64,000 nucleotides of DNA from a bacterium (lineage in GTDB: Bacteria; Patescibacteriota; CPR2; UBA1875; JAJYID01). How positions within the stretch are numbered: the stretch's first letter is position 1; the number at the start of each line of letters is the position of its first letter. Both the position numbers and the translations under genes were made by a program. Shown here piece after piece: positions 1 through 64,000 of this stretch. The notes below the pieces were generated by a model. The model had not been told where the DNA came from and did not search any database. It saw only the letters and a program-made list of their open reading frames with translations. Location of the stretch: contig JAJYLR010000001.1 in the NCBI GenBank assembly GCA_021787535.1, positions 83,648 through 147,647 of the forward strand, written 5' to 3'.

Positions 1-2251
1 GTTTACTTTCGCCAACACTGATATAATTTTTAACTTCAGTATCACCCTTGTCGCCAACTGTTAAATCATTAATCTCTTTTTTAAAAGTTTCACGAATAGT
101 TTTTATTACCTCTGGCTCTGATAAATTTCTTAGGATATTCAAATCGAGCAGATCCACCCGTTTAATAAATAAATGATTTTGAATGAATTCTTTAACCTTG
201 CCAAAAAGAACGTCATAGCAATTGAATAATCTCAAATCGCGCATAATGGTTTGGGCAAAGAAGCCAACTACTCTTTGATAGTCTGGCGTTGTATTTGAAT
301 CCAATGTCAAAGAATGGTGAACTTCCTCGCTAACAACGTCTTTAAAAACTATTTCCTTCTTTTCCGTCTCACTAAATTCTTTAATGGGTAATTTATGATT
401 TGGAAATTTAGAAAGGTCAAGATCAGCTAAATTTTTATATTCTCGCTGGATTCTAGGAGATAATACCGGTAGTTCGATATCAAGTTTGTGCAGATCTTTT
501 TTTGAGTTTTCGCTATCTACTTCGATCACAATTGGAGCAATCGGTTTGGAGCCGACGGACATTTGGCGCTTTTCAAGGACAACACCCTCGCCTTTGATTG
601 ATTCGACAAAATCCATAAAAGCCGGCGTTCCAATAACGCTTACATATTCCTCAATAATATCTTGTCCAAAAAACATTCTTCTTAAACCTCGTCCCAGTGT
701 TTGTTCCGGCAAGATATTGCTTTTTGAAGAATAAGCTCTTAAACCAACGATTGTTGTTACGTTTTTTACGTCCCAACCTTCTTTAAGCATAAGGACCGAA
801 ATTATTGCCTTATATTTGCTGCTCCAGCCATCAATTGCGTTAGCTTGTTTTCTAAGCTCGATAAGTTCTTTTTCATCTTTACCCTTAACGCTTTCTGAAA
901 TATCACCGCTTTTGTTGGTGTGAATTGTGAGAACGGCATTTCTCATTTCATGAAAATTCTTTTCCAGATATTCCGCCACGTCATCACAATTTTTGGTGTC
1001 ATCAGTCATTACAAAAAGGATTGATTTCTTTCCGGCTTTCTCAAGCTCCTTGTATGTTTTACGCCATTCTTCGATGCCAAGGTTTAAATATTCTTCATAT
1101 TTTTCAGAAAAAACTGAGCTTTGTTTTTCTGTGAGTTTGCCTCGGCTGGCTTGATCCGGCACAACGGGTTTTTTAACAATTTGCTGATGTATGGCTTCAA
1201 CTAGGGGATAGTCAGATATAATCTGAACGAATATATTTCCATTATGATGTTTTGGAGTTGCCGTAACATCGATTTGCAAAGCAAGCTCGCCGCCTTTAAG
1301 TTTTAGCTGATTGTGAATATCTTGAATGGATTTAAACCAAGCTAATTTATCATCATGAATATGATGAGCTTCGTCATTTATTACGATCAGCTCATCGATA
1401 TCTCGCACAATTTTGCCAAGGTCTGTTTTTGACGCATTTGTTTTAGTAACCGGCTTATCTCCTAAGAAATAATTTGAAGTGTCTTCATCCTCTGGGCCTG
1501 GATCTTTAATATCTCCTTCAAAGACCCGATGAATATTAGTTAGAAATATGTTTCCGGTTTCAGAAATTGGGCCAACCTCGTCCTGCAAATGTAGTGTTAT
1601 TTGAAAATCGTCTTGCCAGTTTTGTCCGTGATAACCATTATCCGGTAAAATTGGATCTTCATAAAAGATTTTTAATCCTTCAAAATCTGTTTTAATTCTT
1701 TCTAGCACAATGATGTTCGGGGTAATGAGGAGAAAGTTTTTGGCTAAGCCAGAATCTGGCTCATAGAGTTTATGGAAATAGGCCCAGGTCAAAATTAGAC
1801 TCATAGTTTTTGTCTTGCCACTGCCGGTTGCCATTTTGATTACAAAACGCAGCCAATCTTCGGGAAACATATTTGGACTGACACGGCCGAGAGAATCATA
1901 TCGCAAAAGATCATATTTGCTTTTTACTTTTGCTACGTCATATAACCAAATAACGGTTTCGACTGCTTCTCTTTGAGCAAAGTAATATTGGAAAGGGGTA
2001 GCAACGCCATTTCTACCAAGAATATTATGTTCTTCCTTAAACCACCAGTTTAAGAGCGCTCTTGAAGTCTCTGTCGCTCCTTTATAATGATTGTCACGCC
2101 ATTCCTTTACTTGTTTACGAAGCTCAGGGACAAAAGGAGGCAAGAGCTTCTGGTATCCTTGCTCACGTAAATCTTCAGCCGCCGGAAACCAACGAATTCC
2201 CGGATCTAAGATTTCAAATGGGTTTTTGGGGAAATTTTTATGAAGTGCCAT
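1..2251 (-). CDS. Type III restriction endonuclease Res subunit (SF2 helicase-nuclease). Partial: the C-terminus runs off the window start. Not in the ORF track because there is no stop codon inside the window.
   Basis: Manual minus-strand translation from the ATG at 2251-2249 gives MALHKNFPKNPFEILDPGIRWFPAAEDLREQGYQ... with helicase motif I KMATGSGKTKTM and the DEAH box INDEAHHIH. It reads in frame to position 1. It lies immediately downstream of the Mod gene and the small gene. Confidence 0.75.
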   Translation of the reverse strand, partial: MALHKNFPKNPFEILDPGIRWFPAAEDLREQGYQKLLPPFVPELRKQVKEWRDNHYKGATETSRALLNWWFKEEHNILGRNGVATPFQYYFAQREAVETVIWLYDVAKVKSKYDLLRYDSLGRVSPNMFPEDWLRFVIKMATGSGKTKTMSLILTWAYFHKLYEPDSGLAKNFLLITPNIIVLERIKTDFEGLKIFYEDPILPDNGYHGQNWQDDFQITLHLQDEVGPISETGNIFLTNIHRVFEGDIKDPGPEDEDTSNYFLGDKPVTKTNASKTDLGKIVRDIDELIVINDEAHHIHDDKLAWFKSIQDIHNQLKLKGGELALQIDVTATPKHHNGNIFVQIISDYPLVEAIHQQIVKKPVVPDQASRGKLTEKQSSVFSEKYEEYLNLGIEEWRKTYKELEKAGKKSILFVMTDDTKNCDDVAEYLEKNFHEMRNAVLTIHTNKSGDISESVKGKDEKELIELRKQANAIDGWSSKYKAIISVLMLKEGWDVKNVTTIVGLRAYSSKSNILPEQTLGRGLRRMFFGQDIIEEYVSVIGTPAFMDFVESIKGEGVVLEKRQMSVGSKPIAPIVIEVDSENSKKDLHKLDIELPVLSPRIQREYKNLADLDLSKFPNHKLPIKEFSETEKKEIVFKDVVSEEVHHSLTLDSNTTPDYQRVVGFFAQTIMRDLRLFNCYDVLFGKVKEFIQNHLFIKRVDLLDLNILRNLSEPEVIKTIRETFKKEINDLTVGDKGDTEVKNYISVGESK

Positions 2252-2253
2252 TG

Positions 2254-2913
2254 CTATCCTTGAGATGCTATCTTACTTATTTTCTCTAATGCGGAAGTTC
2301 CAGATAATATTTTTACAGAGTCTATTGCAGCTTTAATTTGTTGAGAAAGAACTAAAGGTGATATGAACCATTGTTTGTTTAAAATGTTTGTTATTTTTTT
2401 CCATTCATCAATAGCGTTTTCTTCTAACTTCTGTAATTCAATGTCTTTGTTTTTTTTATCATTAATTTTATCGAATGCTTTTTGATTTAGATCGACTAGT
2501 TTTTGTATGCCAACATTTACTTGGCTATGAAACATTGAGTATAATACTTTGTCATGTTCACTAATGCGATCATCTAGTATCTGACATGAATTATAAAAAT
2601 CATTTACTAGTTCGTACTCATCGGAACTCAATTTTTTAATAAAAATATGACCATAATCTTTCCAACTATTTTTAGGTAGTAGTCGTTCAGGAATTAAGGT
2701 AGTTCCATTAAAATTGAAGTTCTTTAAAACCGAGATTACTCTCTGTGCGTTTAATACTTCAGATAAAATTGTTTCGGCGGCCTCGCGCCTTTTATTTTTT
2801 TGATATGTCTGAAATCGCCAAATAGCAACAAAAATCGACATCAAAGCTAGTATGCCAGTTGATTGATCGCTAAATATCCATTTTGCTATCTCAATGACAG
2901 GAATATTAATCAT
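2254..2913 (-). CDS. Hypothetical membrane-anchored protein (219 aa) inserted between mod and res of the Type III R-M operon
   Basis: ORF with an N-terminal hydrophobic segment ([12 protein letters not shown]) followed by a charged, coiled-coil-like region. Its start overlaps the mod stop (ATGA at 2910-2913). Its stop at 2254-2256 lies 2 nt before the res ATG, which suggests translational coupling. Confidence 0.5.
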
Positions 2914-5075
2914 ACATTCACCTCAATAACTTTCGTCGTATCGTTGCCAAAGATATCGACAACTTTTACAGCAATTTTATATTTTCCAGGAAGAACTTCT
3001 TTTGAAGAGGAAATTAATTCTAAATTTCTATTTTTCTTTGTTCTGAAAGATTGCCACTCATTTTCAAAGATGTAATTGCCGGTCCAGACTTCTTCAATCT
3101 CACCATTTTCTTTTTGTCGTGCCATTATTTCTTTTTTACTTGCGAAGTTAAAGTCTATCGCCCAGTAATCAACCCAATCTGCCCAATGTTTTGTTAAAAT
3201 TTCTCGTTCAATAATCCCTGATGCTTTATCTTTTGTAAGTTTAATGACCTTGCCGTCCTCAATAGCAATCTTGCTGCTTCCGGCTGATAATTTTTCTTCG
3301 ATTTCTCCCGTGTTTTCTTGGTTATAAAAAACGCTAAAATCAGTTAGCTCAATGGCGATTGTTTTTTTCTTAACAACTGGTTTTACCTCGATGTATGCCA
3401 CGTCATAAAATTTAACTTGGCCCTTTTCGACTGCTTTTCGGTCAAACACTTCTCGGGGAATAACTTTAAATTGTAGGTCTACGCCTCTTTGTCGTATTTC
3501 TGAAAAGTCTATTCCCATTTCGTAATCAAAACCCAAAATATCAGCTTTTAGAATTTCTTTTTCTCTGCATTCGGTTACAACATCTTCAATAAAGCTTGAG
3601 GTAATTGGATTATCGATTGGACCGACTGCAACCAAACGGTCTCTCTTCTTTCCTACAAAAGAAGTAAAAGAATCAACTGGCTCTGCCTTGTAAGCAGCCA
3701 AGATAAGTTTGATAAACTCCTTTTCTTTCCTCTCCAAAACTTTTGCTCTCTGTTCTTTTCTCAAATCCATCCCAGATGAAACATAATATTCGCGTTCATA
3801 CTTTCCGATATTTAAAATCTCGAACGGACGAAAATTTTTACCTGCTTTCTTTAATTCTCTCTGAATCCCAATCATTCTTTTTCTGGTTGTATGAATTGAG
3901 AATCTGCCAAGGTCAGATCCAATCCACTTCCTGCCAAGCTTTTCTGCCACCGCGAGCGTTGTGCCAGATCCACAAAAAAAATCAGCTATGATATCACCTT
4001 CACTGGAAGAGGCTTTCATGATACGTTCTAATAATTTTTCTGGTTTTTGGGTTGGATAATCTACTTTTTCTCTCAGGTCCTTAGGATCAACCGCCTTAAC
4101 ATTCCATACAGAATCTACTGTATTTCCTTCTATTCTTAAAATCACATCATTTGGTCCTGGTTTTCTGTGGTTTTCCTTTAGAAATCTATTATAGTAACCC
4201 TTAAATCGTGAGTCTGTTTTTGGATAATTTGCACCGGTAATCTCATTGTTTTCATTTAAATATTGGTTCCACCTTGTAAAGTCAATCGTTTGTTCGGGAT
4301 TTTCATCCTTCAAAAGATGAAAAATAGGGCTGTCAGTTTTACTATAAATAAGAATAGTATCATGTTTACGTGGAAAGTAGTTTTTAACCTGCCCCTGGTA
4401 TGTTTGATAATGCCAAACGATCTCATTTCTAAACATTTCTCTCCCCAACAATTCATCAAGAATAATTTTAATATAACTATTTACCCTATAATCGCAGTGA
4501 ACATAAATACTGCCATCATCAGCAAGCAGATCACGCATGAGCGAAAGGCGTTCGTAAATCATTGAGATAAAGCTATCGGCACCCTTGCCCCAAGTATCAC
4601 GGTAGGCGATTTCTTCTATCACTGAAGGCTTTTTTGTAAATGATTCATCGCCAATTTCAATATTCATTGAAAAGTCGGCGCCAACATCAAATGGCGGATC
4701 TATGTAGATAAGTTTCAGTCCGCCCTGAGCTTCTATTTCTCTCCTTAATGGTCCGTTTTTGAGCGATGAAAGAATGAGTTTGTTGTCACCCCAAATGAGT
4801 TTATTCGTCCAATCTTGTATTTGCTGACCGGAAGTATCAAAAAGTTGAACTTGACGATCTCTTTGCTCTTCGCTTCGAGGCTCGTCGATATGTTCAATGG
4901 TTTGGAATGGTAATACTAGATTAGTAATCTCATTTGTTTTTCCATTCCAAATAAGCTCAACCTCTCGCTTATCTTCAAACAAAAGAAAACGATATTTGTC
5001 AGGAAGATGTTTTCCTTTCTCCAAATATTTTCTTACATCTCTTTTTTCATTATCACTGAGATCTAGATTTGCCAC
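2910..5075 (-). CDS. Type III R-M system Mod subunit (beta-class N6-adenine/N4-cytosine DNA methyltransferase)
   Basis: Motif [15 protein letters not shown] comes before motif [14 protein letters not shown], the beta-class order. Size is 721 aa, with a central region consistent with a target-recognition domain, and res is adjacent. Confidence 0.85.
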
Positions 5076-5336
5076 CTTGAAAACCCCTTATCGTCTTATT
5101 GTTAGCTTAATTTTAGCATTTCTAAGCGTAAAAATAAAGAATGAAGTCGTGTAATTGCGAGTTCTCCTCCTGCCATTTCTTCAAGTATATGAACAGGTCT
5201 AGCCAAGTCAAGGTAGTCTAAGATAGTTTTCTTAGCTCCACCTTAGACTTGCCCAGCGTGCTGTTCCTCTCCTTTTGATCAAAGGCGGAGGTCGAACCGC
5301 TTTTGAAGTACTGAGTTAATTGAAAGGAGAGACAAG

Positions 5337-5648
5337 ATGTGTAATCAAGTTTCTAAAGTAGCTTTGCTTAACGATCAGTTCAGAAGATCGGGCCAAGGAG
5401 TAACCTTGACTTGCGATGTGGCGGAAATAGCTGATCTGTCCGGACTGATGAAGAAAGTCCGCTCATTCAAGGAATTTAATAAAAATAACGATCCTTGGAA
5501 TGAGCATGACTTTGGAAGACTGAATTGGAAAGGTGAAAGGGTCTTCTGGAAAATCGACTATTTCAACAAGACTCTTGATGAATGGGAAGATCCGCTATCT
5601 CCCGACTGTAAAAGGCTAATGACCGTGATGCTCGCTGAAGATTACTAG
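5337..5648 (+). CDS. Hypothetical 103-aa protein with a WNEHDFGRL motif, reminiscent of small plasmid-borne DUF3768-type proteins
   Basis: ORF followed by a hairpin plus T-run terminator. The DUF3768 family guess is from memory of an HDFG motif only. Confidence 0.35.
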   Translation: MCNQVSKVALLNDQFRRSGQGVTLTCDVAEIADLSGLMKKVRSFKEFNKNNDPWNEHDFGRLNWKGERVFWKIDYFNKTLDEWEDPLSPDCKRLMTVMLAEDY

Positions 5649-5671
5649 AAGCTAAACAGCCAAACAAATTA

Positions 5672-5707
5672 AGCCCTGAGAGTTTAGGCTCTTGGGGCTT
5701 TTTTTGT
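5672..5707 (+). terminator. Rho-independent terminator
   Basis: aagccc-tgagagtttaggctcttg-gggctt hairpin followed by tttttttg. Confidence 0.6.
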
Positions 5708-5814
5708 GGCTGGGGTTAATTGATTGTAAATGAGCTTTCATAAAAACTTCAGGCCGCCCTGTAGGGCGGCCTTGATTGGTGCGTGTTTTTGCTGGGGCAG
5801 CAGCGAACTTTCGA

Positions 5815-6369
5815 TTACCGATTCCATATAGATCTAATACCGACTGAATTCATATATTTACTTTGTTCACGAATATGGCCGATTAACCGATGAACAACAC
5901 TATTAAGACGTTCATCGTGTACTCTCTGTCCCTCATTATAAAGATCTTGATATAGGGCACCGAACACTAAAGCCAACTCGTAATGTGCTCTCGGAACCTC
6001 TTGACCAGACCCAGCGGAGTCGAGATCGTTTATGGCAACAAATGATCCTTTGCAAAACCACTTGTTGCAAAAATCCCACCACTCTCCTGTTATCTTACTT
6101 ATCTGGGAAGGTGCGAGGTGTTGATAACCAAAAGCTCCCCTGATGGGAATCGGGCAAAAGGGGTACTCAGTGTAGAAATGAACACTCGTCAGATTTAAGG
6201 GATTAGTGGTAGTTGTGCACAAGTTGAGCAAATCTACCCTGACCATTCCATGAAGGTCAGTGACTCCATCATGGAAAAACTTAACGCGAATTATTATTTT
6301 CTTTTCAAGTGTTTTTAGGAGACTATTATTTAGCTGTGCTGTTTTCATCCGCGTCCTTTCAATCACCAT
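5815..6369 (-). CDS. Hypothetical protein (184 aa)
   Basis: Clean ORF with no recognisable motifs, sitting inside the accessory block. Confidence 0.4.
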   Translation of the reverse strand: MVIERTRMKTAQLNNSLLKTLEKKIIIRVKFFHDGVTDLHGMVRVDLLNLCTTTTNPLNLTSVHFYTEYPFCPIPIRGAFGYQHLAPSQISKITGEWWDFCNKWFCKGSFVAINDLDSAGSGQEVPRAHYELALVFGALYQDLYNEGQRVHDERLNSVVHRLIGHIREQSKYMNSVGIRSIWNR

Positions 6370-6675
6370 TGGAATTTCACCAGTTGGCTATGATAAGGTT
6401 CTGGCCGTTTGAATCACCATTGGACTAATCCAGATGGCTATCTGGCCCTGACAACTCTCCTGCCCGAGAGTACAAGGATTATACTATATTTAAGCCATTT
6501 CCTCAACCCTGATTTGTAACTCGAATATAAAGAAGAGTTATCCTGAAATTTCTCATTATTTTTGTAACCTAGCTTTAAATAAGTTTTGAAGAGACGAACA
6601 AAATAAAACTCCCAAAACGGGAGTTTATTTGAAACTTGTTTAAAGATTGGTGGCAAATGCACCATATAACCATAG

Positions 6676-7443
6676 TTATATTCTCTTCCATATATCCCCG
6701 GTAAGGCCAAACTGCCTTGCCTTGGCTTCGGTCGTCAAATGGATTGCCAGTTCCGGTTCATCCAACAGGGCAAGTCTGGTTTTGAAATAGCGCTTCACAT
6801 AAGTTAGTACGTCGTTGCTTGGGCAGATTATCAAAATAGTTGGAAAGTCCGTTTCTGTCTCAGCTTCCCAGTCGCTCCACTGATAAAAAGAAAGATATTT
6901 TCTGACTCTTTGCCTTAATCTTTCCTTTGGCACATTGTAAAGTATCTCCAAGAAATAATCTTTGGTTTGATTCTTGGTCGTTTGCCGAATATAGGCGGTT
7001 GGCGAGAGGTCTTTCAAGAGTTCCCCCGAGGGGTGATTATCATACTCGCTTTTCACACTCACTTCGAATCTCACTTTCCGGCTGTCTCTGTTTGTTAGAT
7101 CAAGGCAAATGTCGGCAAGCAAAAGACAGGAATTTATGAAAGAAACTGATCTTTCATTTTCCCTGTAATATTTCTGGACTGTTTTGACAGATATATTTTT
7201 ATGCTCCTTTAAATAACGGATGCCGGCTTTGGCGAGATGGTACACGGCCGGCTGAGTGTTTTTGCAAGAAGGCTTAATATATTCTTTTTTGCTCAAGTCT
7301 TTCAGCCACCTGTTTATTCCTGCTTCATCTTTATGACGCAAAAATCTTTGGATCTGAATGCGATTTAAGAACCTGTAACGAAATAAAAGAGATATAATCT
7401 CTCCCTGCCTTTTGGTTATGTCTGTTTCTTCTGTGTTAGCCAT
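6676..7443 (-). CDS. Replication-relaxation family protein (winged-helix, plasmid/ICE-associated)
   Basis: The N-terminus TDITKRQGEIISLLFRYRFLNRIQIQRFL is typical of the replication-relaxation family. It is 255 aa and adjacent to the coupling-ATPase gene. Confidence 0.5.
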   Translation of the reverse strand: MANTEETDITKRQGEIISLLFRYRFLNRIQIQRFLRHKDEAGINRWLKDLSKKEYIKPSCKNTQPAVYHLAKAGIRYLKEHKNISVKTVQKYYRENERSVSFINSCLLLADICLDLTNRDSRKVRFEVSVKSEYDNHPSGELLKDLSPTAYIRQTTKNQTKDYFLEILYNVPKERLRQRVRKYLSFYQWSDWEAETETDFPTILIICPSNDVLTYVKRYFKTRLALLDEPELAIHLTTEAKARQFGLTGDIWKRI

Positions 7444-7584
7444 TGGTTTAATTGTTCTTTCAAAAATGGATATATTAGCTTATACAATTCTGCCAATCCC
7501 TTCCTGCACCTTTCTTGTATGGGTAGAGGTAAAAGAATTAAGATGTTTTGAACTTGAAAATTGCAAATTTTTGTCGCAGCAAGA

Positions 7585-10422
7585 TTACTTTGGGAGGAGC
7601 TCTTCTTCGTCTTTTTCGGTCAGCTCGCCAAGCTCCGGATTGCCTTTACTAACAATGGATTTAATCTCTTTAACTTCTTGTTGGACGGCTTTCTTTTCTT
7701 TGATTTGGTTGATTTTAGCCGCGTATCTTTTCCTGGACTCTCTGATCACGGCTTGGGCGGTCTTCGGATCCGCCTTAACCTTGAAATCGTAAGAGCCGGC
7801 CAGAAAACTGTCTTCGGCTTTTCCGACTGCGACCTTCATATAGAAGCGGTATAAGGGGAGATTTGCGATTTCATATTTTGAAACTTCCGGGGAAAAGATG
7901 GGCAGAATAAATTGTTCGTCTTCCGGATTGGCTGTCCTAAAACAGATGACCGTGCCGACATTGGCTAAAATCACTTTAACGATATCCCTGTTCTCTATTT
8001 GCGAGACAGACTGGTGAGCCATAACAACTGAGAGCCGGTATTTGCGGGCTTCTGAGACCAGCTCGGCAAAAGTATTGGTGGCGAAGTTCTGAAACTCATC
8101 GACATATAAAAAGAAGTCTTTTCTTTTTTCTTCGCTGGTTCGGGCTCTTTTTAAAGCGGCCAATTGAATCTTGGCAATGACAAGGGAGCCGAAGAAACTG
8201 GACTCGTCTTCGCCGATTTTGCCTTTTGACAGATCGCAGAGCAAAATCTTTCCCGAATCCATCGCTTCTTCAAAGTCCAGCTTTGAATGAACTTGAGTTA
8301 AGATATTGTAATTGATCGGAGAAGCAAGCAGGCCGCCGATTTTATTGGTAATCGGCGAAATCACCGAGTTTCGCTGCAATGCTCCCAGTTTCTCGAACTC
8401 GTAAGTCCAGTAATCCTTTAAGACCTCATTATCCAGGTTTTTCACGATCTCTTTTCGGTATCTGGTTTTGGTGAGCAGATCAAGGACCGTCTTTAAAGTC
8501 GGGTCTTTTGTTTCAAGAGCCGTCAGGATTGTATTTCTAAGGACGTACTCCATTCTCGGCCCGAAGAACTTGGCGTCGTAGAACTTTTGGATAATGGAGA
8601 TAATCGAGCTTGTGACCAAAGACTTTTGTTTTTGGAGCTGGCTTAGAGTCTGCTCTTTGTCTTTTGGCAGTTCCAGTAAGTTTAAAGCTATCGGGTAAGC
8701 GTCATCATCGGGGGCAAACCAAATGACATCCTTGGCTCTTTCTTTGGGAATCGCTTTTAATATTTCCTCGACCAGCTGTCCGTGAGGGTCAATGACGCCG
8801 ACGCCCTTGCCGGCTTTAATGTCATTTAAGATCATATTGGCCAATAGGGTGGTTTTGCCCGAGCCGGTCGCCCCCAGAATATATGTGTGCCTTCTTCTTT
8901 CTTCCAGCGTTTGGCCGATGGGCGTCTCTGTCCCGCCGTAAGTGTTTTTGGCAAAAACATTGTCGAACTTGGTGGCGCTTTTCTTGAAGGAAAGCGGAGC
9001 TGAAAGCTCGGAGCTTTTAGCTTTCACTAAATCTTCTGTTCTGGCAAGCGAATGCGGAAAATGATAAAGGCCGGCCAGTTCTGAGACTGAGAGAATCGGG
9101 TTTGAGAATGCCGCGAGCCGGCGGCCGGCAAGGTTGCTTAGCGTCCATTGATTGAATAAGGGAAGGCTTAGCTTCTTGAGTAATGACTGATGAGCATTAG
9201 ACAGGCCATGGAGGGAAGCTAAAAAGCCTGAAGTCCTAAGATCATAGTCAGCGCTTGAATCCGTTTTGGCAAACATCCTGATTGAAGTTTCAAACATGGG
9301 CTGATCTGTTTTGCCTTTGACCTTATCCCTTAACTCCTGCTCGATAGGATTTGCCACATTCTCATTTGAATGCGGTTTGTTAATGACATAAAGATCGGTC
9401 GGACCGTCGTTAAGAATATAGGTAGCCATTTTCAGCGGAATCTTAATGAACCAGGCCAAAGCCAGGAGCAAGGCTTTGGCTATCGCAAGCGGAGTAGCCA
9501 AGGCTTTTTCAAAAGGTGTTTTAAAAAGTTCTCCGCTTAACGGTTCGTTTCTAAGCATGGACACGTTCAGCTTTCTAATTCGCTTTAATACTCCCTTGTG
9601 AGTTGACTTTTTGACCGGAGTAACCACTATCTGAAAAACCATCAGCTCGCCGTCTTTTAATTTGGTCATCTGGCCTGTAAGATAGGCGATTTGATCATGC
9701 TCTTTTAAGCTGCCTTGCTCTTCCAGGGGCAAAGCAAAGTCGCTTGCCAGCTTTAGCTCGGTTACGCCTTCTTTAGTTTGGCTTTTTTTGCCGGCAATGT
9801 CATTTGATATATAGTCCTTCACCTTGGTCACCTTCAGCCCCGGCATAAACGACAGCAGGGATTTTTCAATAATCGGCGCTTCTTTTTTTGATATTCCCAA
9901 GATATATCTGATCCCTTCTTCTTTTGAGGCCGTTATCTCAAACGCATATCTTTTCTTGTACCTCAGAAGTTTATATACCCCTCTATTTTGCCTGGCCAGC
10001 GAATGCAGATGGGTGAAGAGCTGTTTGGTGGCGTAAGGTGTTTTGTCGGTACGGGCCGGAAAGACCAGTTCAAGATAGGTGAGCGGTTCTTTTTTGGACA
10101 GCCGGTTTAACAAGTATCTTTTCAGGAGATATATGCCGATTAGGATGAGGATGATTATGAGGATAAAGCCCGGGAATGAAAAGTGAGAGGCAGAGAGATT
10201 ATTTAGCCATTCAAAAAAGGCCAGCTTCCAGCTGATCGGCCCGGGAATGATAACGATTGTATAGAGAAAAGCTTTTTGCAGGCCGGTCAGTGGAGCGTTA
10301 TGCTTAAGAGCAAGCAAAAGACCGGTTGCAAACTTGCCGTCGTGAGGCGAAGGCGTATAGCCGGTTAGCATTTTGTTCTGAGACGAAGAAAGAAGGATTT
10401 GAGTTAAAGAAAAAGATTTCAT
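7585..10422 (-). CDS. VirD4/TraD/TraG-type coupling-protein-like P-loop ATPase (FtsK/HerA superfamily) with an N-terminal membrane anchor
   Basis: Two N-terminal TM segments are followed by an unusual ~400-aa spacer. Then come Walker A ILGATGSGKTTLL, Walker B FFLYVDEFQNF and the MAHQSVSQI motif characteristic of type IV coupling proteins. Confidence 0.6.
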   Translation of the reverse strand: MKSFSLTQILLSSSQNKMLTGYTPSPHDGKFATGLLLALKHNAPLTGLQKAFLYTIVIIPGPISWKLAFFEWLNNLSASHFSFPGFILIIILILIGIYLLKRYLLNRLSKKEPLTYLELVFPARTDKTPYATKQLFTHLHSLARQNRGVYKLLRYKKRYAFEITASKEEGIRYILGISKKEAPIIEKSLLSFMPGLKVTKVKDYISNDIAGKKSQTKEGVTELKLASDFALPLEEQGSLKEHDQIAYLTGQMTKLKDGELMVFQIVVTPVKKSTHKGVLKRIRKLNVSMLRNEPLSGELFKTPFEKALATPLAIAKALLLALAWFIKIPLKMATYILNDGPTDLYVINKPHSNENVANPIEQELRDKVKGKTDQPMFETSIRMFAKTDSSADYDLRTSGFLASLHGLSNAHQSLLKKLSLPLFNQWTLSNLAGRRLAAFSNPILSVSELAGLYHFPHSLARTEDLVKAKSSELSAPLSFKKSATKFDNVFAKNTYGGTETPIGQTLEERRRHTYILGATGSGKTTLLANMILNDIKAGKGVGVIDPHGQLVEEILKAIPKERAKDVIWFAPDDDAYPIALNLLELPKDKEQTLSQLQKQKSLVTSSIISIIQKFYDAKFFGPRMEYVLRNTILTALETKDPTLKTVLDLLTKTRYRKEIVKNLDNEVLKDYWTYEFEKLGALQRNSVISPITNKIGGLLASPINYNILTQVHSKLDFEEAMDSGKILLCDLSKGKIGEDESSFFGSLVIAKIQLAALKRARTSEEKRKDFFLYVDEFQNFATNTFAELVSEARKYRLSVVMAHQSVSQIENRDIVKVILANVGTVICFRTANPEDEQFILPIFSPEVSKYEIANLPLYRFYMKVAVGKAEDSFLAGSYDFKVKADPKTAQAVIRESRKRYAAKINQIKEKKAVQQEVKEIKSIVSKGNPELGELTEKDEEELLPK

Positions 10423-10544
10423 CTTTAAAACTCCAACCCTCCTTAATTTAAGGACAGCATAACAAATATGGGGCCAAACGGCAATTGTTTTTTGCTGTCA
10501 AAAATGGGTTTTTAGAGATATAATTGAAGGCGTGAGGAGGAAGA

Positions 10545-10772
10545 ATGGCAAAAACTATTGAAGAACATATAGCGGAAATGGATCCGGAGATTGTGGAAAT
10601 AGGAAAAAGCATAGCGAAAGAACGCTGGAACGAAAGGCTAAAAGAGGAAACAATCTTAACGCCCGAGCTTCAAGAGCAGGAAATCGTTGGAATGATCGAG
10701 GTAGGGCCTAAGCGCGCTGAAGCCATCAGATCTAAATATGAGACTAGGATAACTGAGTTGGATAGAAAATAA
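10545..10772 (+). CDS. Small hypothetical protein (75 aa)
   Basis: ORF preceded by a ggaggaag RBS. Confidence 0.3.
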   Translation: MAKTIEEHIAEMDPEIVEIGKSIAKERWNERLKEETILTPELQEQEIVGMIEVGPKRAEAIRSKYETRITELDRK

Positions 10773-10853
10773 AGTAGCTTACAATCTATTATTCTTAATT
10801 GTAATTTTAAGCGTTCAGTAGTAAAATATTGAGTACTAAAAAGAGAGGAAGTT

Positions 10854-11762
10854 ATGGCAGAAGTTGAGAAACCACTGACTATTAAAGATGCTGTTGAAAA
10901 TCTAGAAAAAATTAGAAAATCTACATTAATTTCTTACCTTGCAGATTCTAGGGCTATCTTTGATCCTAATGACTGCCTTGTTTTAGATGACAATTTGAGC
11001 CAATTAACAAATGGTGGACAAAGTAAAATTAAAAAACTCGATCTATTTCTACAAAGTCCAGGGGGAATCCTTGAAGCTGCTTATAAATTTTTCAGAATAT
11101 GCAGAGATTATTGTGATGAATTTAGCGTAATTATTCCTTTATCTGCAAAAAGTGCGTCTACTATCATTGCTCTTGGAGCTGATGAAATTGTCATGACTAC
11201 CATTTCCGAGTTAGGGCCTGTAGATCCTATTGTGCAACATCCTCAGAATCCAAACATCAGAGTTCAAGCTAGAGCAATTAAGGAGTATATAGACTTAGTG
11301 AGCAAACCAAACCAGGCAATAAATATGGGCCCAGAGCTTAAAAAGACACTAAATAGTACATTAGATGCATATTTAATTGGCAGTTATGAAATGGCAATCA
11401 AAAATTCAAAAGAGATTATCCAAAAGTTATTAACTGAAAACAAAAAGGTTGGTTTAAATGCTGATCAAATTAAAATAGTTGTTGAAGAACTTACAGAAAG
11501 CCATGCTTCTCATTCATATCCAATTGATAGATCGGATTTAATCGGTCTTGGGTTTAAAAACATTGTAAAGGCAGAAAAAACTCCAGAATTAATCGTAGCG
11601 ATCAAGCAACTATTTAGTATTTACTCTCAATTTATGGCTCAGAATAATTTAATCAAACTCCAGGGAAATAGGGATATGAATAGACATATTCAAATCCCAC
11701 CTCAGCAAATGGTCGGTTTTGAGGATAAAGATAATCCAATCCCTCCAATAAGTTTTTCTTGA
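10854..11762 (+). CDS. Clp-fold serine peptidase (SDH/S49 SppA-like family)
   Basis: LQSPGG and AKSASTIIALGADEIVMTTISELGPVDP match the ClpP/SppA-fold serine protease signature. An aggaag RBS is present. Confidence 0.55.
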   Translation: MAEVEKPLTIKDAVENLEKIRKSTLISYLADSRAIFDPNDCLVLDDNLSQLTNGGQSKIKKLDLFLQSPGGILEAAYKFFRICRDYCDEFSVIIPLSAKSASTIIALGADEIVMTTISELGPVDPIVQHPQNPNIRVQARAIKEYIDLVSKPNQAINMGPELKKTLNSTLDAYLIGSYEMAIKNSKEIIQKLLTENKKVGLNADQIKIVVEELTESHASHSYPIDRSDLIGLGFKNIVKAEKTPELIVAIKQLFSIYSQFMAQNNLIKLQGNRDMNRHIQIPPQQMVGFEDKDNPIPPISFS

Positions 11763-11763
11763 A

Positions 11764-12282
11764 ATGACTTCTTGGGCTGTAATGAAAATGCTATTTATCG
11801 ATGGCCAGCTATTGGCTGCGATTGTAACTGGCCTAGCTTTTGCCTTCCTTTTTTACTGGTTTAATAAAAAAGATAAACATAATTTACAAGAAACTATTTG
11901 GAAAAAAGAATTTGATATGCATCAAACTGACCCAATCATTACTATTTTTAGGGGAATATTATTGACACTTAACAGAAATGAAGTTAGCAGTATAAAATCA
12001 GGTATCCCACAAATTACGCTGGATGATCTCAGGGTCGAAATACATCTAGTTAGATATTTTGACGCAAAATTAAGAAATAGGATTCTAGAAAAGATTTATA
12101 AAGAATGCTTATATTATAATAATATTGGCATTGTAAGTTCTTCAAAGGCAGTTTCAAGTACAGATGAAGAAACTGATATCGTGGTTAACGAGAGCAAGGT
12201 CGAAAAAGATAAGAGGAAAAAACTTATAAAGGAAATTCTTGATGTTGTTGACGAAATTAAAAAAAGCTATGCTAAGAAATAG
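11764..12282 (+). CDS. Hypothetical membrane protein (172 aa) translationally coupled to the protease gene
   Basis: N-terminal TM helix LLAAIVTGLAFAFLFYWF. The start is 2 nt after the stop of the upstream gene. Confidence 0.4.
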   Translation: MTSWAVMKMLFIDGQLLAAIVTGLAFAFLFYWFNKKDKHNLQETIWKKEFDMHQTDPIITIFRGILLTLNRNEVSSIKSGIPQITLDDLRVEIHLVRYFDAKLRNRILEKIYKECLYYNNIGIVSSSKAVSSTDEETDIVVNESKVEKDKRKKLIKEILDVVDEIKKSYAKK

Positions 12283-12369
12283 ATTAAGCTTAATTCTCGA
12301 GGTATAACAATCTGAACAAAAATTTTTTCGACTTTTGCTTTCTAATATCGTATTATCATTGTAGCAAAA

Positions 12370-12690
12370 GTCGGTTTTCTGATTCCTTCCTTCCTTCCGC
12401 CCGATCTTTGCCGCAAAAACCCGAACCCGTTTATCCGGGGAAACCGGCGAAAGTTCATGCTTGAGGCGATACGAGATTCAAGAAAGACCGAAAGCCCAAC
12501 GGAAATTCGCCCCGACCCGAATTTCCGCCACAGATTTTTACAAATCCTTGTAAAAATCGCCCCTAGTATTCCTCTCCCTGTTCGAAATGGGTTCGAGCAA
12601 CGTTCAGCAATTGCGACCAAACTAAACTTTTTTCAAATTCAGGAGTATTTTGCTGTTCGCTCGCCCCGACCAAGAAAATTAATAAAATGC
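12370..12690. other. GC-rich noncoding island with internal hairpins and repeated cgccccgacc motifs. Unclassified (degenerate element cluster or small structured RNA).
   Basis: A local GC jump in an AT-rich genome. The hairpin ggaaattcg-ccccgacc-cgaatttcc is present. The only ORFs are overlapping low-quality ones (12342-12620 minus and 12457-12708 plus) with odd Arg/Pro-rich composition. Confidence 0.3.
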
Positions 12691-12691
12691 T

Positions 12692-13138
12692 ATGCAAAGT
12701 CAATATAACAAAATTGCAAAGAAAATAATTAGAAATAATATTTATCTTACACTGTCGACAGCTGGAAAAGATGGTAATCCTTGGGCTGCACCGCTTTTTT
12801 ATTGTCTGGATGACAAATATAATTTCTATTTTATCTCTCAGTTAGCATCTTTACATGTAAAGCATATTTTAGAAAGTCCGAAAGTTGCTTTCTCTATCTT
12901 TGACTCCCATCAGCCGGAAGGTTCAGGTAATGGAATACAAGGATTTGGAAAAGCTGTGGAATTGAAAGATGACGAAATTGATAATGCGCTTAAATGGTAT
13001 AGAACAAGCTTCATAGAATATATCCCCGGATATTTCAAAGGAGATTCGTATAGGATTTTTAAACTTGTCCCTAAAGAAGTTTATATACTAGACCCAGATG
13101 CTCAGATAGATCAGAGAGTTAAAGTGAAACTTTGTTAA
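12692..13138 (+). CDS. Pyridoxamine 5'-phosphate oxidase-like FMN-binding split-barrel protein
   Basis: 148 aa. YLTLSTAGKDGNPWAAPLFY is typical of the PNPOx-like / general stress protein 26 family. Confidence 0.55.
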   Translation: MQSQYNKIAKKIIRNNIYLTLSTAGKDGNPWAAPLFYCLDDKYNFYFISQLASLHVKHILESPKVAFSIFDSHQPEGSGNGIQGFGKAVELKDDEIDNALKWYRTSFIEYIPGYFKGDSYRIFKLVPKEVYILDPDAQIDQRVKVKLC

Positions 13139-13185
13139 GCACTTTGTCTACTTGTTTTAGCTTTGAGATAGGATAAACTTGATTT

Positions 13186-13581
13186 ATGAAAAAGGTTGTT
13201 ATTGCAGGCAGTCTTTCTTTTGAAAAAGAGATTAAGGAATGGGTTAGCTGGTGGACCGATCAGGGCTTAGCAGTGATTAATTATCCAAGTCCAAGCAGCG
13301 AGGGCGGAAAATTTCCTGAAAGTTATCCAGAAATTAAGAGAAAGTTTTATCAAGATCTTTCCAAAGCAGATATTTTGTTTGTGGTTAATGGAGATAAAAA
13401 CGGGATGAGCGGCTATATCGGTGCACAAGTTTTTGCAGAAATGGTCTTTGCCGTTGCCTTGAATTTGATTTATGATAAAAATGTTAAAATCATATTAGCT
13501 AAAGTGCCGTCCAAGAAAGTGCAATCGTATGAAGAGATAGAACATTGGTTGGCACTTGGTTGGATAAAAATATATGAGTAA
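13186..13581 (+). CDS. Nucleoside 2-deoxyribosyltransferase-like protein (putative)
   Basis: 131 aa with an N-terminal KVVIAGSLSF Rossmann-like start and ADILFVVNGD. Family assignment is tentative. Confidence 0.35.
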   Translation: MKKVVIAGSLSFEKEIKEWVSWWTDQGLAVINYPSPSSEGGKFPESYPEIKRKFYQDLSKADILFVVNGDKNGMSGYIGAQVFAEMVFAVALNLIYDKNVKIILAKVPSKKVQSYEEIEHWLALGWIKIYE

Positions 13582-13605
13582 GATTATCAATAACAGAGGA
13601 AAACT

Positions 13606-14289
13606 ATGGAAGATTTACAGGTACAATTGAAGTCGGGAGAAATTGATCCTAAGCTTCCCGCCAGGCTACAGATCAGCATGTTTAATTCTTATTGTTCTGG
13701 TGAGTATCTTTATGCATTATGCCATTGGCTAAAAAACCAAGGTCTTACTTCTGTTGAGTTTCAAGTCGCGGATACTTTGCAAAAACATAATATTTCCTGG
13801 AGAAATAAATGCTCTACAGATCAAGCCTTATCCGACGCGTATAAAACGGGTAACGATTGGTTCAGCGTTAATGCGGCAAGTTTTAAATATTGTTACGAGA
13901 ATTTTTCTTTTTTTTGCATTTCGAGGTGGGAGGACTGGATGAAACATACCGGTTTCTCGGAAGCCAAAGAATCCCTGCAAAAACTGCTTGAAACCGATAA
14001 TGGCTTTAGGGATGCTATTAATCAAGAAATCGAACTTTATTTTGAAAAAACAGGAAGATCTTTGAGTAAAGAAAGAAGAAAAATTTCACAAAACTTCCTC
14101 ATTGAAGAAATGGCAGTATCGGAAATATCTGCAAGGTATTGGCCGGCAAATGAAATATATCCGGGGCCACGATTTATTCCGGAAATATATTTAGAAGAAT
14201 CAAAGATTGGCAAGAACTTCTTTCTGACTAATGCAAGTTTTATTCATGTTGATTATGTATCAAAACAGAGGAAAGAAGTTGAAGTATGA
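13606..14289 (+). CDS. Hypothetical protein (227 aa)
   Basis: ORF with an RBS. Its stop overlaps the rnhA start (ATGA). Confidence 0.4.
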   Translation: MEDLQVQLKSGEIDPKLPARLQISMFNSYCSGEYLYALCHWLKNQGLTSVEFQVADTLQKHNISWRNKCSTDQALSDAYKTGNDWFSVNAASFKYCYENFSFFCISRWEDWMKHTGFSEAKESLQKLLETDNGFRDAINQEIELYFEKTGRSLSKERRKISQNFLIEEMAVSEISARYWPANEIYPGPRFIPEIYLEESKIGKNFFLTNASFIHVDYVSKQRKEVEV

Positions 14290-14717
14290 ATAAGCTAATC
14301 ATTTTTACAGACGGGGGGGCGAGGAACAATCCGGGGCCGGCGGGGATCGGGGTTGTTCTTTATGATGAAAACAAAAAGATACTGGAAACTTACAAAGAGT
14401 ACATCGGCGAGGCGACGAACAATCAGGCGGAATATCGGGCGCTTATTAAGGCGTTGGAATTAGCTCAAAAATATATAAATTCTGGACAAGGCCAGAATGA
14501 CCAGAAGGTTGCAATTGAATGTTTTTTGGACAGTGAACTTGTTGTTAAACAATTAAATAAAGAATACAAGGTCAAAGATCCGGCGATTAAGGAGCTTTAT
14601 AATCAGGTACTAGACCTCTCAATTTTTAAAAGTATTAGCTTCACTCATGTCAGGCGCGAACAGAACAAGCTGGCGGACAAGCTGGTCAATGAGGCGATAG
14701 ATGAAAAGCATCTATAA
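14286..14717 (+). CDS. rnhA: Ribonuclease HI
   Basis: IIFTDGGARNNPGPAGIGVV, TNNQAEYRALIKALE and a C-terminal HVRREQNKLADKL match RNase H type 1 catalytic residues. Confidence 0.8.
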   Translation: MNKLIIFTDGGARNNPGPAGIGVVLYDENKKILETYKEYIGEATNNQAEYRALIKALELAQKYINSGQGQNDQKVAIECFLDSELVVKQLNKEYKVKDPAIKELYNQVLDLSIFKSISFTHVRREQNKLADKLVNEAIDEKHL

Positions 14718-15618
14718 GAAAATTGTTAAATTAAGTGTTAGGCAAAAGTTTAAGCTTAAACGTCAAGCTATTCTTGTCTGTGCCGGTGTTTGTACTGTTT
14801 TGTTTGTTCTTATCCTCTCGGGAAGATACGCGTCTATTTTGAATCATAAAGAAAATTTGCATCCTCAATCTAGACAACAGGAACAAAATACCTTAAAAGA
14901 ACATCCGGTAATTGCTTCTGCTAAAAAATTGGTATCATCTCCATTGGCTCGTCAAAATTTAAAAATTCCTATCCTCATGTTTCACCATATACGCGATCCG
15001 AAGCCGATAAACGACAAGATACAGAAAAATCTTTCGGTTTCTCCGATAAAATTTAAGATTGATCTAGAATGGCTGCGCGATCATGGTTACCAAACCTATA
15101 GTATTGATGACCTGGAAGGTATTTTGAGCGGCCAGATGAAAGTGAGTAAAAAACCGGTGATTTTAACCTTTGATGATGGTTATGAGGATAACTATCAGAT
15201 AGCTTTTCAGGATCTAAAATCGATGGGTATGGTTGGCAATTTCTATATTATTACCGGCGCAGTTGGTAAACCGAACTATATGACAGATGCCGAACTCCAG
15301 GAAATGAGTCGTGGTAAAATGACGCTGGGGTCGCATACAGTGAGCCATCCCGACCTGGCTAAAGCTTCATTAGCGCGCCAGATCAAAGAGCTGACTGACA
15401 GCAGAGATTTTCTAGATAATCTGCTTCAGAAAAACATTACCAGCCTTTGCTATCCGTCCGGTAAATATACACCATTGACTCTCATGGTTGCCAAAGGTCT
15501 TGGCTATAAAACAGGAACAACTACAAAGTCTGGTTTTACGTCAGCAAGCTCTGATCCTTTGCAGTTACCGCGGCTCAGAATGACTGAGCTGACGGATTTA
15601 GCCCATCTTTTGCCTTAG
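14701..15618 (+). CDS. Polysaccharide deacetylase (CE4 family), membrane-anchored
   Basis: An N-terminal TM helix followed by the NodB motifs LTFDDGYEDNY and GSHTVSHPDL. Confidence 0.75.
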   Translation: MKSIYKKIVKLSVRQKFKLKRQAILVCAGVCTVLFVLILSGRYASILNHKENLHPQSRQQEQNTLKEHPVIASAKKLVSSPLARQNLKIPILMFHHIRDPKPINDKIQKNLSVSPIKFKIDLEWLRDHGYQTYSIDDLEGILSGQMKVSKKPVILTFDDGYEDNYQIAFQDLKSMGMVGNFYIITGAVGKPNYMTDAELQEMSRGKMTLGSHTVSHPDLAKASLARQIKELTDSRDFLDNLLQKNITSLCYPSGKYTPLTLMVAKGLGYKTGTTTKSGFTSASSDPLQLPRLRMTELTDLAHLLP

Positions 15619-15832
15619 AGCCTGTTTAAGAATCTCATGTCGTGCCTGAAATCCTCAGAATTTCGAGCGAGAAGCGTGAAAATGAGGAGTAATATCTAGA
15701 TATTACGACGAGATTTGAACGTTTTGCAGCCGAAATTATAAGATTTCAGCCGACAAGCTTATTCTTTTCATAATCTGCAGTGCTATGCACTAGACGGTAT
15801 ATGGCGGTGAGATTTTAAACAGGCTCCTAAAT

Positions 15833-17380
15833 TTAACGGTTGATACGCAGAACCTCGTAGTTGCCAAACTCTTTCTCGGGATGGTAGTGGTTTAGCATGT
15901 AGAGAATGACTTTTTTATTCTGGTAATAAACGTTTTTTGGGTCTTTTGCTATAATCCAGTACTTTGGCTTTGACTTTTCCATATCGCTGATAAAGGTGTC
16001 ATCGAGATGGAAGCCGTAGTTGTCACGATTATCGAGAAGGAGGACGCTTGCCGAAACATACCTGGAGCCGGCATCGCGCTCAGTCATGCGGTATAGGACT
16101 GCACCGTATGTATAAGCTTCGATTTTATCATTAGGGCTGGAATTTGCCTTCACGTAGTCGGCAATTTCCTGATACTGGTTCAGGTCTGTTTTTGCCGAAC
16201 CGGAAAAGAAATTCAAAAGCTCCTTATTAGATATGCCGAAAGAGACGAGCATCATAGCCAAAAGGATTAAAACGACAGCAAAATTTTTGGGTTTCGCAAG
16301 GTTTAGGAAAATATTTCCGCCGTAGGCAAAAATGAGGACAAAAAAGGGCATGCCGATCAGGAAATAGTAGGGATAAAATGATCCGACACCGAAGCAGGCG
16401 ATCACAGCAGCAACAGAACCGATTAAAATAAAGCGGTAAAACGTATCGGACTTTATTTTCTTTAAATCCTTTAAGAGATAAATAGCGAATGTAGCCAGAG
16501 CAAGGAAAAAAGGAGCAATTATCAAAATGAAAATCTTGTGGGGCGAGACATCGCCGCTCAAGGCGCTTTTGGCATACTTGGAACTGAAGGCGACCGCAGC
16601 AACCCAAAAATCGTTTAGGGCATTATGCGCCTTGAAGTAGAAAATCCAAAAGGCGGTTTGAAGGAGAAAAGGGATACCGAATATCAGGTAATTTACAATG
16701 AATTTCTTGAAACTCTTGTAACTTAGGAGGAATATTTCAATGATGATCGGCAGGGAAAGAAGCGAAAAGTTTTCTTTAAGATAGAAAAGCACTGAGAGGC
16801 AGATACCGGAGAGAAAGAGCCATCCTAAATTTGAAATTTGAAATTTGAAATTTTTATTGTCTGACATTTGATTTTTGATGATTGAATACCACTTGAAGAA
16901 TGCTAGAAGCATCAAAATTAAAAAGATGAGACCGAAATTTTCGCAGTTATTACCGCTTGATGTGAACTGAGATAGATTTCGCCAGAAAACATAAAGAAGC
17001 AGAGAAATCCTCACTATTTTATCTGCGTTTTCCTTGAAGAAATTTTTAGAGAATAACTTTGCCAGCTTATAAAAAAGGAAAGTATCAAAGACAGCAAGTA
17101 CGGTTAGAAATATGCGGTGAAGTACGAGATTACCCCCGAAAAGTATGCTCATTAAAGCGTTGAATTCAAAGATAATCGGAGGTTTGTGATCCCAGGCATT
17201 TACATATAGAAGGCCGCCATGCGCGATTGTCTTTCCTACGTAGTAAAAGATCCAGTGATCTGAATCATATGGATATAACCAGACCGCCAATCTCGTAACT
17301 ATGAAAACGAGAATAAGCGTAATCCAAAATACCTTCTTATTTTCTAGAAATTTATTAAACCCGCTTTGAATTTTTTGCAT
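15833..17380 (-). CDS. Polytopic membrane protein, GT-C-type glycosyltransferase-like (ArnT/PMT-like); assignment tentative
   Basis: 515 aa with more than 10 predicted TM helices. It contains an in-frame heptamer repeat that encodes NFKFQISNLG. Confidence 0.45.
   Translation of the reverse strand: MQKIQSGFNKFLENKKVFWITLILVFIVTRLAVWLYPYDSDHWIFYYVGKTIAHGGLLYVNAWDHKPPIIFEFNALMSILFGGNLVLHRIFLTVLAVFDTFLFYKLAKLFSKNFFKENADKIVRISLLLYVFWRNLSQFTSSGNNCENFGLIFLILMLLAFFKWYSIIKNQMSDNKNFKFQISNLGWLFLSGICLSVLFYLKENFSLLSLPIIIEIFLLSYKSFKKFIVNYLIFGIPFLLQTAFWIFYFKAHNALNDFWVAAVAFSSKYAKSALSGDVSPHKIFILIIAPFFLALATFAIYLLKDLKKIKSDTFYRFILIGSVAAVIACFGVGSFYPYYFLIGMPFFVLIFAYGGNIFLNLAKPKNFAVVLILLAMMLVSFGISNKELLNFFSGSAKTDLNQYQEIADYVKANSSPNDKIEAYTYGAVLYRMTERDAGSRYVSASVLLLDNRDNYGFHLDDTFISDMEKSKPKYWIIAKDPKNVYYQNKKVILYMLNHYHPEKEFGNYEVLRINR
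16828..16855. repeat. Tandem heptamer microsatellite (AAATTTG)x3.5 inside the glycosyltransferase-like gene, in frame
   Basis: The repeat aaatttgaaatttgaaatttgaaattt is directly visible. The same CAAATTT/CCAATTT unit recurs in intergenic DNA and inside uvrD and acs. Confidence 0.8.
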
Positions 17381-17465
17381 AAAACAACTCTAGCAGAAAA
17401 AAATAATTTTGTCATTCTAGAAATAACAAGGAGGTTTTTCCTGTTTCTACTTTGAAATTTAAAAT

Positions 17466-18083
17466 TTGTTTGTTTCTTGGAAATTTAAAAATTGTGCTAT
17501 AATGAAATCTATGAAAAAGATACTGAAAAATAAAATAGTTCTGATGTTTGCTGCAGCTCTTGTCGCGGGTTTTGGGGGCACTGTTCTTTATTTATCGAAA
17601 ACTGTCCCTTCCACGAAAAATGATAATCAGAAAAACAATGTCAGTACGCAAAACAACCAGAAAAACACTAATCCCCAAACTGAAAAAGGCAATCTGCCTG
17701 CCGCAAATCAAACCCCGCCTCCCAAAACTTCCGTACAAGAACAGGCGCCTAACTCAACCTCAACAAATCTTGCTGTCCTTAATGGTTTCGTGACCGCCAC
17801 TAAATCAAGCCAGGACGGCTCTATCAGTTTTTCTTTTTATCTTGAAGGGTCGGGATATTACAGTATTCAAGAAGAGCAAAGTGGAAGTTGGCAGACCACG
17901 GAAAACAATATTTACTATCGAGGTACCGGCGGTTTAGACGCGGGCAGTATTCCGGCCGGACAGTCGTCGGTGACTGTAAGAGCTCTAAAAATAGAGAATG
18001 GCAAATATACAGCCGTAACAAAAGCATTTACAATACAGAGATCAGAGGTGGAAGCAGCCGGAGGGGTGAAAACGTATAATTAG
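17466..18083 (+). CDS. Secreted/anchored hypothetical protein with a Q/N/T-rich low-complexity region. The true start is probably the ATG at 17511 or 17502.
   Basis: Signal-anchor IVLMFAAALVAGFGGTVLYL. An extended -10 (tgctataat, 17493-17501) lies immediately upstream, implying a leaderless or short-leader transcript. Confidence 0.45.
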   Translation: MFVSWKFKNCAIMKSMKKILKNKIVLMFAAALVAGFGGTVLYLSKTVPSTKNDNQKNNVSTQNNQKNTNPQTEKGNLPAANQTPPPKTSVQEQAPNSTSTNLAVLNGFVTATKSSQDGSISFSFYLEGSGYYSIQEEQSGSWQTTENNIYYRGTGGLDAGSIPAGQSSVTVRALKIENGKYTAVTKAFTIQRSEVEAAGGVKTYN

Positions 18084-18266
18084 AGAATTTCTAAATCCGA
18101 ATTTCTAATCTCTAAACAAATTCAAAATAATAAAGATCAAAACATTTTGGATTTTGGACATTTGAATTTATAATTTGTTTAGGATTTCGATATTAGAGTT
18201 TAGAATTTACAATCAGAGAAATATAAGCTGGCTTGGGTTATCATAAAGTAAGGTAAGGAGATTATC

Positions 18267-19262
18267 ATGAAAGTAGCGATCAATGGTTTTGGCAGGATTG
18301 GACGGCAGGTATTTAAAATTTTAAATGAAAAATATCCCGATGTTGATATTGTAGCTGTAAATGATTTAACCGATACCAAGACTCTGGCATATCTTTTGAA
18401 ATATGATTCCGTCCATGGTTCTTTCGCGGGTACAGTTGATGCGGGTGCGGACTCTCTCACCGTGAATGGGGAAAAAGTTCAAGTTTTGGCCGAGAAAGAT
18501 CCTATTAATCTGCCTTGGAAAGATTTGGATGTTGATGTGGTCATCGAGTCGACCGGTTTCTTTACTGATGGCGAAAAAGCCAAAGCCCACTTGGATGCCG
18601 GAGCGAAGAAAGTCTTAATCTCAGCTCCTGCAACAAATCAGGATATTACAATCGTTCTCGGTGTCAATGAAGACAAGTATGACAAAGAAAAGCACCATAT
18701 TATTTCAAATGCCTCCTGCACTACAAACTGCTTGGCACCTATCATAAAAGTTTTAGTCGATAGCTTTGGTGTGAAAAAAGGACTTATGACCACTGTGCAC
18801 TCATATACAAACGATCAGCGAATTCTGGATTTGCCCCATAAAGATCTTAGGCGAGCCAGGGCGGCAGCACTCAATATTATTCCGACTTCTACCGGAGCGG
18901 CCAAGGCGCTGAAAGAAGTTATTCCTGAAGTTGATGGTATCCTTGACGGTATGTCAATCCGGGTACCAACACCGGATGTATCGGTGGTTGATTTAACTAT
19001 AGAACTTGGGCATGGTACTACTCCTGATGAGATAACAGCTAAGATGAATGAGGCAGCCGCTGGCAGGATGAAAGGTGTCTTAGAGGTTACGGACGAACAG
19101 CTAGTCTCGATGGATTTCAAAGGAAATTGCCACTCTTCTATTTATGACAGTTTGCTGACTAAAAACATTGGGGACAATCTTTTTAAGATCATCAGCTGGT
19201 ATGACAATGAATGGGGATACTCGAATAGATTGGCAGATTTGACGAGTTTTATTATGCAATAA
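18267..19262 (+). CDS. gap: Glyceraldehyde-3-phosphate dehydrogenase
   Basis: [11 protein letters not shown]-binding motif and the [12 protein letters not shown] active-site Cys. A strong aaggag RBS is present. Confidence 0.95.
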
Positions 19263-19297
19263 AAAGCTACTCTTTATTGGTTAAATTCCCCCTTTTT

Positions 19298-19427
19298 AAG
19301 TAACAAGTAACAAGAAACAATGACCAAACAAATTTCAAATTTCAAATTAGAAACAGGGAGAATATCTTTGTTATTTGTTGATTGTTATTTGTTTGTATCT
19401 TGCTATCTTGCGCCTTGTATCTTTGAG
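19298..19427. repeat. MITE-like ~130-bp imperfect palindromic element (copy 1) immediately upstream of pgk
   Basis: aagtaacaagtaacaagaaacaatgaccaaacaaatttcaaatttcaaatt ... gttatttgttgattgttatttgtttgtatcttgctatcttgcgccttgtatcttt. It is a paralog of 51931-52065 and shows internal inverted symmetry. Confidence 0.7.
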
Positions 19428-19444
19428 ACCCGAAAGGGTGTAGC

Positions 19445-20614
19445 ATGAAGAGCATAAAAAACGCTAACTTAAAAGGTAAAAAAGTCATCATAAGGACTGA
19501 CTTTAATGTGCCTTTGGAAAACGGTAAAATCACAGACGATTCGAAGATTCAAGAGGTCATTCCAACGATAGAATATATCTTAAAATCAGGCGGTTCTATC
19601 ATTGTTATTTCTCACTTGGGTAGACCGGAGGGCAAGCGGGTTAGCGCTCTTTCACTAAAACCGGTTGCCAGAGGGCTAGAGAAACTTTTAGGCAAGAAGG
19701 TTATTTTCGTACCGGAAACTATCGGAGCAAAAGCGCGAGAAAGCGCTTCAAAGCTCAAACCCGGTCAAGTCTTGATGCTCGAAAATCTAAGATTTAGCGC
19801 TCAGGAGGAGCTGGGAGATCCTGAGTTTGCCAAAAAGCTGGCCGGTCTCGGGGATATATTTGTTCAGGAAGCATTTTCCTCAGCTCATCGTTCTCATGCC
19901 TCAATGCTTGCTATAACAAAGTTTTTGCCGTCATACGCCGGACTTCATTTCGAGGAAGAATACACGCATCTTACGAAAATCCTTAAAGAGCCGAAAAAAC
20001 CCTTTGTATTTGTTGCCGGGGGTAAAAAGGCCGGGACGAAAATTCAGTTGCTTGAAAAAATTATCGGTAAAGCCGATGTCGTATTGCTCGGGGGAGGCGT
20101 GGCCGATACCTTCCTCGTTGCCGAGGGTTACGAGATCGGCAAATCCTTTTATGAAGAAGATCATGTGAGTGATGCTGAGAGGGTCTTAAGGGAATCCTTT
20201 GACGGAGGTACCGAAATTCTTTTCCCTTCTGATGTGGTAACCGCTAAAAATGTATCCAAAGAAGCGAGAGTAGAAGAAAAAGATGTGGAACAAATGAACG
20301 GTAGTGATATAATCGTAGATATCGGACCTAAAACGGTTTCAAAGTATGCCCAACCAATAAAGTTTGCCGGCACTATCTTCTGGAACGGACCTATGGGTAT
20401 CGCTGAGTTTCCTAAATTTTCCGGCGGTACAAAAGCCATCGCAAGCATGATTGGCGAAACAGACACAGTTTCTGTGATTGGCGGCGGTGACACTCTATCT
20501 GCACTTAAAAATTTAGGTGCTATAGAAGATTTTACATATGTCTCAACTGCAGGGGGAGCGCTTATGGCTTTCTTATCGGGTGAAAAAATGCCGGTCATTG
20601 AAGCGCTCAGGTGA
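19445..20614 (+). CDS. pgk: Phosphoglycerate kinase
   Basis: IIRTDFNVP, an ISHLGRP-like motif and the C-terminal GGGDT motif. Confidence 0.95.
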   Translation: MKSIKNANLKGKKVIIRTDFNVPLENGKITDDSKIQEVIPTIEYILKSGGSIIVISHLGRPEGKRVSALSLKPVARGLEKLLGKKVIFVPETIGAKARESASKLKPGQVLMLENLRFSAQEELGDPEFAKKLAGLGDIFVQEAFSSAHRSHASMLAITKFLPSYAGLHFEEEYTHLTKILKEPKKPFVFVAGGKKAGTKIQLLEKIIGKADVVLLGGGVADTFLVAEGYEIGKSFYEEDHVSDAERVLRESFDGGTEILFPSDVVTAKNVSKEARVEEKDVEQMNGSDIIVDIGPKTVSKYAQPIKFAGTIFWNGPMGIAEFPKFSGGTKAIASMIGETDTVSVIGGGDTLSALKNLGAIEDFTYVSTAGGALMAFLSGEKMPVIEALR

Positions 20615-20656
20615 GTATAGAGTATGCAGTATTGGGTATTGGGGGTTGTCACACTC

Positions 20657-20703
20657 TATCATTCCGAGCGACTTCGCGGTAGCGACGAGCCGAGGAATCC
20701 CTT
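20657..20703. repeat. Palindromic element, type C (GTCATTCCGAGCG...CGAGGAATCCC), intergenic copy
   Basis: tcattccgagcgacttcgcggtagcgacgagccgaggaatccc. The same element occurs inverted at 37801-37848 and as variants inside uvrD and acs. Confidence 0.8.
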
Positions 20704-20735
20704 TTCAATAATGTAATTTAAAATATGATTTATAT

Positions 20736-20763
20736 AGATTCCCGCCTGCGCGGGAATGACAAA
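20736..20763. repeat. Palindromic element, type B (GATTCCCGCCTGCGCGGGAATGAC), intergenic copy
   Basis: Identical or near-identical copies at 38295-38320 (in ppsA) and 54436-54463 (in uvrD). Confidence 0.85.
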
Positions 20764-20797
20764 TAAGAGAAACAGGAATGACAAGTAAAGGAGCATT

Positions 20798-21586
20798 ATG
20801 GCTAAAAGAAAAAAGATTGTAATTGCAAACTGGAAAATGAATCTGACTGTTCCGGAAAGTACAGTATTAATTGAAAAACTCAAAAAAGAAATTTCGGGAA
20901 ATCTTCAACTGGAAGTAGCGGTGTGTCCCAGTTTTGTTGATATTTATTCAGCTTCAGCAGAATTAAAGAATTCCAAGATTAGCATTGGCGCACAAAACGT
21001 AGCTGAAGAGGAAAAAGGTTCTTATACCGGCGAAGTATCAGTACTGGCCCTTAAAGGTTTTGTGAAATATATCTTGGTGGGGCATTCGGAGAGAAGAAAT
21101 ATTTTCGGAGAAAACGATAAAGTGGTTGCGGGTAAAGCTGAAACAGTGGTGCGCCATGATATGACGCCGGTAATTTGTGTAGGCGAAACTTTACATGAAA
21201 GAGAAGATAAACTTTCTAAGATAGTAGTACTGTCTCAGCTCGAAGCATCATGCAAACAGTTGACGGCTGAAGAGATTTCCGAAAGTATCATCGCATATGA
21301 ACCAGTCTGGGCGATCGGTACCGGTCACGTTTGCTTACCAGAAGAAGCTGAAAAAATAGCAGCAGATATTCGAGGTCTTATTAAGTCTCTTTATGGCGAG
21401 AAAGCTGCCAGATTAGTGCATATTCTCTATGGCGGCAGCGTGACGGCAAAAACGGCGAAGGATTTTAGATATGCCAAAAATATCGATGGACTGCTCGTTG
21501 GCGGTGCCAGCCTGGATCATCATGAGTTTGCGGCAATAGTTAAAAATTTTTCATCAGAGAAGAAACCAAAAAAGGGTAGGAAATGA
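20798..21586 (+). CDS. tpiA: Triosephosphate isomerase
   Basis: The IANWKMN N-terminus, the GHSERR catalytic region and AYEPVWAIGTG. Confidence 0.9.
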   Translation: MAKRKKIVIANWKMNLTVPESTVLIEKLKKEISGNLQLEVAVCPSFVDIYSASAELKNSKISIGAQNVAEEEKGSYTGEVSVLALKGFVKYILVGHSERRNIFGENDKVVAGKAETVVRHDMTPVICVGETLHEREDKLSKIVVLSQLEASCKQLTAEEISESIIAYEPVWAIGTGHVCLPEEAEKIAADIRGLIKSLYGEKAARLVHILYGGSVTAKTAKDFRYAKNIDGLLVGGASLDHHEFAAIVKNFSSEKKPKKGRK

Positions 21587-22425
21587 TCGTTACTGCTAAA
21601 GATCTCTTAATTAAAGCAAGAGCAGGCAGGTACGCGATAGGAGCATTTAATACCTCAGATCTCGAAATAACCAAGGGAATTTTAGAGGCAGCTTTGGAGT
21701 TAAAATCGCCGGTTATTATTGAAACGTCTGAGGGTGAGGCACATTTTGAGGGATATCGAGTTTTCGTTGACAGCGTTCGTGATATGGCAGAAGACTTAAG
21801 CGTTGATGTTGCTATCAATCTGGATCACGGCAAGAGCTTTGAAAGTGTGAAGTATGCCATTGAGTCCGGTTACTCATCTGTACACATTGATTGTTCACTT
21901 CTGTCTAAAGCGGAAAACATTGCAGTGACAAAAAAAGTGGTTGAGTTTGCTCACTCGCGGGGCGTTTCGGTTGAGGGAGAATTCGGCCATGTCGGCGGAA
22001 GCAGCGAGATTCACGAAGGTGAACAGCCCCAAGATGGTACATTAACTGATCCTCAGGAAGCAGCCGATTACATTAAACAAACAGGGGTTGATATCTTCGC
22101 CGGTTCATATGGAAATATTCATGGTGTTTACAAAAATCCGCCGCATCTTGATATAGAAAGAATCAAGAAAATTGCAGAGGAATCCGGATTGCCGCTTTCC
22201 CTTCACGGGGGTTCAGGTATCCCGGACGACCAAATTAAAGCGGCAATTCAAGCCGGGATTTGCAAAATCAATGTCAATACTGAGATTAGAAAAGCTTACA
22301 GAGAAGCACTTGATAAAGCATTAAGGAACAAAGTTGCGGAAATAGTACCGTACAAATATATGCCGGAAGCCATTAACGCAGTCAAAGAAGTTGTAAGGCA
22401 GAAAATTTCATTATTTCATGCCTAG
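21583..22425 (+). CDS. fba: Class II fructose-bisphosphate aldolase
   Basis: YAIGAFN, LDHG and HGGSG class II FBA signatures. Its start overlaps the tpiA stop. Confidence 0.85.
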   Translation: MIVTAKDLLIKARAGRYAIGAFNTSDLEITKGILEAALELKSPVIIETSEGEAHFEGYRVFVDSVRDMAEDLSVDVAINLDHGKSFESVKYAIESGYSSVHIDCSLLSKAENIAVTKKVVEFAHSRGVSVEGEFGHVGGSSEIHEGEQPQDGTLTDPQEAADYIKQTGVDIFAGSYGNIHGVYKNPPHLDIERIKKIAEESGLPLSLHGGSGIPDDQIKAAIQAGICKINVNTEIRKAYREALDKALRNKVAEIVPYKYMPEAINAVKEVVRQKISLFHA

Positions 22426-22483
22426 TTTCGGGCTTGCAGTTTAAGCAATGTTCTGATAACATAAACTATATAAAAAAGGAGAT

Positions 22484-22945
22484 GTGATGAAGAAAAATAA
22501 TTTAACGTCCAAAAATGTTCTGATAGCAGTTTTAATCCTCGCGCTTTTGGCAGCGGGAGGATATGCTCTTTCACATAAAATTGAAGAACATTTTAACAAA
22601 GAGAGAACGGCAAGTGTTACACAACAAATCGATAGCAGTAAATATCAGGCAGTATTTTTAACAAACGGGCAGGTTTACTTCGGCAAACTTCAGGATAATG
22701 GCGGCGATTATGTAAAACTCACCGATATTTACTATCTTCAGAACCAAGATCAGAATAAGGTCCAGCCAAAAGATCAAAACTCTAATAATCAATCAAATCT
22801 AACCTTAATAAAGCTTGGCAAAGAGCTGCATGCTCCTGAGGATATGATGGAAATCTCACGACAACAGGTTCTTTTCTGGGAAAATATTCAAGATAACGGT
22901 AAGGTAGCTCAAGCTATCAAACAGTATAAAACGAATAATAAATAA
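22484..22945 (+). CDS. Membrane-anchored hypothetical protein (153 aa)
   Basis: N-terminal TM helix VLIAVLILALLAAGGYAL and an aaggag RBS. Confidence 0.4.
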   Translation: MMKKNNLTSKNVLIAVLILALLAAGGYALSHKIEEHFNKERTASVTQQIDSSKYQAVFLTNGQVYFGKLQDNGGDYVKLTDIYYLQNQDQNKVQPKDQNSNNQSNLTLIKLGKELHAPEDMMEISRQQVLFWENIQDNGKVAQAIKQYKTNNK

Positions 22946-22956
22946 TACATCCTGTC

Positions 22957-23035
22957 ATCCTTGGGCTTGACCCGAGGATCTAGATTCCCGCCGGAGTTTA
23001 TGCTGAGCTAGATTCAGTGCGGAAATGACAAGGGA
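22957..23035. repeat. Composite palindromic element cluster (type C-like plus type B-like variants) in the intergenic DNA after 22484-22945
   Basis: ctgtcatccttgggcttgacccgaggatc followed by gattcccgccgg...cggaaatgacaag. Confidence 0.6.
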
Positions 23036-23110
23036 ATAACAGCATAAAAAAATTGCTCACTCTCAAAACGGGCAATTTTTTATTGGCGGACGAAGTTTTT
23101 GAAAAAAATC

Positions 23111-23139
23111 TTGTGATGATGATTATGATTATCTATAAT
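23111..23139 (+). promoter_or_regulatory. Sigma70-like promoter (TTGTGA-17-TATAAT) for the first giant surface-protein gene
   Basis: ttgtga at 23111-23116, a 17-nt spacer, tataat at 23134-23139, then the ATG at 23163. Confidence 0.5.
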
Positions 23140-23162
23140 TTATTCATAACCGGAACAAGTTT

Positions 23163-26100
23163 ATGTACAGTGTGACTAAGGTATCAATTATCAAGCTTTT
23201 TATAGCAGCAGCTATCCTGATTATTGCGGGTTATCTTGCTGTTTATGAACTTACTCTCCACCAGGTGTATCAAAAATACAAAGCACAGCAAACTTCAGGC
23301 GGAAACATTCCTGTTTCAAATACTGACCTCTCCAAAGATTACGTTTCTCTAAAGGGCGGCAACCCTCAAGCCGGCGCTATCAATGTTAGCGGTGATATTG
23401 CCGGCAATGATGTCCAGGGGCAAACCATTACCTCAACCGTTCAGAATGGAACATCTCCGCTTAATGTCACTTCATCAACCTTAGTTAACAACCTTAATGC
23501 TGACATGGTGGACGGCAAGCACGCAGATGAATTAACCAAAACAACCGTAAACAATATTACAAACACTACAACAGGTGAATCTATCCAGCCGGGAACAACA
23601 GGCCAATACTACCGCGGCGATAAATCCTGGCAGACCTTAAATTCTTCTGCTGTCGGTCTTGGAAATGTCGAGAATACAGCTCTTTCGACATGGACGGGAT
23701 CAAACCAAGTTGCCATTTTAGGAACCGTCACTTCCGGAACCTGGAACGCTGGTGCAATCAACGCGGCCGGTTCTATTACCGGTACAGCTCTCCAAGGCAC
23801 ATCTCTAAACCTTGGCTCTGGCACTATTATCGCAGGAACTATCAATGGCGCAACTATCTCGGGAGGCACATTATCCGGCGGCAATATTTCAGGCGGAACA
23901 GTGCAGGGCGGAACTCTTTCTTCAACTGCCGTCAATGGCGTAACTACAGCAAATATCTTAATCAACACCGGCTCATACTCTGACCCGTCATGGCTACAAG
24001 GTCTTGCCGGTTCAAAGATTACCGGAGATATATCAGGAAATGCCAGTGGCCTTACCGGCACACCAAATATCACCGTCGGTACCATTAGCTCCGGAAATAT
24101 TACATCTTCAGGGACGCTTAGTATTACAGGAACAGGGAATTCATCGGTAGCTGGGAATTTAGGTGTTAACAGTTTACTTACGCCGGAAAGTCTTGGGCCT
24201 GAGCTCGATCCAAACCCTACGCTTGATAACAATTGTAACGGCTGGACAATAGGAGGCCCGGATTGGGTATGCCACGGCAACTATTACTCGCATGATTCTT
24301 ACGGAACCAGCTATACTTATTTAACTAATGGGATACCATCTGTAATCGGACAAGTCTATAAGCTGACTTTCACGGTATCCGGCTACTCTGCGGGAAGCTT
24401 CGATTTCTATGTTGCGGGAGATAGAACGCCTACCATAACAGCAAATGGCACTTATACTTTTTATCTTAAAGCGCGCTATGCCAATGATTGGTTCTTTCCA
24501 GAACAAACTGCGAACTCTCTTTTTGCATTAGATAACATCTACCTCGAGGCGCAAAACGCGCTACCCGTATATTCAACAATAACTGCCGGCGATGTAGTAA
24601 CAAGAGGCGGATCAAAAACTGATGTTAGGGCATTTGGCGCAAAATGCGACGGCGTGACGGATGATTCAGCTGCAATTCAAGCAGCTGAAGATAGTCTGCC
24701 TTATAACGGCGGTACGTTATTCTTTCCGGCGGGTACCTGTATTGGTCATTTCACGGTCAAATCCAATGTCCACATCATGGGCAGCGGCATTGAAGCTACT
24801 GTTTTAAAATTGCCCAATGGTGCCAATACTGACGTGATTAATACGCAAGATTTTAATAACCTAACGGGTACTGATAGTCAAAGAGGTGCCTTAAGGGTGA
24901 CTCTTGAAAATATAACTTTAGATGGCAACAAAGGTAACAATTCCAGCGGATATTGTCTCAAAAAGTACGGTGCTCAATGGAATATCCATGATACTGTTTT
25001 CAGAAACGGCGCAAGCGGAGGTATGTATGCAGAATGGGGAACTTATCTGGGCATACCTTATGGCGCTGACTCTATGGAGGATAAATGGAGTAATATCTGG
25101 GTTCATGATAACAATGGCGCTTACGCTATTTGGATGAAAGGACCCCATGATAGCGTAATGACAAACTCGCTAATATATGCAAATGCCGGCAGCGGAATTT
25201 TTATAGATCATTCAGGGAGTACGTTTAATGGCGGGGGATTAACTATCAATGATACGCATATTTGGGGCAACTCCACCACTGGTTATGGCATTCTCTCAGA
25301 TACGGCGCTTCGAATGAACGGAGATATCGTTGAAGGAGAAAGCGGCAGCGGCGGTGTAGGGATTAGGATGTACCAAAATTACGATACAGGTGTCCTTACT
25401 GCTACCAATCTCGAGATTTTTGGCAACGAAACTGGCATATTACTCGATGCAAATACCCAGAGAAACAATATTTCTGGTGTCTATGTGCATGAAAATACAA
25501 ATGGCATTAAGGTTTTAAGCAATGAAAATAACATAACCGGAGCTTTAATTACCTGGCAAACTTCAGGTACGGGCTTAATTATGGGTGACGGAACTCATGT
25601 TGTTTCCAATAACAATATTGAAGGAAAGTTTTATAATAATGCAACCAGCATTAATTGGGGCAATCCTTCAAACACTAACGATTCTATTGATGCTTTGATA
25701 TCGACATCAGGCGGACAAACTGCTCTTTCGGGTAGCCCCTCAAGCACTAACAAGTTAAATATCTTGTCAGCAGGTTCTGGCGCCAATACTTCACTTACCA
25801 ATATTGCCGGTCAATTATCCATTGAGTCCGCCCAAACCTCTGGCAATCTCACCACGATCGCAGCACCCTCTGCCGTAACTGCAACGGGTGACATTGTAGG
25901 CCAGAGAATTGATCTCCGAAGTAACTACACGATTTCTAATCATCAGGTAACAGGATCATGGCTATCTATGCCGAATGTGACAAACTCCAGTGCAACCAGT
26001 GCGTGGTACAATGCATACTATGTTGATGGCGGTTCACTGCAAAATGCCGGTATAGGCAATGATTATTGGACGGGTTTTGGTTACCAAGAACCCAACATTA

Positions 26101-28784
26101 CAACCACATCATCGGGTTCAATAACATCAGTCGGCATAGAACTTTATAAACCGAGCACGATCAGCGGAGCCAATGCTCATAACTATAGTATTATAGTTGA
26201 TCCCGGCGCGGGCAATGTCGGCATCGGTACCACAGCGCCAGCTAGTCTTTTAACTGTAAATGCTCCGGTGACGACTGATAGTTCCACGGTAACTGCCATG
26301 ATTACCTCGGCTAATGCCGCCAACAAAGGGCTGGTAGTCCAAGGTTATACTTCTCAAACAGCTGATTTAATCCAGGCACAGAGTTCGCTTGGAGCGGTGC
26401 TTTTTAGTGTTGATAATTCAGGCAACATTACAACTAGCGGTAATACCGCCAAAACAATCGCAGAGGCGCGCAATACTTCAAATGCTGCGGGAAACAATCT
26501 GACGGTGCAGAGCGGCGGGGCATACGCTGGCGGTACCGATCTAAATGGCGGAAACCTGATAGCTGCCTCGGGTATTTCCACGGGACTCGGGTCGTCTAAC
26601 ATCTATCTTCAGACAGCTTCGGGTACAGGGTCTATTTCGAGCGTTAATGCAACTCCGACGACAAGCGGCAGCGGCTATAGTTTGAATGATATTTTGACTA
26701 TTTCGGAAGGTTCCGGGGGACAGGTTAAAGTTACAGGCGTCAGCAGCGGCCAGGTTACTGCTGTGACTTTGTATGCCGCTGGCATTGGCTATACAACAGG
26801 GACAGGCAAGGTGACTACCGGAGGTACGGGGACGGGTTGTTCGATTAATATTACAGGTGTGTCGAGCGGGACAACCGATCAAACGCCGAGCACAAAGATG
26901 ACCATTCTAGGAAACGGGAATGTCGGCATAGGCACCACGGCTCCCGGTGCCAAACTGACAATCCAGGGGAATGCTGTCAACAACGGCGCTGCTCCAATTA
27001 TGGAAATTCAAGACAGCACCGGAGCCGAACTCTTCAGAATTAATGCAAATGTAGTAGACAACCTCTTCATCGGCAACTCAGCTGGTAATGCCATTCAGAC
27101 GCCGGGTGTTTCCACTCAAGGGCTCTATGATACATTTATCGGCACTTATTCCGGTATGCATAATACCACAGGACACTACAACACCTTTATCGGTAACAGA
27201 TCGGGATCGGAGGATACAACCGGCGATCACAACACCGCGATCGGGATGCAAAGCGGGTACAATATTACCACCGGACAATATAATACTTATCTAGGAATAA
27301 CTGCCGGTCAGGATGGGACGACTGCCAATCACAATGTTGCTATAGGCGACTATGCGGGTATAGGCAATGTCAACGGCGATAAAAATATCTTTGTCGGTAG
27401 TTACTCTGGCTACAACCGGCTGATGGGTATCGGGGAGATATTACAAGGTTACAATGCCGGCAGTTCCGGCAAGTCCGGCGGGTACAACATTAGTCTAGGA
27501 GTAAACTCTCTGTATAATGATTATGATGGTATCGGCAATGTTTCCTTAGGCACTTATTCGCTGTTTAGCAATAAATCCTCGACAGATAAGTCGATTACGG
27601 GCTTTGCCAACTATTCAGGCAGTGAAAAGGTCACTACCTTAAACCCTCATGGGCTGGCAGTCGGCGACTCTGTATATATTACCTTTAACTCAATGGCATC
27701 AACTGAACTGACGCATAGTGCGCTCTATACGGTACAAAGTGTGATAGATGCCAATGACTTTACTATTGCCAGAACATACGACTCTGCCAATGACCTGAAG
27801 GGCTACTGGGAAAGAGGTGCCACACTTTCAGATAACGGCAGCGGCAAGGTGAGAGTAACTTCAAACAACCATGGCGTGCCAAACGGAGGCCTTGTTATCC
27901 TTGGAGGAACGGGAGCAAATTCATCTTATGATGGTATGCATACAGCTACGCTTATAGATGCAAACCATTTCGATCTGACGGATTTAACTTATTCATCCAG
28001 CTATACAACGGGCTGGTTTGAATACGAGCCGCAATCAGGGAATAACACCGCTGTCGGAAGCTATGCCGGCTATGCCAATACAACCGGCTATAATAATACT
28101 TTTCTTGGCTACAATGCCGGCAATGCCGGCACGACAGGCACGCTGCAGAATGCTGCGGCTATCGGATATAACGCCCAAGTTACGGAAAGCAATGCTATAG
28201 TCTTGGGCGGTACGGGCTCAAGTGCGGTCAATGTTGGCATTGGCACAACTGCCCCGGGTGCTAACCTGGAGATTGATAGCAATGCTGCAGGTACTATCGT
28301 TCAGATCATTAAGGCGTATTCCGGTCAGACCGCAGATCTTTTGGAGATCCAGGGCTCTGATACCAGCGTTTTAGCGAAGATTGATGCATCCGGCAACCTG
28401 ACGGCAAAGGCCGCATCATTTACCGGAACACTCACCGTGACAGGTCACTTTAAATCAACCCAAACAACAGCTCCGACGATAGGTACGCCGACAAGCTGCG
28501 GTACGACACCGACTGCTGCAGTGACTGCCGGTTCAACCGACTCAGCTGGATCATTAACCATCACTGCCGGTACTGGTGCTCCTGGTAACTGCGCTGCTCA
28601 AATAACCTTTAATACTGCCTATGGCGCTGCCCCTAAGTCAATTATTCTGACGCCAAGTACTGCAACCGGTCCGGCTAAACAAGCATATATTTCTGCTAGT
28701 TCTGCTACCACATTCACAGTTACATTTGGAACGGCTCCGACTGCTTCTGAAGCTAATACTTTCTACTACTGGGTTGTAGAATGA
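23163..28784 (+). CDS. Giant surface protein (1873 aa) with an N-terminal signal-anchor, a pectate-lyase-superfamily right-handed beta-helix (tailspike/depolymerase-like) and tail-fibre-like NTxxG repeats
   Basis: VRAFGAKCDGVTDDSAAIQAAEDSLPYNGGTLFFPAGTC is the hallmark N-terminus of the pectate-lyase-3 beta-helix family. Repeated xNTxxGxxAG units lie between aa ~1300 and 1480. The N-terminus is hydrophobic: IIKLFIAAAILIIAGYLAVY. Confidence 0.8.
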   Translation: MYSVTKVSIIKLFIAAAILIIAGYLAVYELTLHQVYQKYKAQQTSGGNIPVSNTDLSKDYVSLKGGNPQAGAINVSGDIAGNDVQGQTITSTVQNGTSPLNVTSSTLVNNLNADMVDGKHADELTKTTVNNITNTTTGESIQPGTTGQYYRGDKSWQTLNSSAVGLGNVENTALSTWTGSNQVAILGTVTSGTWNAGAINAAGSITGTALQGTSLNLGSGTIIAGTINGATISGGTLSGGNISGGTVQGGTLSSTAVNGVTTANILINTGSYSDPSWLQGLAGSKITGDISGNASGLTGTPNITVGTISSGNITSSGTLSITGTGNSSVAGNLGVNSLLTPESLGPELDPNPTLDNNCNGWTIGGPDWVCHGNYYSHDSYGTSYTYLTNGIPSVIGQVYKLTFTVSGYSAGSFDFYVAGDRTPTITANGTYTFYLKARYANDWFFPEQTANSLFALDNIYLEAQNALPVYSTITAGDVVTRGGSKTDVRAFGAKCDGVTDDSAAIQAAEDSLPYNGGTLFFPAGTCIGHFTVKSNVHIMGSGIEATVLKLPNGANTDVINTQDFNNLTGTDSQRGALRVTLENITLDGNKGNNSSGYCLKKYGAQWNIHDTVFRNGASGGMYAEWGTYLGIPYGADSMEDKWSNIWVHDNNGAYAIWMKGPHDSVMTNSLIYANAGSGIFIDHSGSTFNGGGLTINDTHIWGNSTTGYGILSDTALRMNGDIVEGESGSGGVGIRMYQNYDTGVLTATNLEIFGNETGILLDANTQRNNISGVYVHENTNGIKVLSNENNITGALITWQTSGTGLIMGDGTHVVSNNNIEGKFYNNATSINWGNPSNTNDSIDALISTSGGQTALSGSPSSTNKLNILSAGSGANTSLTNIAGQLSIESAQTSGNLTTIAAPSAVTATGDIVGQRIDLRSNYTISNHQVTGSWLSMPNVTNSSATSAWYNAYYVDGGSLQNAGIGNDYWTGFGYQEPNITTTSSGSITSVGIELYKPSTISGANAHNYSIIVDPGAGNVGIGTTAPASLLTVNAPVTTDSSTVTAMITSANAANKGLVVQGYTSQTADLIQAQSSLGAVLFSVDNSGNITTSGNTAKTIAEARNTSNAAGNNLTVQSGGAYAGGTDLNGGNLIAASGISTGLGSSNIYLQTASGTGSISSVNATPTTSGSGYSLNDILTISEGSGGQVKVTGVSSGQVTAVTLYAAGIGYTTGTGKVTTGGTGTGCSINITGVSSGTTDQTPSTKMTILGNGNVGIGTTAPGAKLTIQGNAVNNGAAPIMEIQDSTGAELFRINANVVDNLFIGNSAGNAIQTPGVSTQGLYDTFIGTYSGMHNTTGHYNTFIGNRSGSEDTTGDHNTAIGMQSGYNITTGQYNTYLGITAGQDGTTANHNVAIGDYAGIGNVNGDKNIFVGSYSGYNRLMGIGEILQGYNAGSSGKSGGYNISLGVNSLYNDYDGIGNVSLGTYSLFSNKSSTDKSITGFANYSGSEKVTTLNPHGLAVGDSVYITFNSMASTELTHSALYTVQSVIDANDFTIARTYDSANDLKGYWERGATLSDNGSGKVRVTSNNHGVPNGGLVILGGTGANSSYDGMHTATLIDANHFDLTDLTYSSSYTTGWFEYEPQSGNNTAVGSYAGYANTTGYNNTFLGYNAGNAGTTGTLQNAAAIGYNAQVTESNAIVLGGTGSSAVNVGIGTTAPGANLEIDSNAAGTIVQIIKAYSGQTADLLEIQGSDTSVLAKIDASGNLTAKAASFTGTLTVTGHFKSTQTTAPTIGTPTSCGTTPTAAVTAGSTDSAGSLTITAGTGAPGNCAAQITFNTAYGAAPKSIILTPSTATGPAKQAYISASSATTFTVTFGTAPTASEANTFYYWVVE
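23403..23800. repeat. 398-bp tract 100% identical to 29102-29499 in the downstream paralog (recent gene conversion or duplication)
   Basis: Base-by-base comparison of the two listings across all lines in this interval. Flanks diverge immediately at 23402/29101 and at 23801/29500. Confidence 0.9.
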
Positions 28785-28861
28785 TTTTGGTGTTGACGTG
28801 GGAAAAGATTATGTTTACACTGAGGTTCTATACTTTTCTAGTATGTGAAGAGATTTAATGA

Positions 28862-31800
28862 ATGTATAACCCAACCAAGTCAACCTTAATTAAAATCTTC
28901 TCTTTAATATCTATTTTAATTTTATGCGGTTTTTTGCTTGTTTACGAACTGACGATTCATGAAGTTAATCAGAAATACAAAAACCAGCAGTCTTCGCAGG
29001 GCAATATTTCGCTTTCAACTTCCGATCTCTCCAAAGATTACGTATCACTCAAGGGCTCAAATCCTCAGTCCGGCAATATCAACCTTGAGGGCAATATCTC
29101 AGGCAATGATGTCCAGGGGCAAACCATTACCTCAACCGTTCAGAATGGAACATCTCCGCTTAATGTCACTTCATCAACCTTAGTTAACAACCTTAATGCT
29201 GACATGGTGGACGGCAAGCACGCAGATGAATTAACCAAAACAACCGTAAACAATATTACAAACACTACAACAGGTGAATCTATCCAGCCGGGAACAACAG
29301 GCCAATACTACCGCGGCGATAAATCCTGGCAGACCTTAAATTCTTCTGCTGTCGGTCTTGGAAATGTCGAGAATACAGCTCTTTCGACATGGACGGGATC
29401 AAACCAAGTTGCCATTTTAGGAACCGTCACTTCCGGAACCTGGAACGCTGGTGCAATCAACGCGGCCGGTTCTATTACCGGTACAGCTCTCCAAGGCACG
29501 TCCTTAAATCTTGGTTCAGGCGCTATCACATCAGGCGCAATTAACGGCCAAACTATTTCTTCCAGCGCTAACTTTACAGGAACTATTACGGCTGGCGGTA
29601 CCATTAACGGAGCTACAATCTCCGGAGGCACACTTTCCGGCGGAAATGTCTCAGGCGGTACTGTCCAGGGTGGAACGCTTTCGTCAACGGCTGTCAACGG
29701 CGTAACTACGGCAAACATTCTAGTCAACACCGGCTCATATTCTGATCCTTCTTGGCTACAAGGTCTTGCCGGTTCAAAGATTACCGGAGATATTCAAGGA
29801 AATGCTAGCGGGTTAACGGGTTCACCTAATATCACGGTTGGTACGATCACTTCCGGCAACATCACATCATCGGGAACACTGGATATTACAGGAACAGGGG
29901 ATTCAACAGTTGGCGGTAATATTTCAGTGAACCCGGACTTTGGCTCTGAGCTAACGACAAATGGAAACTTTAACGGCAGTGCCAACAACTGGCTGGTTTC
30001 CTGCACCGATTATTCCAGCGGTTCCACTGCCTGTAATACGGCTGATACGCCAAACTCAGTTCCGGCATCCGGTTGGTCTTACGGCTCAAACAGTGTTTCT
30101 CATGCTTCTGGAACAAACAACACTGATGCCTTATATCAGGACATTTCAAATACGGCGGGAGAAACATACGGATCAAATATCATTACAGACAGCAACTTTT
30201 CTCTCAATCCTGCAACTAACGGATGGGATTGGATGGATGCCGGCTGGCATTGGGTAAACAACACCGCTATGACTAATGCCGGAGGAGCGTATTTCGGCGA
30301 TGATCTCGGAACAAGCCTTACAGCCGGACTGTACAAAGTTCAATTCTCAACATCGGGAATGCCTGCTGGCGGGCAACTAAAAGTTGCTTTATCCAGTGGA
30401 GGGATAAGTGAAGATGCAGCAGTCGTATCAGGTAACGGCCAACATACTTTCTATTTCACAGTCGGCACCACTCCTGAGACGGGTGGCTGGCCATATTATC
30501 TATATTTTGATTCGACATCGGTTGGCACCACCATTGATAACGTGTCGGCTCAACTGGTTACCGGCGCTCAGTTCGGAGAATCGCAAACTCAGTCATACAA
30601 AGTTAGTTTCGCTGTCTCGGGCATGACAGCCGGATCGCTCTCCGCCAATCTCGGTGGTGTCGGCGGGTCGCCCATTACGGCCAATGGGACCTATACCCAG
30701 TATTTAATTGGCAAGCCCAACGCTAACATCATTTCATTTGTTCCATCACATGATGCTGTCTTTACTCTTTCAAATATTTCCGTTACTCCGGTTCAGAACG
30801 GCACTATTACTGTTCAGGATATCATTACCAAAGGAGGGCCGAAAGTTGACGTCAGAGCTTATGGCGCAAAAGGAGACGGGAAGACCGACAATACGGCGGC
30901 CATCCAGGCGGCGGAAGACAGTCTCCCTGATCAGGGCGGCACTCTTTATTTCCCATCCGGAACATTTCTCGGCCACGTAACCCTAAAGTCAAATGTCCAT
31001 GTTGAAGGTGCCGGTATCAACGCAACCATACTGAAACTTCCGAACGGCGCAAATACGGATGTGATTGCCTCCAAAGATTTCGCCAGCTTGACCGGCAACA
31101 CAACCAACAGAGATGGTGTTAATAGAGTTACACTCGATGACATAACCATCGACGGAAATGCAGGAAACAATACCGCGGGTTACGGTGTCAGAAAATACGG
31201 AGGCCAATGGAATGTTCATGACGTTGTCATTAAAAACTGCGCTCAGGACGGAGTCTATTCTGAGTGGGGTAGCTATGGGGGCGCTCCTCTTGTGGCTGAT
31301 TCAATGGAAGATCATTGGACTAATATTATGCTTACTGTTAATTCCGGCAGCGGTATGACCTGGAACGGCCCTCATGATAGCGTGCTCGACAACTTTATTG
31401 TAAGTAGCAACAGTGGCAATGGGATCAATTTTGAGAATGCATCCGGGGGGGTTGCCAATGGTACCCAGCTGAAGAATTCCCACATTTGGGGCAATTCATC
31501 AACAGGTTATGGTTTGTGGATTAAAACGAGTATAAATCTTGACAATGATATTGTCGAAGGGGCAACCGGTACTGGCGGAATCGGCATTTATGTGGATTCC
31601 GGCGGAGCCATCTTGGCAAACGGCCTCCAAGTCTATGCTTGTGAAACAGGAGTTTACATAAGCGGAGTGTCGCCGGGCGGAAATAATGAGATTACAGGAA
31701 TTACTTTGTCTACTATTACTAAAGCTAATATTGTCATTTATAGCGCTTGGTCCGTCCGAATAACCGGTGCCACAATTTCGATCTCTTCGAATTCTTCAAG

Positions 31801-32731
31801 TGCAGTGGGTATTGATCTGCAAAGCGGAGGAAATGCCTATATAGATAATGCAGTGATCAGTTTAGGACAGAATTCGCATGGCATTAATGTTGGTAGCTCA
31901 GGGTCGGCGTTTACCGGCAGTATGATTTCTGCCAGGATTGTAGGATATACCGGAAGCAGCCCGACCGGAACCATGATCAATTGGGCTAATGCCGGAGATG
32001 CCAACAACAACTTAACAGCCACAGTTTCGACACATACGGGAGAAACCGCTCTTGCAGGCAGTCCCGCAGCAAGTAATGAAATTAATATTTTATCAACAGG
32101 GACTGGGACAAATGCGAATTACAAAAACTTCTCAAGCGCCAATAACGTTGGGGTTGGGGTAATTAATTCTCAAAACAAGCTTAGCGTTAATGCTCCTGTT
32201 ACGGCTGACACGCTGGCAACCACGATAATTACGCCAACTGTGGCTTCGAACAAAGGTTTAGTAGTGCAAGGTTATACTTCGCAAACTGCTGACTTGATCC
32301 AGGCGCAAAGTTCACTAGGAGCCGTGTTATTTAAGATTGACAACTCGGGTAACTTGGCGGCTAAAAGCGCAACCTTCACCGGCACATTGACTATGAACGG
32401 TCATATTATTACCGGAAACTCAATCGGTTCGACGACGATTGCCGCCGGAGCTAATGCAGGAACGGGAGCCACGGCAACAATCAGTGGAAACGACACTTCG
32501 GGGACTATCACAGTGACGACTGGAACCGGCCCGGCTGCGGGAACTTTGGCAACTATTACATTTGCCGGTACCTATGGCTCGGCACCAAGAGTGGTTTTGA
32601 CACCAACCGGCGCAAATGGCGCAACTCTGCAATATTATGTCGGATCCACAACCACAACATTTACCTTATCTAGCGGTACGGCACCGACGGCTTCAACCGC
32701 CTACACCTACAATTATCAGGTAATGCAGTAG
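28862..32731 (+). CDS. Giant surface protein paralog (1289 aa) with the same N-terminal anchor, a shared conserved ~300-aa N-domain, a pectate-lyase-type beta-helix and a shared C-terminal domain
   Basis: VRAYGAKGDGKTDNTAAIQAAEDSLPDQGGTLYFPSGTF. The N- and C-terminal regions align with the upstream gene. The genes are in tandem with a 77-bp spacer. Confidence 0.8.
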   Translation: MYNPTKSTLIKIFSLISILILCGFLLVYELTIHEVNQKYKNQQSSQGNISLSTSDLSKDYVSLKGSNPQSGNINLEGNISGNDVQGQTITSTVQNGTSPLNVTSSTLVNNLNADMVDGKHADELTKTTVNNITNTTTGESIQPGTTGQYYRGDKSWQTLNSSAVGLGNVENTALSTWTGSNQVAILGTVTSGTWNAGAINAAGSITGTALQGTSLNLGSGAITSGAINGQTISSSANFTGTITAGGTINGATISGGTLSGGNVSGGTVQGGTLSSTAVNGVTTANILVNTGSYSDPSWLQGLAGSKITGDIQGNASGLTGSPNITVGTITSGNITSSGTLDITGTGDSTVGGNISVNPDFGSELTTNGNFNGSANNWLVSCTDYSSGSTACNTADTPNSVPASGWSYGSNSVSHASGTNNTDALYQDISNTAGETYGSNIITDSNFSLNPATNGWDWMDAGWHWVNNTAMTNAGGAYFGDDLGTSLTAGLYKVQFSTSGMPAGGQLKVALSSGGISEDAAVVSGNGQHTFYFTVGTTPETGGWPYYLYFDSTSVGTTIDNVSAQLVTGAQFGESQTQSYKVSFAVSGMTAGSLSANLGGVGGSPITANGTYTQYLIGKPNANIISFVPSHDAVFTLSNISVTPVQNGTITVQDIITKGGPKVDVRAYGAKGDGKTDNTAAIQAAEDSLPDQGGTLYFPSGTFLGHVTLKSNVHVEGAGINATILKLPNGANTDVIASKDFASLTGNTTNRDGVNRVTLDDITIDGNAGNNTAGYGVRKYGGQWNVHDVVIKNCAQDGVYSEWGSYGGAPLVADSMEDHWTNIMLTVNSGSGMTWNGPHDSVLDNFIVSSNSGNGINFENASGGVANGTQLKNSHIWGNSSTGYGLWIKTSINLDNDIVEGATGTGGIGIYVDSGGAILANGLQVYACETGVYISGVSPGGNNEITGITLSTITKANIVIYSAWSVRITGATISISSNSSSAVGIDLQSGGNAYIDNAVISLGQNSHGINVGSSGSAFTGSMISARIVGYTGSSPTGTMINWANAGDANNNLTATVSTHTGETALAGSPAASNEINILSTGTGTNANYKNFSSANNVGVGVINSQNKLSVNAPVTADTLATTIITPTVASNKGLVVQGYTSQTADLIQAQSSLGAVLFKIDNSGNLAAKSATFTGTLTMNGHIITGNSIGSTTIAAGANAGTGATATISGNDTSGTITVTTGTGPAAGTLATITFAGTYGSAPRVVLTPTGANGATLQYYVGSTTTTFTLSSGTAPTASTAYTYNYQVMQ

Positions 32732-32732
32732 G

Positions 32733-32772
32733 CAAGCAACCGCTTGCTTGCTTTTACAAGGACAGTCCTTGT
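32733..32772 (+). terminator. Tandem hairpins after the giant gene: gcaagcaa-ccgc-ttgcttgc followed by TTTT, then the 17-nt perfect palindrome acaaggacagtccttgt
   Basis: Inverted repeats read directly from the sequence. The second palindrome is a member of a recurring gene-end palindrome family (also at 33875, 58092 and 61281). Confidence 0.55.
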
Positions 32773-32780
32773 TAAAATTC

Positions 32781-32849
32781 TGTATAGATGCTTGAGTTTT
32801 TGTATAGATATTTGACATTTTGTATAGTTTTTGATAGTATATCTATACA
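32781..32849 (+). promoter_or_regulatory. Promoter (TTGACA-17-TAGTAT) carrying three direct TGTATAG(A) repeats and an inverted CTATACA. A candidate operator array for the downstream MerR-type regulator.
   Basis: tgtataga at 32781 and 32801, tgtatag at 32821 inside the spacer, ctataca at 32843. ttgaca at 32812-32817 and tagtat at 32835-32840. The ATG at 32852 implies a leaderless or very short leader. Confidence 0.5.
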
Positions 32850-32851
32850 AT

Positions 32852-33574
32852 ATGAAAAATAACAAAAAATTGATGCCGATCGGAGAAGCAGCTGATTTCC
32901 TGGAGGTATCGGTTATGACCCTCAGGCGTTGGGATGCTTCCGGAAAACTGCCGGCGCTCAAAAAGCCCAGCGGCCACCGATATTATGAACGCGAAGCGCT
33001 TGAGCGGTTTCGCGAGGATATTTTTGGCTTGGCGAGAACATGGGCGGGCAGCGAGACAGCCCCCGATATTCCAAAAGATTACTACTGTGAAACTCAGGAT
33101 CGCTTTCGCGCTCGGCTTGAACATATGGCAATACTTGCCAGCCAAAAATCCGGGGTATCCGAAGCCGTCCCGATTTTAACAGCTGTGGCGGGAGAAATCG
33201 GCAACAATTCCTTTGATCACAACTTGGGAAACTGGCCTGACGTTCCCGGCGTATTTTTTGTCTATGACACCAATAAGCGTATAATTGTGTTGGCGGATCG
33301 CGGAGTGGGCATTAAGGGAACACTGTCAAGGGTTCGTCCAAATTTAAAAGATGACATTGACGCTCTGACTGTCGCGATGACTGAGCGCATATCGGGGAGA
33401 TCGCCGGAACAAAGGGGAAACGGTTTAAAGTTTGTAGTGAGTGTTACAGCGGAAAATTTGATTAAGGTAACTTTACAATCAGGAATAGCAGTCGCCACTA
33501 TTGAAAGAGGCAAGGCGCACATCTCTCTGGCTGATCGCAATATTCGCGGAGTATTAACTAAGGTGGAGTATTAA
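32852..33574 (+). CDS. MerR-family HTH fused to a GHKL-type ATPase/serine-kinase-like domain (anti-sigma-factor-like). The ORF-track start at 32831 is a TTG; the ATG at 32852 is preferred.
   Basis: The HTH PIGEAADFLEVSVMTLRRWDASGKLPALKKPSGHRYY fits the MerR pattern. The N-box EIGNNSFDH, G1 DRGVGI and G2 GNGLKFV resemble SpoIIAB/RsbW-type GHKL motifs. Confidence 0.55.
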   Translation: MKNNKKLMPIGEAADFLEVSVMTLRRWDASGKLPALKKPSGHRYYEREALERFREDIFGLARTWAGSETAPDIPKDYYCETQDRFRARLEHMAILASQKSGVSEAVPILTAVAGEIGNNSFDHNLGNWPDVPGVFFVYDTNKRIIVLADRGVGIKGTLSRVRPNLKDDIDALTVAMTERISGRSPEQRGNGLKFVVSVTAENLIKVTLQSGIAVATIERGKAHISLADRNIRGVLTKVEY

Positions 33575-33576
33575 CG

Positions 33577-33840
33577 ATGAAAATTGAACTTAAAAAATTC
33601 GGATTGGTTTTGACCTCTAGGCCGGCAGGCAAGGAAGCATTTGCGGCCATCCGGCCAACTTTAGATCTTAACGCTGATAAGGTAGAAGTTGATTTTAGCG
33701 GAATAATCTCTCTGTCCCCATCATGGGCCGATGAGTTTTTTAAGGGTTTGGAAAGTTTGTATGGAGATCGTGTAATCTATCTTCCGAGTGATAATCCGTC
33801 CGTAAAGGCCACTCTCAAAATCCTTCAAGACGAAGAGTAA
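33577..33840 (+). CDS. STAS-domain protein (anti-sigma-factor-antagonist-like, DUF4325-like). Putative partner of the upstream GHKL protein.
   Basis: 87 aa. VEVDFSGIISLSPSWADEFF resembles the SpoIIAA-type STAS core. Its start is 3 nt after the upstream stop. Confidence 0.5.
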   Translation: MKIELKKFGLVLTSRPAGKEAFAAIRPTLDLNADKVEVDFSGIISLSPSWADEFFKGLESLYGDRVIYLPSDNPSVKATLKILQDEE

Positions 33841-33874
33841 ATATTGTCTCATTTTAAACATCGTGGTTGCTTTT

Positions 33875-33891
33875 ACAAGGACTGTCCTTGT
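33875..33891 (+). terminator. Gene-end palindrome acaaggactgtccttgt (family member, opposite central base)
   Basis: A perfect 17-nt palindrome 35 nt after the STAS stop. Confidence 0.45.
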
Positions 33892-33947
33892 TGAAATTGT
33901 ACACATTGTTTTTGAGGCTTTGTTGTGTTTTGGTATTTTTAGATTCT

Positions 33948-34037
33948 CTTTCTTTGTCATCCCGAGTGGAGCGATAGCGTAATCAAGGGATCTTTTTCCG
34001 AGGATTAAGGGATTCCTCCGCTTTGGTCGGAATGACA
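33948..34037. repeat. Composite palindromic element (type C variants) in the intergenic DNA upstream of the phosphoribosyltransferase gene
   Basis: tttgtcatcccgagtggagcgatagcgtaatcaagggatc ... gggattcctccgctttggtcggaatgacag. Confidence 0.65.
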
Positions 34038-34048
34038 GAGGAGATAAT

Positions 34049-34705
34049 ATGGCAGATGTTTATTTTAAAGATCGAGAAGATGCCGGGCGGAGGTTGACTG
34101 AGAAGTTAATTCAATACAAGGGTCAAAATCCGGTTGTTTTGGCTTTGCCGAGGGGTGGAGTTGTTCTTGGTGCAGAAGTTGCCGGGGTATTAAACTGCCC
34201 GTTAGACCTCGTAATTCCCAGAAAAATCGGCCATCCGATAAATCCGGAGTATGCTATCGCCGCTGTGACCGAAGGCGGGGCGCTTGTGGCAAATGAGAGC
34301 GAAGTTGCCACGGTTGATCCGGAATGGTTTGAACGAGAAAAAGCGGTCCAGATTGCCGAAGCCAAAAGGCGGCGGAGGGTTTACTTGAAAGACAGAAAGG
34401 CAGTAGATTTAACCGGTAAAACAGCTATTATCATCGATGACGGTATTGCCACGGGCCTGACTATGATGGCTGCAATTTCCGAGGTTAAGGCGAAAAATCC
34501 TGTCAAAATCATCATTGCCGTACCGGTAGCGCCGGCTGATATTTACCACAGAATTAGCCAAGAAGTTGACGATTTTGTTGCCATTGACGCGCCGGAGTAT
34601 TACCTGGGTTCGGTGGGCGCTTATTATCAGAAATTCCCGCAGGTGAGCGATGAGGAAGTGGTCGGGATTTTGTACCAAAATCTCAGGAAAACAAATAACA
34701 ATTAA
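34049..34705 (+). CDS. Phosphoribosyltransferase (type I PRTase fold)
   Basis: The PRPP-binding motif TAIIIDDGIATGLTMMAAI. The size is 218 aa. Confidence 0.7.
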   Translation: MADVYFKDREDAGRRLTEKLIQYKGQNPVVLALPRGGVVLGAEVAGVLNCPLDLVIPRKIGHPINPEYAIAAVTEGGALVANESEVATVDPEWFEREKAVQIAEAKRRRRVYLKDRKAVDLTGKTAIIIDDGIATGLTMMAAISEVKAKNPVKIIIAVPVAPADIYHRISQEVDDFVAIDAPEYYLGSVGAYYQKFPQVSDEEVVGILYQNLRKTNNN

Positions 34706-34782
34706 CAAATAACAAGGGACTGCTAATTTAGGACATAGTTGTTAATTGTTTACTGTTAATTGTTTACTGTTATAATAAGCTT

Positions 34783-35160
34783 ATGCAATATATCAGTTTT
34801 GTACCAGCACTTTTAATCTGGTGGTATGGGAGGGGACTGACTGATCTCTTTTCCTTTCTTTTAGCTTTGCTTGACTATATTCAAAATTTATTTTCTGTCA
34901 CAGCACTCTTAAAAACGCTTTTTTCGCCTTGGAAAAAAATGGTTGGTGAAAGAGGCCGGGGGATTGACGGTTTAAAAATATGGCTTCTTGATAACCTTGT
35001 TTCCCGAGGAGTCGGCTTCGTTGTCCGGGTACTGATGATTTTTGTCTTTCTGATAGCTTTTCTGGCCTTCCTTATCTTTTCAGTGATAGCAATTATATTT
35101 TGGCTTTTTATGCCTGGGATTGTAGCAGCTTCTTTTATTTACATCTTTATAGGGAAATAA
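34783..35160 (+). CDS. Small polytopic membrane protein (125 aa)
   Basis: Three hydrophobic segments. Its stop abuts the start of the Clp ATPase gene. Confidence 0.4.
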   Translation: MQYISFVPALLIWWYGRGLTDLFSFLLALLDYIQNLFSVTALLKTLFSPWKKMVGERGRGIDGLKIWLLDNLVSRGVGFVVRVLMIFVFLIAFLAFLIFSVIAIIFWLFMPGIVAASFIYIFIGK

Positions 35161-35161
35161 C

Positions 35162-37678
35162 ATGGTGAATCCGGAACAAATAGATTTTTCTAAAAATACG
35201 CGGCTTACGCTTATTGCGAACTTAAATGCGACCTTTAACCGAGAGCAGATAGTCAAGATATTAGGCGCTATCAGTGTTCTGGGCGGATTATCTTTTGCGA
35301 TTCTTTTGGCGGCTTACTTTACCGGGCTTTCCAGTCCCTTCTTCATTTTTGCCAGAATGTTTCTTTTTTTGGGGCTGATGGCTTTTGTCTTTTTGGTTTT
35401 CATTAAAAAATTTTTTCGCCAGACAGAAGATGCTATTCAAATAGGCGAAAATGCGTCCTCGTACCAAGTCTTTAAAATAGTGGATCTTGAAACTGTTAGA
35501 ATCCTATCCGGCATTGACTTTAATAAGCCGGATCTAACTGCTTTATACGAAAAAATACTTGCGTCCCGGAGAGTCCAGTTCATTGCCGGCGAGATGGGGA
35601 TGACAGTGGAATTTAACCGCAAACTTTTTTCAGGAATCATCAAAGGACAGAATCTGTTTCCTCAAATTTTTGCTTTGGCTATCGATAACGCCGTGAGCGA
35701 AAAATCTAACTTTGTTACAACAGCGGATATTTTTTACGGCTTTTTGAAAATTAGCACTGCGCTCGATGCCTCGCTTATGGCTATCGAAATCAACGAAGAT
35801 GACCTTCAAAATATTGTTTTCTGGGCTAATAACTTTTTTATGAAGGTTATGTATCCCAAAACCTTGATCCAAAAGATGCATTCTAAACAGGAGGGATTAG
35901 CTGAAAGCTGGGCTTCCGGTTACACGATATTTTTAGACAGATTTTCGCGCGATATTTCTAGTCCTGCGTATTTTGGCGCCTTTTCGACGGAGGGCAGAGA
36001 GAAAGTTCTTGCCGAGATGGAAAATGTTTTATCTAAAGAATCAAGACACAACTGTATCTTGACGGGCGAACCGGGAACCGGCAAAACCTCCGTTGTTTAC
36101 GGGCTGGCTGAAAAAATTTACTGGGGTGAAACTTTGCCTGCGCTATCGCACAAAAGAGTTGTATCGCTTGACACGGCTGCTCTTCTTTCCGGTGTTTCTT
36201 CGCCGGCTGAGGCAGATGAAAGGTTGCTCGGAGTTTTAAACGAAGCGGCTCGGGCAGGAAATGTTATCCTTTTTATCGACGACATTCATACGCTTTTTGC
36301 CGGATCGGGAGGCAAGGTCGGGACGATTGATGCTTCTGAAGTAATAGCTCCTTACCTTGCCGGCAGCAATCTAAGGATCGTCGGAGTGACAACTACCCAT
36401 AACTATCAGACTTACATTGCACCCAGGGGCAACATTGCCGGCAGTATGGAAAAAATTGAGGTTGAACCAGCGGATTTGAACCAGACAATCCGAATTCTTG
36501 AAGACCTTTCGCTTTATTTTTCTGCTAAATATCATCTGAGTATCAGTTATAACGTGCTTAAGGAAGTTTATCGGCTTGCCGAGAGATTTGTGAGTGAGAA
36601 AGGATTTCCGGCCAAAGCGGTGGATATGCTGGAAAATGTTTGTACGGCCGCCAAGAACAAAGGGGAAAAATCGCTCGACCGCCATATCACCGATATGCTG
36701 GCTGAAAACACCTTAAATGTGCCAATCCAGGAGGCAGAGGGATCTGAGAAGGAGACCTTATTAAATCTAGAAAGCAAACTGCACTCAAGAGTCATCGGAC
36801 AGGATGAAGCGGTAAGGGCTGTCACTCAGGCCCTTCAGCGCGCCAGAACGCAAGTGGCGGATACAAAAAGACCGATCGGAACATTTCTCTTTCTGGGCCC
36901 GACAGGGGTTGGTAAAACGGAGCTTTCTAAAGCGCTTGCTTGGGCATACTTTGGCAGCGAGGAAAATATGGTCCGGATGGATATGAACGAATTTCAGGAC
37001 GCCTCATCTGTCGATCGTTTCATCGGGCGCCAGATCCCCGGCAGTGAAGATCTAGAGGGCGGTGATTTTGTAAAGAAAGTACGAGAGCATCCGTTCTCTG
37101 TTGTTCTTTTGGACGAACTTGAAAAAGCGCATCCGGACATTCTAAATCTTTTCCTGCAAATTTTAGACGAGGGCTACTTTACAGATGCCCTTGGCAGTAA
37201 GATATCATTTCAAAACACCATTATCATTGCTACATCAAACGCTGGGGCGAATTTAATTCGGGAAGGCATTGTCTCCGGTCAAGACTCAAACAGTTTAAAA
37301 ACAGAACTGTTGGCATTTTTACAGAAAGAAGGCATTTACAAGCCGGAGTTTTTAAATAGATTTGACGGAACTATTATCTTTAAGCCATTAACAAAGGATG
37401 AACTCTTGAAAATTGCCCGGCTAATCTTCCAAAACTCTTGTACATCCTTGAAAGAAAAAGGTTATATTATTCAAATAGAGCCGCTAGCGCTTGAGAAGCT
37501 TGTTGAGTGGGGTTATCAGCCGGAGTTTGGCGCGCGTCCGATGAGACGGGTATTTCAAGATAAGTTAGAGAGCATGCTAGCCAGGAAAATCTTGGAGGGT
37601 ATAGTTCAAAAAGGCCAGCCGTTTACGGTCAAACTAGCTGATTTGGAAGGTGCCGACCAAGCGGTTGGAAATGCTTAA
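35162..37678 (+). CDS. Clp-family two-NBD AAA+ chaperone (ClpB/ClpC-like) with an N-terminal membrane anchor
   Basis: NBD1 Walker A LTGEPGTGKTSVVYGLAEKI and NBD2 LFLGPTGVGKTELSKALA. Clp-N-like repeats are present. Two TM helices at aa 30-80 are unusual for Clp ATPases. Confidence 0.8.
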   Translation: MVNPEQIDFSKNTRLTLIANLNATFNREQIVKILGAISVLGGLSFAILLAAYFTGLSSPFFIFARMFLFLGLMAFVFLVFIKKFFRQTEDAIQIGENASSYQVFKIVDLETVRILSGIDFNKPDLTALYEKILASRRVQFIAGEMGMTVEFNRKLFSGIIKGQNLFPQIFALAIDNAVSEKSNFVTTADIFYGFLKISTALDASLMAIEINEDDLQNIVFWANNFFMKVMYPKTLIQKMHSKQEGLAESWASGYTIFLDRFSRDISSPAYFGAFSTEGREKVLAEMENVLSKESRHNCILTGEPGTGKTSVVYGLAEKIYWGETLPALSHKRVVSLDTAALLSGVSSPAEADERLLGVLNEAARAGNVILFIDDIHTLFAGSGGKVGTIDASEVIAPYLAGSNLRIVGVTTTHNYQTYIAPRGNIAGSMEKIEVEPADLNQTIRILEDLSLYFSAKYHLSISYNVLKEVYRLAERFVSEKGFPAKAVDMLENVCTAAKNKGEKSLDRHITDMLAENTLNVPIQEAEGSEKETLLNLESKLHSRVIGQDEAVRAVTQALQRARTQVADTKRPIGTFLFLGPTGVGKTELSKALAWAYFGSEENMVRMDMNEFQDASSVDRFIGRQIPGSEDLEGGDFVKKVREHPFSVVLLDELEKAHPDILNLFLQILDEGYFTDALGSKISFQNTIIIATSNAGANLIREGIVSGQDSNSLKTELLAFLQKEGIYKPEFLNRFDGTIIFKPLTKDELLKIARLIFQNSCTSLKEKGYIIQIEPLALEKLVEWGYQPEFGARPMRRVFQDKLESMLARKILEGIVQKGQPFTVKLADLEGADQAVGNA

Positions 37679-37800
37679 AGAAAAGAGTAAAATAAGAATG
37701 ACTAATTACCAATATCTAATAACCAATCAATTCTAAAATTTAAAAATTAATTAATTGAAAATTGACTGGAAATTGGGACTTGAAAATTAGAAATTAAGGT

Positions 37801-37848
37801 TAAGGGATTCCTCGGCTTGTCGCTACCGCGAAGTCGCTCGGAATGACA
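37801..37848. repeat. Palindromic element type C, inverted copy of 20657-20703, upstream of ppsA
   Basis: gggattcctcggcttgtcgctaccgcgaagtcgctcggaatgacaaa is the reverse complement of the 20.66-kb copy, with 1-2 differences. Confidence 0.8.
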
Positions 37849-37863
37849 AAAACGGAGGGTTGA

Positions 37864-40395
37864 ATGAGTAAGAATATACTTTGGTTTAAAGAAGTCGGGA
37901 AAGACGACGGAGCAAGGGTTGGCGGTAAGGGTGCAAATCTTGGTGAGATGTTTAGTGCCGGTCTCCCGGTGCCGAACGGTTTTATCGTCACGGCGCAGGC
38001 TTACTTTGATTTTCTGGATCATACCGGGCTCAAGGCAAAGATTGCAGAAGCGCTTGAAGGCTTAAATGTTGAGGATTCCAAGGATCTGCAAGCGAGAGCG
38101 GAAAAGGTGCAGAGTTTAATAAAGAAGGCTGATTTCCCCCAGGACTTAGCTAATGAAATTACCAAAAATTACCACAAGCTTTCTGAAGAAGGCCAAAAGG
38201 AAAAGGGAAGGAGCAAAAAAGAAGATTCCGGTCAAGCCGGAATGACGGAAGATTCCCCCAATACCCAATACCCAATACCCAATACAGATCGACTGGATTC
38301 CCGCCTGCGCGGGAATGACAAGGCGGGCGTATATGTGGCTGTTCGTTCGAGCGCGACGGCCGAGGATTTGGCTGATGCGTCATTTGCCGGCCAGCAGGCG
38401 ACATACCTGAACATTCTTGGCGATATTCCTGTTTTGCATGCGGTTTTAAAATGCTGGGCGTCGCTCTTTGAAGCCAGAGCTATTTATTATCGCGAAGACA
38501 AAGGGTTTGACCAGCTGGAAGTGGGTATTGCAGTGCCGGTGCAGAAAATGGTCAACTCCGAAAAAGCGGGAGTTATGTTTACCATTGATCCTACAAATAA
38601 CGACATGGAGCATATTTCCATCGAAGCGGCTTACGGGCTTGGCGAAGTGGTTGTTCTGGGCGCCGTTACCCCGGATCGTTATCTGATTGATAAAAAAACC
38701 AGGCAAGTGACCGACAAGGAAATTCACAAACAGACTTGGATGCTAACCCGCGAAGGCGGCAATGCCGATACGGATAACACGGAAGACATCTCAAAGAATG
38801 GCGTCCCCGTACCGGAGGATAAGCAAGGATTGCAAAAGCTGAGCGATGACGAAATCTCACAGCTTACCGATCTGGCTTTGAAAATTGAGAAGCATTACGG
38901 CAAACCGCAAGACACAGAGTGGGCGGTCGAGGGCGGAAAAGTTTACATGACCCAGTCGCGACCGATAACGACATTGCCAAGTAAAGATGATCAGGCAGGA
39001 ATGGATTCCGGACAAGCCGGAATGACAAATGAAGGGCAGGATATTTCCGAGGCCAAAGTGATATTAAAAGGTTCGGCGGCATCAGTCGGGATGGCCGGGG
39101 GACCGGTAAAGATCATTCATTCGCCGAGCGAGATAGACCAGATCTTGGACGGCGATGTTTTGGTCACAGAAATGACCACCCCGGATTTCGTGCCGGCTAT
39201 GAAGAGGGCTTCGGCTATCGTTACTGATGAAGGCGGACGGACCTGCCATGCGGCCATTGTTTCAAGAGAACTTGGTATTCCTTGCGTTGTCGGGACTGAG
39301 ACAGCTACAACTACGCTTAAGGATTACCCGAAAGTAACCGTCGATGGCAAAAGCGGCGCGGTTTATGAAGGTAAGGTTAAATCTCAATCGGATTCTGGAC
39401 AGGATTCTGGACAAGCCAGAATGACGAGCTCAGAGCCAGCGCCGATAACTGCCACGAAAATTTATGTCAACTTGGGAGAACCGGAACTGGCCGAGAAAGT
39501 AGCGGCTCGCGACGTCGATGGGGTGGGCTTGCTGCGCGCTGAGTTCATTATCATGGAGTCCATCGGCGAACATCCCAAGAAAATGATCAAGGAAGGGCGC
39601 CAAGAGGAATATATTACAAAACTAGCCGAAGGACTGGAAACATTTGCCCGGGCCTTTGATCCAAGACCTGTTGTTTATAGGGCTACTGATTTTAAGACTA
39701 ACGAATATCGAGGGCTAAAGGGCGGAGAAGAGTTCGAGCCCGAGGAAGACAATCCGATGATCGGCTATCGCGGCTGCTTCAGATACTTAAAAGATCCGGA
39801 AGAATTTTCATTGGAGCTTGAGGCGATTAAAAAAGTGCGCCAAAACCACAGAAATCTCCACCTGATGATTCCCTTTGTTCGCCGCACCGATGAGTTTCAA
39901 AAAGTTAAAGCAATGGTCGAAAAGAGTGGATTAAATAAAGAGAGCGACCCCGACTTTAAACTTTGGATTATGGTGGAGGTGCCATCGGCTGTTATCGAAA
40001 TAGAAAAGTTCTGCCAGATGGGCATCGACGGCGTGTCAATCGGCTCAAATGACCTGACCCAGCTGACTTTGGGATTAGATCGGGATTCAAATCTTGTGGC
40101 AGAGGAGTTTGATGAGCGAAACGATGCCGTCCAATGGATGATTAAAAGAACGGTGGAAACATGCAAAAAATACGGCGTTACTTGCTCGATCTGCGGCCAG
40201 GCGCCAAGCGTTTATCCCGAAGTAGCGCAGAAAATGGTGGAGTATGGCACCACATCCATTTCCGTAAACCCCGATATGATTGAGAGCACGCGCAAACTGG
40301 TGGCGCAGGTTGAAGAGAAGATTTTGATGAATGAAATGAGCGCAGTTCAGGCGAAATTGTCTGAATTGGAACAAAAGATAGAGACAAATGAGTAA
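37864..40395 (+). CDS. ppsA: Phosphoenolpyruvate synthase (pyruvate, water dikinase)
   Basis: N-terminal ATP-grasp VGGKGANLGEM, phosphohistidine domain GGRTCHAAIVSRELGIPCVVG, and a C-terminal PEP-utilising domain SICGQAPSVYPE...SVNPD. A ggaggg RBS is present. It contains three in-frame repeat-element insertions. Confidence 0.85.
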   Translation: MSKNILWFKEVGKDDGARVGGKGANLGEMFSAGLPVPNGFIVTAQAYFDFLDHTGLKAKIAEALEGLNVEDSKDLQARAEKVQSLIKKADFPQDLANEITKNYHKLSEEGQKEKGRSKKEDSGQAGMTEDSPNTQYPIPNTDRLDSRLRGNDKAGVYVAVRSSATAEDLADASFAGQQATYLNILGDIPVLHAVLKCWASLFEARAIYYREDKGFDQLEVGIAVPVQKMVNSEKAGVMFTIDPTNNDMEHISIEAAYGLGEVVVLGAVTPDRYLIDKKTRQVTDKEIHKQTWMLTREGGNADTDNTEDISKNGVPVPEDKQGLQKLSDDEISQLTDLALKIEKHYGKPQDTEWAVEGGKVYMTQSRPITTLPSKDDQAGMDSGQAGMTNEGQDISEAKVILKGSAASVGMAGGPVKIIHSPSEIDQILDGDVLVTEMTTPDFVPAMKRASAIVTDEGGRTCHAAIVSRELGIPCVVGTETATTTLKDYPKVTVDGKSGAVYEGKVKSQSDSGQDSGQARMTSSEPAPITATKIYVNLGEPELAEKVAARDVDGVGLLRAEFIIMESIGEHPKKMIKEGRQEEYITKLAEGLETFARAFDPRPVVYRATDFKTNEYRGLKGGEEFEPEEDNPMIGYRGCFRYLKDPEEFSLELEAIKKVRQNHRNLHLMIPFVRRTDEFQKVKAMVEKSGLNKESDPDFKLWIMVEVPSAVIEIEKFCQMGIDGVSIGSNDLTQLTLGLDRDSNLVAEEFDERNDAVQWMIKRTVETCKKYGVTCSICGQAPSVYPEVAQKMVEYGTTSISVNPDMIESTRKLVAQVEEKILMNEMSAVQAKLSELEQKIETNE
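38221..38325. repeat. Composite in-frame insertion in ppsA: type A half-element (gattccggtcaagccggaatgac), (CCCAATA)x4 heptamer, and type B element (ggattcccgcctgcgcgggaatgac)
   Basis: Read directly from the sequence. It is translated as EDSGQAGMTEDSPNTQYPIPNTDRLDSRLRGNDKAG. Confidence 0.85.
39003..39028. repeat. Type A half-element (ggattccggacaagccggaatgacaa) in frame in ppsA
   Basis: Translated as DSGQAGMT. Confidence 0.8.
39391..39425. repeat. Type A half-element with a 12-bp internal duplication (gattctggacag-gattctggacaagccagaatgac) in frame in ppsA
   Basis: Translated as SDSGQDSGQARMT. Confidence 0.8.
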
Positions 40396-40565
40396 TTAAG
40401 AATTTCTAATTTCTATTGAAGTCCCAATTAAAGAATTTAAAAATTTAGACATTGATTGGAAATTGTGAATTAGAAATTGAAAATTGAGCCAGCTAAAAGT
40501 TTGGATTTAAACAAGTAAAAAGCAAAAATCATCCGTTGTAAATTAAGTTTACTAGAAGGAAACCC

Positions 40566-41246
40566 ATGTTTTGCCCCAAGTGCGGCCAGGTAACAATTAA
40601 TCTAAATAACAAAGAAGTTTGCACGAATTGCGGCATTGTTTTCGATGATCTTAATGCCAAGGAACAGGTTTTAAGTCAAATCCGCGCTAAAGCGCAAGTA
40701 AAAACGGCGCCGGAAGAGCCGGTGGAAGAGTATATTTCTCCGGCCGGTTTGGTCACAAAAGCGGAACCAATGCCAAAACCGCGCGCGTATGAACATACGG
40801 AAAAAAATATTCAGGCATCCGGAACTATAGAAGAAATGGCAAGGCGCATGCATACGCCACCTATAAAGATCGCTCCTCCGGTTGCGCAAGCGGCGGTTGA
40901 GATCGCTCCGGCAGAGTCATCCGTTCAAAAAGTGATTCCGCAAGAACAGCCGGCATTCAAAAATCCCTCGGCCATGATGCCGCCATCCGCGCCTTCCCCG
41001 GCTGTACAAACCTCCTCGAAATCATCTGCGGAACTCCAAATAAATACAGAAGAAAACGAGCAGCCAAATGCTCCGCGGATTTACCCTTCGCATGAAGTCA
41101 ATCCCATTCTTATTAAAATGCTGATCGGTATCTTTGTGATTGCTCTCCTGGTTTTAGGAGGAATGTTTTTATATTCTCACTTGACCTTTTTGCGCGATAC
41201 CGTGAATAATATTATAAAGGGTGTGGGGGTGAATTTATTTAAATGA
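40566..41246 (+). CDS. Zinc-ribbon membrane protein (226 aa)
   Basis: N-terminal CPKCG...CTNCG zinc ribbon, a Pro/Ala-rich linker and a C-terminal TM helix. Its stop overlaps the eno start. Confidence 0.45.
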   Translation: MFCPKCGQVTINLNNKEVCTNCGIVFDDLNAKEQVLSQIRAKAQVKTAPEEPVEEYISPAGLVTKAEPMPKPRAYEHTEKNIQASGTIEEMARRMHTPPIKIAPPVAQAAVEIAPAESSVQKVIPQEQPAFKNPSAMMPPSAPSPAVQTSSKSSAELQINTEENEQPNAPRIYPSHEVNPILIKMLIGIFVIALLVLGGMFLYSHLTFLRDTVNNIIKGVGVNLFK

Positions 41247-42547
41247 AGATAAAAAATATAAAAGCAAATGAAATACTGGATTCACGGGGCAATCCCACCG
41301 TTTCTACCGAGATAGAGTTGGAAAACGGCATAATTTCTCATGCATCGGTTCCCAGCGGGGCGTCGACCGGTATTCATGAGGCGCATGAGCTGCGTGACGG
41401 CGACATGAAACGTTTTGACGGCAAAGGAGTCTTAAAGGCCTGTCAAAACATTGAGCAGATTATACAGCCGGAAATTAAAAAAATTGACATTGAAAATCAG
41501 GCGGAAATCGATAGTAAAATGTGCGAGCTGGACGGCACAAAAAACAAGGAAAAACTCGGAGCAAATGCTATTTTAGCGGTTTCGATCGCGGCTCTTAGGG
41601 CTCATGCCGCACATAACGGTAAAGAGCTGTATGAGATTATCGGCGAGCTTTACGGATTTCATGATTTTCGCCTTCCCAAGCCCTTGTCGGTTATTCTAGA
41701 AGGCGGCAAACATTCGGATTCTAATTGTGAAATCCAAGAATTCATGATTCAAATCGAGGAAGAGAAAATCGAGGAAAATTTACGGAAGATTGAACTTGTT
41801 TACCATTCGCTTGAGCAGGTGCTTGAAAGCCAGGGTAAAAATACCAACATTGGTTATGAAGGAGCATTTGGTCCGAATTTAACCTCGAACCGGGAGGGGC
41901 TTGATCTGATTATGCAGGCGATTGAAATGTCCGGATTAAAGCCCCGATATGATGTGCGTATTGCCCTCGATATTGCTGCCAGTGAATTTTACGATACTGA
42001 GAGCAGCCAATACCTTCTAAAAAGTGAGAACATTGCTCTGCGCGGGAGCCAGATGGTGGCTTACAATGAAGAGTTAGCGAGGGATTATCCTATCCTTTCT
42101 ATCGAAGACGGCATGTACGAGGATGACTGGGAAGGATGGCAAGCGCTCTATGAGCGTCTGGGCGATAAAATCATGCTGGTTGGCGACGATCTGTTTGTGA
42201 CCAACACCGAGCGCATTAGAAATGGCATTGATCGCCATGCTGCTAACGCAGTTTTGATTAAGCCGAATCAGATTGGTACAGTGACAGAAACCATCGAAGC
42301 TGTCAAAATGACCAAATTTGCCAGTTGGGAACCGATTGTTTCGCACAGGAGCGGAGAGACGAACGATAGTTTTATCGCCGATCTGGCCGTGGCGATCAGC
42401 GCCAAGTATATTAAAGCCGGCGCGCCGGCCAGAGGCGAGAGAGTAGCGAAATATAATCGGCTGATGGAAATTTCCTCTGTCATTCCCGCCCCCGATCGGG
42501 TCGAGGGTAAAGCTTCGGCGGGAATCCAGGAAGATAATTCAAAATGA
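41243..42547 (+). CDS. eno: Enolase
   Basis: ILDSRGNPTV N-terminus, the SHRSGETND signature and IKPNQIGT. Confidence 0.95.
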   Translation: MKIKNIKANEILDSRGNPTVSTEIELENGIISHASVPSGASTGIHEAHELRDGDMKRFDGKGVLKACQNIEQIIQPEIKKIDIENQAEIDSKMCELDGTKNKEKLGANAILAVSIAALRAHAAHNGKELYEIIGELYGFHDFRLPKPLSVILEGGKHSDSNCEIQEFMIQIEEEKIEENLRKIELVYHSLEQVLESQGKNTNIGYEGAFGPNLTSNREGLDLIMQAIEMSGLKPRYDVRIALDIAASEFYDTESSQYLLKSENIALRGSQMVAYNEELARDYPILSIEDGMYEDDWEGWQALYERLGDKIMLVGDDLFVTNTERIRNGIDRHAANAVLIKPNQIGTVTETIEAVKMTKFASWEPIVSHRSGETNDSFIADLAVAISAKYIKAGAPARGERVAKYNRLMEISSVIPAPDRVEGKASAGIQEDNSK

Positions 42548-42737
42548 AAATTTAAAATTAAAAAGATGATATCAAAATCCCAAGAATCAATTATCAATGT
42601 TCAATTCATCCAAATCTCAATGATTAAAAATAATTTGAAAATTGAAAATTCTTAAAGTTCTATTGTTTTCGCGAAATTTGAGCTATTATTGAATAAACGA
42701 ACTGATCGTTAAAAATAGAGGAGGGAGGTGAAAAAAT

Positions 42738-43103
42738 ATGTTAGCATTACTTGCACAAGCAACCGACAACTTACCGGATGTATCGAACAGCGTCAACAAC
42801 ACGAATGCGACCGGCATTATTGCGGGTCTTGGAATATTTCTTCTCGTCATAGTAATTATCGGATTAGTTTTATGGCTCTTTAATCTCTGGATGGCTATCG
42901 ACTGTGCTGTCAGAAAAGATACTGATTTTCCAGGCAACAACAAAACTCTTTGGCTTGTACTTCTTTTTGTGGGTCTTTTTGTGGGTTTTGGATGGATAGT
43001 TGCTCTTGTATATTACTTTTCCGTCAAGAAAAAAGCCGGCCAAGGCGGTGGTGGAGCTGCCCCATCGCAGCCCGCAAATACAGACACGCCAGCACAGGAG
43101 TAA
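42738..43103 (+). CDS. Small membrane protein (121 aa)
   Basis: ggagggagg RBS, two TM helices and a Gly-rich C-terminal tail. Confidence 0.4.
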   Translation: MLALLAQATDNLPDVSNSVNNTNATGIIAGLGIFLLVIVIIGLVLWLFNLWMAIDCAVRKDTDFPGNNKTLWLVLLFVGLFVGFGWIVALVYYFSVKKKAGQGGGGAAPSQPANTDTPAQE

Positions 43104-43116
43104 TATTGATTTAAAA

Positions 43117-43146
43117 AGAACCTTCCGGAACGAAGGTTCTTTTTAA
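43117..43146 (+). terminator. Rho-independent terminator
   Basis: A perfect 9-bp stem agaaccttc-cggaac-gaaggttct followed by tttt. Confidence 0.7.
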
Positions 43147-43186
43147 GATTAAAGATTTGTTTTATCCTTATTGATAGACATAATTA

Positions 43187-43975
43187 ATGGAGGCGATGCT
43201 GAAATATCTAAAATTAGCTTTATTTTGCATATTGCTTGCGGTTTTTCTCATCTCATTTTTTTACAAGGATGATTTTCATCGCCGGACAGAGATTGTACCA
43301 GATGCTTTGAACGATCCTGTTCAAACCGACCTAAAAGATAAAACTCCTGTTACTTTTGAAAGAGACGGATACTCTTACAAAGTGACGCCGCTTTATGATT
43401 ATGATATCAGCGGCATGCTTGTCCATAAAAACGATTATCGTTTTTTCAGTTTGGATAAGGTTGACAATGCCATTCCCTTTGATTTTTGCATGATATGGGG
43501 CCAAAATCTCGCAACCGGCACTTACGAAGATAGTTCTTTAAAATTCAGCCAGGACAGCCGGTTTTGTAATGCTACATGGGGTCCCGGAGTTGGTCTCAAG
43601 ATTTCCGATGTTTCGAATAACCATTTAATTATCAATGATGATAATGTAGCAAAAGAAGCCAAAAATGTTTCAGTTGGCGATCAAGTCAGGATTAAAGGAG
43701 AACTAGTAAACCTTCAAGCTGTAAGAAATGATCAGCAGGAAACAGAAACTTGGCATACCAGTGTCACAAGAGATGATACCGGAGCCGGGGCTTGTGAAGT
43801 GATTTTAGTCAAAGACATAGAAATCTTAGGAAAGTCAGATTCTTCAATGCGCATATTAAATAAAATTGCTTTCTGGGGCTTAATTCTTTTTATACCTGTC
43901 AATATAATATGGTTTTTTATCAATGTATCTCGCAAAAGAAAACAGATAGAGAAAGATGATCTCTTACCCTATTAG
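43187..43975 (+). CDS. Hypothetical membrane protein (262 aa) with TM helices at both ends
   Basis: Hydrophobic N- and C-terminal segments. No recognisable motifs. Confidence 0.4.
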   Translation: MEAMLKYLKLALFCILLAVFLISFFYKDDFHRRTEIVPDALNDPVQTDLKDKTPVTFERDGYSYKVTPLYDYDISGMLVHKNDYRFFSLDKVDNAIPFDFCMIWGQNLATGTYEDSSLKFSQDSRFCNATWGPGVGLKISDVSNNHLIINDDNVAKEAKNVSVGDQVRIKGELVNLQAVRNDQQETETWHTSVTRDDTGAGACEVILVKDIEILGKSDSSMRILNKIAFWGLILFIPVNIIWFFINVSRKRKQIEKDDLLPY

Positions 43976-44004
43976 CTCTTGATTCTTTTTGCTACAATAG
44001 GTTT

Positions 44005-45276
44005 ATGCAGAAGATTCTTTTTATCATATTTGACGGGCTTGGCGATAGGCCTATCAAAAAATTTGGCGGGCTGACTCCGCTTGAAGCGGCGCATACCCCT
44101 AATATGGATCAATGGGTACACAAGGGCATTTGCGGAACGATGAATGCCATGCCAACCAATTTATATCCGACAAGCGAAGAAGCGCACCTGGCCATTTTCG
44201 GCTATGATTTTGTGAGAGATTATCCCGGACGGGGAGTTTTGGAAGCGCTTGGCATTGGCATTAAATTAAAACCGGATGAGATGGCATTTCGCATAGATTT
44301 CGGGACGGTGGATCAAAGTTTAAAGCTGATTGATCCGAGAGCGGGAGTGATTGAGTCGACTGAGAAGCTGTGCAAGGCGGTCGACGGAGTTGAGGTGGAC
44401 GGGGTAACTTTCAAGATTTATCCTTCGCTTCTATATCGGGGTGTTTTGGTTCTTTCGGGCCAGCCGGTTAAAAATTATCTGAAAAAAGTCAAGCATGCTG
44501 CAATTTCTGATACTGATCCTCACAAAAGCGGGCCTCACAAACTGGATGTTAGAGTGCTTCATCCCCAGTCATTTGGCGAGTGCCGCGAGGGTAAAACGGT
44601 GGCTAGAGCACTGGAGCGGTACCAGTATTTGACGCATGAGATTCTAGAAGAGTATAAGGTTAACAAAAAAAGAGTTAAGCAAGGCCTGCCGCCGGCAAAC
44701 TTTATCCTGGCGCGCGGTGAAGGCAGACTTAAGCCCGTCCAAAGCTTCAAAGATAGATACGGCTTGAAAGCCGCTTGCGTTGCCGGTGCCCCGCTCTACA
44801 AAGGCATTGCTTCATATTTAGGCATGGATGTCCTGCATGTTCGGGGAGCGACCGGAACGCTAGATACAAATGCCGATGCAAAAGTGAAAGCTTCTATAAA
44901 AGCGCTCAAAAAGAATGATTTTGTATTCTTGCATTTCAAAGGAACGGATATGGCAGCCGAAGAACTAGGTAGTCCAGAGCTCAAAAAGAAATTCATCGAG
45001 AAAGTTGACAAATCGTTTTCAAGACTTTCCGGGCTCAAAAATGTTATGATAGTAGTGACCGGTGATCACTCGACACCCTGTGAACTGCACGACCATTCGA
45101 CAGATCCAGTACCGCTGTTAATTAACAGCCAATTTCCAATACCTAATGCCCGATTAAATTCCCAAGGCAAAAGGTCAAATGCCAAGTTTGGAGAGAGCGA
45201 GTGCAAAGATGGCAATTTGGGACATATTTATGGGAAAGACATGATGAAAAAATTATTGGAAATGAGGGCAATGTAG
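44005..45276 (+). CDS. apgM: 2,3-bisphosphoglycerate-independent phosphoglycerate mutase, archaeal type
   Basis: The N-terminal ILFIIFDGLGDRP metal-binding motif characteristic of ApgM. The size is 423 aa. Confidence 0.8.
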   Translation: MQKILFIIFDGLGDRPIKKFGGLTPLEAAHTPNMDQWVHKGICGTMNAMPTNLYPTSEEAHLAIFGYDFVRDYPGRGVLEALGIGIKLKPDEMAFRIDFGTVDQSLKLIDPRAGVIESTEKLCKAVDGVEVDGVTFKIYPSLLYRGVLVLSGQPVKNYLKKVKHAAISDTDPHKSGPHKLDVRVLHPQSFGECREGKTVARALERYQYLTHEILEEYKVNKKRVKQGLPPANFILARGEGRLKPVQSFKDRYGLKAACVAGAPLYKGIASYLGMDVLHVRGATGTLDTNADAKVKASIKALKKNDFVFLHFKGTDMAAEELGSPELKKKFIEKVDKSFSRLSGLKNVMIVVTGDHSTPCELHDHSTDPVPLLINSQFPIPNARLNSQGKRSNAKFGESECKDGNLGHIYGKDMMKKLLEMRAM

Positions 45277-45352
45277 GAGATAAGCGAAATGAAAAAACAA
45301 CAATACCCACGATGGAAGCGATTCAACAATTCCAACATTTGCGGAGCAGACT

Positions 45353-46345
45353 ATGTTTGATTGCATTACATTTGGCGGAGCTACAAGGGATATTTTCTTT
45401 AAAACGGCGAAAGGCGTAATATTCCCTGACCCGGAGGACGCCGAGGAGAAAATGCTGGCTTTTAAATACGGCCAGAAGATCATTACTGATAATGCTTATT
45501 TTTCCTTTGGCGGAGGCGCTTTTAACGCAGCTGTTAGTATGGCTAAGTCGGGACTCAAAGTTGCAGCTCATATCAATGTCGGCAGAGACGAGAGCGCTTA
45601 TTCCATAGTTCAGCAACTTAAATTTCTGGGAATTGATACTTCGCTTGTCATGACTGATCCGGAAAATCATACTGCCATGTCAATATTAGTGATAGATAAA
45701 AAAGATCACGTGGCCTTTTTGCACCGCGGAGCCAACAACTACCTTAAAACCCCGCCGGCAGACAAACTAAAAAATACAAAATGGTTTTTTATCACATCTC
45801 TCACAGGCGAATCAGCAAAGATGCTGCCTGATCTAATAGATTTTGCCAGTACAAACAATATCAAAGTGGCCTTAAATCCCGGCTCAGCTCAGCTGAAAGG
45901 CGACTGTCGCCAGCTTAAAGCACTGATAGAAAAAATCGAACTTTTGATCTTAAACAGGGAAGAAGCGGAAACACTCATTTGCAGCAACGAAGCTTGTGAG
46001 ATTATTGAAGATAATAATGTTTTATTATCTAAGGCCCAGAAGCTCGGGGCAAAGAGAGTTATTATTACCGAAGGGGCAAAAGGAAGTTATTATACCGACA
46101 GCGAGCTAGTAAATTTTGAGCCGGCTTTCAAAGAGAACGGGGTAGCAGTTGATACGACCGGAGCCGGAGATGCCTTCGGTTCAACATTCATGGCTAATAT
46201 CATTCAAGGAGCAAGCACGCCTCTTGCTCAGAAAAGAGCGGCTGTAAATGCAGCCAGCGTGACTGAATATATTGGGGCTCAGGAAGGGCTTTTGACTCCC
46301 AAAGCGATTGAAGCGAAATTAAAGAAAATAAAGGTCATAAGATGA
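45353..46345 (+). CDS. PfkB-family carbohydrate/nucleoside kinase (ribokinase-like)
   Basis: The C-terminal DTTGAGDAFGSTF ATP-binding signature and an N-terminal glycine-rich region. Confidence 0.7.
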   Translation: MFDCITFGGATRDIFFKTAKGVIFPDPEDAEEKMLAFKYGQKIITDNAYFSFGGGAFNAAVSMAKSGLKVAAHINVGRDESAYSIVQQLKFLGIDTSLVMTDPENHTAMSILVIDKKDHVAFLHRGANNYLKTPPADKLKNTKWFFITSLTGESAKMLPDLIDFASTNNIKVALNPGSAQLKGDCRQLKALIEKIELLILNREEAETLICSNEACEIIEDNNVLLSKAQKLGAKRVIITEGAKGSYYTDSELVNFEPAFKENGVAVDTTGAGDAFGSTFMANIIQGASTPLAQKRAAVNAASVTEYIGAQEGLLTPKAIEAKLKKIKVIR

Positions 46346-47166
46346 CATTATCAAAAATACCTACACGCGTCAGAAAAAAAAGAGAGATAAATACAGGCAA
46401 GAAAAAAATTCTCTTCGTTTTGGGTATTATTTTTGCTCTTATAGTACTTTTCGGCATTTACAATTTGAAGAAAAAAGTCCTTCCCGACAATAAGAGTAAA
46501 ATTCCTATTAAAATTCAGTCAACCGATCAGCCGATGGCGGCGCAAAAGAGCGTCATAGTCAATACCGGCGGCGGAGCTTTAAATATCCGAGCCGATCATA
46601 GCGCAACGGCGAAAAAGATAGGAGAGATACCCAACAAAACTAAGGTTGAGGTTAAGGCAGAAACTGACGGTTGGTATCAGATTTCTTATAACGGCAAACA
46701 AGGGTGGATTTCCAAGCAATATACTGTTTCGGCTAACGCGGATTCATCTGGTCAAGCTTCGACAAGCGGCCAGACCTTTCAAGGCAGCGGCTATACTTTT
46801 CAATATTCCAAGGATTGGAATTTACAAAATTATCCTACAACTGACTCCACGACTTGGGTGGCTCTTTCAAACAATCAGTTGCCGGCCGATCCTCCTCAAG
46901 GGTCGTACTTTTTTCCGATTACGCTTAAGGTTTACCCGGATAATATCAAACCAACTGGCGGCTTTAGAACTGATCCAGCTACTCAAAGTGCGCCAATCTT
47001 AGTTGGCGGTGCGAACGGAACCCGCTATACTTATACAAGTCAAGATACTTCAACTCAGGTGAATACTGTTGAATTTGAAAAAAACGGCATGCTTTATGAT
47101 TTTACGGATAATGGCGGATACTGGGATGATTTGAATAAGATTTTAGGAACGTTTATATTCAATTAA
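46342..47166 (+). CDS. Membrane-anchored SH3b-domain protein
   Basis: A TM helix, then GGGALNIRADHSATAKKIGEIPNKTKVEVKAETDGWYQISYNGKQGWISKQY, a typical bacterial SH3b domain. Confidence 0.55.
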   Translation: MTLSKIPTRVRKKREINTGKKKILFVLGIIFALIVLFGIYNLKKKVLPDNKSKIPIKIQSTDQPMAAQKSVIVNTGGGALNIRADHSATAKKIGEIPNKTKVEVKAETDGWYQISYNGKQGWISKQYTVSANADSSGQASTSGQTFQGSGYTFQYSKDWNLQNYPTTDSTTWVALSNNQLPADPPQGSYFFPITLKVYPDNIKPTGGFRTDPATQSAPILVGGANGTRYTYTSQDTSTQVNTVEFEKNGMLYDFTDNGGYWDDLNKILGTFIFN

Positions 47167-47231
47167 GATAAAAAACCAATGACCTATACCCAATAACTAA
47201 TCAAATCCTAATTTAAAAATTTTAAAATTCA

Positions 47232-49571
47232 TTGATTGAAAATTCAAAAATCGGAGGGGCTTTGCTAGATCGTTTCTTCAATCCAAAGAGTGTAGCTGTT
47301 ATCGGGGCTTCTCATCATAAAGAGAAGCTTGGGTTTTTGGTTTATGACAATATCAGAAAATACGGTTATAAAGGAAAACTTTATGGAGTGAATATCAAGG
47401 GCGGTTCCGCACATATTTCGCGTAAAAAATCAGGAGCGCAAAATATGTGCGGAATTCCACTCTACAAAACTGTAGGCGATATCCCTGGGCCGATAGATTT
47501 AGCTGTTGTGGTGATACCTGCGAAAGCTGTACCTCAAATAGTTAAAGATTGCGGTAAAAAAGGAATAACTTCTGTCATTATTATCTCGGCCGGGTTTTCT
47601 GAAACTGGAGCAGAAGGCAAAAAGTTAGAGGAAAAAATTGCCGATTTGTCACATAAATACGGTATCAGAATCTTGGGGCCGAACTGTCTCGGCATCATCG
47701 ACTCTTGGAGCAAAATGAACGCCTCTTTTGCCGAAAGTATGCCGGACAAGATGAAGATTTCTCTTCTTTCCCAGTCAGGAGCCATCTGCACGGCTATTTT
47801 AGACTGGGCCAATAGCGAAGAAATCGGTTTCTCCAGATTTATTTCTTTGGGCAATAAGCTTGATATCGATGAAAATGATGTCTTGGCTTATCTAGCCCGT
47901 GACACAAAAACCAAAGTTGTCCTGGCATATCTCGAAAGCATTGCCGATGGCCAGAAATTTATGGATAATGCTAGAAATCTTGCCTTGAAAAAGCCATTTA
48001 TCATGGTGAAGTCAGGCCGAACCAGCGAAGGCGCCAAAAGCATCTCTTCTCATACGGGCAGTATTGCCGGGTCGGATATTGTTATCGATACCGCTCTTCG
48101 CCAGAGCGGAGTGATACGGGCTGAGAGCTTAGAGGACCTCTTTGATCTGGCAAAAATATTTGCCTTTTCACCGGAAATGAAAGGCAAGAACGTTGCTGTT
48201 ATTTCAAATGCCGGCGGTCCGGCAGTTATGCTTGCCGATACGATTGGTCAAAGCCGCTTAAAGCTGGCTAAGTTTGAGCCAAAAACCCGTAAAATTCTAG
48301 AAGAGACATTGCCTCCTGAAGCTGCGACTCATAATCCTGTAGACGTCATCGGTGATGCCAGAGCCGATCGTTATGAAACTGCTACTTGCGAGGTTTTAAA
48401 AGATGAAAATGTTGATGCGGCCATAGTTGTTTTAACACCCCAAGTTATGACAGAGATTGAAGCGACAGCTAAAGTCATTAACAAGGCAAAAAAGTACGGA
48501 AAACCTTTGGCGGTATCTTTTATTGGCGGAGAAAAAGTCGGAGATGGCAGGAAAATTCTCGAAGACTTTGAAATACCTTCATATGAGTTTCCGGAGAGAG
48601 CGATCAAAGCGCTAGAAGCACTATTTGAGTACTATGAATTTAAGAGACACTATGGTCTTTGTCATTCCGACTGCCACCACGTGAGTTGCAAGCGGAGGAA
48701 TCCCTTAAAGAATAGCCAATTTCCAATAACCAATGACCAATCAAGCTCTAATAATCAGATGTCAAACAAAGGTGGTCATTCTGGGGACGGCAGGACCCCG
48801 GAATCTAATACAGATAAGGATTCTGGACAGGTCAGAATGACGAACAACAGGCAAAAGGTATCTGAAATTATCGGACCGGTATTTAACCGGCGCCAAAAGC
48901 TTATCACAGACGGAAGTTCGAGCGCTTTTGATGTTTTTGACGCCTATGGTATCAGCACTATCAAAAGAGCATATGGTCTGGGACTAAAGGATTTGAAAAA
49001 GAAATCGGAAGAACTGGGGTTTCCGCTTGTTGCGAAGACTTGCGCCGAAGGCGTTTTGCACAAAACGGATATTGGCGGAGTCAAGTTGGGTATGAGAGAT
49101 GAAAGCGAACTGCAAAAAGCGTATTTTTCAATTTGTAATAAAGTGCGAAAAGCTGGTTTCGAGGAGGGTTCGGATCGGGTTGACATTTATAAACAAGAAG
49201 AGGACGGCGTCCAAATATTTCTGGGCGCAAAAAAGGATTCCAGTTTTGGACCGCTCATAATTTTTGGTTTAGGCGGAATATTCGTCGAGGCGCTTAAAGA
49301 TTTTTCATATAGAATCGCGCCGGTTACGCATACCGAGGCCAAGAGAATGATCGGCGAAATAAGATCGCAGAAAGTTCTAAACGGTTTTCGGGGCATGCCG
49401 GAAGTTGATCGGGACAAAGTGGCAGATGCAATCGTTGGTTTGTCCCAGCTTATGCTCGACTTCCCGGAAATCAAAGAAGTAGATATTAATCCCTTAATGG
49501 CAACGGATAAAAAATGCGTTGCCATAGACGGAAAAATAATTTTGGACTTAGAAGTAGACCATGGTTTCTAA
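47232..49571 (+). CDS. Acetyl-CoA synthetase (ADP-forming), fused alpha/beta type. The real start is probably the TTG at 47265, which has a GGAGG RBS.
   Basis: The CoA-binding N-terminus FFNPKSVAVIGAS, succinyl-CoA-synthetase-like flavodoxin domains and a C-terminal ATP-grasp. A ~60-aa repeat-element insertion sits in the inter-domain linker. Confidence 0.85.
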   Translation: MIENSKIGGALLDRFFNPKSVAVIGASHHKEKLGFLVYDNIRKYGYKGKLYGVNIKGGSAHISRKKSGAQNMCGIPLYKTVGDIPGPIDLAVVVIPAKAVPQIVKDCGKKGITSVIIISAGFSETGAEGKKLEEKIADLSHKYGIRILGPNCLGIIDSWSKMNASFAESMPDKMKISLLSQSGAICTAILDWANSEEIGFSRFISLGNKLDIDENDVLAYLARDTKTKVVLAYLESIADGQKFMDNARNLALKKPFIMVKSGRTSEGAKSISSHTGSIAGSDIVIDTALRQSGVIRAESLEDLFDLAKIFAFSPEMKGKNVAVISNAGGPAVMLADTIGQSRLKLAKFEPKTRKILEETLPPEAATHNPVDVIGDARADRYETATCEVLKDENVDAAIVVLTPQVMTEIEATAKVINKAKKYGKPLAVSFIGGEKVGDGRKILEDFEIPSYEFPERAIKALEALFEYYEFKRHYGLCHSDCHHVSCKRRNPLKNSQFPITNDQSSSNNQMSNKGGHSGDGRTPESNTDKDSGQVRMTNNRQKVSEIIGPVFNRRQKLITDGSSSAFDVFDAYGISTIKRAYGLGLKDLKKKSEELGFPLVAKTCAEGVLHKTDIGGVKLGMRDESELQKAYFSICNKVRKAGFEEGSDRVDIYKQEEDGVQIFLGAKKDSSFGPLIIFGLGGIFVEALKDFSYRIAPVTHTEAKRMIGEIRSQKVLNGFRGMPEVDRDKVADAIVGLSQLMLDFPEIKEVDINPLMATDKKCVAIDGKIILDLEVDHGF
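48661..48842. repeat. Composite in-frame insertion in the acs linker: type C variant, a CCAAT-type heptamer stretch, and a full type A element (gtcattctggggacggcaggaccccggaatc-N13-gattctggacaggtcagaatgac)
   Basis: Read directly. It is translated as CHSDCHHVSCKRRNPLKNSQFPITNDQSSSNNQMSNKGGHSGDGRTPESNTDKDSGQVRMT. Confidence 0.85.
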
Positions 49572-49655
49572 AATTGATTTACAAAGCCAAGGGTGTTAAA
49601 CCAAGGGTTGACTTTGTGAATTTGAAAGCTTATTCTGTTTAAACTATCTTGAATT

Positions 49656-49955
49656 TTGACAAAGGAGGCGGCAATGGGATGTTCTTTCGAAGAGTCTTTT
49701 GAAGACTGGAGAAAGATGGAACAAGCACGCGAGAGATATGTAGTAAAGTACAGGCAAGAACAAAAAGAGCTGATGCAGTTTCCTTGCTACTGCGATGAGT
49801 CGGTTTTTGAGGGGACTGATAACTGTTCGAAAACATGCCCAGAAATTGCCGATTCGTGTAAGCGCAGGGTCGCTTTTCAGAGAAACCCGGAAGCAGCAGC
49901 AGATTTACTTGAGTCAGCGAATGATATGCGGGCATTGATAGCGCGGACATCATAA
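49656..49955 (+). CDS. Small Cys-rich hypothetical protein (99 aa)
   Basis: aaaggagg RBS. Followed by the hairpin gggacttgc-tgcatt-gcaagtccc at 49969-49992. Confidence 0.35.
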   Translation: MTKEAAMGCSFEESFEDWRKMEQARERYVVKYRQEQKELMQFPCYCDESVFEGTDNCSKTCPEIADSCKRRVAFQRNPEAAADLLESANDMRALIARTS

Positions 49956-50037
49956 TCAAAATCCAGGATGCCTGGGACTTGCTGCATTGCAAGTCCCTTC
50001 GCCTTTATGTTAAAATTATTTAGTAATTGGAGGGTGA

Positions 50038-51141
50038 GTGGCAACTCAAACTAAAACTAAAACGGTTTTAATGACCGGGAATCAAGCGGTGGTGAAAGCG
50101 GCTTTGGCTGTCGGTGCTGAGATGTTCAGCGGTTATCCGATAACGCCGACTACTGAAATTCTGACCGAATGGTCAAAAGCGGCCGAAAATAATAAAGATC
50201 TCATATTTTTGCAGACCGAGGATGAGCCGGCGGCCGGCTTTGTGATGATTGGCGGAGTTTCCATGGGCAAAAAGGCTTGGACGGCGACAGCCGGCGTCGG
50301 GCACGTTCTGATGCAGGATCCGCTCTCTATGGCAGAAGCTATGAGAATCCCGACGGTGACTTATATCGGCCAGCGCGGCGGTCCCTCAACCGGCACAGTG
50401 ATCTATTCCCAGCAAGAGCTGAATCTGGCTCGGATGGGCGGAAACGGCGAAGGCCTTCGCATCGTCTTTGCGCCTTCGAACCTGCAAGAACTCTACGATC
50501 TGACCATTAAGGCATTTAATGTAGCTTGGAAATACCGGTTTCCGACATTTATTCTATCCGACGGATATCTTGCCAAAACATATGGAGAAATTGAGCTTTG
50601 GCAGCCAAACAAATCGGAAATCGTGCCGACCGAAAGTTTCTTTTTGAATCCCAAAACAAGTCCGAACAATATCAGAAACTGCTACTCTATGGAGGTTGAG
50701 CTTTATGACCAACTGCTCAAAGACTTTGCCGATTATGCCAAAATGTCAGAGAAAGTTGAAGAAAGCGAGCTACTTGGCGACAAGAAGACAAATCTTTTAG
50801 TTTGCGCCTGGGGTGCGGTAGGAAACTCGGCTAAAACAGCGCTTAAGGCACTGGAAAAACAAAACATTTATTTTAAACTTTTCCGTCCGATTACTCTTAG
50901 GCCGTTTCCGGCAAAAGATCTGCAAAAAGCGGCGGAAGGAGTGACGGATATCCTCATTTTAGAGTCAGCAAACGGGCAGTTTGGCCGCATTGTGCGAGAA
51001 TCTTTGTATGGCACGACCGAAGCCGAAGTGCATCGCCTGTACAAACCGGCTATGGGCATCATGCCGGAAGAAATTCAAGCCAAAGTTAAGGAAGTATTTA
51101 AATTGGAGGATTCTGGACAAGCCAGAATGACGCAATCATGA
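50038..51141 (+). CDS. 2-oxoacid:ferredoxin oxidoreductase alpha subunit (pyruvate/2-ketoisovalerate type)
   Basis: LMTGNQAVVKAALAVGAEMFSGYPITPTTEI matches the PorA/KorA N-terminus. The C-terminal tail EDSGQARMTQS is encoded by a type A half-element. Confidence 0.85.
   Translation: MATQTKTKTVLMTGNQAVVKAALAVGAEMFSGYPITPTTEILTEWSKAAENNKDLIFLQTEDEPAAGFVMIGGVSMGKKAWTATAGVGHVLMQDPLSMAEAMRIPTVTYIGQRGGPSTGTVIYSQQELNLARMGGNGEGLRIVFAPSNLQELYDLTIKAFNVAWKYRFPTFILSDGYLAKTYGEIELWQPNKSEIVPTESFFLNPKTSPNNIRNCYSMEVELYDQLLKDFADYAKMSEKVEESELLGDKKTNLLVCAWGAVGNSAKTALKALEKQNIYFKLFRPITLRPFPAKDLQKAAEGVTDILILESANGQFGRIVRESLYGTTEAEVHRLYKPAMGIMPEEIQAKVKEVFKLEDSGQARMTQS
51108..51131. repeat. Type A half-element (ggattctggacaagccagaatgac) forming the 3' end of the OFOR alpha gene
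   Basis: Identical to the copy at 39403-39425. Confidence 0.85.
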
Positions 51142-51896
51142 TAAGCCCTCGATTTGCTTCGACAATTAAACCTTCTTCAAAACCATCGAACTTCTGTCCA
51201 GGATGTGGCCATTCCATAATCCTCAAGAATTTAGGGCAGATAATATCAGATCTCAAAATAGAAAAAAAGACGGTATTTCCCATAGACATCGGCTGTTCGC
51301 TTCTGGCTTGGGATTTTTTTGATGTTGATACTTTCCAGACACATCATGGCCGGACCACGGCAGCAGCAGTGGGACAGAAAAGGGCGCGTCCGGATGCTAT
51401 TATCCTCGCTTACATGGGCGACGGCGGAGGGTATGCCATCGGACTGCAAAACTTAGTTCATGCCTGCTATCGCAATGAGAATATTACGGTGATTTTGGTC
51501 AACAATACTATGTTTTCCATGACCGGAGGACAGATGGCGCCGACATCTTTGCCGCATGAGGTAACATCATCATCGCCGGACGGTGCATTTACCCAAGACA
51601 AACCCTTCTACGGTCCGGAAATGCTGGCTCGCGAAGCCCATGACGGCGCATATATCGCCAGAGCGGCCGTCTCAAATCCGGGGCAGATGAAAGCTTATAT
51701 GCAAAAAGCTATCCAAAATCAGATAGACGGCAAAGGTTTTTCATTTGTCGAAGTGCTTTCGTACTGTCCGACGAACTGGAAGACAAACGCCGAACAAACA
51801 ATTAGGTTTTTAGAAAAAATGAAAGAAACGTTTCCGGTAGGAGAGATTAAAAATCCTTCTCTGTCATCCCGAGCCCATTCGACAAGCTCAGGATAA
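51138..51896 (+). CDS. 2-oxoacid:ferredoxin oxidoreductase beta subunit (TPP-binding)
   Basis: FCPGCGH near the N-terminus, and a GDGG thiamine-diphosphate-binding motif. The start overlaps the alpha-subunit stop. The C-terminal 15 aa and the stop are encoded by a type C element. Confidence 0.85.
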   Translation: MISPRFASTIKPSSKPSNFCPGCGHSIILKNLGQIISDLKIEKKTVFPIDIGCSLLAWDFFDVDTFQTHHGRTTAAAVGQKRARPDAIILAYMGDGGGYAIGLQNLVHACYRNENITVILVNNTMFSMTGGQMAPTSLPHEVTSSSPDGAFTQDKPFYGPEMLAREAHDGAYIARAAVSNPGQMKAYMQKAIQNQIDGKGFSFVEVLSYCPTNWKTNAEQTIRFLEKMKETFPVGEIKNPSLSSRAHSTSSG

Positions 51897-51925
51897 ACTC
51901 CGCAATAGCGGAGTCGAGGGATCCC
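51863..51925. repeat. Type C variant element (gtcatcccgagcccattcgacaagctcagg...gagtcgagggatccc) spanning the 3' end of the OFOR beta gene
   Basis: It encodes the ...PSLSSRAHSTSSG tail and the TAA stop. Confidence 0.75.
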
Positions 51926-51930
51926 TTAAA

Positions 51931-52065
51931 AAGAAGTAACAAGATACAAGAGACAATGACCAAACAATACTCAAAATTCAATTTTCAAGAAGCAAACGAC
52001 GTCGGTTTGTTATTTGGTTATTGTTCCTTGTTTGTACCTTGCTTTCTTGCATCTTGTATCTTTAA
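51931..52065. repeat. MITE-like ~135-bp element (copy 2) immediately upstream of the OFOR gamma gene. Paralog of 19298-19427.
   Basis: aagaagtaacaagatacaagagacaatgaccaaacaatactcaaaattcaattttcaag ... gtttgttatttggttattgttccttgtttgtaccttgctttcttgcatcttgtatcttt. Confidence 0.7.
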
Positions 52066-52080
52066 CGACAGGAGGATGGC

Positions 52081-52677
52081 ATGAAGGACGTAAAACGAAT
52101 ACTAGTTTCAGGCGAAGGAGGACAAGGCGTTCAGACTATTGCCAAAGTTTTAGCCGAAGCAGCTTATGACTCAGGTGAGAAAGCCCTCTATGTGCCAAAC
52201 TACGGTGTGGAACAGCGCGGAGGCGTATCGCTTGGCTTTGTCCAGATTTCAAAAGAAGAGATCGGCTTTCCCAAGTTCCAAGACGCTGATATTTTGGTTA
52301 TCTTGGCTGAAAGAGCCATTGAGAGGGTGATAGAATATATCACAAAAGATACAGTAGTGATTTATGACGAAACCTTAGTATCGGAAGATAAACTGAAAGG
52401 TATTTCAAGTGAAAAGATAGCTATACAAGCGCTCAAATGCGCCGAAGAAACGATGACTGGAAGAGTGATGAACATGATTGTTCTTGGGTTTTTAGCAAAT
52501 ATGGTTGGCGGAATGAGCTTAGACAGGATGGAAAAGACCGTTCACGAACGCCTGAAGGAAAAATACGAGAGAAGCCCAGAACTGAAACATTTTAATACAA
52601 GGGCGCTGGAAATAGGAATGAGAGAAATTCCAAAAAGTTTATGGATCAAAGATGGCAAGAAGGAGGTTTCTGTATGA
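52081..52677 (+). CDS. 2-oxoacid:ferredoxin oxidoreductase gamma subunit
   Basis: ILVSGEGGQGVQTIAKVLAEAA matches the Por/Kor gamma N-terminal motif. A ggagg RBS is present. Confidence 0.8.
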   Translation: MKDVKRILVSGEGGQGVQTIAKVLAEAAYDSGEKALYVPNYGVEQRGGVSLGFVQISKEEIGFPKFQDADILVILAERAIERVIEYITKDTVVIYDETLVSEDKLKGISSEKIAIQALKCAEETMTGRVMNMIVLGFLANMVGGMSLDRMEKTVHERLKEKYERSPELKHFNTRALEIGMREIPKSLWIKDGKKEVSV

Positions 52678-52922
52678 TGCGTGATTGGAAAGGCAAAATT
52701 TATTCAGATAGCCAGAAAGCATGGACAAACTTCGCCGAACTCTGCAAGGGTTGCGGACTATGCATAGAGAAATGTCCGCAGAAATGTTTGGCATTTGATA
52801 AAACAAGGACCAACCATTACGGTACCGATACCGTAAAGTGCGATATTGGCAAATGTATCGCCTGCGACATTTGCGAAATCAACTGCCCGGATATGGCGAT
52901 AAGAGTGGATCGGAAAAGTTGA
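52641..52922 (+). CDS. 2-oxoacid:ferredoxin oxidoreductase delta subunit (2x[4Fe-4S] ferredoxin)
   Basis: CKGCGLCIEKCP and CIACDICEINCP cluster motifs. It overlaps the gamma gene. Confidence 0.8.
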   Translation: MDQRWQEGGFCMMRDWKGKIYSDSQKAWTNFAELCKGCGLCIEKCPQKCLAFDKTRTNHYGTDTVKCDIGKCIACDICEINCPDMAIRVDRKS

Positions 52923-53003
52923 CTTTCTAGCCAGTTTATCATATAATTATCAAAAGAGGAGAAACCTCTTTTTTCGCATCTTTGTCAACTTAAGGAGAAT
53001 CTG

Positions 53004-53249
53004 ATGATTTATGTGCTGCAGGTGATTTTTTTCTGGATTTTTGCAATAGCCGGCGTTGTGGGAACTGTAATCGGATTTTCGAGTGCTATGTCAGGCGCGA
53101 TTATTGGTATCGCGCGGCCAGACATAGTAGACATAGATCCCAGCGGCAAAGAGGAACGTTGGATGAAGAGAGGGATTGCCGTAATGCTGATCGGTGCTGC
53201 AGGGGCTTTCCTCGTGTCTCCTTACTGGTCAGCGTTCGGTATGCTATAA
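53004..53249 (+). CDS. Small membrane protein (81 aa)
   Basis: Two TM helices and an aaggag RBS. Confidence 0.35.
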   Translation: MIYVLQVIFFWIFAIAGVVGTVIGFSSAMSGAIIGIARPDIVDIDPSGKEERWMKRGIAVMLIGAAGAFLVSPYWSAFGML

Positions 53250-53343
53250 GATCGTTCCCCAGTTTTTCTTTTCACATGGATAGCGAGCCACCGGGTTCAT
53301 ACTGCCGCTCTGACAAGGGCGGCAGTCTTCTTTTAAAAAAGTG

Positions 53344-53371
53344 TTGACAAAAATTTTGTATATGATATAAT
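53344..53371 (+). promoter_or_regulatory. Strong sigma70 promoter with an extended -10 (TTGACA-16-TGaTATAAT)
   Basis: ttgaca at 53344-53349 and tgatataat at 53363-53371. It drives the GC-rich non-coding unit downstream. Confidence 0.6.
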
Positions 53372-53377
53372 GATTTT

Positions 53378-54098
53378 CATTGCACTTTGAGAATATTCGC
53401 GGTTTATACAGCTGTAATTGGTTTCTAGATTAGAGATCAGTTATAGCTGTATAAGCAAAAGTTTCCTCTCGGGTGCCACTGGAAAGTGGGACGAGGGGAC
53501 CCTCTGTACTCCCAGGGGGATACATGAGCAACCCGGAGATTGGGGAAGAGGTTGTTCTGAAAGGGAGCCGAATATAGCAGCCCCAACTGCGTATGTCGGG
53601 CCAGGTCCTCTGGTTACTCCATGAAAAACCTCATGTGGAGGTCAATGATAGAAGGAGGATATCCTGATCTAGTTTTACTGGTCTTCTATCGTTGCATCGT
53701 TAAAAGGAGATATGCACGGCAACCGCAATCTCGCCCCGAAGGAGGGAATAAAGCGGTACCAGTTGCAACTGGACGTGCGTGGGTTCTCTATTCAGTCAGG
53801 AGAATAGTTAATCTACGCTTTCAAAGATTCCCAAGGGCTTGGCTTTTATTGAAGTTCCCTCCGATGGCGGAAGGAGAGCGCTGCTCTCATATTTCTTGCC
53901 GCCCAGTGCGCCACATATGTTGGGGTACTGATCTGTGTGAGGGGGTCGGAGCTATTGGGGTCGCGGTTCTCCCGTCCTCCTTAAGGAGGCTTAGAACGAA
54001 CCGAAGTCGGTAGGGTGCCCAAATCCGGAGCCCTGAATACGCACCCTGCCCAACTAGTAAGGGACGCCTCCAATTGGAGGCGTCCCGATTTCTTTTTG
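53378..54098 (+). ncRNA. Candidate large structured ncRNA (~0.7 kb) of unknown class: promoter-to-terminator unit, GC-rich, no credible ORF
   Basis: ~52% GC against a ~40% background. Multiple GNRA-capped hairpins (ctggaaagtgg, gttctgaaaggg). Long-range complementarity cgggtgcc (53470s) with gcaccctg (54040s) would close the molecule. It ends in a perfect hairpin plus U-run. The overlapping ORFs are Arg/Pro/Trp-rich junk. Bacterial RNase P P4 motifs and tmRNA ends were looked for and not found. Confidence 0.3.
54061..54098 (+). terminator. Rho-independent terminator
   Basis: gggacgcctcc-aatt-ggaggcgtccc (an 11-bp perfect stem) followed by gatttcttttt. Confidence 0.8.
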
Positions 54099-54139
54099 TA
54101 TACTTACTCTCACTTCCCAAATCCGCTATAATAGAATGC

Positions 54140-56647
54140 ATGGCGGATTTTTTAGATGATTTAAATGAGATGCAGAAAGAGGCGGTCAAAACTACCGAAG
54201 GGCCCCTTCTTATTTTAGCCGGGGCCGGCAGCGGCAAGACCAAAGCCCTGACTTACCGCATCGCTTACTTAATTAGCGAAAAAAATGTCGATCCGGAGCG
54301 GATTTTGGCCGTGACTTTTACCAATAAAGCGGCCAAGGAAATGGTCTCGAGAGTTGAGAAACTACTCTCGAGAAATAACCAATTTCCAAGTCCCAATTTC
54401 CAATCAATTTTCAATGATCAAAATTCAAAAAGTCTGGATTCCCGCCTTCGCGGGAATGACAAGGAGGGAAAGGGATCCGTCGACTCCCATTCGGCTGCGC
54501 TCAGGGCAGGCTTTCGCGAAGTCGCTCAGAATGACAGAAAAGGGGAGCAAGAAGTCTGTCGAAATGACCCACGCACCGAAAATGGTGCGGGGCAAGCAAT
54601 ACAGAATACCGAATACTCAATACAGCATACTGTCACCGGCCGCAGGCCTGTCATGGGTACTTTTCACTCTGTTTGCGTCAAAATTCTACGGCGGGAGATA
54701 GGCCATCTCGGCTATAAATCGAGCTTTACCATTTATGACTCGGGCGACTCCAATAGGGCGGTAAAGATTGCCATGAAAGAACTCTCTATTGATGAGAAGA
54801 AATTCAATCCCAGAACAATACAAAATTACATCTCCTCGGCAAAAAATGAGCTGATTGGCGAGAAAGAGTACGCTGCGCTCGTCAACGGCTATATCCAGGA
54901 AATGGCTTCCAAAGTGTACTTTGAATACCAAAAAATTCTTAAAAACGCCCATGCGCTGGACTTTGACGATCTGATTATGAAGACGGTAGAAATCTTCCAA
55001 AAATTTCCAGAAATCTTGGAGAAATATCAGAAGCAATTCAAATATATTCATATAGATGAGTATCAGGACACAAACCACGCCCAGTATGTTTTTTCAAAAC
55101 TGCTGGCAGCTAAACATGAAAATATCTGTGTGGTGGGGGACGACTGGCAAAGTGTTTATGCATTTCGCGGGGCGAACTTCCAGAACATCCTAGATTTCGA
55201 GAAGGATTATCCGAATGCAAAAGTGGTCAAACTTGAGCAAAATTATAGATCAACAAAAACCATTTTGGATGCTGCCCATCATATTATCAAAAAGAATGAA
55301 AACCGAAGCGACAAAGAGCTCTGGACTGAAAACATTCTGGGTGTTCCTATCCTGACATTTGAGGCAAAAGACGAGGTAGATGAAGGAAGATTTATCATTC
55401 AGGAAATTTCGAGTTCAGCCCGCGATCTTTCTGATTTTGCTGTTTTATACCGCACAAATGCCCAGTCAAGAAGCCTTGAAGAACAGTTTCTAAAAGCCGG
55501 CATGAAGTACAGGATTTTCGGAGGAGTGAGGTTCTATGAGCGAAAGGAAATTAAAGATATTATCGCATACCTCAGGTTCATTCAGAATCCAAATGACTGG
55601 GTGGCGCTCGAGCGGATTATCAATGTTCCGTCGAGAGGAATAGGGGCAGCTAGTTTGAAAAAAATAAAGGAATTTTTTTCAAATAATTTGCAATTTCCAA
55701 TTTCCAATTTTCAATCAAATTCCAATAACCAAATTCCAAACAAAAGCCGTCATTTTGGGGACGATAGGACTCCAGAATCAAACTCGGATAAGGATTCTGG
55801 TCAAGCCAGAATGACGGAAGGTAAGGGTGACTTGGTTGGTATACTGGAAAAAGTGAAATTCAGCAATATTCTTTCCGGCAAAGCGCTAGCCGGATTTAAG
55901 TCATTTATGAAAGCCATTATTGAGCTCGAAGATCAGAAAGATAAATTGCAACTGGTGAAGTTCATCGATCAGGTTATGAAAAAAACCGGCTACTATGATT
56001 CGCTTGATGACAAAACTATCCAAGGTGAAGAAAGGCAGGAAAACCTGAAAGAGCTTTTGTCGGTAGCAGAGGAATTTGTCAAGGATAGAGAAGACTTCGG
56101 TCTTGAGGATTTTCTCGAGGAAGTGGCTCTTATTTCCGATATTGATAACTACTCGGAAGACGAGCAGTCCGTGGCGCTTATGACCTTGCATTCGGCCAAA
56201 GGGCTCGAGTTTCCCTGTGTTTTCATTGCCGGGATGGAAGAGGGGATCTTTCCGCATTCTCGTTCACAGCTTGATATCGAAGAAATGGAAGAAGAGCGCA
56301 GATTGGCATATGTCGGTATCACAAGAGCAAAAGAAAGAGCGTATCTGGTTAGCGCTCGCAGGCGTCTTCTCTATGGAAACTATCAGTCCAATCCGGCGTC
56401 GAGATTCATCTCTGATATTCCCGGTGAGCTCAAGAAAGACATTAACCGGTTTGAAACGTCATTGGACTCAAAGATTTATGAAAAGCAAATCCCGCAGTTT
56501 GCTCCCGGAGAAAAAGTTCTGCATGACAAGTTTGGCGTAGGCATAGTCCAAGACGTCAAAGGCGATGAGATGACTGTATCTTTTGAAAAGGTGGTGGGTC
56601 TCAAAGTTCTCTCTACCATTTACGCGCCGATTGAGAAGATAAGATGA
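54140..56647 (+). CDS. uvrD: ATP-dependent DNA helicase UvrD/PcrA (SF1). The ORF-track start at 54074 lies inside the upstream terminator; the ATG at 54140 is preferred.
   Basis: Motif I LLILAGAGSGKTKALTYRIAYLI, then GTFHSVC, DEYQDTN and later SF1 motifs. tataat at 54127-54132 sits 7 nt before the ATG, implying a leaderless mRNA. There are two large in-frame repeat insertions. Confidence 0.85.
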   Translation: MADFLDDLNEMQKEAVKTTEGPLLILAGAGSGKTKALTYRIAYLISEKNVDPERILAVTFTNKAAKEMVSRVEKLLSRNNQFPSPNFQSIFNDQNSKSLDSRLRGNDKEGKGSVDSHSAALRAGFREVAQNDRKGEQEVCRNDPRTENGAGQAIQNTEYSIQHTVTGRRPVMGTFHSVCVKILRREIGHLGYKSSFTIYDSGDSNRAVKIAMKELSIDEKKFNPRTIQNYISSAKNELIGEKEYAALVNGYIQEMASKVYFEYQKILKNAHALDFDDLIMKTVEIFQKFPEILEKYQKQFKYIHIDEYQDTNHAQYVFSKLLAAKHENICVVGDDWQSVYAFRGANFQNILDFEKDYPNAKVVKLEQNYRSTKTILDAAHHIIKKNENRSDKELWTENILGVPILTFEAKDEVDEGRFIIQEISSSARDLSDFAVLYRTNAQSRSLEEQFLKAGMKYRIFGGVRFYERKEIKDIIAYLRFIQNPNDWVALERIINVPSRGIGAASLKKIKEFFSNNLQFPISNFQSNSNNQIPNKSRHFGDDRTPESNSDKDSGQARMTEGKGDLVGILEKVKFSNILSGKALAGFKSFMKAIIELEDQKDKLQLVKFIDQVMKKTGYYDSLDDKTIQGEERQENLKELLSVAEEFVKDREDFGLEDFLEEVALISDIDNYSEDEQSVALMTLHSAKGLEFPCVFIAGMEEGIFPHSRSQLDIEEMEEERRLAYVGITRAKERAYLVSARRRLLYGNYQSNPASRFISDIPGELKKDINRFETSLDSKIYEKQIPQFAPGEKVLHDKFGVGIVQDVKGDEMTVSFEKVVGLKVLSTIYAPIEKIR
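54370..54655. repeat. ~285-bp composite in-frame insertion in uvrD between helicase motifs I and Ia: heptamer stretch, type B element, an inverted type C variant, and AATAC-type repeats
   Basis: Translated as a ~95-aa insert: SRNNQFPSPNFQSIFNDQNSKSLDSRLRGNDKEGKGSVDSHSAALRAGFREVAQNDRKGEQEVCRNDPRTENGAGQAIQNTEYSIQHTVTGRRPV. The type B copy at 54436-54463 matches 20736-20763. Confidence 0.85.
55684..55814. repeat. Composite in-frame insertion in uvrD: (AATTTCC)-type heptamer stretch plus a full type A element (gtcattttggggacgataggactccagaatc-N13-gattctggtcaagccagaatgac)
   Basis: Translated as NLQFPISNFQSNSNNQIPNKSRHFGDDRTPESNSDKDSGQARMT. Confidence 0.85.
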
Positions 56648-56842
56648 TAAATTGTTTTTTCTGAGCACAAAATATCGATTTTTTGCCTTTAAATCAATAT
56701 TCTGATTCTAAAAAATCTACTTGACATGGGATAGCGTAATCATTAAAATAGTCCGCGTACCTTTTAAAGCAGGGTATATACGGGTGATTGAAAAGGGCAA
56801 AATATAAACCCCTCTAAATGTTTCTATTTCTTAAAGAGGCAG

Positions 56843-58039
56843 GTGTCTATTTTACTAGGCAGAACGAGAAATTATTTTTTTAATTCTCATCTAAAAATTA
56901 ACTCGAGCATTTCGCTTTTGGCATTTATGCCGCTTTTTGCTGTTGCGCTTGGTGTAGGCAATGTTCAAAATAATACCGTTTTGAACGGCGTAGAAACGCC
57001 TGTTCGGGCTTTTTGCGATGGCCAGGAGTACGACATTAACACAAAAGCGAATATAGTTTCAGATGCTTTGAAAGAAACGCCATGCACTCTAGGGCAAAAC
57101 GATCTTTCCAATCCGTCAGCCGATTCGAAGCTTGACGGTAACTCGGTTGATGTTCATGTAACGAAGGCGATGCCGGTAACGGTTGTTGACAGCGGCAAAA
57201 TTACCGAGGCAAAAAGTGCTTATAAAAACACATCAGATATTTTAAAACAGTTAAATATTACGGTTTATCCGGAAGACAAGGTGACGTCTGAGCTCATCAT
57301 TTCAAACTTTGATAAGGATGGCTTTGGCCAGAAAATTACCATTGAAAGAAGGCCGAAGGTGACTTTAGAAGTTGACGGCAAAGTGATCAACACCGCGACT
57401 TCGAAAGAAACAGTTGGTGAATTTATAAAAGATCAAAATATTAGTCTAGGCGTAAAAGACGAGGTTACGCCGTCTCTGGACGCTAAAATTACAAGGGACA
57501 TGAAGATTATTATTACCAGAGTGAATGAAGCCGATATTAAGGAAATCAATGCCATACCTTTTGATACAATTAATAAAACCGACTACGGCTTGTATCAGGG
57601 GCAAAGCAGGGTCGAAACAGCCGGAGCGGATGGTCTGGCAATCCAGACGATCCACATAGTCTATAAAAATGGTATGCCAGTTAGCCAGATTATTGCCGAC
57701 GTTCAGGTGCTACAGCCATCTAAGACAAAGATTGTGGATGTTGGGGCTAAGCCGTATGACGCAGGCGATCTCTGGAATATCATTGTTGAAGCCGGCCAGA
57801 AATATGGTGTAGATCCCGGTTCGATGTATCGGGTAATGGAATGTGAGAGTGGCGGCCGGGTGAATGCTGTGAACTCCTGGGGTTACAAGGGCCTTTTCCA
57901 GTGGGACGGTTCATTCTATAAATGGACGGCTATTGCAGGTGTTCCGGCCGATTACTTTAATCCTAGATCTCAAATTTTTGCCACAGCAGCGCGAGTATCT
58001 GCTTCAGGCGGCTGGCGTGCTTGGCAGTGCAAACCGTAA
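56843..58039 (+). CDS. Secreted RpfB-like protein (G5 / DUF348-like repeats plus a C-terminal transglycosylase-like domain)
   Basis: The C-terminal MYRVMECESGGRVNAVNSWGYKGLFQWDGSFYKW matches the Rpf-type transglycosylase-like domain. There is an N-terminal hydrophobic signal. Confidence 0.6.
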   Translation: MSILLGRTRNYFFNSHLKINSSISLLAFMPLFAVALGVGNVQNNTVLNGVETPVRAFCDGQEYDINTKANIVSDALKETPCTLGQNDLSNPSADSKLDGNSVDVHVTKAMPVTVVDSGKITEAKSAYKNTSDILKQLNITVYPEDKVTSELIISNFDKDGFGQKITIERRPKVTLEVDGKVINTATSKETVGEFIKDQNISLGVKDEVTPSLDAKITRDMKIIITRVNEADIKEINAIPFDTINKTDYGLYQGQSRVETAGADGLAIQTIHIVYKNGMPVSQIIADVQVLQPSKTKIVDVGAKPYDAGDLWNIIVEAGQKYGVDPGSMYRVMECESGGRVNAVNSWGYKGLFQWDGSFYKWTAIAGVPADYFNPRSQIFATAARVSASGGWRAWQCKP

Positions 58040-58091
58040 AGTATAGCCACAGAAGAACTAAAGAACAAGATAACAGATTCGATTTATTCAA

Positions 58092-58127
58092 AAGGACAGT
58101 CCTTGCATTCTAGAAGGACTGTCCTTA
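58092..58127 (+). terminator. Pair of gene-end palindromes (aaggacagtcctt ... aaggactgtcctt) after the RpfB-like gene
   Basis: Same core as 32756-32772 and 33875-33891. Confidence 0.45.
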
Positions 58128-58172
58128 TTAAGTAAATTCAGCTATAATAAGCGTGCAAACAAAGAAGAAACT

Positions 58173-59051
58173 ATGGATTTAACCAATATTTTAGAATTAA
58201 AGAAATTAATGCGGACATATGGTGCTTGGCCAAACAAAGACCTTGGCCAGCATTTTTTAACTGATAAAAGCGTCTTGGCTAAAATGGTTGAAACAACCGG
58301 TCTTTCCAAGAACGATATAGTAGTAGAAGTCGGTCCAGGTCTTGGCATTATGACTCGTGAACTGGCAAAAAGAGCCAAAAAAGTTTATGCCGTTGAAATA
58401 GATCCGAAGATTGCCGAGATTCTCTCTACTACCTGCATTAAATACCCTAATATAAAAATCGTCAGAGGAGATATTAGGGATTTTAGTCCGAAAGGTATTG
58501 GAAAGTATAAGGTGGCGGCAAATCTCCCGTACTACATCACTTCTCATGTTATAAAAAAATTTCTGGAGGAAAAACATAAGCCAGCAACCATTACTGTGCT
58601 CATACAGCGAGAAGTAGCCGAAAGAATCTGCGCCAAGCCGGGCAGAATGAGTATTCTCTCTGTGGCTGTTCAGTTTTATGGGATGCCTGAGATTGTGGAG
58701 CTTGTGTCACCCATGGCTTTCTTCCCGTCACCGAAAGTTTATTCGGCAATTCTTAAAATTAAGGTTTTCAAGGAACCTCTTTTTGAAGATATAAATGCGA
58801 GAGTATTTTTCAGATTGGTCAGAGCCGGTTTTGGCGAGAAGAGGAAAATGCTGTCAAACTCAATGTCCGGAGGACTGGGCATTGATAAGGATATAGCTGA
58901 AAAGCTTTTGAAAGGCGCCGGAGTTGAGCCGATGCTTCGGGCAGAAAGATTATCTCTAGATGACTGGCGGCGCATCTATCTGGTTTTTAATAAATATTTA
59001 AACTTAAGCGGAGGTAAGAGTGCGCAGATGGCGGATCAAAGTGACTGGTGA
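58173..59051 (+). CDS. rsmA: 16S rRNA (adenine1518/1519-N6)-dimethyltransferase
   Basis: LGQHFL, the VVEVGPGLG SAM motif and NLPYYIT. Confidence 0.85.
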   Translation: MDLTNILELKKLMRTYGAWPNKDLGQHFLTDKSVLAKMVETTGLSKNDIVVEVGPGLGIMTRELAKRAKKVYAVEIDPKIAEILSTTCIKYPNIKIVRGDIRDFSPKGIGKYKVAANLPYYITSHVIKKFLEEKHKPATITVLIQREVAERICAKPGRMSILSVAVQFYGMPEIVELVSPMAFFPSPKVYSAILKIKVFKEPLFEDINARVFFRLVRAGFGEKRKMLSNSMSGGLGIDKDIAEKLLKGAGVEPMLRAERLSLDDWRRIYLVFNKYLNLSGGKSAQMADQSDW

Positions 59052-59289
59052 CGTCCAAGGCGTTTTCTATCGCTTTAGCGCGAAGATGGAGGCGGAAAAG
59101 CTGGGAATAACAGGTTTTGGTGAAAATGAGTCTGATGACAGTGTCCTTATAATCGCAGAAGGCGAACAGGAAGCGTTGGAAAAATTTAGCCGGTGGTTGA
59201 AAGAAGGCCCGCCGATGGCTGAAGTTGAAGATGTACAGATCGAGGAAGATGATTATACTGGAGAATTTAAAGGTTTCGAGGTCCGGTAA
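59020..59289 (+). CDS. acyP: Acylphosphatase
   Basis: The VTGDVQGVFYRFSAKMEAEKLGITGF acylphosphatase signature. It overlaps the rsmA 3' end in another frame, and the exact start is uncertain. Confidence 0.65.
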   Translation: MRRWRIKVTGDVQGVFYRFSAKMEAEKLGITGFGENESDDSVLIIAEGEQEALEKFSRWLKEGPPMAEVEDVQIEEDDYTGEFKGFEVR

Positions 59290-60011
59290 TGCTGTATGTA
59301 GTTTCTACTCCGATTGGTAATCTGGATGACATCACTCTTCGCGCGCTCGAAACCTTAAAGAATGTCGATCTTGTTGCCTGCGAAGATACGCGCCATACAA
59401 AAATCCTGCTTGATAAGCATAGTATCCCTTTTTGTCATTCTGGGGACGGTAGGACGCCAGAATCTGATTCTGGGCAAGCCAGAATGACGAGCCGGTCACG
59501 GCTCGTCAGCTATCATCAGCATTCAGGGTCAGTAAAAACCGAGAAAATTCTAACGATGCTGAAAGATGGCAAAGATGTTGCTCTTGTGACTGATGCCGGT
59601 ACGCCCGGTATTTCTGATCCTGGCAGTAAGTTAGTTGCCGAAGCAGCAGCAGATGGTATCGAGATTACATCCATTCCGGGCCCTGCCGCCTTTGTGAGTG
59701 CTTTAAGCGTTTCTGGATTTGACACTTCTGAATTTATTTTTATCGGATTTCTTCCTCACAAAAAGGGACGGCAAACAAAGCTGAAAGAAATAAGCGGTGA
59801 AAAGCGGACAGTTGTGTTGTATGAATCGGTACATCGGATAAAAAAGTTGTTCGGAGAGCTGTCAGAAATTATTCCAAACAGAGAGATATGTGTTTGCCGT
59901 GAACTGACTAAGAAATTTGAAGAGATCTATCGTGGAAAACCATCAGAGCTCATGGATCAAATTATAGAAAAAGGAGAATTTGCGGTTGTTATAGGAGGCA
60001 GAAATGATTAA
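59289..60011 (+). CDS. rsmI: 16S rRNA C1402 2'-O-methyltransferase (tetrapyrrole-methylase fold)
   Basis: LYVVSTPIGNLDDITLRALETLKNVDLVACEDTRHT matches the RsmI N-terminus. It contains one in-frame type A insertion. Confidence 0.85.
   Translation: MLYVVSTPIGNLDDITLRALETLKNVDLVACEDTRHTKILLDKHSIPFCHSGDGRTPESDSGQARMTSRSRLVSYHQHSGSVKTEKILTMLKDGKDVALVTDAGTPGISDPGSKLVAEAAADGIEITSIPGPAAFVSALSVSGFDTSEFIFIGFLPHKKGRQTKLKEISGEKRTVVLYESVHRIKKLFGELSEIIPNREICVCRELTKKFEEIYRGKPSELMDQIIEKGEFAVVIGGRND
59434..59488. repeat. Full type A element, short form (gtcattctggggacggtaggacgccagaatc-tgattctgggcaagccagaatgac), in frame in rsmI
   Basis: Translated as CHSGDGRTPESDSGQARMT. Confidence 0.85.
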
Positions 60012-60672
60012 AGCAGTTATCTTTGATTTTGACGACACCTTGATCTACACGCAAAGGATTTGTATAAAAAACTATATTAGCGCTGCTAAAAATCTTAATA
60101 TGCGCGTTCCTACCGAGAGGGAAGTAGTCCGGCTTTTCGGTCTGCCTTGGCCAAAGATAGTTGAGATTTTATGGCCTGAAGCAGATCTTGAAACTTTCAA
60201 TGAGGCATACGTACAATGCAGAGGCAAGGAGGAATATGAAGCGGTCAAAAATGCCGGGGAAACTATCAAAAAACTCAAACAGAGTTTTACACTTGGTATC
60301 TTGACCTCGAGAAGGGGAAGCAGTATTTATCGGGTAATGAAAGAGACAGGTTATGACAAAGAAGACTTTAAGTTTATTGATACGCATAATGATGGCAAAA
60401 TCTCTAAGCCGGACCCAAAAGTTTTTAATCATTTTAAAAATATTTTGGACACCGAAGGAATTATTGCGGAAGAAACCGTTTATGTCGGTGATGCCATATT
60501 TGACTATCAGGCGGCAAGAGATGCGGGACTCCACTTTATTGCTTTCATTAATGGGGCCTATACCGGCGAAGAATTCATTGAGGAGGGCTTAGACAAGAAT
60601 CTGGTAATGAAATCATTTAAAGAACTGCCGGGTATTTTGGCAAAGAATTTTAAAATGGAGAAAGTTGCATGA
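60004..60672 (+). CDS. HAD-superfamily hydrolase (phosphatase / beta-phosphoglucomutase-like)
   Basis: Motif I AVIFDFDDTL, then GILTSR and VYVGDAIFD. Confidence 0.7.
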   Translation: MIKAVIFDFDDTLIYTQRICIKNYISAAKNLNMRVPTEREVVRLFGLPWPKIVEILWPEADLETFNEAYVQCRGKEEYEAVKNAGETIKKLKQSFTLGILTSRRGSSIYRVMKETGYDKEDFKFIDTHNDGKISKPDPKVFNHFKNILDTEGIIAEETVYVGDAIFDYQAARDAGLHFIAFINGAYTGEEFIEEGLDKNLVMKSFKELPGILAKNFKMEKVA

Positions 60673-61301
60673 TTAAGACGATTATTTTTGACAATCACGG
60701 AGTTATTACATCGAGTACTGCGGAAGGAGCAGACGAAAAGTTCGCCGATTTTTTGGGCGTGGACCTCGACCGGTTTAACAAGGTCTGGGGCAGCTTAGAA
60801 GGCATTGTCGATGAAGGGAAAATGACTAGTGATGATTTTTTAAAAAATCTTTTACACAGAACAAACTGCCATAAAGATTTATCGGATTTTAAGAAGATCT
60901 ATTTTGGAAGCTATTTCCCGAAACTTGATGTCCAAGATTTTGCCAAAGAACTGGGCAAAAGCTTTGAAATCGTCCTGCTTACAAACTACGGCGACAGTTT
61001 TCGTTATGTTAACGGCAGAAGCTGGCACCTAGAAAAAATATTCGGCGATAAAATATTTGTTTCAGCCGAACTGAAAATGAGAAAGCCCCATAAAGATATT
61101 TACCAGTATGTTCTGGACAAAATCGGGAAGAAGCCGGAAGAAACTGTATTTATCGATGACAATCCCAAGTTCATAAAAACGGCGAAAGAACTCGGAATGC
61201 ACACTATTCTTTTTGAGTCGCTTGACCAGGTCAAAAAAAATCTCGAAGAAATATTAGTTTCACAAGGGCAATCTCTGCAGACACAAGGTCTGTCCTTGTA
61301 G
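60669..61301 (+). CDS. HAD-superfamily hydrolase
   Basis: Motif I TIIFDNHGVI and motif IV FIDDN. Its start overlaps the stop of the upstream gene. Confidence 0.65.
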   Translation: MIKTIIFDNHGVITSSTAEGADEKFADFLGVDLDRFNKVWGSLEGIVDEGKMTSDDFLKNLLHRTNCHKDLSDFKKIYFGSYFPKLDVQDFAKELGKSFEIVLLTNYGDSFRYVNGRSWHLEKIFGDKIFVSAELKMRKPHKDIYQYVLDKIGKKPEETVFIDDNPKFIKTAKELGMHTILFESLDQVKKNLEEILVSQGQSLQTQGLSL

Positions 61302-61326
61302 GTGCTGTCTGTGCTAAAATACACTT

Positions 61327-62778
61327 ATGTCTAAAAAGTTTTATATAGATACTTCTATTCCGTATGCAAACGGAAATCCCCACATAGGACATCCTCTGGA
61401 TCCTTTATACGGTGATGTTCTAGCAAGATATTATCGCGCTAACGGTTATGATGTTTTTTTTCTTGTCGGCTTGGACGAGAATGGCCAAAGCGTTTACAAC
61501 AAAGCCAAATGCGCGGAAGTCCCGGTTCAGGAGTTTACTGAGAATGTGCGCAAGAAATTCATAGAAATGCATGAAAAGTTAAATGATTCTTACGATGGAT
61601 TTATCAGGACTACCGATAAAAAACTGCATTGGCCGACGGCGCAGGAGATATGGAAAAGGGCTGAGAAGGCCGGTGATATTTACAAAAAAAACTATCAAGG
61701 GCTTTACTGTGTCGGTTGTGAAGAGTTCAAGCTGGAAAGAGATTTGGTTGATGGCAAATGTCCGGATCACCAAACCAAACCGGAGAAAATCGAGGAGGAA
61801 AACTATTTCTTCAAACTCTCAAATTACCAAAAATTTTTACAGGATTTGTTTGATAAAAATCCGGATTTTGTTTATCCGAAAAACAAATATAACGAAGCTT
61901 ATCAAATCATCAAAGGTGGGCTGGAAGACGTAAGTATTTCCCGGCCGAAGGAAAGGCTTCCGTGGGGTGTACCCGTGCCGGGTGATGACAGCCACGTTAT
62001 GTATGTCTGGTTTGACGCGCTGACAAATTACTTATCCGGTATTGGGTTTACCTCAGACAAAAAGAAATTCGAAAGGTATTGGCCGACTGACCTAAACATC
62101 GTTGGCAAAGACAACAACAAATGGCATTCTATTCTCTGGCCGGCAATTTTAAAGTCGGTAGGACTTCAGTTGCCTAAGAAAGTTTTTGTTCATGGGCACG
62201 TTCTTGGCAAAGGCAATGTAAAGATGAGCAAAACGATAGGCAACGTAGTCGATCCGATGGAGATGATTGATAAATATGGGGCTGATGCTTTTCGATATTT
62301 TATTCTTGCCAAAATCCCAGTGGATTCTGATGGCGCCTTTGATGAAGATCATTTCAGGGAAGTTTATAATTCAGAGCTTTCAAATAAGTTGGGTAATCTT
62401 TTACAGAGAACAATTTCAATGATTAATAAGTATAATGTAAAAATTTCTGACAAGGAGATCGACAGGTTTGGCGGAAGCATAGACGAAAAGATCGGGAATT
62501 TAGATTTTAATGGGGCTTTGCGTTCAGTTATTAGAATGGTAGAGGTGGCAAATGAAGAAATTGATAGTAAAAGACCTTGGGAATTGGCAAAATCTGGTAA
62601 AACGAGAGAGCTAAATGCATTATTAAGTGAAATCTATTGGATATTGAATTCAGTAGCCAAAAATATCTATCCTTTCATGCCCGACACCAGTAAAAAAATG
62701 AAAAAACAGCTTAAAAATTTAAAACCGGTACCTTTGTTTCCGAGGATGGAGAAAGATTCCCGATCGGGTCGGGAATGA
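61327..62778 (+). CDS. metG: Methionyl-tRNA synthetase (class I, compact form)
   Basis: The HIGH motif ANGNPHIGHPL, the KMSKS motif VKMSKTIGN, and the zinc-knuckle region CVGCEEF...CPDHQ. Confidence 0.9.
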   Translation: MSKKFYIDTSIPYANGNPHIGHPLDPLYGDVLARYYRANGYDVFFLVGLDENGQSVYNKAKCAEVPVQEFTENVRKKFIEMHEKLNDSYDGFIRTTDKKLHWPTAQEIWKRAEKAGDIYKKNYQGLYCVGCEEFKLERDLVDGKCPDHQTKPEKIEEENYFFKLSNYQKFLQDLFDKNPDFVYPKNKYNEAYQIIKGGLEDVSISRPKERLPWGVPVPGDDSHVMYVWFDALTNYLSGIGFTSDKKKFERYWPTDLNIVGKDNNKWHSILWPAILKSVGLQLPKKVFVHGHVLGKGNVKMSKTIGNVVDPMEMIDKYGADAFRYFILAKIPVDSDGAFDEDHFREVYNSELSNKLGNLLQRTISMINKYNVKISDKEIDRFGGSIDEKIGNLDFNGALRSVIRMVEVANEEIDSKRPWELAKSGKTRELNALLSEIYWILNSVAKNIYPFMPDTSKKMKKQLKNLKPVPLFPRMEKDSRSGRE

Positions 62779-62783
62779 CAAGC
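62755..62783. repeat. Type B variant element (gattcccgatcgggtcgggaatgacaag) forming the last codons and the TGA stop of metG
   Basis: The ORF ends ...EKDSRSGRE, followed by a TGA that lies inside the gggaaTGAc terminus of the element. Confidence 0.8.
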
Positions 62784-62849
62784 GTAGGAGGGTAAGTGAA
62801 ACACTATATTAATCACATTCATCATAGCAAAAACCGAGAGCTTAATGAG

Positions 62850-64000
62850 ATGTACGTTGCCATGAGCATGCGTTCGTTTGCGATTTCTCTGATCGGTATC
62901 TTCATCCCAATCTACCTTTTCACGATCGGATACTCGCTTCGGAACATATTCCTTTTCTATATCATGGCAAATACTTTTCAGTTTGTTGGTGATTATTTGT
63001 CCGGTCATGGCATAGCCAGATATGGCGCTAAGCATTTGCTAATCGCCAGCTATCCGATGATGGCCGTCAATTTGACCATGCTTGTTACAATGAAAACTTT
63101 CCATTGGCCGCTTTGGGCTTTGGCCCTCACTACCGCTGTTGCCTTAAATCTCTTCTGGACTCCGTATCACGATGATTTTTCAAAAGCAAAAGATAAAAAG
63201 TCAGCGGGAAGACAGGTCGGCAGATGGATTATTTTGTCAGAAGTTTGCGGCGCTTTCGGACCTTTGCTTGGCGGCATTATTGCTCAAAGGTTTGGTATGA
63301 CTTATGGCATTATCGCGGCACTTGTCATAGTGGTCGGGGCAATGATCCCGCTTCTAGGCAAACACGAAATAGTGCCCAGAAAACCTTTCAATCGAAGCGC
63401 CTGTTCAGTCAAAAAATATTATAAAGATCTGATCGCATATGGAGGTTTAAGTTTGGAGGGAATGACGGTTGGCGTGGTCTGGCCGCTTTTCCTATACTTT
63501 TTTATCAGGGATTTTGCCAAAGTGGGCTTCATTGTCACAATGTCGTTTTTGCTCGTCATATTTTTATCGCTTCTTATTGGCAAATTGACTGATCAATACG
63601 GGAAAGAAAGGGCAATGAAAACTGGGAGTGTCGTAACATTTTTTACTGCGGGATCGCGCGTACTAACATCGGGGGTCTCTATGGCTTATGTGATTGGTAC
63701 CGTTTCGTCGCTTTCCCAGATATTTCTCCTTATCCCTTTCTATAGCGTATTCTATATCCATGCGGATAAAGAACCAAGGACAGAGTATGTGACGCTGATG
63801 GAAATGTCGGTTGATGTTTTTCGCGGGATTCTTTATGGGATTATGTACGCAAGTACTTTCTTTCTGCCGGTTCGCTATGTCTTCTTAATTGCTTTCTGTT
63901 TCGCGGCAGTCGGCGCTCTCACAACCAGCTTAATTGCCCGATCTGGTAAGAGTTTGCCAAAGCAAATTAAAACTCATAGAGAAATTGCAAAGGCCAGGGT
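62850..64000 (+). CDS. Polytopic membrane transporter-like protein (MFS-like), truncated at the 3' end by the window. Not in the ORF track because there is no stop.
   Basis: Manual translation from the ATG at 62850 (MYVAMSMRSFAISLIGIFIPIYLF...) stays open to the window end, with many hydrophobic helices. It is in frame with an upstream GTG at 62805. Confidence 0.5.
   Translation, partial: MYVAMSMRSFAISLIGIFIPIYLFTIGYSLRNIFLFYIMANTFQFVGDYLSGHGIARYGAKHLLIASYPMMAVNLTMLVTMKTFHWPLWALALTTAVALNLFWTPYHDDFSKAKDKKSAGRQVGRWIILSEVCGAFGPLLGGIIAQRFGMTYGIIAALVIVVGAMIPLLGKHEIVPRKPFNRSACSVKKYYKDLIAYGGLSLEGMTVGVVWPLFLYFFIRDFAKVGFIVTMSFLLVIFLSLLIGKLTDQYGKERAMKTGSVVTFFTAGSRVLTSGVSMAYVIGTVSSLSQIFLLIPFYSVFYIHADKEPRTEYVTLMEMSVDVFRGILYGIMYASTFFLPVRYVFLIAFCFAAVGALTTSLIARSGKSLPKQIKTHREIAKAR

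Follow-up and report, generated by a model that had tools for sequence, protein, structure and literature searches.

What kind of sequence sits, twice over, immediately ahead of pgk and of the OFOR gamma-subunit gene in the stretch of DNA analysed here (64,000 nucleotides, hereafter the window)? The original prediction read the two occurrences, at 19298-19427 and 51931-52065, as homologous copies of a MITE-like element, each in the promoter region of a central-metabolism gene, with simple segmental duplication as the alternative. Homology is confirmed at exactly these positions, at ~78-81% identity: pairwise alignment gives 81% mean column identity with the flanks included and 78% identity over 129 aligned bases for the element only, while blastn with copy 2 as the query recovers copy 1 at E = 4e-23. 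A repeat search finds the head (84%) and tail (86%) of the pair independently, and the alignment runs end to end, non-repetitive centre included, with similarity ending at the element borders. Identical stretches common to both copies comprise a 15-mer (ACAATGACCAAACAA) and two 11-mers (TTTGTTATTTG and CTTGTATCTTT).

The predicted anatomy is likewise present, i.e., the head (AAGTAACAAG...ACAATGACCAAACAA), the tail (TTTGTTATTTG...CTTGTATCTTT), and the CAAATTT core; the (CAAATTT)n tract is clean in copy 1, the centre of which alone holds a clean (CAAATTT)3, and degenerate in copy 2. The elements end 17 nt from the pgk ATG (19445) and 15 nt from the OFOR gamma ATG (52081), within the 15-20 nt proposed. 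Internal inverted symmetry is also real, with predicted RNA folds of -35 to -37 kcal/mol on both strands; against dinucleotide shuffles, the z-scores of the two copies are -1.8 to -3.6, each copy yielding one long imperfect hairpin from either strand. A point absent from the prediction is that the arms of both copies consist of arrayed 7-nt units, the only invariant part of which is CAA on the left and TTG on the right. Each copy is thus laid out as an imperfect palindrome, CAA-phased on the left, AT-rich in the centre, and TTG-phased on the right (Table 1). The units themselves are degenerate (AAGTAAC, AAGAAAC, AATGACC, and others), unlike the exact or near-exact units of arrays of the STRR type, STRR sequences being the heptanucleotide repeats of Calothrix, Anabaena, and Nostoc.

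Table 1. Coordinates of the two element copies, their neighbouring genes, and other repeats within the window
Feature	Position	Strand	Remarks
Element copy 1	19298..19427	.	within 182-nt gap/pgk spacer
Copy 1, left arm	19298-19331		AAGTAAC AAGTAAC AAGAAAC AATGACC AAACAA
Copy 1, AT-rich centre	19332-19366		holds (CAAATTT)n
Copy 1, right arm	19367-19427		TTG-phased heptads, terminus CTTGTATCTTT
Element copy 2	51931..52065	.	within 184-nt OFOR beta/gamma spacer
Copy 2, left arm	51934-51967		
Copy 2, centre	51968-52005		
Copy 2, right arm	52006-52065		
gap (glyceraldehyde-3-phosphate dehydrogenase)	18267..19262	+	upstream of copy 1, same operon
Small hairpin ACCC-GAAA-GGGT	19428..19439	+	between copy 1 and pgk start
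pgk (phosphoglycerate kinase)	19445..20614	+	downstream of copy 1; PF00162
OFOR beta subunit (TPP_enzyme_C)	51138..51896	+	upstream of copy 2
GTCATCCCGAG...CGAGGGATCCCTT hairpin repeat, different family	51862..51927	.	abuts copy 2
OFOR gamma subunit (POR)	52081..52677	+	downstream of copy 2
Heptad palindromes of other sub-families	18084-18215, 34690-34772, 37697-37800, 40396-40490, 42573-42660, 47171-47250		
GC-rich hairpins	20654-20703, 20735-20768, 22950-23040, 33950-34040, 37800-37850, 38281-38327, 48657-48706, 51862-51927, 54437-54468, others		
In-frame repeat in ACS	48657-48846		gene 47232-49571
In-frame repeats in UvrD/PcrA	54368-54540, 55679-55816		gene 54074-56647
In-frame repeats in PPDK	38224-38330, 38987-39031, 39386-39430		gene 37864-40395
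In-frame repeat in iPGM	45118-45157		gene 44005-45276

The genomic setting does not bear out a promoter region. Both copies lie between co-directional genes, the order of which (gap-pgk-tpi-fba and ACS-OFOR alpha-beta-gamma-delta) is kept in four related genomes, with Pfam confirming gap, pgk, tpi, and OFOR alpha/beta/gamma/delta (Gp_dh_N/Gp_dh_C, PGK, TIM, POR_N, TPP_enzyme_C, POR, and Fer4). The elements therefore occupy spacers within conserved operons (gap/pgk and OFOR beta/gamma), and consensus scans detected neither a sigma-70-like promoter nor an intrinsic terminator inside either copy. At gathering score, Rfam gave 0 hits across the whole window, and E-value scans of both copies returned only chance-level snoRNA/sRNA matches (E 0.26-0.4). 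The proposed link to central metabolism is incidental, homologues elsewhere adjoining pilus, histidine-biosynthesis, DNA-repair, and ATP-synthase genes, among others. As for the immediate surroundings, the small hairpin between copy 1 and pgk overlaps the sole Shine-Dalgarno-like AAGGG; it is outside the repeat and absent from copy 2. The final ~14 codons of OFOR beta and its stop codon come from the repeat of a different family that abuts copy 2.

Within the window the exact sub-family has two copies only; beyond it, homologues are numerous. Family counts rest on at least 120 loci recovered by a metagenome scan with a 20-nt pattern; among the loci listed, iterated nhmmer found at least about 70 sites, at least about 45 of which are full length (100-150 nt), on other contigs, in both orientations, and beside unrelated neighbouring genes, with E-values down to 1e-29. 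The element is thus multi-copy and no one-off duplication. Conservation of the 20-nt core is an ascertainment effect, as the scan pattern forces that core, and it is the right arm and centre that provide evidence independent of the pattern. Scored against the family profile, copy 1 reaches 5.6e-23 on the + strand and 1e-20 on the - strand, and copy 2 reaches 7.6e-29 and 4e-24, respectively. In the family alignment, CAA (left) or TTG (right) is invariant every 7 columns with free positions between, giving the general formula (NNNNCAA)n, AT-rich centre, (TTGNNNN)n, in which the number of heptad units varies between copies. Terminal inverted repeats are present, the arms being imperfect reverse complements that the profile scores almost equally on both strands; the wider family has ends of the type AAATAACCAAG...CTTGGTTATTT, the window sub-family AAGTAACAAG...CTTGTATCTTT. 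A scan of the contigs of representative genomes, which apparently do not include the window's own species, with AATGACCAAACAA-N(25-55)-TTGTTATTTG gave 4 matches, of which one is real (an Omnitrophota MAG, L002), the other three being chance matches inside genes. No rRNA signature was found in any locus examined, and hence no element inside an rRNA gene. The window carries 20 phased CAA/TTG 7-nt runs versus 1.4 in shuffles; 33 kb of the related genome GCA_030647205 carries one. Other heptad palindrome sub-families (AAT/ATT- or CCAAT-phased) occupy most window spacers longer than 150 nt.

Most family sites lie between the stop and start codons of co-directional genes, 0-40 nt from each, as judged from frames read from stop to stop, in which the first start codon lying outside the element was taken, such that these distances are approximate. 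In compact, mostly co-directional genomes, this closeness is the chance expectation. Relative to the flanking genes, 20 copies are in the same and 13 in the opposite orientation, i.e., without preference; an earlier orientation mark, "A/C-rich arm first", was dropped since it is true on both strands of any such palindrome. Sense and antisense transcripts fold equally well (-30.4 versus -30.5 kcal/mol, p = 0.68); interruptions break the stems every 5-7 bp, and the folds of some copies are weak (-13 to -20 kcal/mol). RNAalifold predicted 15 base pairs, every one of them within the conserved CAA(G)/TTG blocks and 5 of them without any variation; both sides change in only 1 of the 15, and the covariation term is 0.22. 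As the variable heptad positions do not covary, selection may act not on pairing but on the CAA/TTG motif itself, e.g., as a site bound by a protein. The original prediction had also called for a search for target-site duplications, the outcome of which was negative: across 41 copies, the longest direct repeat in the flanks averages 4.10 nt versus 3.98 +/- 0.14 nt for permuted flanks, with 23% of permutations reaching the observed value, a comparison that leaves room for a 2-nt duplication. Mixed orientation, equal sense and antisense folding, and flanking repeats no longer than in permuted flanks together speak against a regulatory RNA tied to one strand as well as against a classical MITE that duplicates its target site. 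A structured cis-regulatory RNA of the leader or riboswitch type is not supported, given the lack of covariation, the mixed strand, the varied neighbouring genes, and the lack of any Rfam match at gathering score.

Orthologous spacers in related genomes differ in whether they hold the element. In GCA_030647205, the gap-pgk spacer measures 21 nt (L126) and beta and gamma overlap by 4 nt (ATGA; L134), both sites being empty; a multi-copy, short, non-coding, inverted-repeat element with insertion polymorphism is thus borne out. Other relatives carry different heptad-type elements in the gap/pgk and beta/gamma spacers. In a groundwater genome (L135), the corresponding beta/gamma spacer holds a homologous element (5859-5990), and a second copy of the same sub-family lies in an SH3/ACS spacer (1718-1842); yet another locus (L132) has a copy of this sub-family in the gamma/delta spacer (6649-6756). 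Window copy 1, window copy 2, and the L135 beta/gamma copy are mutually ~78-80% identical, and this equidistance means that the window pair is no recent duplication; judged from these three closest copies, there is no sign of recent transposition in this genome. Between L135 and the window, pgk and OFOR gamma share 71% protein identity, and the bases between element and start codon cannot be aligned. The element has thus been kept more similar than its surroundings, which could stem from selection, homogenisation, or repeated seeding by a conserved source.

Other repeats adjoin or enter these palindromes. Small GC-rich hairpins are nested between the heptads of the arms or in the loop of several family members (L145 ~980-1130 versus L148; L089 881-1062; L111 330-385), and elements that otherwise do not differ hold one such hairpin or two in tandem; the heptad arms therefore act as landing pads for other small repeats. 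Elhai and co-workers reportedly described, in 2008, small dispersed repeats nested in Nostoc heptamer arrays; the GC-rich hairpins between the family heptads are a comparable arrangement, as are the window GTCATTCC...GGAATGAC modules abutting heptad arms, although this likeness concerns nested passengers and not the heptad element, and the sequence families and hosts differ. A second repeat family is abundant in the window, its GC-rich hairpins reading GTCATTCC(N)nGGAATGAC or GGATTCC...GGAATCC and often abutting heptad arms. Half heptad arms and GTCATTCC...GGAATGAC-type hairpins also occur in frame inside conserved window enzymes (Table 1), and comparison with the L134 orthologues places extra residues exactly at the repeats (~52 in ACS; ~90 and ~46 in UvrD). 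These in-frame insertions in ACS, UvrD, PPDK, and iPGM resemble Rickettsia palindromic elements. In the L132 gamma/delta spacer (6780-6890), the first 18 nt of the delta gene are present twice (ATGAGAGATTATAAAGGA / ATGAAAGATTATAAAGGA), the duplicates flanking a ~70-nt segment that holds a GTCATTCCCGCG...GGGAAACC hairpin; the 18-nt duplicate may have arisen as a long target duplication through the hairpin repeat family in question. In Candidatus Schekmanbacteria RBG_16_38_10 (L129), a run of N (3362-3491) falls exactly in the gap/pgk spacer, beside a GGAATGAC-type repeat, which suggests that such repeats break assemblies.

Some further features of the window are recorded here in their own right. 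In a 370-nt non-coding stretch (53250-53620), the first feature is a strong terminator-like hairpin (53301-53326), after which come a perfect TTGACA-16-TATAAT promoter (53344-53371), its -10 extended by TG, and then GC-rich, apparently structured sequence; the stretch matches no Rfam family, with chance-level microRNA matches only, and could be an undescribed small RNA or leader. The palindrome TTTTACAAGGAC(A/T)GTCCTTGT flanks a MerR-family gene (32831-33574) at 32738-32779 and 33857-33898, recurs at 58095-58135, and may be an operator or terminator motif. Two adjacent giant paralogous genes (23163-28784, 1873 aa; 28862-32731, 1289 aa) share 73-80% DNA identity over repeat segments, and giant genes occupy the same position in relatives (L126, 2457 aa; L130, 1846 aa).

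The identity of the family is best read from its fuller members, which carry a PF05635 gene in the loop and of which the window copies are the gene-less miniature form. At four loci (L027, L111, L014, and L104), the arms enclose an ORF of 115-116 aa in place of the short centre; at two more (L065 and L124), a CAA-heptad arm precedes the ORF, with L124 also having an inverted arm downstream. The loop ORF is identified as PF05635, "23S rRNA-intervening sequence protein" (E 1e-16 to 4e-19), and as TIGR02436, "four helix bundle protein" (E 1e-21). At E <= 1e-20, 2404 proteins are homologous to its product, and those that bear a name belong to Candidatus Omnitrophota. As the gene-bearing loci had been found through the arm pattern, a test was run from the protein side: three close homologues, picked by protein sequence alone and present in at least 5 genomic contexts, are all flanked by CAAG/CTTG heptad arms, which the gene-less profile recognises at E 1e-7 to 9e-11. 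One gene-bearing element (L162), once its ORF is removed, gives a 109-nt alignment with window copy 2 (71% identity, E 1e-11). Moreover, one identical gene-bearing element occurs in three contexts (between T2SSE and T2SSF, after hisF, and before hisI), with sharp borders (AAATAACCAAG...CTTGGTTATTT) and without duplication. Neither the window nor the 110 kb sampled from its close relatives contains a PF05635 gene, and the tie of the window copies to the gene-bearing form thus rests on arm homology to mostly Omnitrophota-labelled elements.

The same association of gene and array was found on cyanobacterial plasmids. A tblastn search of the loop ORF against 72,556 plasmids gave matches in cyanobacteria only; eight of these matches, together with one annotated four-helix-bundle gene in a 50-kb stretch of pNFSY06, were examined, and all nine PF05635 genes lie between inverted arrays of exact heptamers (AATTCGT/ACGAATT, AATTCGC/GCGAATT, AATCCCC+AATCGTA and complements, AAATTCA/TGAATTT, and AGTAAAA). 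The 50 kb of pNFSY06 contain 12 heptamer arrays, 4 of which bracket the two four-helix-bundle genes and 2 of which form a gene-less inverted pair. Several of the plasmid genes and their arrays are set in defence operons, either between cas2 and an opposite-strand cas1 or between DISARM drmD and a BREX PglX or MmeI-type gene (L138 and L139 on Anabaena cylindrica and Nostoc plasmids; L137 and L140 on Planktothrix plasmids).

Three groups of known elements invite comparison, and the element is best filed with the IVS / heptamer-repeat kind and not with the MITE, REP, or riboswitch families. Small, non-coding, hairpin-forming, multi-copy, insertion-polymorphic repeats co-transcribed within operons include MITEs, REP/REPIN-RAYT, Correia/NEMIS, RUP, and ERIC sequences, with REPINs reportedly described as miniature mobile DNA; the window copies share these properties, their co-transcription being probable. 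Unlike MITEs and REPs, the family lacks target-site duplications and any transposase or RAYT partner that we could see, its gene partner is PF05635, and its arms are AT-rich heptad arrays in place of a defined terminal repeat or a GC-rich REP. Closer are the heptamer repeats of the cyanobacterial STRR type and of Beggiatoaceae and Bacteroidetes, which are likewise built of 7-nt units, intergenic, often a few bases from start codons, variable in unit number, of several unit types per genome, and without assigned function; on cyanobacterial plasmids, moreover, an inverted pair brackets a PF05635 gene as it does in this family. These repeats differ from the family in that its units are degenerate, with only CAA/TTG fixed, its hosts are uncultured non-cyanobacterial lineages, and its arrays always form an inverted pair making up one ~130-nt element with conserved ends and centre.

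The 23S (and 16S) rRNA intervening sequences (IVS) with an S23p / PF05635 ORF, found in Leptospira, Coxiella, Brucella, Xanthomonas, and CPR bacteria, complete the comparison. In Coxiella, the 23S IVS forms a stem from its terminal inverted repeats, carries an S23p ORF in the loop, is cut out by RNase III, and has tandem heptameric repeats upstream of the ORF whose number varies among strains (PMC4990558). In CPR bacteria, rRNA genes contain 23S_rRNA_IVP ORFs together with many short ORF-less insertions at IVS sites (PMC11270868). IVS and family alike thus have stem-forming terminal inverted repeats, a four-helix-bundle gene in the loop of full-length members, variable-number tandem heptamers beside the ORF, and short ORF-less versions; both are sporadic in distribution, look horizontally spread, and are regarded as selfish. 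Unlike the IVS, the window copies are in mRNA spacers of protein-coding operons and not in rRNA helices, and they have no ORF; their arms are long degenerate heptad arrays, unlike the 28-bp near-perfect IVS stem, and RNase III excision, published for the IVS, would apply to the window hairpins by analogy. In the limited library consulted, no literature joining heptamer arrays and four-helix-bundle genes as one unit was found save a remark in the Coxiella IVS paper, which is no proof of novelty, and none on such heptamer repeats in Omnitrophota.

How, then, are the window copies best explained? Simple segmental duplication of one promoter/5'-UTR region would suit the presence of only two sub-family copies in the window, but it is refuted by dozens of homologues on unrelated contigs, by the equally divergent third copy in another genome (L135), and by a similarity confined within the element borders; we accord it hardly any credence. 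Convergent local growth, in which each spacer expands its own heptamers by replication slippage and the likeness reflects shared mutational bias, would account for the variable unit number between copies and in Coxiella strains (PMC4990558) and for the many heptad types coexisting in the window. It is rendered very improbable by end-to-end alignment through a non-repetitive centre and an identical 15-nt core, by identical elements with sharp borders in different contexts, and by the profile E-values (down to 1e-29). As to the term "MITE-like", its descriptive part stands, the element being small, palindromic, multi-copy, and insertion-polymorphic, whereas its mechanistic part does not, with no target-site duplication and no transposase-bearing parent seen. 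A classical MITE, i.e., what deletion has left of a transposase-encoding insertion sequence, mobilised in trans by that transposase via its terminal inverted repeats, would be short and non-coding with many copies in both orientations and empty orthologous sites, all as observed; however, duplications are not above chance (2-nt ones aside), the whole arm is a degenerate heptad array of variable unit number in place of a defined terminal repeat, and a transposase was seen neither between arms in ~700 kb of loci, where PF05635 is the sole enclosed gene, nor among the 20 window ORFs scanned with Pfam. We thus consider this origin distinctly improbable.

A host cis-regulatory module calls for more discussion. 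Here the arrays would bind a heptamer-reading protein (Csp/S1-like or four-helix-bundle), or the hairpin would set translation or mRNA stability of the downstream cistron, with the element being kept for function. Copies do end 0-40 nt from start codons, and CAA/TTG phasing and ~78% identity persist where the pgk and OFOR gamma proteins are 71% identical and the flanking spacer is unconserved. Heptamer repeats near start codons affect the expression of Nostoc reporter constructs (bioRxiv 10.1101/2022.06.06.494920), and those of Beggiatoaceae have been proposed as post-transcriptional regulator sites (PMC4679880). Against this, the orthologous spacers of an otherwise syntenic relative are without the element, unrelated heptad elements replace it in other relatives, the downstream genes share no function, orientation shows no preference (20 versus 13), and nearness to stop and start codons is expected for any insert in a short spacer. 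Dedicated regulation is thus unlikely, and the element probably behaves as a selfish resident and not as a regulator dedicated to pgk or OFOR. The explanation that we favour, and regard as probable, is that the window copies are gene-less members of an IVS-like, STRR-like family of heptamer-array palindromes, selfish in character, with a hairpin that would serve as an RNase III substrate.

For such a selfish palindrome, a simple mode of coexistence with the host can be proposed. Co-transcribed with its operon, as we infer, the element would form a long imperfect A-U/G-U-rich hairpin, which by analogy with the inverted-repeat stem of the IVS is a likely substrate for RNase III. Cleavage at this hairpin would split the polycistronic mRNA between two cistrons, harming neither. 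A harmless cut of this type would explain why insertions are tolerated in operon spacers, only a few bases from stop and start codons.

Taken alone, the element is an ordinary selfish repeat, and its interest is in the link that it exposes between heptamer arrays and the intervening-sequence protein. On a broader and rather doubtful view, which we offer tentatively, inverted heptamer arrays and the four-helix-bundle (S23p / Avd-like) gene would constitute one kind of mobile unit, extending from cyanobacteria to Omnitrophota and CPR-like bacteria, in which the small pentameric protein reads its own and gene-less arrays and drives their spread or processing without a known transposase, perhaps via an RNA stage like that of its DGR relative Avd; rRNA IVS, STRRs, and operon-spacer hairpins would then be three faces of the same unit. 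In practical terms, these elements and the other repeats of this genome break assemblies; the elements also lengthen ORFs and can be mistaken for promoters or regulatory RNAs. Ultimately, the presence of a PF05635 gene precisely between inverted heptamer arrays in several phyla, with gene-less hairpins of the family filling operon spacers, physically joins two old puzzles, namely the use of heptanucleotide repeats in cyanobacteria and other bacteria and the role of the "intervening-sequence protein" of rRNA insertions.

Follow-up and report, generated by a model that had tools for sequence, protein, structure and literature searches.

CGTC-tagged REP-type hairpins within and between genes of a Patescibacteria bacterium

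The window, i.e., the whole 64-kb stretch of DNA that we analyzed, comes from a relative of candidate division WS5 within the Patescibacteria (CPR). From 14.4 to 62.8 kb of the window, we counted 25 hairpin elements (Table 1): 16 are wholly intragenic, 2 run across the 3' end of an ORF and 7 are intergenic. The ORFs wholly containing copies are those of ppsA, ADP-forming acyl-CoA synthetase, PcrA/UvrD, enolase, PFOR-alpha, RsmI and RNase H, and the ends of the PFOR-beta and MetRS ORFs are overlapped by copies. Every element cited in the initial annotation exists, its position matching the one given exactly or to within a few bases. However, it listed as intergenic four copies that lie wholly within an ORF (38295, 48661, 54436 and 54470) and two that overlap the 3' end of one (51863 and 62755). 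Its stress on intergenic copies overlooks the main feature of these elements, which is the in-frame colonisation of housekeeping genes.

Table 1. Positions of the hairpin elements and associated segments in the window
Element	Position	Strand	Context
Type A variant, RNase H gene	14477..14502	-	7-bp stem, 6-nt loop, head GGTC; read NSGQGQND
Type C, head TATC	20657..20703	+	between pgk and tpiA; heads-outward pair with type B at 20735
Type B (CGTC-1/dRS3-like)	20735..20761	-	37 nt 5' of tpiA
Remnant, head alone, TGTCATTCC	20770..20783	-	15 nt 5' of tpiA
GTCATCC variant, 9-bp stem	22953..22983	+	intergenic, 8 nt past ORF 22484-22945; followed by degenerate GATTCCCGCC partner
GTCATCC type C variant	33955..33992	+	intergenic, 5' of PRTase gene
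Degenerate short type C	33999..34037	-	12 nt 5' of PRTase gene; heads-outward with 33955
AT-rich RS-like segment, CCAATnn / TTGGAAA heptamer-like repeats	37697..37795	.	adjoins type C; within 180-nt block 100% identical to L244
Type C	37801..37848	-	16 nt 5' of ppsA; same-sample short-read contigs break here
Type A, ppsA insert site 1	38222..38247	-	aa 120-128, DSGQAGMT
CCAATAC heptamer run	38252..38287	.	between ppsA types A and B; read PNTQYPIPNT
Type B, ppsA	38294..38320	-	DSRLRGND; contains ATTCCCGCGCAGGCGGGAATC; absent from sister genome L244
Type A, ppsA site 2	39002..39027	-	linker preceding mobile His domain; DSGQAGMT; absent from L244
Type A, ppsA site 3	39401..39426	-	linker after mobile domain; DSGQARMT; absent from L244 and L246
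Type B-like 9-bp outer stem with long structured loop	42478..42528	+	enolase C-terminal tail VIPAPDRVEGKASAGI; L244 and L246 without tail
Type C, acyl-CoA synthetase alpha/beta linker	48660..48704	+	left end of 183-nt mosaic
AT-rich RS-like segment of synthetase mosaic	48705..48773	.	read as NSQFPITNDQSSSNNQMSNKG
A' hairpin, synthetase	48774..48806	+	GHSGDGRTPES; left half of heads-outward doublet
Type A, synthetase	48817..48842	-	DSGQVRMT; right half of doublet, right end of mosaic
Type A, PFOR-alpha	51107..51132	-	makes up C-terminal 12 aa
GTCATCC type C variant	51862..51925	+	overlaps PFOR-beta 3' end
AT-rich RS-like segment	54357..54430	.	opens PcrA/UvrD insert 1
Type B, PcrA/UvrD insert 1	54435..54461	-	DSRLRGND
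Long type C variant, PcrA/UvrD insert 1	54469..54536	-	insert runs on to ~54640 with another hairpin and CAATACA heptamers
AT-rich RS-like segment	55668..55747	.	opens PcrA/UvrD insert 2
A' hairpin, PcrA/UvrD insert 2	55748..55780	+	RHFGDDRTPES
Type A, PcrA/UvrD insert 2	55791..55816	-	DSGQARMT; partner of A' at 55748
A' hairpin, rsmI	59433..59465	+	CHSGDGRTPES
Type A, rsmI	59464..59489	-	DSGQARMT; directly abuts A' hairpin
Type B loop variant	62753..62780	-	overlaps metG stop codon

These repeats are far more frequent than in shuffled sequences. Motif searches returned 3-7 matches each (0-0.3 in shuffles), and a structure-based scan, requiring a GTCAT head and 6 bp or more of perfect stem, returned 19 hairpins against 3.1 ± 1.9 in shuffles. 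Type B was found with 0-1 mismatch at 20736, 38295 and 54436 and in none of 100 shuffles; the copy at 62755 is a loop variant. With up to 3 mismatches, type A presented seven matches, all on the + strand (38224, 39004, 39403, 48819, 51109, 55793 and 59466; none in shuffles), with an additional variant at 14479, and its 5' arm, A', was found at 48775, 55749 and 59434. Type C at 20657-20703 and its inverted copy at 37801-37848 present arms of 54 nt that are 91% complementary, and variants occur at 22953, 33955, 48660, 51862 and 54469-54536. The GTC terminus quoted for type C does not hold at 20657-20703, whose head is TATC, one base from the consensus.

Each hairpin unit is composed of an unpaired C/TGTC head, a stem opening with AT-TC, a loop or interior, and a CCA-like tail. 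Stems are 7-9 bp long with AT as first bases, tails are CCA or CCT, and loops measure 4-5 nt in types A and B, while types A' and C possess a longer structured interior in place of the short loop. The head is TGTC in 15 of the 25 elements, CGTC in 7, GGTC in 2 and TATC in 1. These features of head, stem, loop and tail are the hallmarks of the CGTC-tagged REP superfamily (PMC3733652), and types A, B and C are subfamilies of this single, already known superfamily (Di Nocera et al. 2013). The shared termini noticed earlier across the types are indeed those of one family. We are highly confident that these palindromic repeats are small non-autonomous hairpins of the CGTC-tagged REP superfamily.

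The orientation of the hairpins is not random: the head lies downstream on the + strand in 13 of the 14 short A/B hairpins. A' and most C copies are oriented opposite to A/B, such that paired hairpins face heads outward, and doublets of this kind are frequent, as in REPINs. In addition, hairpins are often fused to AT-rich "CCAATnn" segments, forming NIME/RPE-like mosaics of 140-280 nt. The mosaics of the synthetase and of PcrA/UvrD insert 2 present 77% identity over 136 nt.

Each type is read in a constant frame, for example DSGQARMT for type A and DSRLRGND for type B. We observed (D/N)SGQ... in 9/9 type A copies, DSRLRGND in both intragenic type B copies and xHxGDxRTPES in 3/3 A' copies. Two type A copies located in different genes, ppsA (39403) and PFOR-alpha (51109), are identical. 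The inserts are located in interdomain linkers or at protein termini. In the AlphaFold model of ppsA, the insert regions 115-153, 367-392 and 508-525 are the three longest low-confidence coils (pLDDT ~27). Relative to solved structures, the synthetase insert falls at the alpha/beta linker, the two PcrA/UvrD inserts coincide with gaps when aligned to PcrA, and that of RsmI is inserted in a loop.

The inserts are present or absent among close relatives. Among ppsA homologs of 67-89% identity, each of the three sites is filled, empty or differently filled, in agreement with the nucleotide level, and a partial duplication lies directly 5' of the type A copy at site 3. The two PcrA/UvrD sites are empty in 4 relatives and contain different mosaics in 3 others. 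In PFOR-alpha, type A represents a clean insertion of ~36 nt relative to L246, which preserved the ATGA stop/start overlap; like the enolase tail, this tail is missing from sister genomes. Beyond the window, copies were found in neighboring DNA of the same sample (L001) and in sister genomes. The type B 24-mer pattern spans many bacterial phyla, with at least 120 genome stretches containing it, frequently as heads-outward pairs; type A was found in at least 120 metagenome stretches, and the 13-nt start of type C (head and first stem bases) at 6 unrelated loci. The copies are therefore not restricted to the window; such a restriction would have pointed to local duplication rather than a mobile family. 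Taken together, these elements are probably mobile now or were so recently.

The elements resemble CGTC-1 to CGTC-4 (Di Nocera, De Gregorio & Rocco 2013, BMC Genomics 14:522; PMC3733652) in their unpaired CGTC/TGTC head, stem opening with A-T and T-A pairs, loops of 4-5 nt (types A/B) and 3-nt CCA-like tail. As in the published CGTC REPs, several subfamilies coexist in a genome, inverted dimers predominate, no transposase flanks the repeats, and some copies are intragenic, for instance in genes of UvrD-type helicases and tRNA synthetases. In contrast, those repeats were reported in 5 phyla that do not include Patescibacteria, with stems of 8-9 bp (7 bp in our type A) and loops of 4-5 nt, far shorter than the interiors of types C and A'. 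They are also described as mostly intergenic, a rule far exceeded by the share of copies associated with ORFs here (18/25). What stands out is that, of the copies counted in the window of this ultra-small bacterium, the majority lie in frame within essential genes.

Type B, which reads TGTC-ATTCCCGC-GCAG-GCGGGAAT-CTA at 20735, contains ATTCCCGCGCAGGCGGGAATC, the Neisseria REPIN/dRS3 master 21-mer, at 21/21 bases (bioRxiv 10.1101/2021.07.10.451892) and conforms to ATTCCC-N8-GGGAAT, the pattern of dRS3 (Parkhill et al. 2000; Bentley et al. 2007, PMC1797815). As in the NIME arrays of Neisseria, GC-rich hairpins alternate with AT-richer repeat segments and array content varies between related genomes (PMC1797815); our AT-rich segments are RS-like by resemblance. 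NIMEs, however, are intergenic and said to be absent outside Neisseria, whereas the mosaics described here also lie in frame in coding sequence. The Rickettsia RPEs (Ogata et al. 2000), as described in PMC10969869 and PMC3733652, are likewise palindromes that lie in frame within unrelated housekeeping genes of a host-dependent bacterium whose genome is small, with a fixed frame per family and positions that protein folding can accommodate. Two of them, RPE-4 and RPE-6, belong to the CGTC-type REPs (PMC3733652). Rickettsia nevertheless belongs to another phylum, and RPE-1 and similar families are described as single units of ~150 bp, while blocks of ~150 nt are here mosaics of hairpin units of 23-47 nt.

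Our best explanation, which we consider likely as a whole, is that these CGTC-type REPs are mobilized in trans and survive at tolerated sites. Based on the literature, a RAYT-type enzyme may be responsible: hairpins would fold on single-stranded DNA and would be cut and re-joined by a HUH tyrosine transposase whose single gene copy lies elsewhere in the genome, and DNA between two hairpins could move along with them. All gene-breaking insertions would be purged by selection, and the surviving ones would be intergenic, at gene ends or in flexible linkers, read in a hydrophilic frame that is free of stops, where they would merely be translated as a disordered loop. The Y1 HUH transposase that would cleave single strands in this model is taken from the GTAG-type REP/REPIN-RAYT systems of E. 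coli and Pseudomonas. Our elements resemble these systems in their short hairpins with a 4-nt tag left unpaired, their inverted doublets and their high copy number, but their tag is CGTC rather than GTAG, and no REP-flanked RAYT gene (REPtron) was found with them. To our knowledge, biochemical cleavage has been demonstrated for GTAG REPs only. That the mobilizing enzyme is a RAYT is a tentative proposal, slightly less probable than its converse. Bertels & Rainey linked a Group 2 RAYT to the REPIN master sequence of Neisseria (bioRxiv 10.1101/2021.07.10.451892); this enzyme was not found in the 64-kb window. The 2013 survey reported no transposase dedicated to CGTC REPs and no CGTC repeats flanking a RAYT in any species surveyed (PMC3733652). 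The REP/RAYT-like reading of the initial annotation named the correct class, fitting CGTC-tagged REPs (PMC3733652), but Pfam searches of ~50 ORFs identified no transposase of any kind in the window. Using tblastn with E. coli RayT, a single query and a weak detector of divergent RAYTs, we searched the window together with 917 kb of genome loci carrying type B and 652 kb of metagenome loci carrying type A, and obtained no match. No recurrent gene family was found beside the hairpins. The available relatives are too diverged for a target-site signature to be read.

An identity as classical MITEs, i.e., deletion derivatives of DDE-type IS with terminal inverted repeats and target-site duplications, could account for the inverted shared termini GTCATTC...GAATGAC and for composite units of 140-190 nt. 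This reading is highly improbable: most units are single hairpins of 23-26 nt, far under MITE size, their asymmetric head and tail represent a REP architecture rather than TIRs, and the clean PFOR-alpha insertion lacks a flanking direct repeat. Moreover, neither the window nor 1.6 Mb of related loci yielded a parent IS with such ends, as judged solely by the absence of a recurrent neighbor gene family. A function of the intergenic copies as RNA hairpins, whether as attenuators, terminators or mRNA stabilisers, maintained to regulate glycolytic and other presumed highly expressed genes, also seems rather improbable, although these copies lie between co-directional genes, 12-37 nt 5' of the starts of tpiA, the PRTase gene and ppsA, and present predicted stable stems (-9 to -14 kcal/mol). 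Di Nocera et al. also reason that transcripts include many REPs and that these may modulate the expression of adjacent genes (PMC3733652). Yet T-runs are missing after all hairpins, terminator-like sites are no commoner than in shuffles (19 vs 17.5 ± 3.8) and none coincides with an element, and Rfam returned no family match. In addition, 18 of the 25 copies lie within ORFs or across their ends, two thirds of the copies being translated, the sequences recur across phyla in unrelated contexts, and many copies are missing from sister genomes. The attenuator or mRNA-stability role suggested earlier is unsupported by these tests.

A further alternative, unlikely but less so than the two above, is that the hairpins are chiefly recombination or target sites. 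A site-specific recombinase (IS110/Piv-type or phage-borne) or homologous recombination between arrays would swap array segments within and between genomes, thereby building and spreading the mosaics. This would fit the 180 nt (37658-37837) that are 100% identical to L244 and the patches of 34 and 64 nt, also 100% identical, within ppsA, all amid flanks of ~79% identity. The same two PcrA/UvrD sites and ppsA linkers hold different mosaics depending on the lineage, and a same-sample contig presents different DNA 5' of position 37819, within type C. For NIMEs, a recombination hypothesis and phage integration into dRS3 have been described (PMC1797815). However, the window contains no recombinase gene, and the identical patches and contig break could reflect the metagenome assembly of co-occurring relatives. 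Recombination leaves unexplained how single hairpins of 23-26 nt came to lie cleanly at new sites, for example in the PFOR-alpha tail. The two processes, recombination and transposition, are compatible with each other.

Palindromic elements of three types, A, B and C, are present at the sites named in the initial annotation. Motif searches of the window recovered three copies of type B with 0-1 mismatch and seven of type A with at most three mismatches, and none of either in shuffled sequences; the head of type C was matched four times, against 0.32 expected. A further scan, for perfect stems of 6 bp or more preceded by a GTCAT head, returned 19 hairpins (3.1 +/- 1.9 in shuffles). Together with imperfect copies found by eye, the total is 25 elements dispersed over 48 kb (14.4-62.8 kb). 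The coordinates first reported were mostly right, but the copy placed at 33948 lies at 33955, the one at 22957 lies at 22953, and the copy at 20657 starts with TATC and not with GTC.

The units form hairpins that carry an unpaired 4-nt head: TGTC in 15 of the 25 elements and CGTC in 7 (together 22/25), GGTC in two and TATC in one. All stems begin with AT and extend over 8 bp in type B, 9 bp in the variant at 42478 and 7 bp in type A, the stems of type C being imperfect. The loops measure 4 nt in type B, 5 nt in type A, 13 nt in A' (the 5'-arm hairpin) and more than 25 nt, with internal structure, in type C. Several elements form doublets with their heads outward, separated by spacers of 0-10 nt (A'/A) or 31 nt (C/B). 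The GC skew of the window tracks gene orientation, so it is uninformative about the orientation of the hairpins relative to replication.

Positions of the hairpins, their host genes and neighboring features in the window
Feature	Position	Description
Type B, GGATTCCCGCCTGCGCGGGAATGAC	20736, 38295, 54436	
Type B, fit to ATTCCC-N8-GGGAAT	20738, 38297, 54438	exact
Type A	38224, 39004, 39403, 48819, 51109, 55793, 59466	all on + strand
Type C, inverted copies	20657-20703, 37801-37848	91% complementary over 54 nt
Tail CCA	38294, 39002, 42478, 54435	
Tail CCT	39401, 48817, 51107, 55791	
Tail CTA, CTT or CCC		remaining elements
Heads-outward pairs	20657/20735, 33955/33999, 48774/48817, 55748/55791, 59433/59464	
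ppsA		3 type A + 1 type B
ADP-forming acyl-CoA synthetase		C + A' + A
PcrA/UvrD		B + long C at one site; A' + A at another
rsmI		A' + A
RNase H gene		1 type A variant
Enolase, PFOR-alpha, PFOR-beta, MetRS		element at or forming gene end
PFOR-alpha tail		predicted junction peptide ...LEDSGQARMTQS
Type B copies of ppsA and PcrA/UvrD		predicted junction peptide ...DSRLRGNDK...
Block [AT-rich + A' + A], synthetase	48707-48842	
Block [AT-rich + A' + A], PcrA/UvrD	55681-55816	77% identical to the synthetase block
Segment identical to L244	37658-37837	180 nt; clpB-like gene end, AT-rich segment, most of type C
Segments identical to L244	38176-38209, 38224-38287	ppsA insert 1
AT-rich palindrome	19298-19424	intergenic, gap/pgk
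AT-rich palindrome	51934-52063	intergenic, PFOR-beta/PFOR-gamma
Inverted repeat, TTCCGCACATATTT...AAATATGTGCGGAA	47403-47456	perfect, 14 bp; acyl-CoA synthetase
38% GC region	1-10422	- strand
DNA methylase (PF01555)	2910-5075	
Replic_Relax protein	6676-7443	
TraG/VirD4-like type IV coupling protein	7585-10422	
Giant ORF	23163-28784	1873 aa
Giant ORF	28862-32731	1289 aa; pectate-lyase-like domain

By their sequence anatomy, these elements match the superfamily of CGTC-tagged REPs, which have an unpaired CGTC or TGTC (CCTC) head, an 8-9-bp stem starting from A-T/T-A pairs, a 4-5-nt loop and a CCA tail (Di Nocera et al. 2013, PMC3733652). Those REPs occur mainly as inverted dimers, are found inside UvrD helicase and tRNA synthetase genes too, have no linked transposase and show exceptional loops in some species (PMC3733652). 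The heads, the CCA-like tails, the multi-copy dispersal and the inverted dimers of the window all fit this description. The stems of type B and of the 42478 variant fit as well, whereas type A is one base pair short and type C is imperfect; the loops of types A and B are of the expected size, whereas those of A' and C exceed it. CGTC-1 is the dRS3 element of Neisseria (PMC3733652), a 20-bp ATTCCC-N8-GGGAAT repeat that builds NIME arrays together with RS elements (PMC1797815). All three type B copies fit this formula; type A, which reads ATTCYGG-N5-CCRGAAT, does not. The reverse complement of 38295-38319 includes ATTCCCGCGCAGGCGGGAATC exactly, the most frequent 21-mer in the Neisseria REPIN, which is tied to Group 2 RAYT (Bertels & Rainey, bioRxiv 10.1101/2021.07.10.451892). 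As in REPINs, the inverted REP doublets are able to form one long hairpin, and the same geometry is found in other phyla. Like the Rickettsia RPEs, the elements are palindromic repeats lying in frame inside functional genes with a family-specific reading frame; a kinship with RPEs would follow from the equivalence of RPE-4 with CGTC-4 and of RPE-6 with CGTC-1 (PMC3733652). Other classes of repeats were rejected: CRISPR for the irregular spacing, integron attC sites for the wrong core sites, and inteins or introns because the units are 23-47 nt long and translated through.

We then searched one genome per species (596 Gb) for the type B pattern GATTCCCGC-N3-CGCGGGAATGAC. It was found in at least 120 genome stretches, when about 0.3 chance matches are expected by our own arithmetic (21 fixed bases). 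The matches listed belong to Proteobacteria, Bacteroidota, Chloroflexota, Planctomycetota, Nitrospirota, Verrucomicrobiota, Desulfobacterota, Patescibacteria and others; they include Neisseria lactamica, and heads-outward pairs are frequent among them. Type A was found in at least 120 metagenome stretches, and the first 13 nt of type C, which span the head and the initial stem bases, in six unrelated loci. These matches in many loci and phyla argue that the hairpin family is neither local nor new. The initial view of a mobile family as opposed to a local duplication agrees with the copies found outside the window, in other phyla and in metagenomes. A known family of selfish DNA now extends to the ultra-small Patescibacteria; our literature search for REPs or REPINs in Patescibacteria returned no relevant report.

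The gene map, based on Pfam annotation of about 50 ORFs, shows that the region is devoted to glycolysis and central metabolism (gap, pgk, tpiA, fba, ppsA, eno, iPGM, pfkB, ADP-forming acyl-CoA synthetase and PFOR), with pcrA/uvrD, ksgA, rsmI and metG among its further genes. Sixteen of the 25 elements lie wholly inside ORFs, two run across ORF 3' ends and seven are intergenic. The 16 intragenic copies are spread over 7 genes (9 with the two ORF-end overlaps), and Pfam domains are intact on either side. Intergenic copies do stand upstream of tpiA, ppsA and the PRTase gene, as initially described, and also 3' of ORF 22484-22945, but the stress laid on intergenic, regulatory copies was misplaced, with 18/25 inside or at ORFs. 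A role of these copies as transcription attenuators or mRNA-stability hairpins is not supported, since they have no T-runs, the 19 terminator-like sites of the window equal the shuffle expectation with none coinciding with an element, and no Rfam family was matched in the window at gathering thresholds. Scanning for promoters and terminators revealed neither enrichment nor overlap with the elements, and no tRNA or tmRNA gene was found in the window.

The copies within genes survive in frame in linkers and tails. The frame is fixed for each type: A is read as (D/N)SGQ.. in 9/9 cases, B as DSRLRGND in 2/2 intragenic cases and A' as xHxGDxRTPES in 3/3. Relative to the PcrA structure 1pjr, the window protein presents 94 residues opposite 7, and 54 opposite 12. 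Relative to ADP-forming CoA ligases, 67 residues stand opposite 12, precisely where the alpha module meets the beta module; in 4xyl these two modules form separate subunits. About 22 extra residues are found relative to E. coli RsmI. In ppsA the three insert sites fall between domains; in an AlphaFold model, no low-confidence coil segments are longer than these three (115-153, 367-392 and 508-525; pLDDT ~27). By these comparisons, the hairpin copies in genes are insertions at positions that the proteins tolerate. The acyl-CoA synthetase also carries, in frame in its N-terminal CoA-binding domain, an inverted repeat (47403-47456) that has no CGTC head and is missing from the sister genome L246 and from solved homologs.

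REPs are mostly intergenic, and Rickettsia is the extreme case for CGTC repeats (PMC3733652). In the window, 6/6 type A copies are contained in a long ORF or placed at its end, against 14/90 among the metagenome matches listed that have 500 nt or more of flanking sequence. The CPR genome of the window looks like a second Rickettsia-like case: it would be, after Rickettsia, the second independent reduced-genome, host-dependent bacterium that tolerates palindromic repeats in core metabolic and repair genes. The resulting low-complexity stretches (DSGQARMT, DSRLRGND, QFPxxN...) of predicted conserved proteins can mislead annotation and alignment. A full-text literature search for REP-encoded peptides (RLRGND, IPAFAGMT, SFPRKRES and others) found none, the only matches being an unrelated 9-mer.

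Copies have been gained and lost among close relatives. The closest named homologs belong to candidate division WS5, 'Patescibacteria group' and Howlettbacteria, which places the organism among the CPR bacteria. Among 21 aligned ppsA proteins, site 1 was filled in only three sequences; in one of them (P0002, 89% identical) it holds type A and a heptamer run but no type B. Site 2 encodes REP peptides that vary by lineage (DSGQAG, DSRLRGND, DSGRAGMT, VILATEGSPES), and site 3 is occupied in the window protein and P0004 only. In PcrA/UvrD, both sites are empty in four relatives (79-84% identity), while in three others these sites are taken up by differing mosaics. In nucleotide comparisons, type B 38295 and type A 39004 and 39403 are missing from the sister genome L244. 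The exact junction is readable only at the PFOR-alpha tail, the sister genomes having 75-82% nucleotide identity: L246 lacks the tail, which in the window is a clean insertion of about 36 nt that keeps the ATGA stop/start overlap. No flanking direct repeat was seen at this insertion; the divergence of the relatives makes junction calls weak. This pattern of presence and absence is as would be expected of repeated gain and loss under a selection filter. PF14890, PF14528 and PF01079, which we take to be intein/Hint families, were found in homologs of ppsA (P0072, P0106, P0110) and PcrA/UvrD (P0130, P0132, P0147, P0165, P0240); if this reading is true, both genes harbor at least two kinds of selfish insert within the clade.

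Many hairpins are parts of mosaics. Their partner is an AT-rich family, about 70 nt in length and built from CCAATnn-like heptamers, that counts seven copies; it is often joined to hairpins and also occurs in intergenic DNA, adjoining type C upstream of ppsA. The identity between the synthetase and PcrA/UvrD blocks indicates that blocks of ~140 nt were copied as units. Insert 1 of PcrA/UvrD, about 280 nt long, consists in order of an AT-rich segment, B, long C, another hairpin and CAATACA heptamers. The hairpins alternate with an AT-rich repeat family as in NIMEs; however, NIMEs are intergenic arrays of dRS3 and 50-150-bp RS, whereas the largest arrays of the window sit inside ORFs. The two AT-rich intergenic palindromes, ~130 nt long and 84-86% alike, contain heptamer-like repeats (AAGTAAC.../...GTTATTT) and form a separate family akin to the AT-rich partner segments. 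In other phyla, short tandem repeats often stand alongside CGTC-1 hairpins (e.g., loci L011, L013, L035, L037, L041 and L044), with 7-8-mers such as CACAGAGG symmetric on both sides in L037 and tandem partial-head copies in L035; they resemble the heptamer runs of the window.

The REP/RAYT-like class first proposed is retained, as the elements fit CGTC REPs, but the mobilizing machinery is unproven. A RAYT-type HUH transposase would act in trans on single-stranded DNA, and from the analogy with GTAG REPs and the association of REPINs with RAYTs in Neisseria we infer that such an enzyme may mobilize the window hairpins. The 64 kb and ~10 kb of host genome yielded no RayT-like sequence; tblastn with E. 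coli RayT gave a best E of 0.25 on the window and on 1.57 Mb of REP-bearing DNA from other organisms (120 genome and 120 metagenome loci). When the 3,556 ORFs of the genome loci were compared all against all, no gene family was recurrent beside the hairpins (top clusters in 8 and 7 loci). For DDE-type MITEs, defined by terminal inverted repeats, a target-site duplication and a related full-length IS, no candidate parent IS was found. The 2013 survey was likewise negative for a transposase dedicated to CGTC REPs (PMC3733652). Overall, the observation initially reported is confirmed and its interpretation partly supported.

The ppsA genes of the window and L244 (GCA_021796415.1) are ~79% identical (blastn), but segments spanning the array upstream of ppsA and its insert 1 are exactly identical. 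This identity may reflect exchange between lineages, as proposed for NIMEs, or a metagenome assembly that mixed co-occurring relatives at repeats. L245, which was re-assembled independently, is in accord with L244. Contigs of the window's own sample (L001, ENA k141_813560; L002, k141_720160) break inside or beside type C: one stops at 37798 and k141_813560 matches the window from 37819 onward only, so the repeats do break short-read assemblies. Upstream of 37819, k141_813560 carries mraZ/mraW/ftsW-side DNA and not the clpB-like gene, whereas L244 has the clpB-ppsA order of the window; this break reflects either a rearrangement or an assembly error at the repeat. If real, the array identity across diverged sisters offers a route to what moves CGTC-type REPs. 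We consider it rather unlikely that the CGTC hairpins, together with the AT-rich segments joined to them, are NIME-like cassettes still exchanged or homogenized between genomes without RAYT. If true, this would imply an undescribed mobilization or gene-conversion mechanism for CGTC REPs and a lineage-crossing turnover of protein linkers.

Many type A matches in metagenome stretches are no more than a few dozen bases away from a contig end (e.g., 12-34, 37-59, and 4788-4810 of 4831), which is consistent with repeats fragmenting metagenome assemblies generally. Finally, the 38% GC region at the start of the window looks like an integrated conjugative element and contains no hairpins, the first being at 14.4 kb. 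The two giant ORFs are adjacent, share segments of 73-80% DNA identity and are probably paralogous surface proteins.

Follow-up and report, generated by a model that had tools for sequence, protein, structure and literature searches.

A 398-nt identical tract in tandem genes for giant modular proteins of predicted surface location suggests recent gene conversion in an uncultured WS5-related bacterium

Two very large genes placed in tandem on a bacterial chromosome share a stretch of 398 nt without a single difference. What produced this identity, and what might the two proteins do for the cell? A preliminary description of the window (the whole stretch of DNA analysed here, 64,000 nt) attributed the tract to ongoing gene conversion and saw in it a classic signature of antigenic or host-range variation, in proteins with a phage tailspike fold. 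We observed that the two ORFs, hereafter g1 and g2, are as claimed (1873 and 1289 aa). They are separated by 77 nt and both are complete, each with its own start codon and promoter-like site, promoter-consensus matches in the region being in no excess over shuffled sequence. The corresponding database entries, P0007 and P0001, each have one member on one contig, and both come from the same 635,771-bp contig. The nearest named relative of the organism is candidate division WS5 (70% enolase identity), and the episymbiotic lifestyle assumed in the preliminary description is conjectural. As already described, both proteins have a predicted anchor at the N-terminus, a conserved N domain, a beta-helix of the PF12708 type and a domain at the C-terminus, and their middles are divergent. 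An overall similarity of about 70-85% between the genes had also been proposed; this holds for the N module (80.9% nt identity by blastn, 74-981 versus 73-1044) and for one 105-nt patch, but the remainder can be aligned as protein only, with 41-42% aa identity and no DNA match in the beta-helix and 36-41% identity in the C module.

Table 1. Positions, in the window, of the two genes, their modules and the shared tract.
Feature	Position (nt)	Strand	Remark
Sigma-70-like promoter match (TTGTGA-17-TATAAT), upstream of g1	23111-23139	+	consensus match only
g1	23163-28784	+	ORF, 1873-aa modular surface protein; identical to database protein P0007
g1 N module (about aa 1-350), tail-fibre-like stalk	23163-24212	+	77% aa identity to g2 aa 1-384
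g1 N-terminal hydrophobic helix (aa 9-27), predicted signal anchor	23187-23243	+	Kyte-Doolittle 2.57
Identical tract, g1 copy (aa 81-213)	23403-23800	+	100% over 398 nt to 29102-29499
g1 right-handed beta-helix (about aa 460-912)	24540-25898	+	PF12708 E 6.6e-15 at aa 487-698; PF13229 E 2.6e-7
g1-specific extension (aa 913-1685), G/T/S/N-rich fibre-like segments and NTxIG-type repeats	25899-28217	+	absent from g2
g1 C module, subtype 'GHFKSTQ' (about aa 1714-1873)	28302-28781	+	aligns with family C modules
Promoter-like match (TTGACG-17-TACACT), in the 77-nt spacer ahead of g2	28793-28821	+	consensus match only
g2	28862-32731	+	ORF, 1289-aa modular surface protein; identical to P0001
g2 N-terminal hydrophobic helix (aa 9-27)	28886-28942	+	Kyte-Doolittle 2.72
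Identical tract, g2 copy (aa 81-213)	29102-29499	+	100% over 398 nt to 23403-23800
g2 beta-sandwich (CBM-like) modules (about aa 434-644)	30161-30793	+	all-beta in AF2 model, pLDDT 60-80
g2 right-handed beta-helix (about aa 659-1079)	30836-32098	+	PF12708 E 4e-13; AF2 pLDDT 80-90
g2 C module (aa 1131-1289), short fibre segment and H-type-lectin-like beta-sandwich	32252-32728	+	

The tract was found exactly where it had been described. It has zero mismatches and is not one base longer at either end; the 240 nt on its 5' side are 63% identical between g1 and g2, and the aligned N module on its 3' side is 73-91% identical per 15-codon window. The chance of 398 matches in a row is about 1e-16 at a background identity of 91% and about 1e-39 at 80%. 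Divergence of the two genes at third codon positions is 0.55 over aa 1-80, 0.008 in the tract and 0.51 over aa 214-368, and therefore selection at the protein level cannot explain the tract. Indeed, over aa 226-315 the proteins are 87-100% identical with only 33-73% identity at third positions, so protein constraint does not yield nucleotide identity. The tract lies in the most conserved, phage-minor-tail-like region of the stalk and holds most of the invariant columns of the family N module; the invariant motifs NADMVDGKHA and RGDKSWQTL of the family alignment fall in this region. The best reading of these data is that the tract is probably the footprint of a recent gene conversion between g1 and g2, and on this point the 398-nt identity and its third-position contrast with the flanks support the preliminary description. 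A very recent RecA-type non-reciprocal exchange between the tandem copies, with either one as donor, would have left the tract, in the part of the stalk where g1 and g2 were already most alike. Other same-genome pairs have no identical tract (L004 gA/gB, 78%; L009/L011 genes, 75%; L007 gA/gB, no DNA match), and conversion is therefore occasional and not a constant feature. Taken alone, such a tract is an ordinary phenomenon.

The chromosomal slot of the pair was compared among relatives for copy number and mosaicism. Upstream are the genes for GAPDH-PGK-TIM-FBA and downstream those for MerR, PRTase, Clp ATPase, PPDK and enolase, a synteny also present in 5 relatives. Between the glycolysis genes and PRTase-Clp-PPDK, relatives have one or two family members: one g2 orthologue each in L001 and L002, a tandem of 1846 + 1187 aa in L004, P0005 (beta-helix) in L008 and P0014 (LVIVD propeller) in L088. 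The g2 orthologues P0002-P0004 are 78-81% identical to g2, and across the family the payload joined to the N and C modules is of beta-helix, LVIVD/SBP56, GDSL or Hint type. A payload swap is seen between L008 and L088: the first 869 nt at the 5' end are 100% identical, the payloads are unrelated and the next 8,499 nt are 97.06% identical. The 5' breakpoint lies within RGDKTWQ, and the 3' one where the C module begins. In addition, synonymous sites of the giant gene have diverged less than those of the neighbouring housekeeping genes, pointing to lateral exchange. Third-position identity between the window and L002 is 0.63 for g2 versus the P0002 gene and 0.39-0.43 for four adjacent glycolysis genes; between L001 and L002 it is 0.54 for the family gene and 0.38-0.39 for glycolysis genes. 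A 506-nt C-module stretch is 90% identical between L001 and L011, which belongs to the same MAG as L002; the housekeeping flanks of L001 and L002 are about 69% identical. As seen in these alignments, there is population-level variation, in which strains and lineages exchange entire payloads, with the conserved N and C modules as crossover points. With payloads replaced in this way, the slot is therefore a hot spot whose occupants differ between genomes.

Could the tract be a product of assembly? An assembler or polisher may have written one consensus into two similar copies, or fused the alleles of two strains into a false tandem. The sequence is known from a single assembly, and contigs L008 and L088 both stop 130-180 nt upstream of the family gene, indicating that assemblers break here; moreover, related strains do carry alleles that are identical at the 5' end but differ in payload, so a strain mixture could supply both genes. 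We nevertheless consider such an artefact unlikely. Each copy is flanked on both sides by unique sequence within the one large contig, and a collapse normally gives a single copy or a contig break, not two embedded identical copies. The divergent 5' 240 nt of g2, and a 77-nt spacer that does not resemble the sequence ahead of g1, are not expected from a false join of alleles of one slot. Homogenisation by software presupposes near-identity, which would itself be a conversion island, and a tandem pair is independently present at the same slot in L004.

Slightly less likely still is a programmed antigenic or host-range variation, in which an expression site and a donor cassette would undergo frequent segmental conversion altering the exposed surface. 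Programmed conversion systems include pilE/pilS, vls (vlsE) and the mycoplasma MgPa repeats. The g1/g2 pair has in common with this scheme tandem paralogues with a conversion tract, presumably surface-exposed proteins with variable middles, and payloads that differ among strains. However, the tract covers the most conserved, membrane-proximal motifs and not variable sequence, neither gene is truncated, each having a start codon and a promoter-like site, and the variable parts are too diverged for homologous exchange (41% aa identity, no DNA match). A tblastn search of the window with both proteins returned only the two full-length genes, with 0 truncated or promoterless copies in these 64 kb, and only two family members are present on the 635-kb contig. 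A cassette of the pilE/pilS, vls or MgPa type was rejected on these grounds, their expression-site/silent-cassette layout being absent here. We also rejected a diversity-generating retroelement target, for which a nearby reverse transcriptase and template and variable repeats differing at adenines would be expected: no reverse transcriptase was found in the scanned ORFs of the window, where the sole RT-like match is an RNase H/RVT_3 protein at 14286-14717, and the tract copies have zero mismatches. Because the tract lies in conserved sequence, the genes are complete, and neither silent cassettes nor a reverse transcriptase were found, the proposal of a classic variation cassette is unsupported. 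Gene conversion between g1 and g2 would homogenise the membrane-proximal stalk and create no diversity. In this respect the pair resembles the concerted evolution of tandem surface paralogues by conversion, with a sharp island of identity between old paralogues.

Concerning the proteins themselves, each contains a single hydrophobic 19-mer (aa 9-27), with Kyte-Doolittle values of at most 1.2 elsewhere, and no AxA-type cleavage site was seen by eye near it in either protein. We therefore predict an uncleaved N-terminal transmembrane anchor with the remainder of the protein outside (type II). The stalk has a pLDDT below 50 in the AF2 model, which is usual when a fibre is predicted as a single chain, and g1 and g2 presumably form trimers. 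Phage likeness of the stalk is limited to a motif of about 35 aa, g1 aa 139-175 matching actinophage minor tail proteins at 70-77%. Further along, the g1 extension gave neither a Pfam nor a PDB sequence match, and the g2 beta-sandwich modules, whose g1 counterpart is shorter, gave no Pfam match.

Both beta-helices exceed the curated gathering threshold of PF12708 (Pect-lyase_RHGA_epim, formerly Pectate_lyase_3), which is 27 bits: g2 reaches 50.1 bits (aa 662-856) and g1 55.9 bits (aa 487-698), the latter match being seen only in a sub-sequence scan, with an empty full-length scan. Foldseek matched the g2 fold to AlgE4/6, GH87, GH28, phi29 gp12 and the Sf6 TSP with E values of 7e-9 to 1e-5, and further to PfbA and the HK620 tailspike; AlgE epimerases, GH87 and GH28 ranked ahead of the tailspikes. 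In sequence and in structure the best matches are the AlgE-type A-module and related PF12708 enzymes (2PYH, 5LW3, 8JA4), which share with the g1/g2 family the N-terminal cap motif DV(R/K)xFGAKGDGxTDDTxAIQxA. Their identity is, however, only 17-18%, and the g1/g2 family has its own invariant set, NTD, GPHD, HIWGN and VEG. The catalytic motif of AlgE-type mannuronan C5-epimerases is YG(F/I)DPH(D/E). When aligned by phmmer, "YGFDPHE" of 8xfq/8ja4 falls on "YGGAPLV" of g2, and g2 was not classed as such an epimerase. Structure prediction gave a confident beta-helix, and residues D663, R665, D672, N731-T732-D733, D839, H874, W876, N878 and E899 of g2, invariant Asp and Glu among them, are conserved in 9 divergent homologues, but none of the catalytic motifs known from characterised enzymes could be recognised in the g1/g2 beta-helix. 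As a member of the pectate-lyase/RHGA/epimerase family, this domain would bind or cleave polysaccharide.

The C module of g1 is 66% identical to that of P0005. Among 64 C-module homologues, 24 match PF09458, all with weak scores, and a profile search with the C module also reaches HPA, weakly (E 0.6); the C modules of g1 and g2 themselves are below every Pfam threshold and gave nothing significant with Foldseek. Peptidase_S74 is present in 3 C-module homologues and absent from g1 and g2. The C-terminal domain may accordingly be described as a divergent H-type-lectin-like sandwich. Its scores against the H-type lectins (Helix pomatia agglutinin, Discoidin I C-domain, SLL-2; PF09458) are all weak and, unlike them, it has a fibre-like segment of about 55 residues ahead of the sandwich. 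The proteins would then be built, in order, of a TM anchor, a G/T/S/N-rich stalk with phage-tail motifs, one or more beta-sandwich modules, the beta-helix and a distal sandwich related to H-type lectins, which would in effect be a tailspike-plus-lectin tethered to the cell's own membrane.

Such an architecture raises the question of a prophage or tailocin remnant, that is, of chromosomal relics of tail fibre or tailspike genes. The minor-tail-protein motifs of the stalk, the resemblance of the beta-helix to tailspikes and phi29 gp12, and that of the C module to the distal domains of tailspikes and pyocin fibres all go in this direction. We find this origin improbable, as the pair has no genes for phage structural proteins, integrase or lysis beside it, the housekeeping neighbourhood is syntenic across several genomes, 42 window ORFs scanned contained no phage family and PHROGs gave 0 families for g1 and g2. 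Moreover, a predicted transmembrane helix takes the place of a virion-attachment domain, and the whole N module occurs in only about 15 cluster representatives, all of them long proteins of cellular type. A phage tailspike or depolymerase receptor-binding protein (RBP) was rejected likewise, with no tail or baseplate genes nearby. Of the tailspike fold proposed earlier, the right-handed beta-helix stands, but as a generic fold closer to AlgE, GH87 and GH28 and in a chromosomal setting. Finally, it is hardly credible that nucleotide-level selection preserves a functional DNA/RNA element or an overlapping frame in the tract: mechanical antisense ORFs do overlap both copies (23609-24280 and 29308-29730), but they are unequal in length and run past the tract, Rfam has 0 matches in the window, and the corresponding DNA of six relatives is only 70-81% identical to the tract, which shows no family-wide constraint on its nucleotides.

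The analysis shows the identity of the tract, its contrast with the flanks at synonymous sites, the domains of the proteins, a shared synteny and the replacement of alleles among relatives. It is quite probable that g1 and g2 encode chromosomal modular surface proteins of a small-genome uncultured bacterium, with a recent conversion between them, at a hot spot of payload swapping; the membrane topology, trimer formation, an enzymatic activity, a ligand and any role in host contact are what we infer beyond this. The proteins most likely attach to, or cut through, a glycan layer on another cell or substrate, and a surface protein acting on polysaccharide, as the preliminary description had it, is the most plausible function in view of the AF2 model, the Foldseek matches and the lectin matches of the C module. 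More tentatively, the slot could be the cellular counterpart of a phage receptor-binding-protein locus in an ultra-small, possibly host-dependent WS5-related bacterium that would tether tailspike-like proteins to its membrane and whose strains would exchange enzymatic payloads (beta-helix, LVIVD propeller, esterase) through homologous recombination in the conserved stalk and lectin modules, a possibility we consider doubtful. If true, the choice of partner cell or glycan would be set by one recombining locus, and the tract would be a snapshot of the recombination machinery at work. How ultra-small uncultured bacteria recognise cells and attach to them is largely unexplained, and this locus is a concrete candidate specificity determinant in a lineage without a cultured member: one chromosomal slot, one or two genes, an interpretable architecture and direct sequence evidence of swaps of the working part. 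The one case studied genetically is that of a saccharibacterium. There, epibiotic growth depends on envelope proteins whose domains bind or degrade glycans (PMC10633639).

Two known systems are close in design. Phage depolymerase RBPs (Sf6, HK620, LKA1 gp49, phi29 gp12) have the same order of anchor, beta-helix and C-terminal beta-sandwich, and like the g1/g2 family they are mosaics formed through recombination at conserved joints (PMC6872550). In contrast to them, g1 and g2 are predicted to be membrane-anchored, reside in a conserved chromosomal slot without phage genes, and are much larger proteins that contain additional beta-sandwich modules and, in the case of g1, the 770-aa extension. 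The mosaic adhesive trimer (MAT) fibres of Bdellovibrio bacteriovorus, a bacterium living on other bacteria, are likewise cell-encoded, phage-tail-fibre-like surface proteins, some of which bind glycans such as GlcNAc (PMC10769870). Both are multi-gene families with an invariant cell-proximal N-terminal part and exchangeable modules, but Bdellovibrio has 21 copies versus two in the g1/g2 genome, and the MAT anchor is a soluble N-terminal domain in place of the predicted TM helix (PMC10769870). MAT fibres combine their invariant N-terminal domain with swappable tips (PMC10769870), whereas in the g1/g2 family the middle payload varies (beta-helix, LVIVD propeller, GDSL, Hint) and the C-terminal tip is conserved. 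The two are linked by no significant match in sequence or fold, the C-terminal domains of Bd2439 being at Foldseek E 0.46 with a probability of 0.11, and the relation would be one of analogy only. The g1/g2 locus would extend the theme of MAT fibres and phage RBPs, in which cells reuse tail-fibre building blocks and conserved joints permit the exchange of modules.

As claimed in the preliminary description, the adjacent paralogous genes for the 1873-aa and 1289-aa proteins (g1 and g2) share a stretch of perfect identity, and its coordinates were exact. Offset by 5699 nt, the two copies agree over exactly 398 nt and differ at the very next base in both directions. This tract codes for residues 81-213 in both proteins. 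With the best flanking window (91% identity) as background, the chance of 398 consecutive matches is ~1e-16. The first 240 nt of the two genes are 63% identical, and the third-codon-position divergence between them is 0.55 upstream of the tract, 0.008 within it and 0.51 downstream, which supports the gene conversion proposed earlier; judged by their sequences, the flanks are an old divergence. The genes had also been described as 70-85% similar outside the tract. This holds for the first 1 kb, at the N-terminal end, and for a single patch of 105 nt, to which DNA-level similarity is confined, but elsewhere they can be aligned as protein only, with 41-42% identity in the beta-helix and 36-41% in the conserved C-terminal domain (C module).

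Positions of the features discussed
Feature	Position	Strand	Remarks
Block of altered composition	2254-10422	minus	GC 0.35-0.41 vs about 0.43-0.48 elsewhere; strand skew reversed
N6/N4 DNA methylase	2910-5075	minus	in block 2254-10422
Replic_Relax protein	6676-7443	minus	in block 2254-10422
VirD4/TraG-like coupling protein	7585-10422	minus	945 aa; in block 2254-10422
ORF with weak cyclodipeptide synthase match	13606-14289		227 aa; PF16715, E 1e-4, below curated cut-off
g1	23163-28784	+	ORF, 1873 aa
Tract, copy in g1	23403-23800
g2	28862-32731	+	ORF, 1289 aa; g1-g2 spacing 77 nt
Tract, copy in g2	29102-29499
42-nt direct repeat	32738-32779		directly past the g2 stop codon
TTTTGTATAGAT/TTGTATAGTT direct repeats	32775-32830		three; promoter region of the MerR-family gene
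MerR-family gene	32831-33574
ORF	33577-33840		87 aa
42-nt direct repeat	33857-33898		past the 87-aa ORF
Further position grouped with the 42-nt repeats	61283-61301
ORF, Rpf-like	56843-58039		DUF348-G5-transglycosylase architecture

At residues 226-315 the two proteins are 87-100% identical, whereas third-position identity is just 33-73%. Since strong protein conservation comes here without nucleotide identity, selection on the protein does not explain the tract. The homologous stretch in six relatives has 70-81% DNA identity to the tract, and the nucleotides themselves are therefore not constrained; as all six fall within this range, they do not tell whether g1 or g2 was the donor. An identity created by the assembly is unlikely, because each copy of the tract is surrounded by unique sequence in a single long contig, g2 has a distinct 5' end and spacer of its own, and a tandem at the same chromosomal site is seen independently in a relative (L004). 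Moreover, homogenisation by a polisher would itself need prior near-identity. The tract is best explained as the footprint of a recent gene conversion. In such a scenario, the tandem genes would very recently have undergone a non-reciprocal homologous exchange, starting from the region of their greatest prior similarity and homogenising the membrane-proximal stalk.

The shared N-terminal membrane anchor announced for these proteins was recovered as one strongly hydrophobic 19-mer (residues 9-27) in both, with nothing comparable elsewhere in either; it is probably an uncleaved signal anchor, the topology being predicted. The conserved N-terminal stalk (N module) reaches to about residue 350 and is rich in G, T, S and N, and its invariant motifs NADMVDGKHA and RGDKSWQTL...GLGNVENT fall within the tract. 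Residues 139-175 are 70-77% identical to 'minor tail proteins' of Arthrobacter, Mycobacterium, Gordonia and Rhodococcus phages. An exhaustive profile search detected N-module motifs in 5,035 cluster representatives, one protein having as many as 32 matched stretches; about 15 of the best 150 of these representatives have the whole module from residue 1. When genome contigs were scanned, the whole N module was present at five loci only, the other matches (Saccharibacteria, Flavobacterium and others) being to a 35-aa motif. A profile scan of metagenome contigs gave motif-level matches only and no further family loci.

A beta-helix of the pectate-lyase-3 type had been proposed for both proteins. 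Indeed, PF12708 matches g2 (E 4e-13) and g1 (E 6.6e-15, scanned as a sub-sequence), and the AF2 model of g2, covering residues 90-1289, contains a helix at about 659-1079 (pLDDT 80-90), preceded by all-beta modules at about 434-644 (pLDDT 60-80) and followed by a C-terminal beta-sandwich. The stalk was modelled at low confidence, as expected of a fibre modelled as a monomer. In a Foldseek search against the PDB, the top ranks for the helix were the A-modules of the mannuronan epimerases AlgE4/AlgE6, a GH87 alpha-1,3-glucanase and GH28, and the next ranks were phi29 gp12, the pneumococcal adhesin PfbA and the Sf6/HK620 tailspikes. Structure prediction together with a search for catalytic Asp/Glu, the check suggested earlier, gave a modelled helix with invariant D and E residues; the catalytic stretch of AlgE has no conserved counterpart in the g2 alignment. 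D663, R665, D672, N731-T732-D733, D839, H874, W876, N878 and E899 are invariant in nine homologues with a mutual identity of 41-80%, which is compatible with a candidate conserved active or binding site. The g1 protein has a specific extension of 773 residues (913-1685) with no Pfam match and no PDB sequence match.

The C module of g2 (residues 1131-1289), modelled with 64 homologues, reached a pLDDT of 95.3, and this model had no significant Foldseek match in the PDB. Its profile retrieves Helix pomatia agglutinin at E 0.6, and PF09458 (H_lectin) is matched by 24 of the 64 homologues (best E 1.5e-4), the window's own copy giving no match. We therefore call the C module H-type-lectin-like and do not assign it to the family. 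Its subtype differs between g1 and g2.

Family homologues have the N and C modules in common and a variable middle, the payload, which is a beta-helix (PF12708/PF13229), an LVIVD/SBP56 beta-propeller or a GDSL esterase. In P0016 (718 aa), a Hint (intein-like) domain (~572-718, from 'CFLKGTKV') is appended straight onto the C-module end '...YHVMQ', a hint that, in some members, the C-terminus may undergo processing or be joined to something. Among relatives, the slot between FBA and PRTase-Clp-PPDK keeps its position and varies in content: two loci (L001, L002) have a single g2 orthologue, the Hainich groundwater contig (L004) has a tandem (1846 + 1187 aa), L008 has P0005 (beta-helix payload) and L088 has P0014 (LVIVD payload). 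Groundwater metagenomes are the source of L004, L007 and L088. The comparison of copy number and mosaicism recommended in the preliminary description was thus informative, with one or two genes per slot and a payload swap between L008 and L088. These two loci come from close strains, since they show 97.06% identity over 8,499 nt downstream, yet their payloads are unrelated. Their first 869 nt, of which 27 nt lie upstream and 842 nt within the gene, match at 100%, where about 26 differences would be expected at a 97% background. The two proteins share 281 identical residues, split within the second copy of the RGDKTWQ motif and rejoin at the C-module start. On this alignment, the difference is an allele replacement with the conserved modules as crossover points. 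Both P0005 (L008 269-1630) and P0014 also contain an internal tandem duplication of the tract-equivalent stalk segment, NA(D/E)MV(D/G)GKHA ... RGDK(S/T)WQ x2, and the L008/L088 junction lies in the second copy.

Between the window and L002, the four glycolysis genes have a third-position identity of 0.39-0.43, compared with 0.63 for g2 and its orthologue; between L001 and L002 the values are 0.38-0.39 for glycolysis genes and 0.54 for the giant gene. Moreover, L001 and L011 share 90% identity over 506 nt of the C module, whereas the housekeeping flanks of L001 and L002 are about 69% identical, L002 and L011 belonging to the same MAG. Hence lineages have exchanged the giant gene since they split. 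We found no identical tract in the other same-genome pairs (L004, L007, L009/L011), so conversion is occasional.

Small mobile-element genes adjoin the slot in relatives (L004 7385-7675 and 20763-21383, L008 4820-5443, L088 4864-5487) and have no counterpart next to it in the window; they are a GIY-YIG endonuclease gene between TIM and FBA, and Y1 (IS200-like) transposase genes directly 3' of the giant gene. In L001 (GCA_027342015.1), a GH114 glycoside hydrolase gene (8847-9899), a further polysaccharide-active gene in the same slot, occupies the position of g1 directly upstream of the g2 orthologue.

From these comparisons, we propose that this is a recombining modular surface-protein locus, whose conserved ends would allow payload exchange. 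This reading replaces the 'antigenic or host-range variation cassettes' put forward before. Programmed antigenic variation is unlikely, because g1 and g2 are both complete, each with promoter-like sites, there are no truncated copies in the window, the 635-kb contig yields two family members only, and the variable parts of g1 and g2 are too divergent for recombination.

The genes are preceded by GAPDH, PGK, TIM and FBA and followed by a MerR-family gene, a phosphoribosyltransferase, a Clp ATPase, PPDK and enolase; farther out lie phosphoglycerate mutase, PFOR subunits, ADP-forming acetyl-CoA synthetase, UvrD and MetRS. The window contains no phage structural genes, reverse transcriptase, tRNA genes or Rfam matches, and neither protein has a match in PHROGs; NCBIfam likewise gave no informative result. 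With such neighbours, the setting is a cellular chromosome, and a prophage remnant is very improbable. Selection on the nucleotides of the tract is the least credible explanation, close to negligible given the divergence of the six relatives and the lack of Rfam matches in the window. A DGR was also considered and rejected, as the window has no reverse transcriptase.

Both proteins are recorded from one contig only, of 635,771 bp. The window enolase has 80-85% identity to its counterparts in relatives, 70% to that of a candidate division WS5 bacterium, the nearest named organism, and ~52% to other named ones; the term candidate division WS5 was not met in the literature searched. The small genome and fermentative gene set are in keeping with a reduced lifestyle that may depend on a host, for which 'episymbiont' is a tentative label. 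The Rpf-like ORF has an architecture typical of Gram-positive-type envelopes, a hint as to the cell-wall type of the organism. The minus-strand block resembles a section of a conjugative or mobilisable element that has integrated.

Just downstream of g2, the 42-nt direct repeats (86% identical, each with the palindrome ACAAGGACWGTCCTTGT) flank the MerR-family gene and a DUF4325/STAS-like gene, a pair missing at the equivalent position in L001. These 42-nt repeats might serve as terminators or operator sites or mark where a small insertion ends, and the TTTTGTATAGAT/TTGTATAGTT repeats may form an operator array.

Domain homology suggests that g1 and g2 encode a cell-tethered spike, polysaccharide-binding or -cleaving and with a lectin-like tip, which would attach to or penetrate a glycan layer. 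There is a precedent in Southlakia epibionticum, where epibiotic growth requires glycan-directed envelope proteins (PMC10633639). In the literature searched, we found no description of this family in Patescibacteria or Saccharibacteria, nor of the predicted architecture, in which a tail-fibre-like stalk on a TM anchor carries an enzymatic payload that can be swapped and a lectin-like tip that is conserved. In its exchange of parts, the locus is like phage receptor-binding proteins, which evolve in a manner resembling payload exchange at the slot (PMC6872550), and like the MAT fibres of Bdellovibrio, which are thought to undergo 'tip swapping' (PMC10769870).
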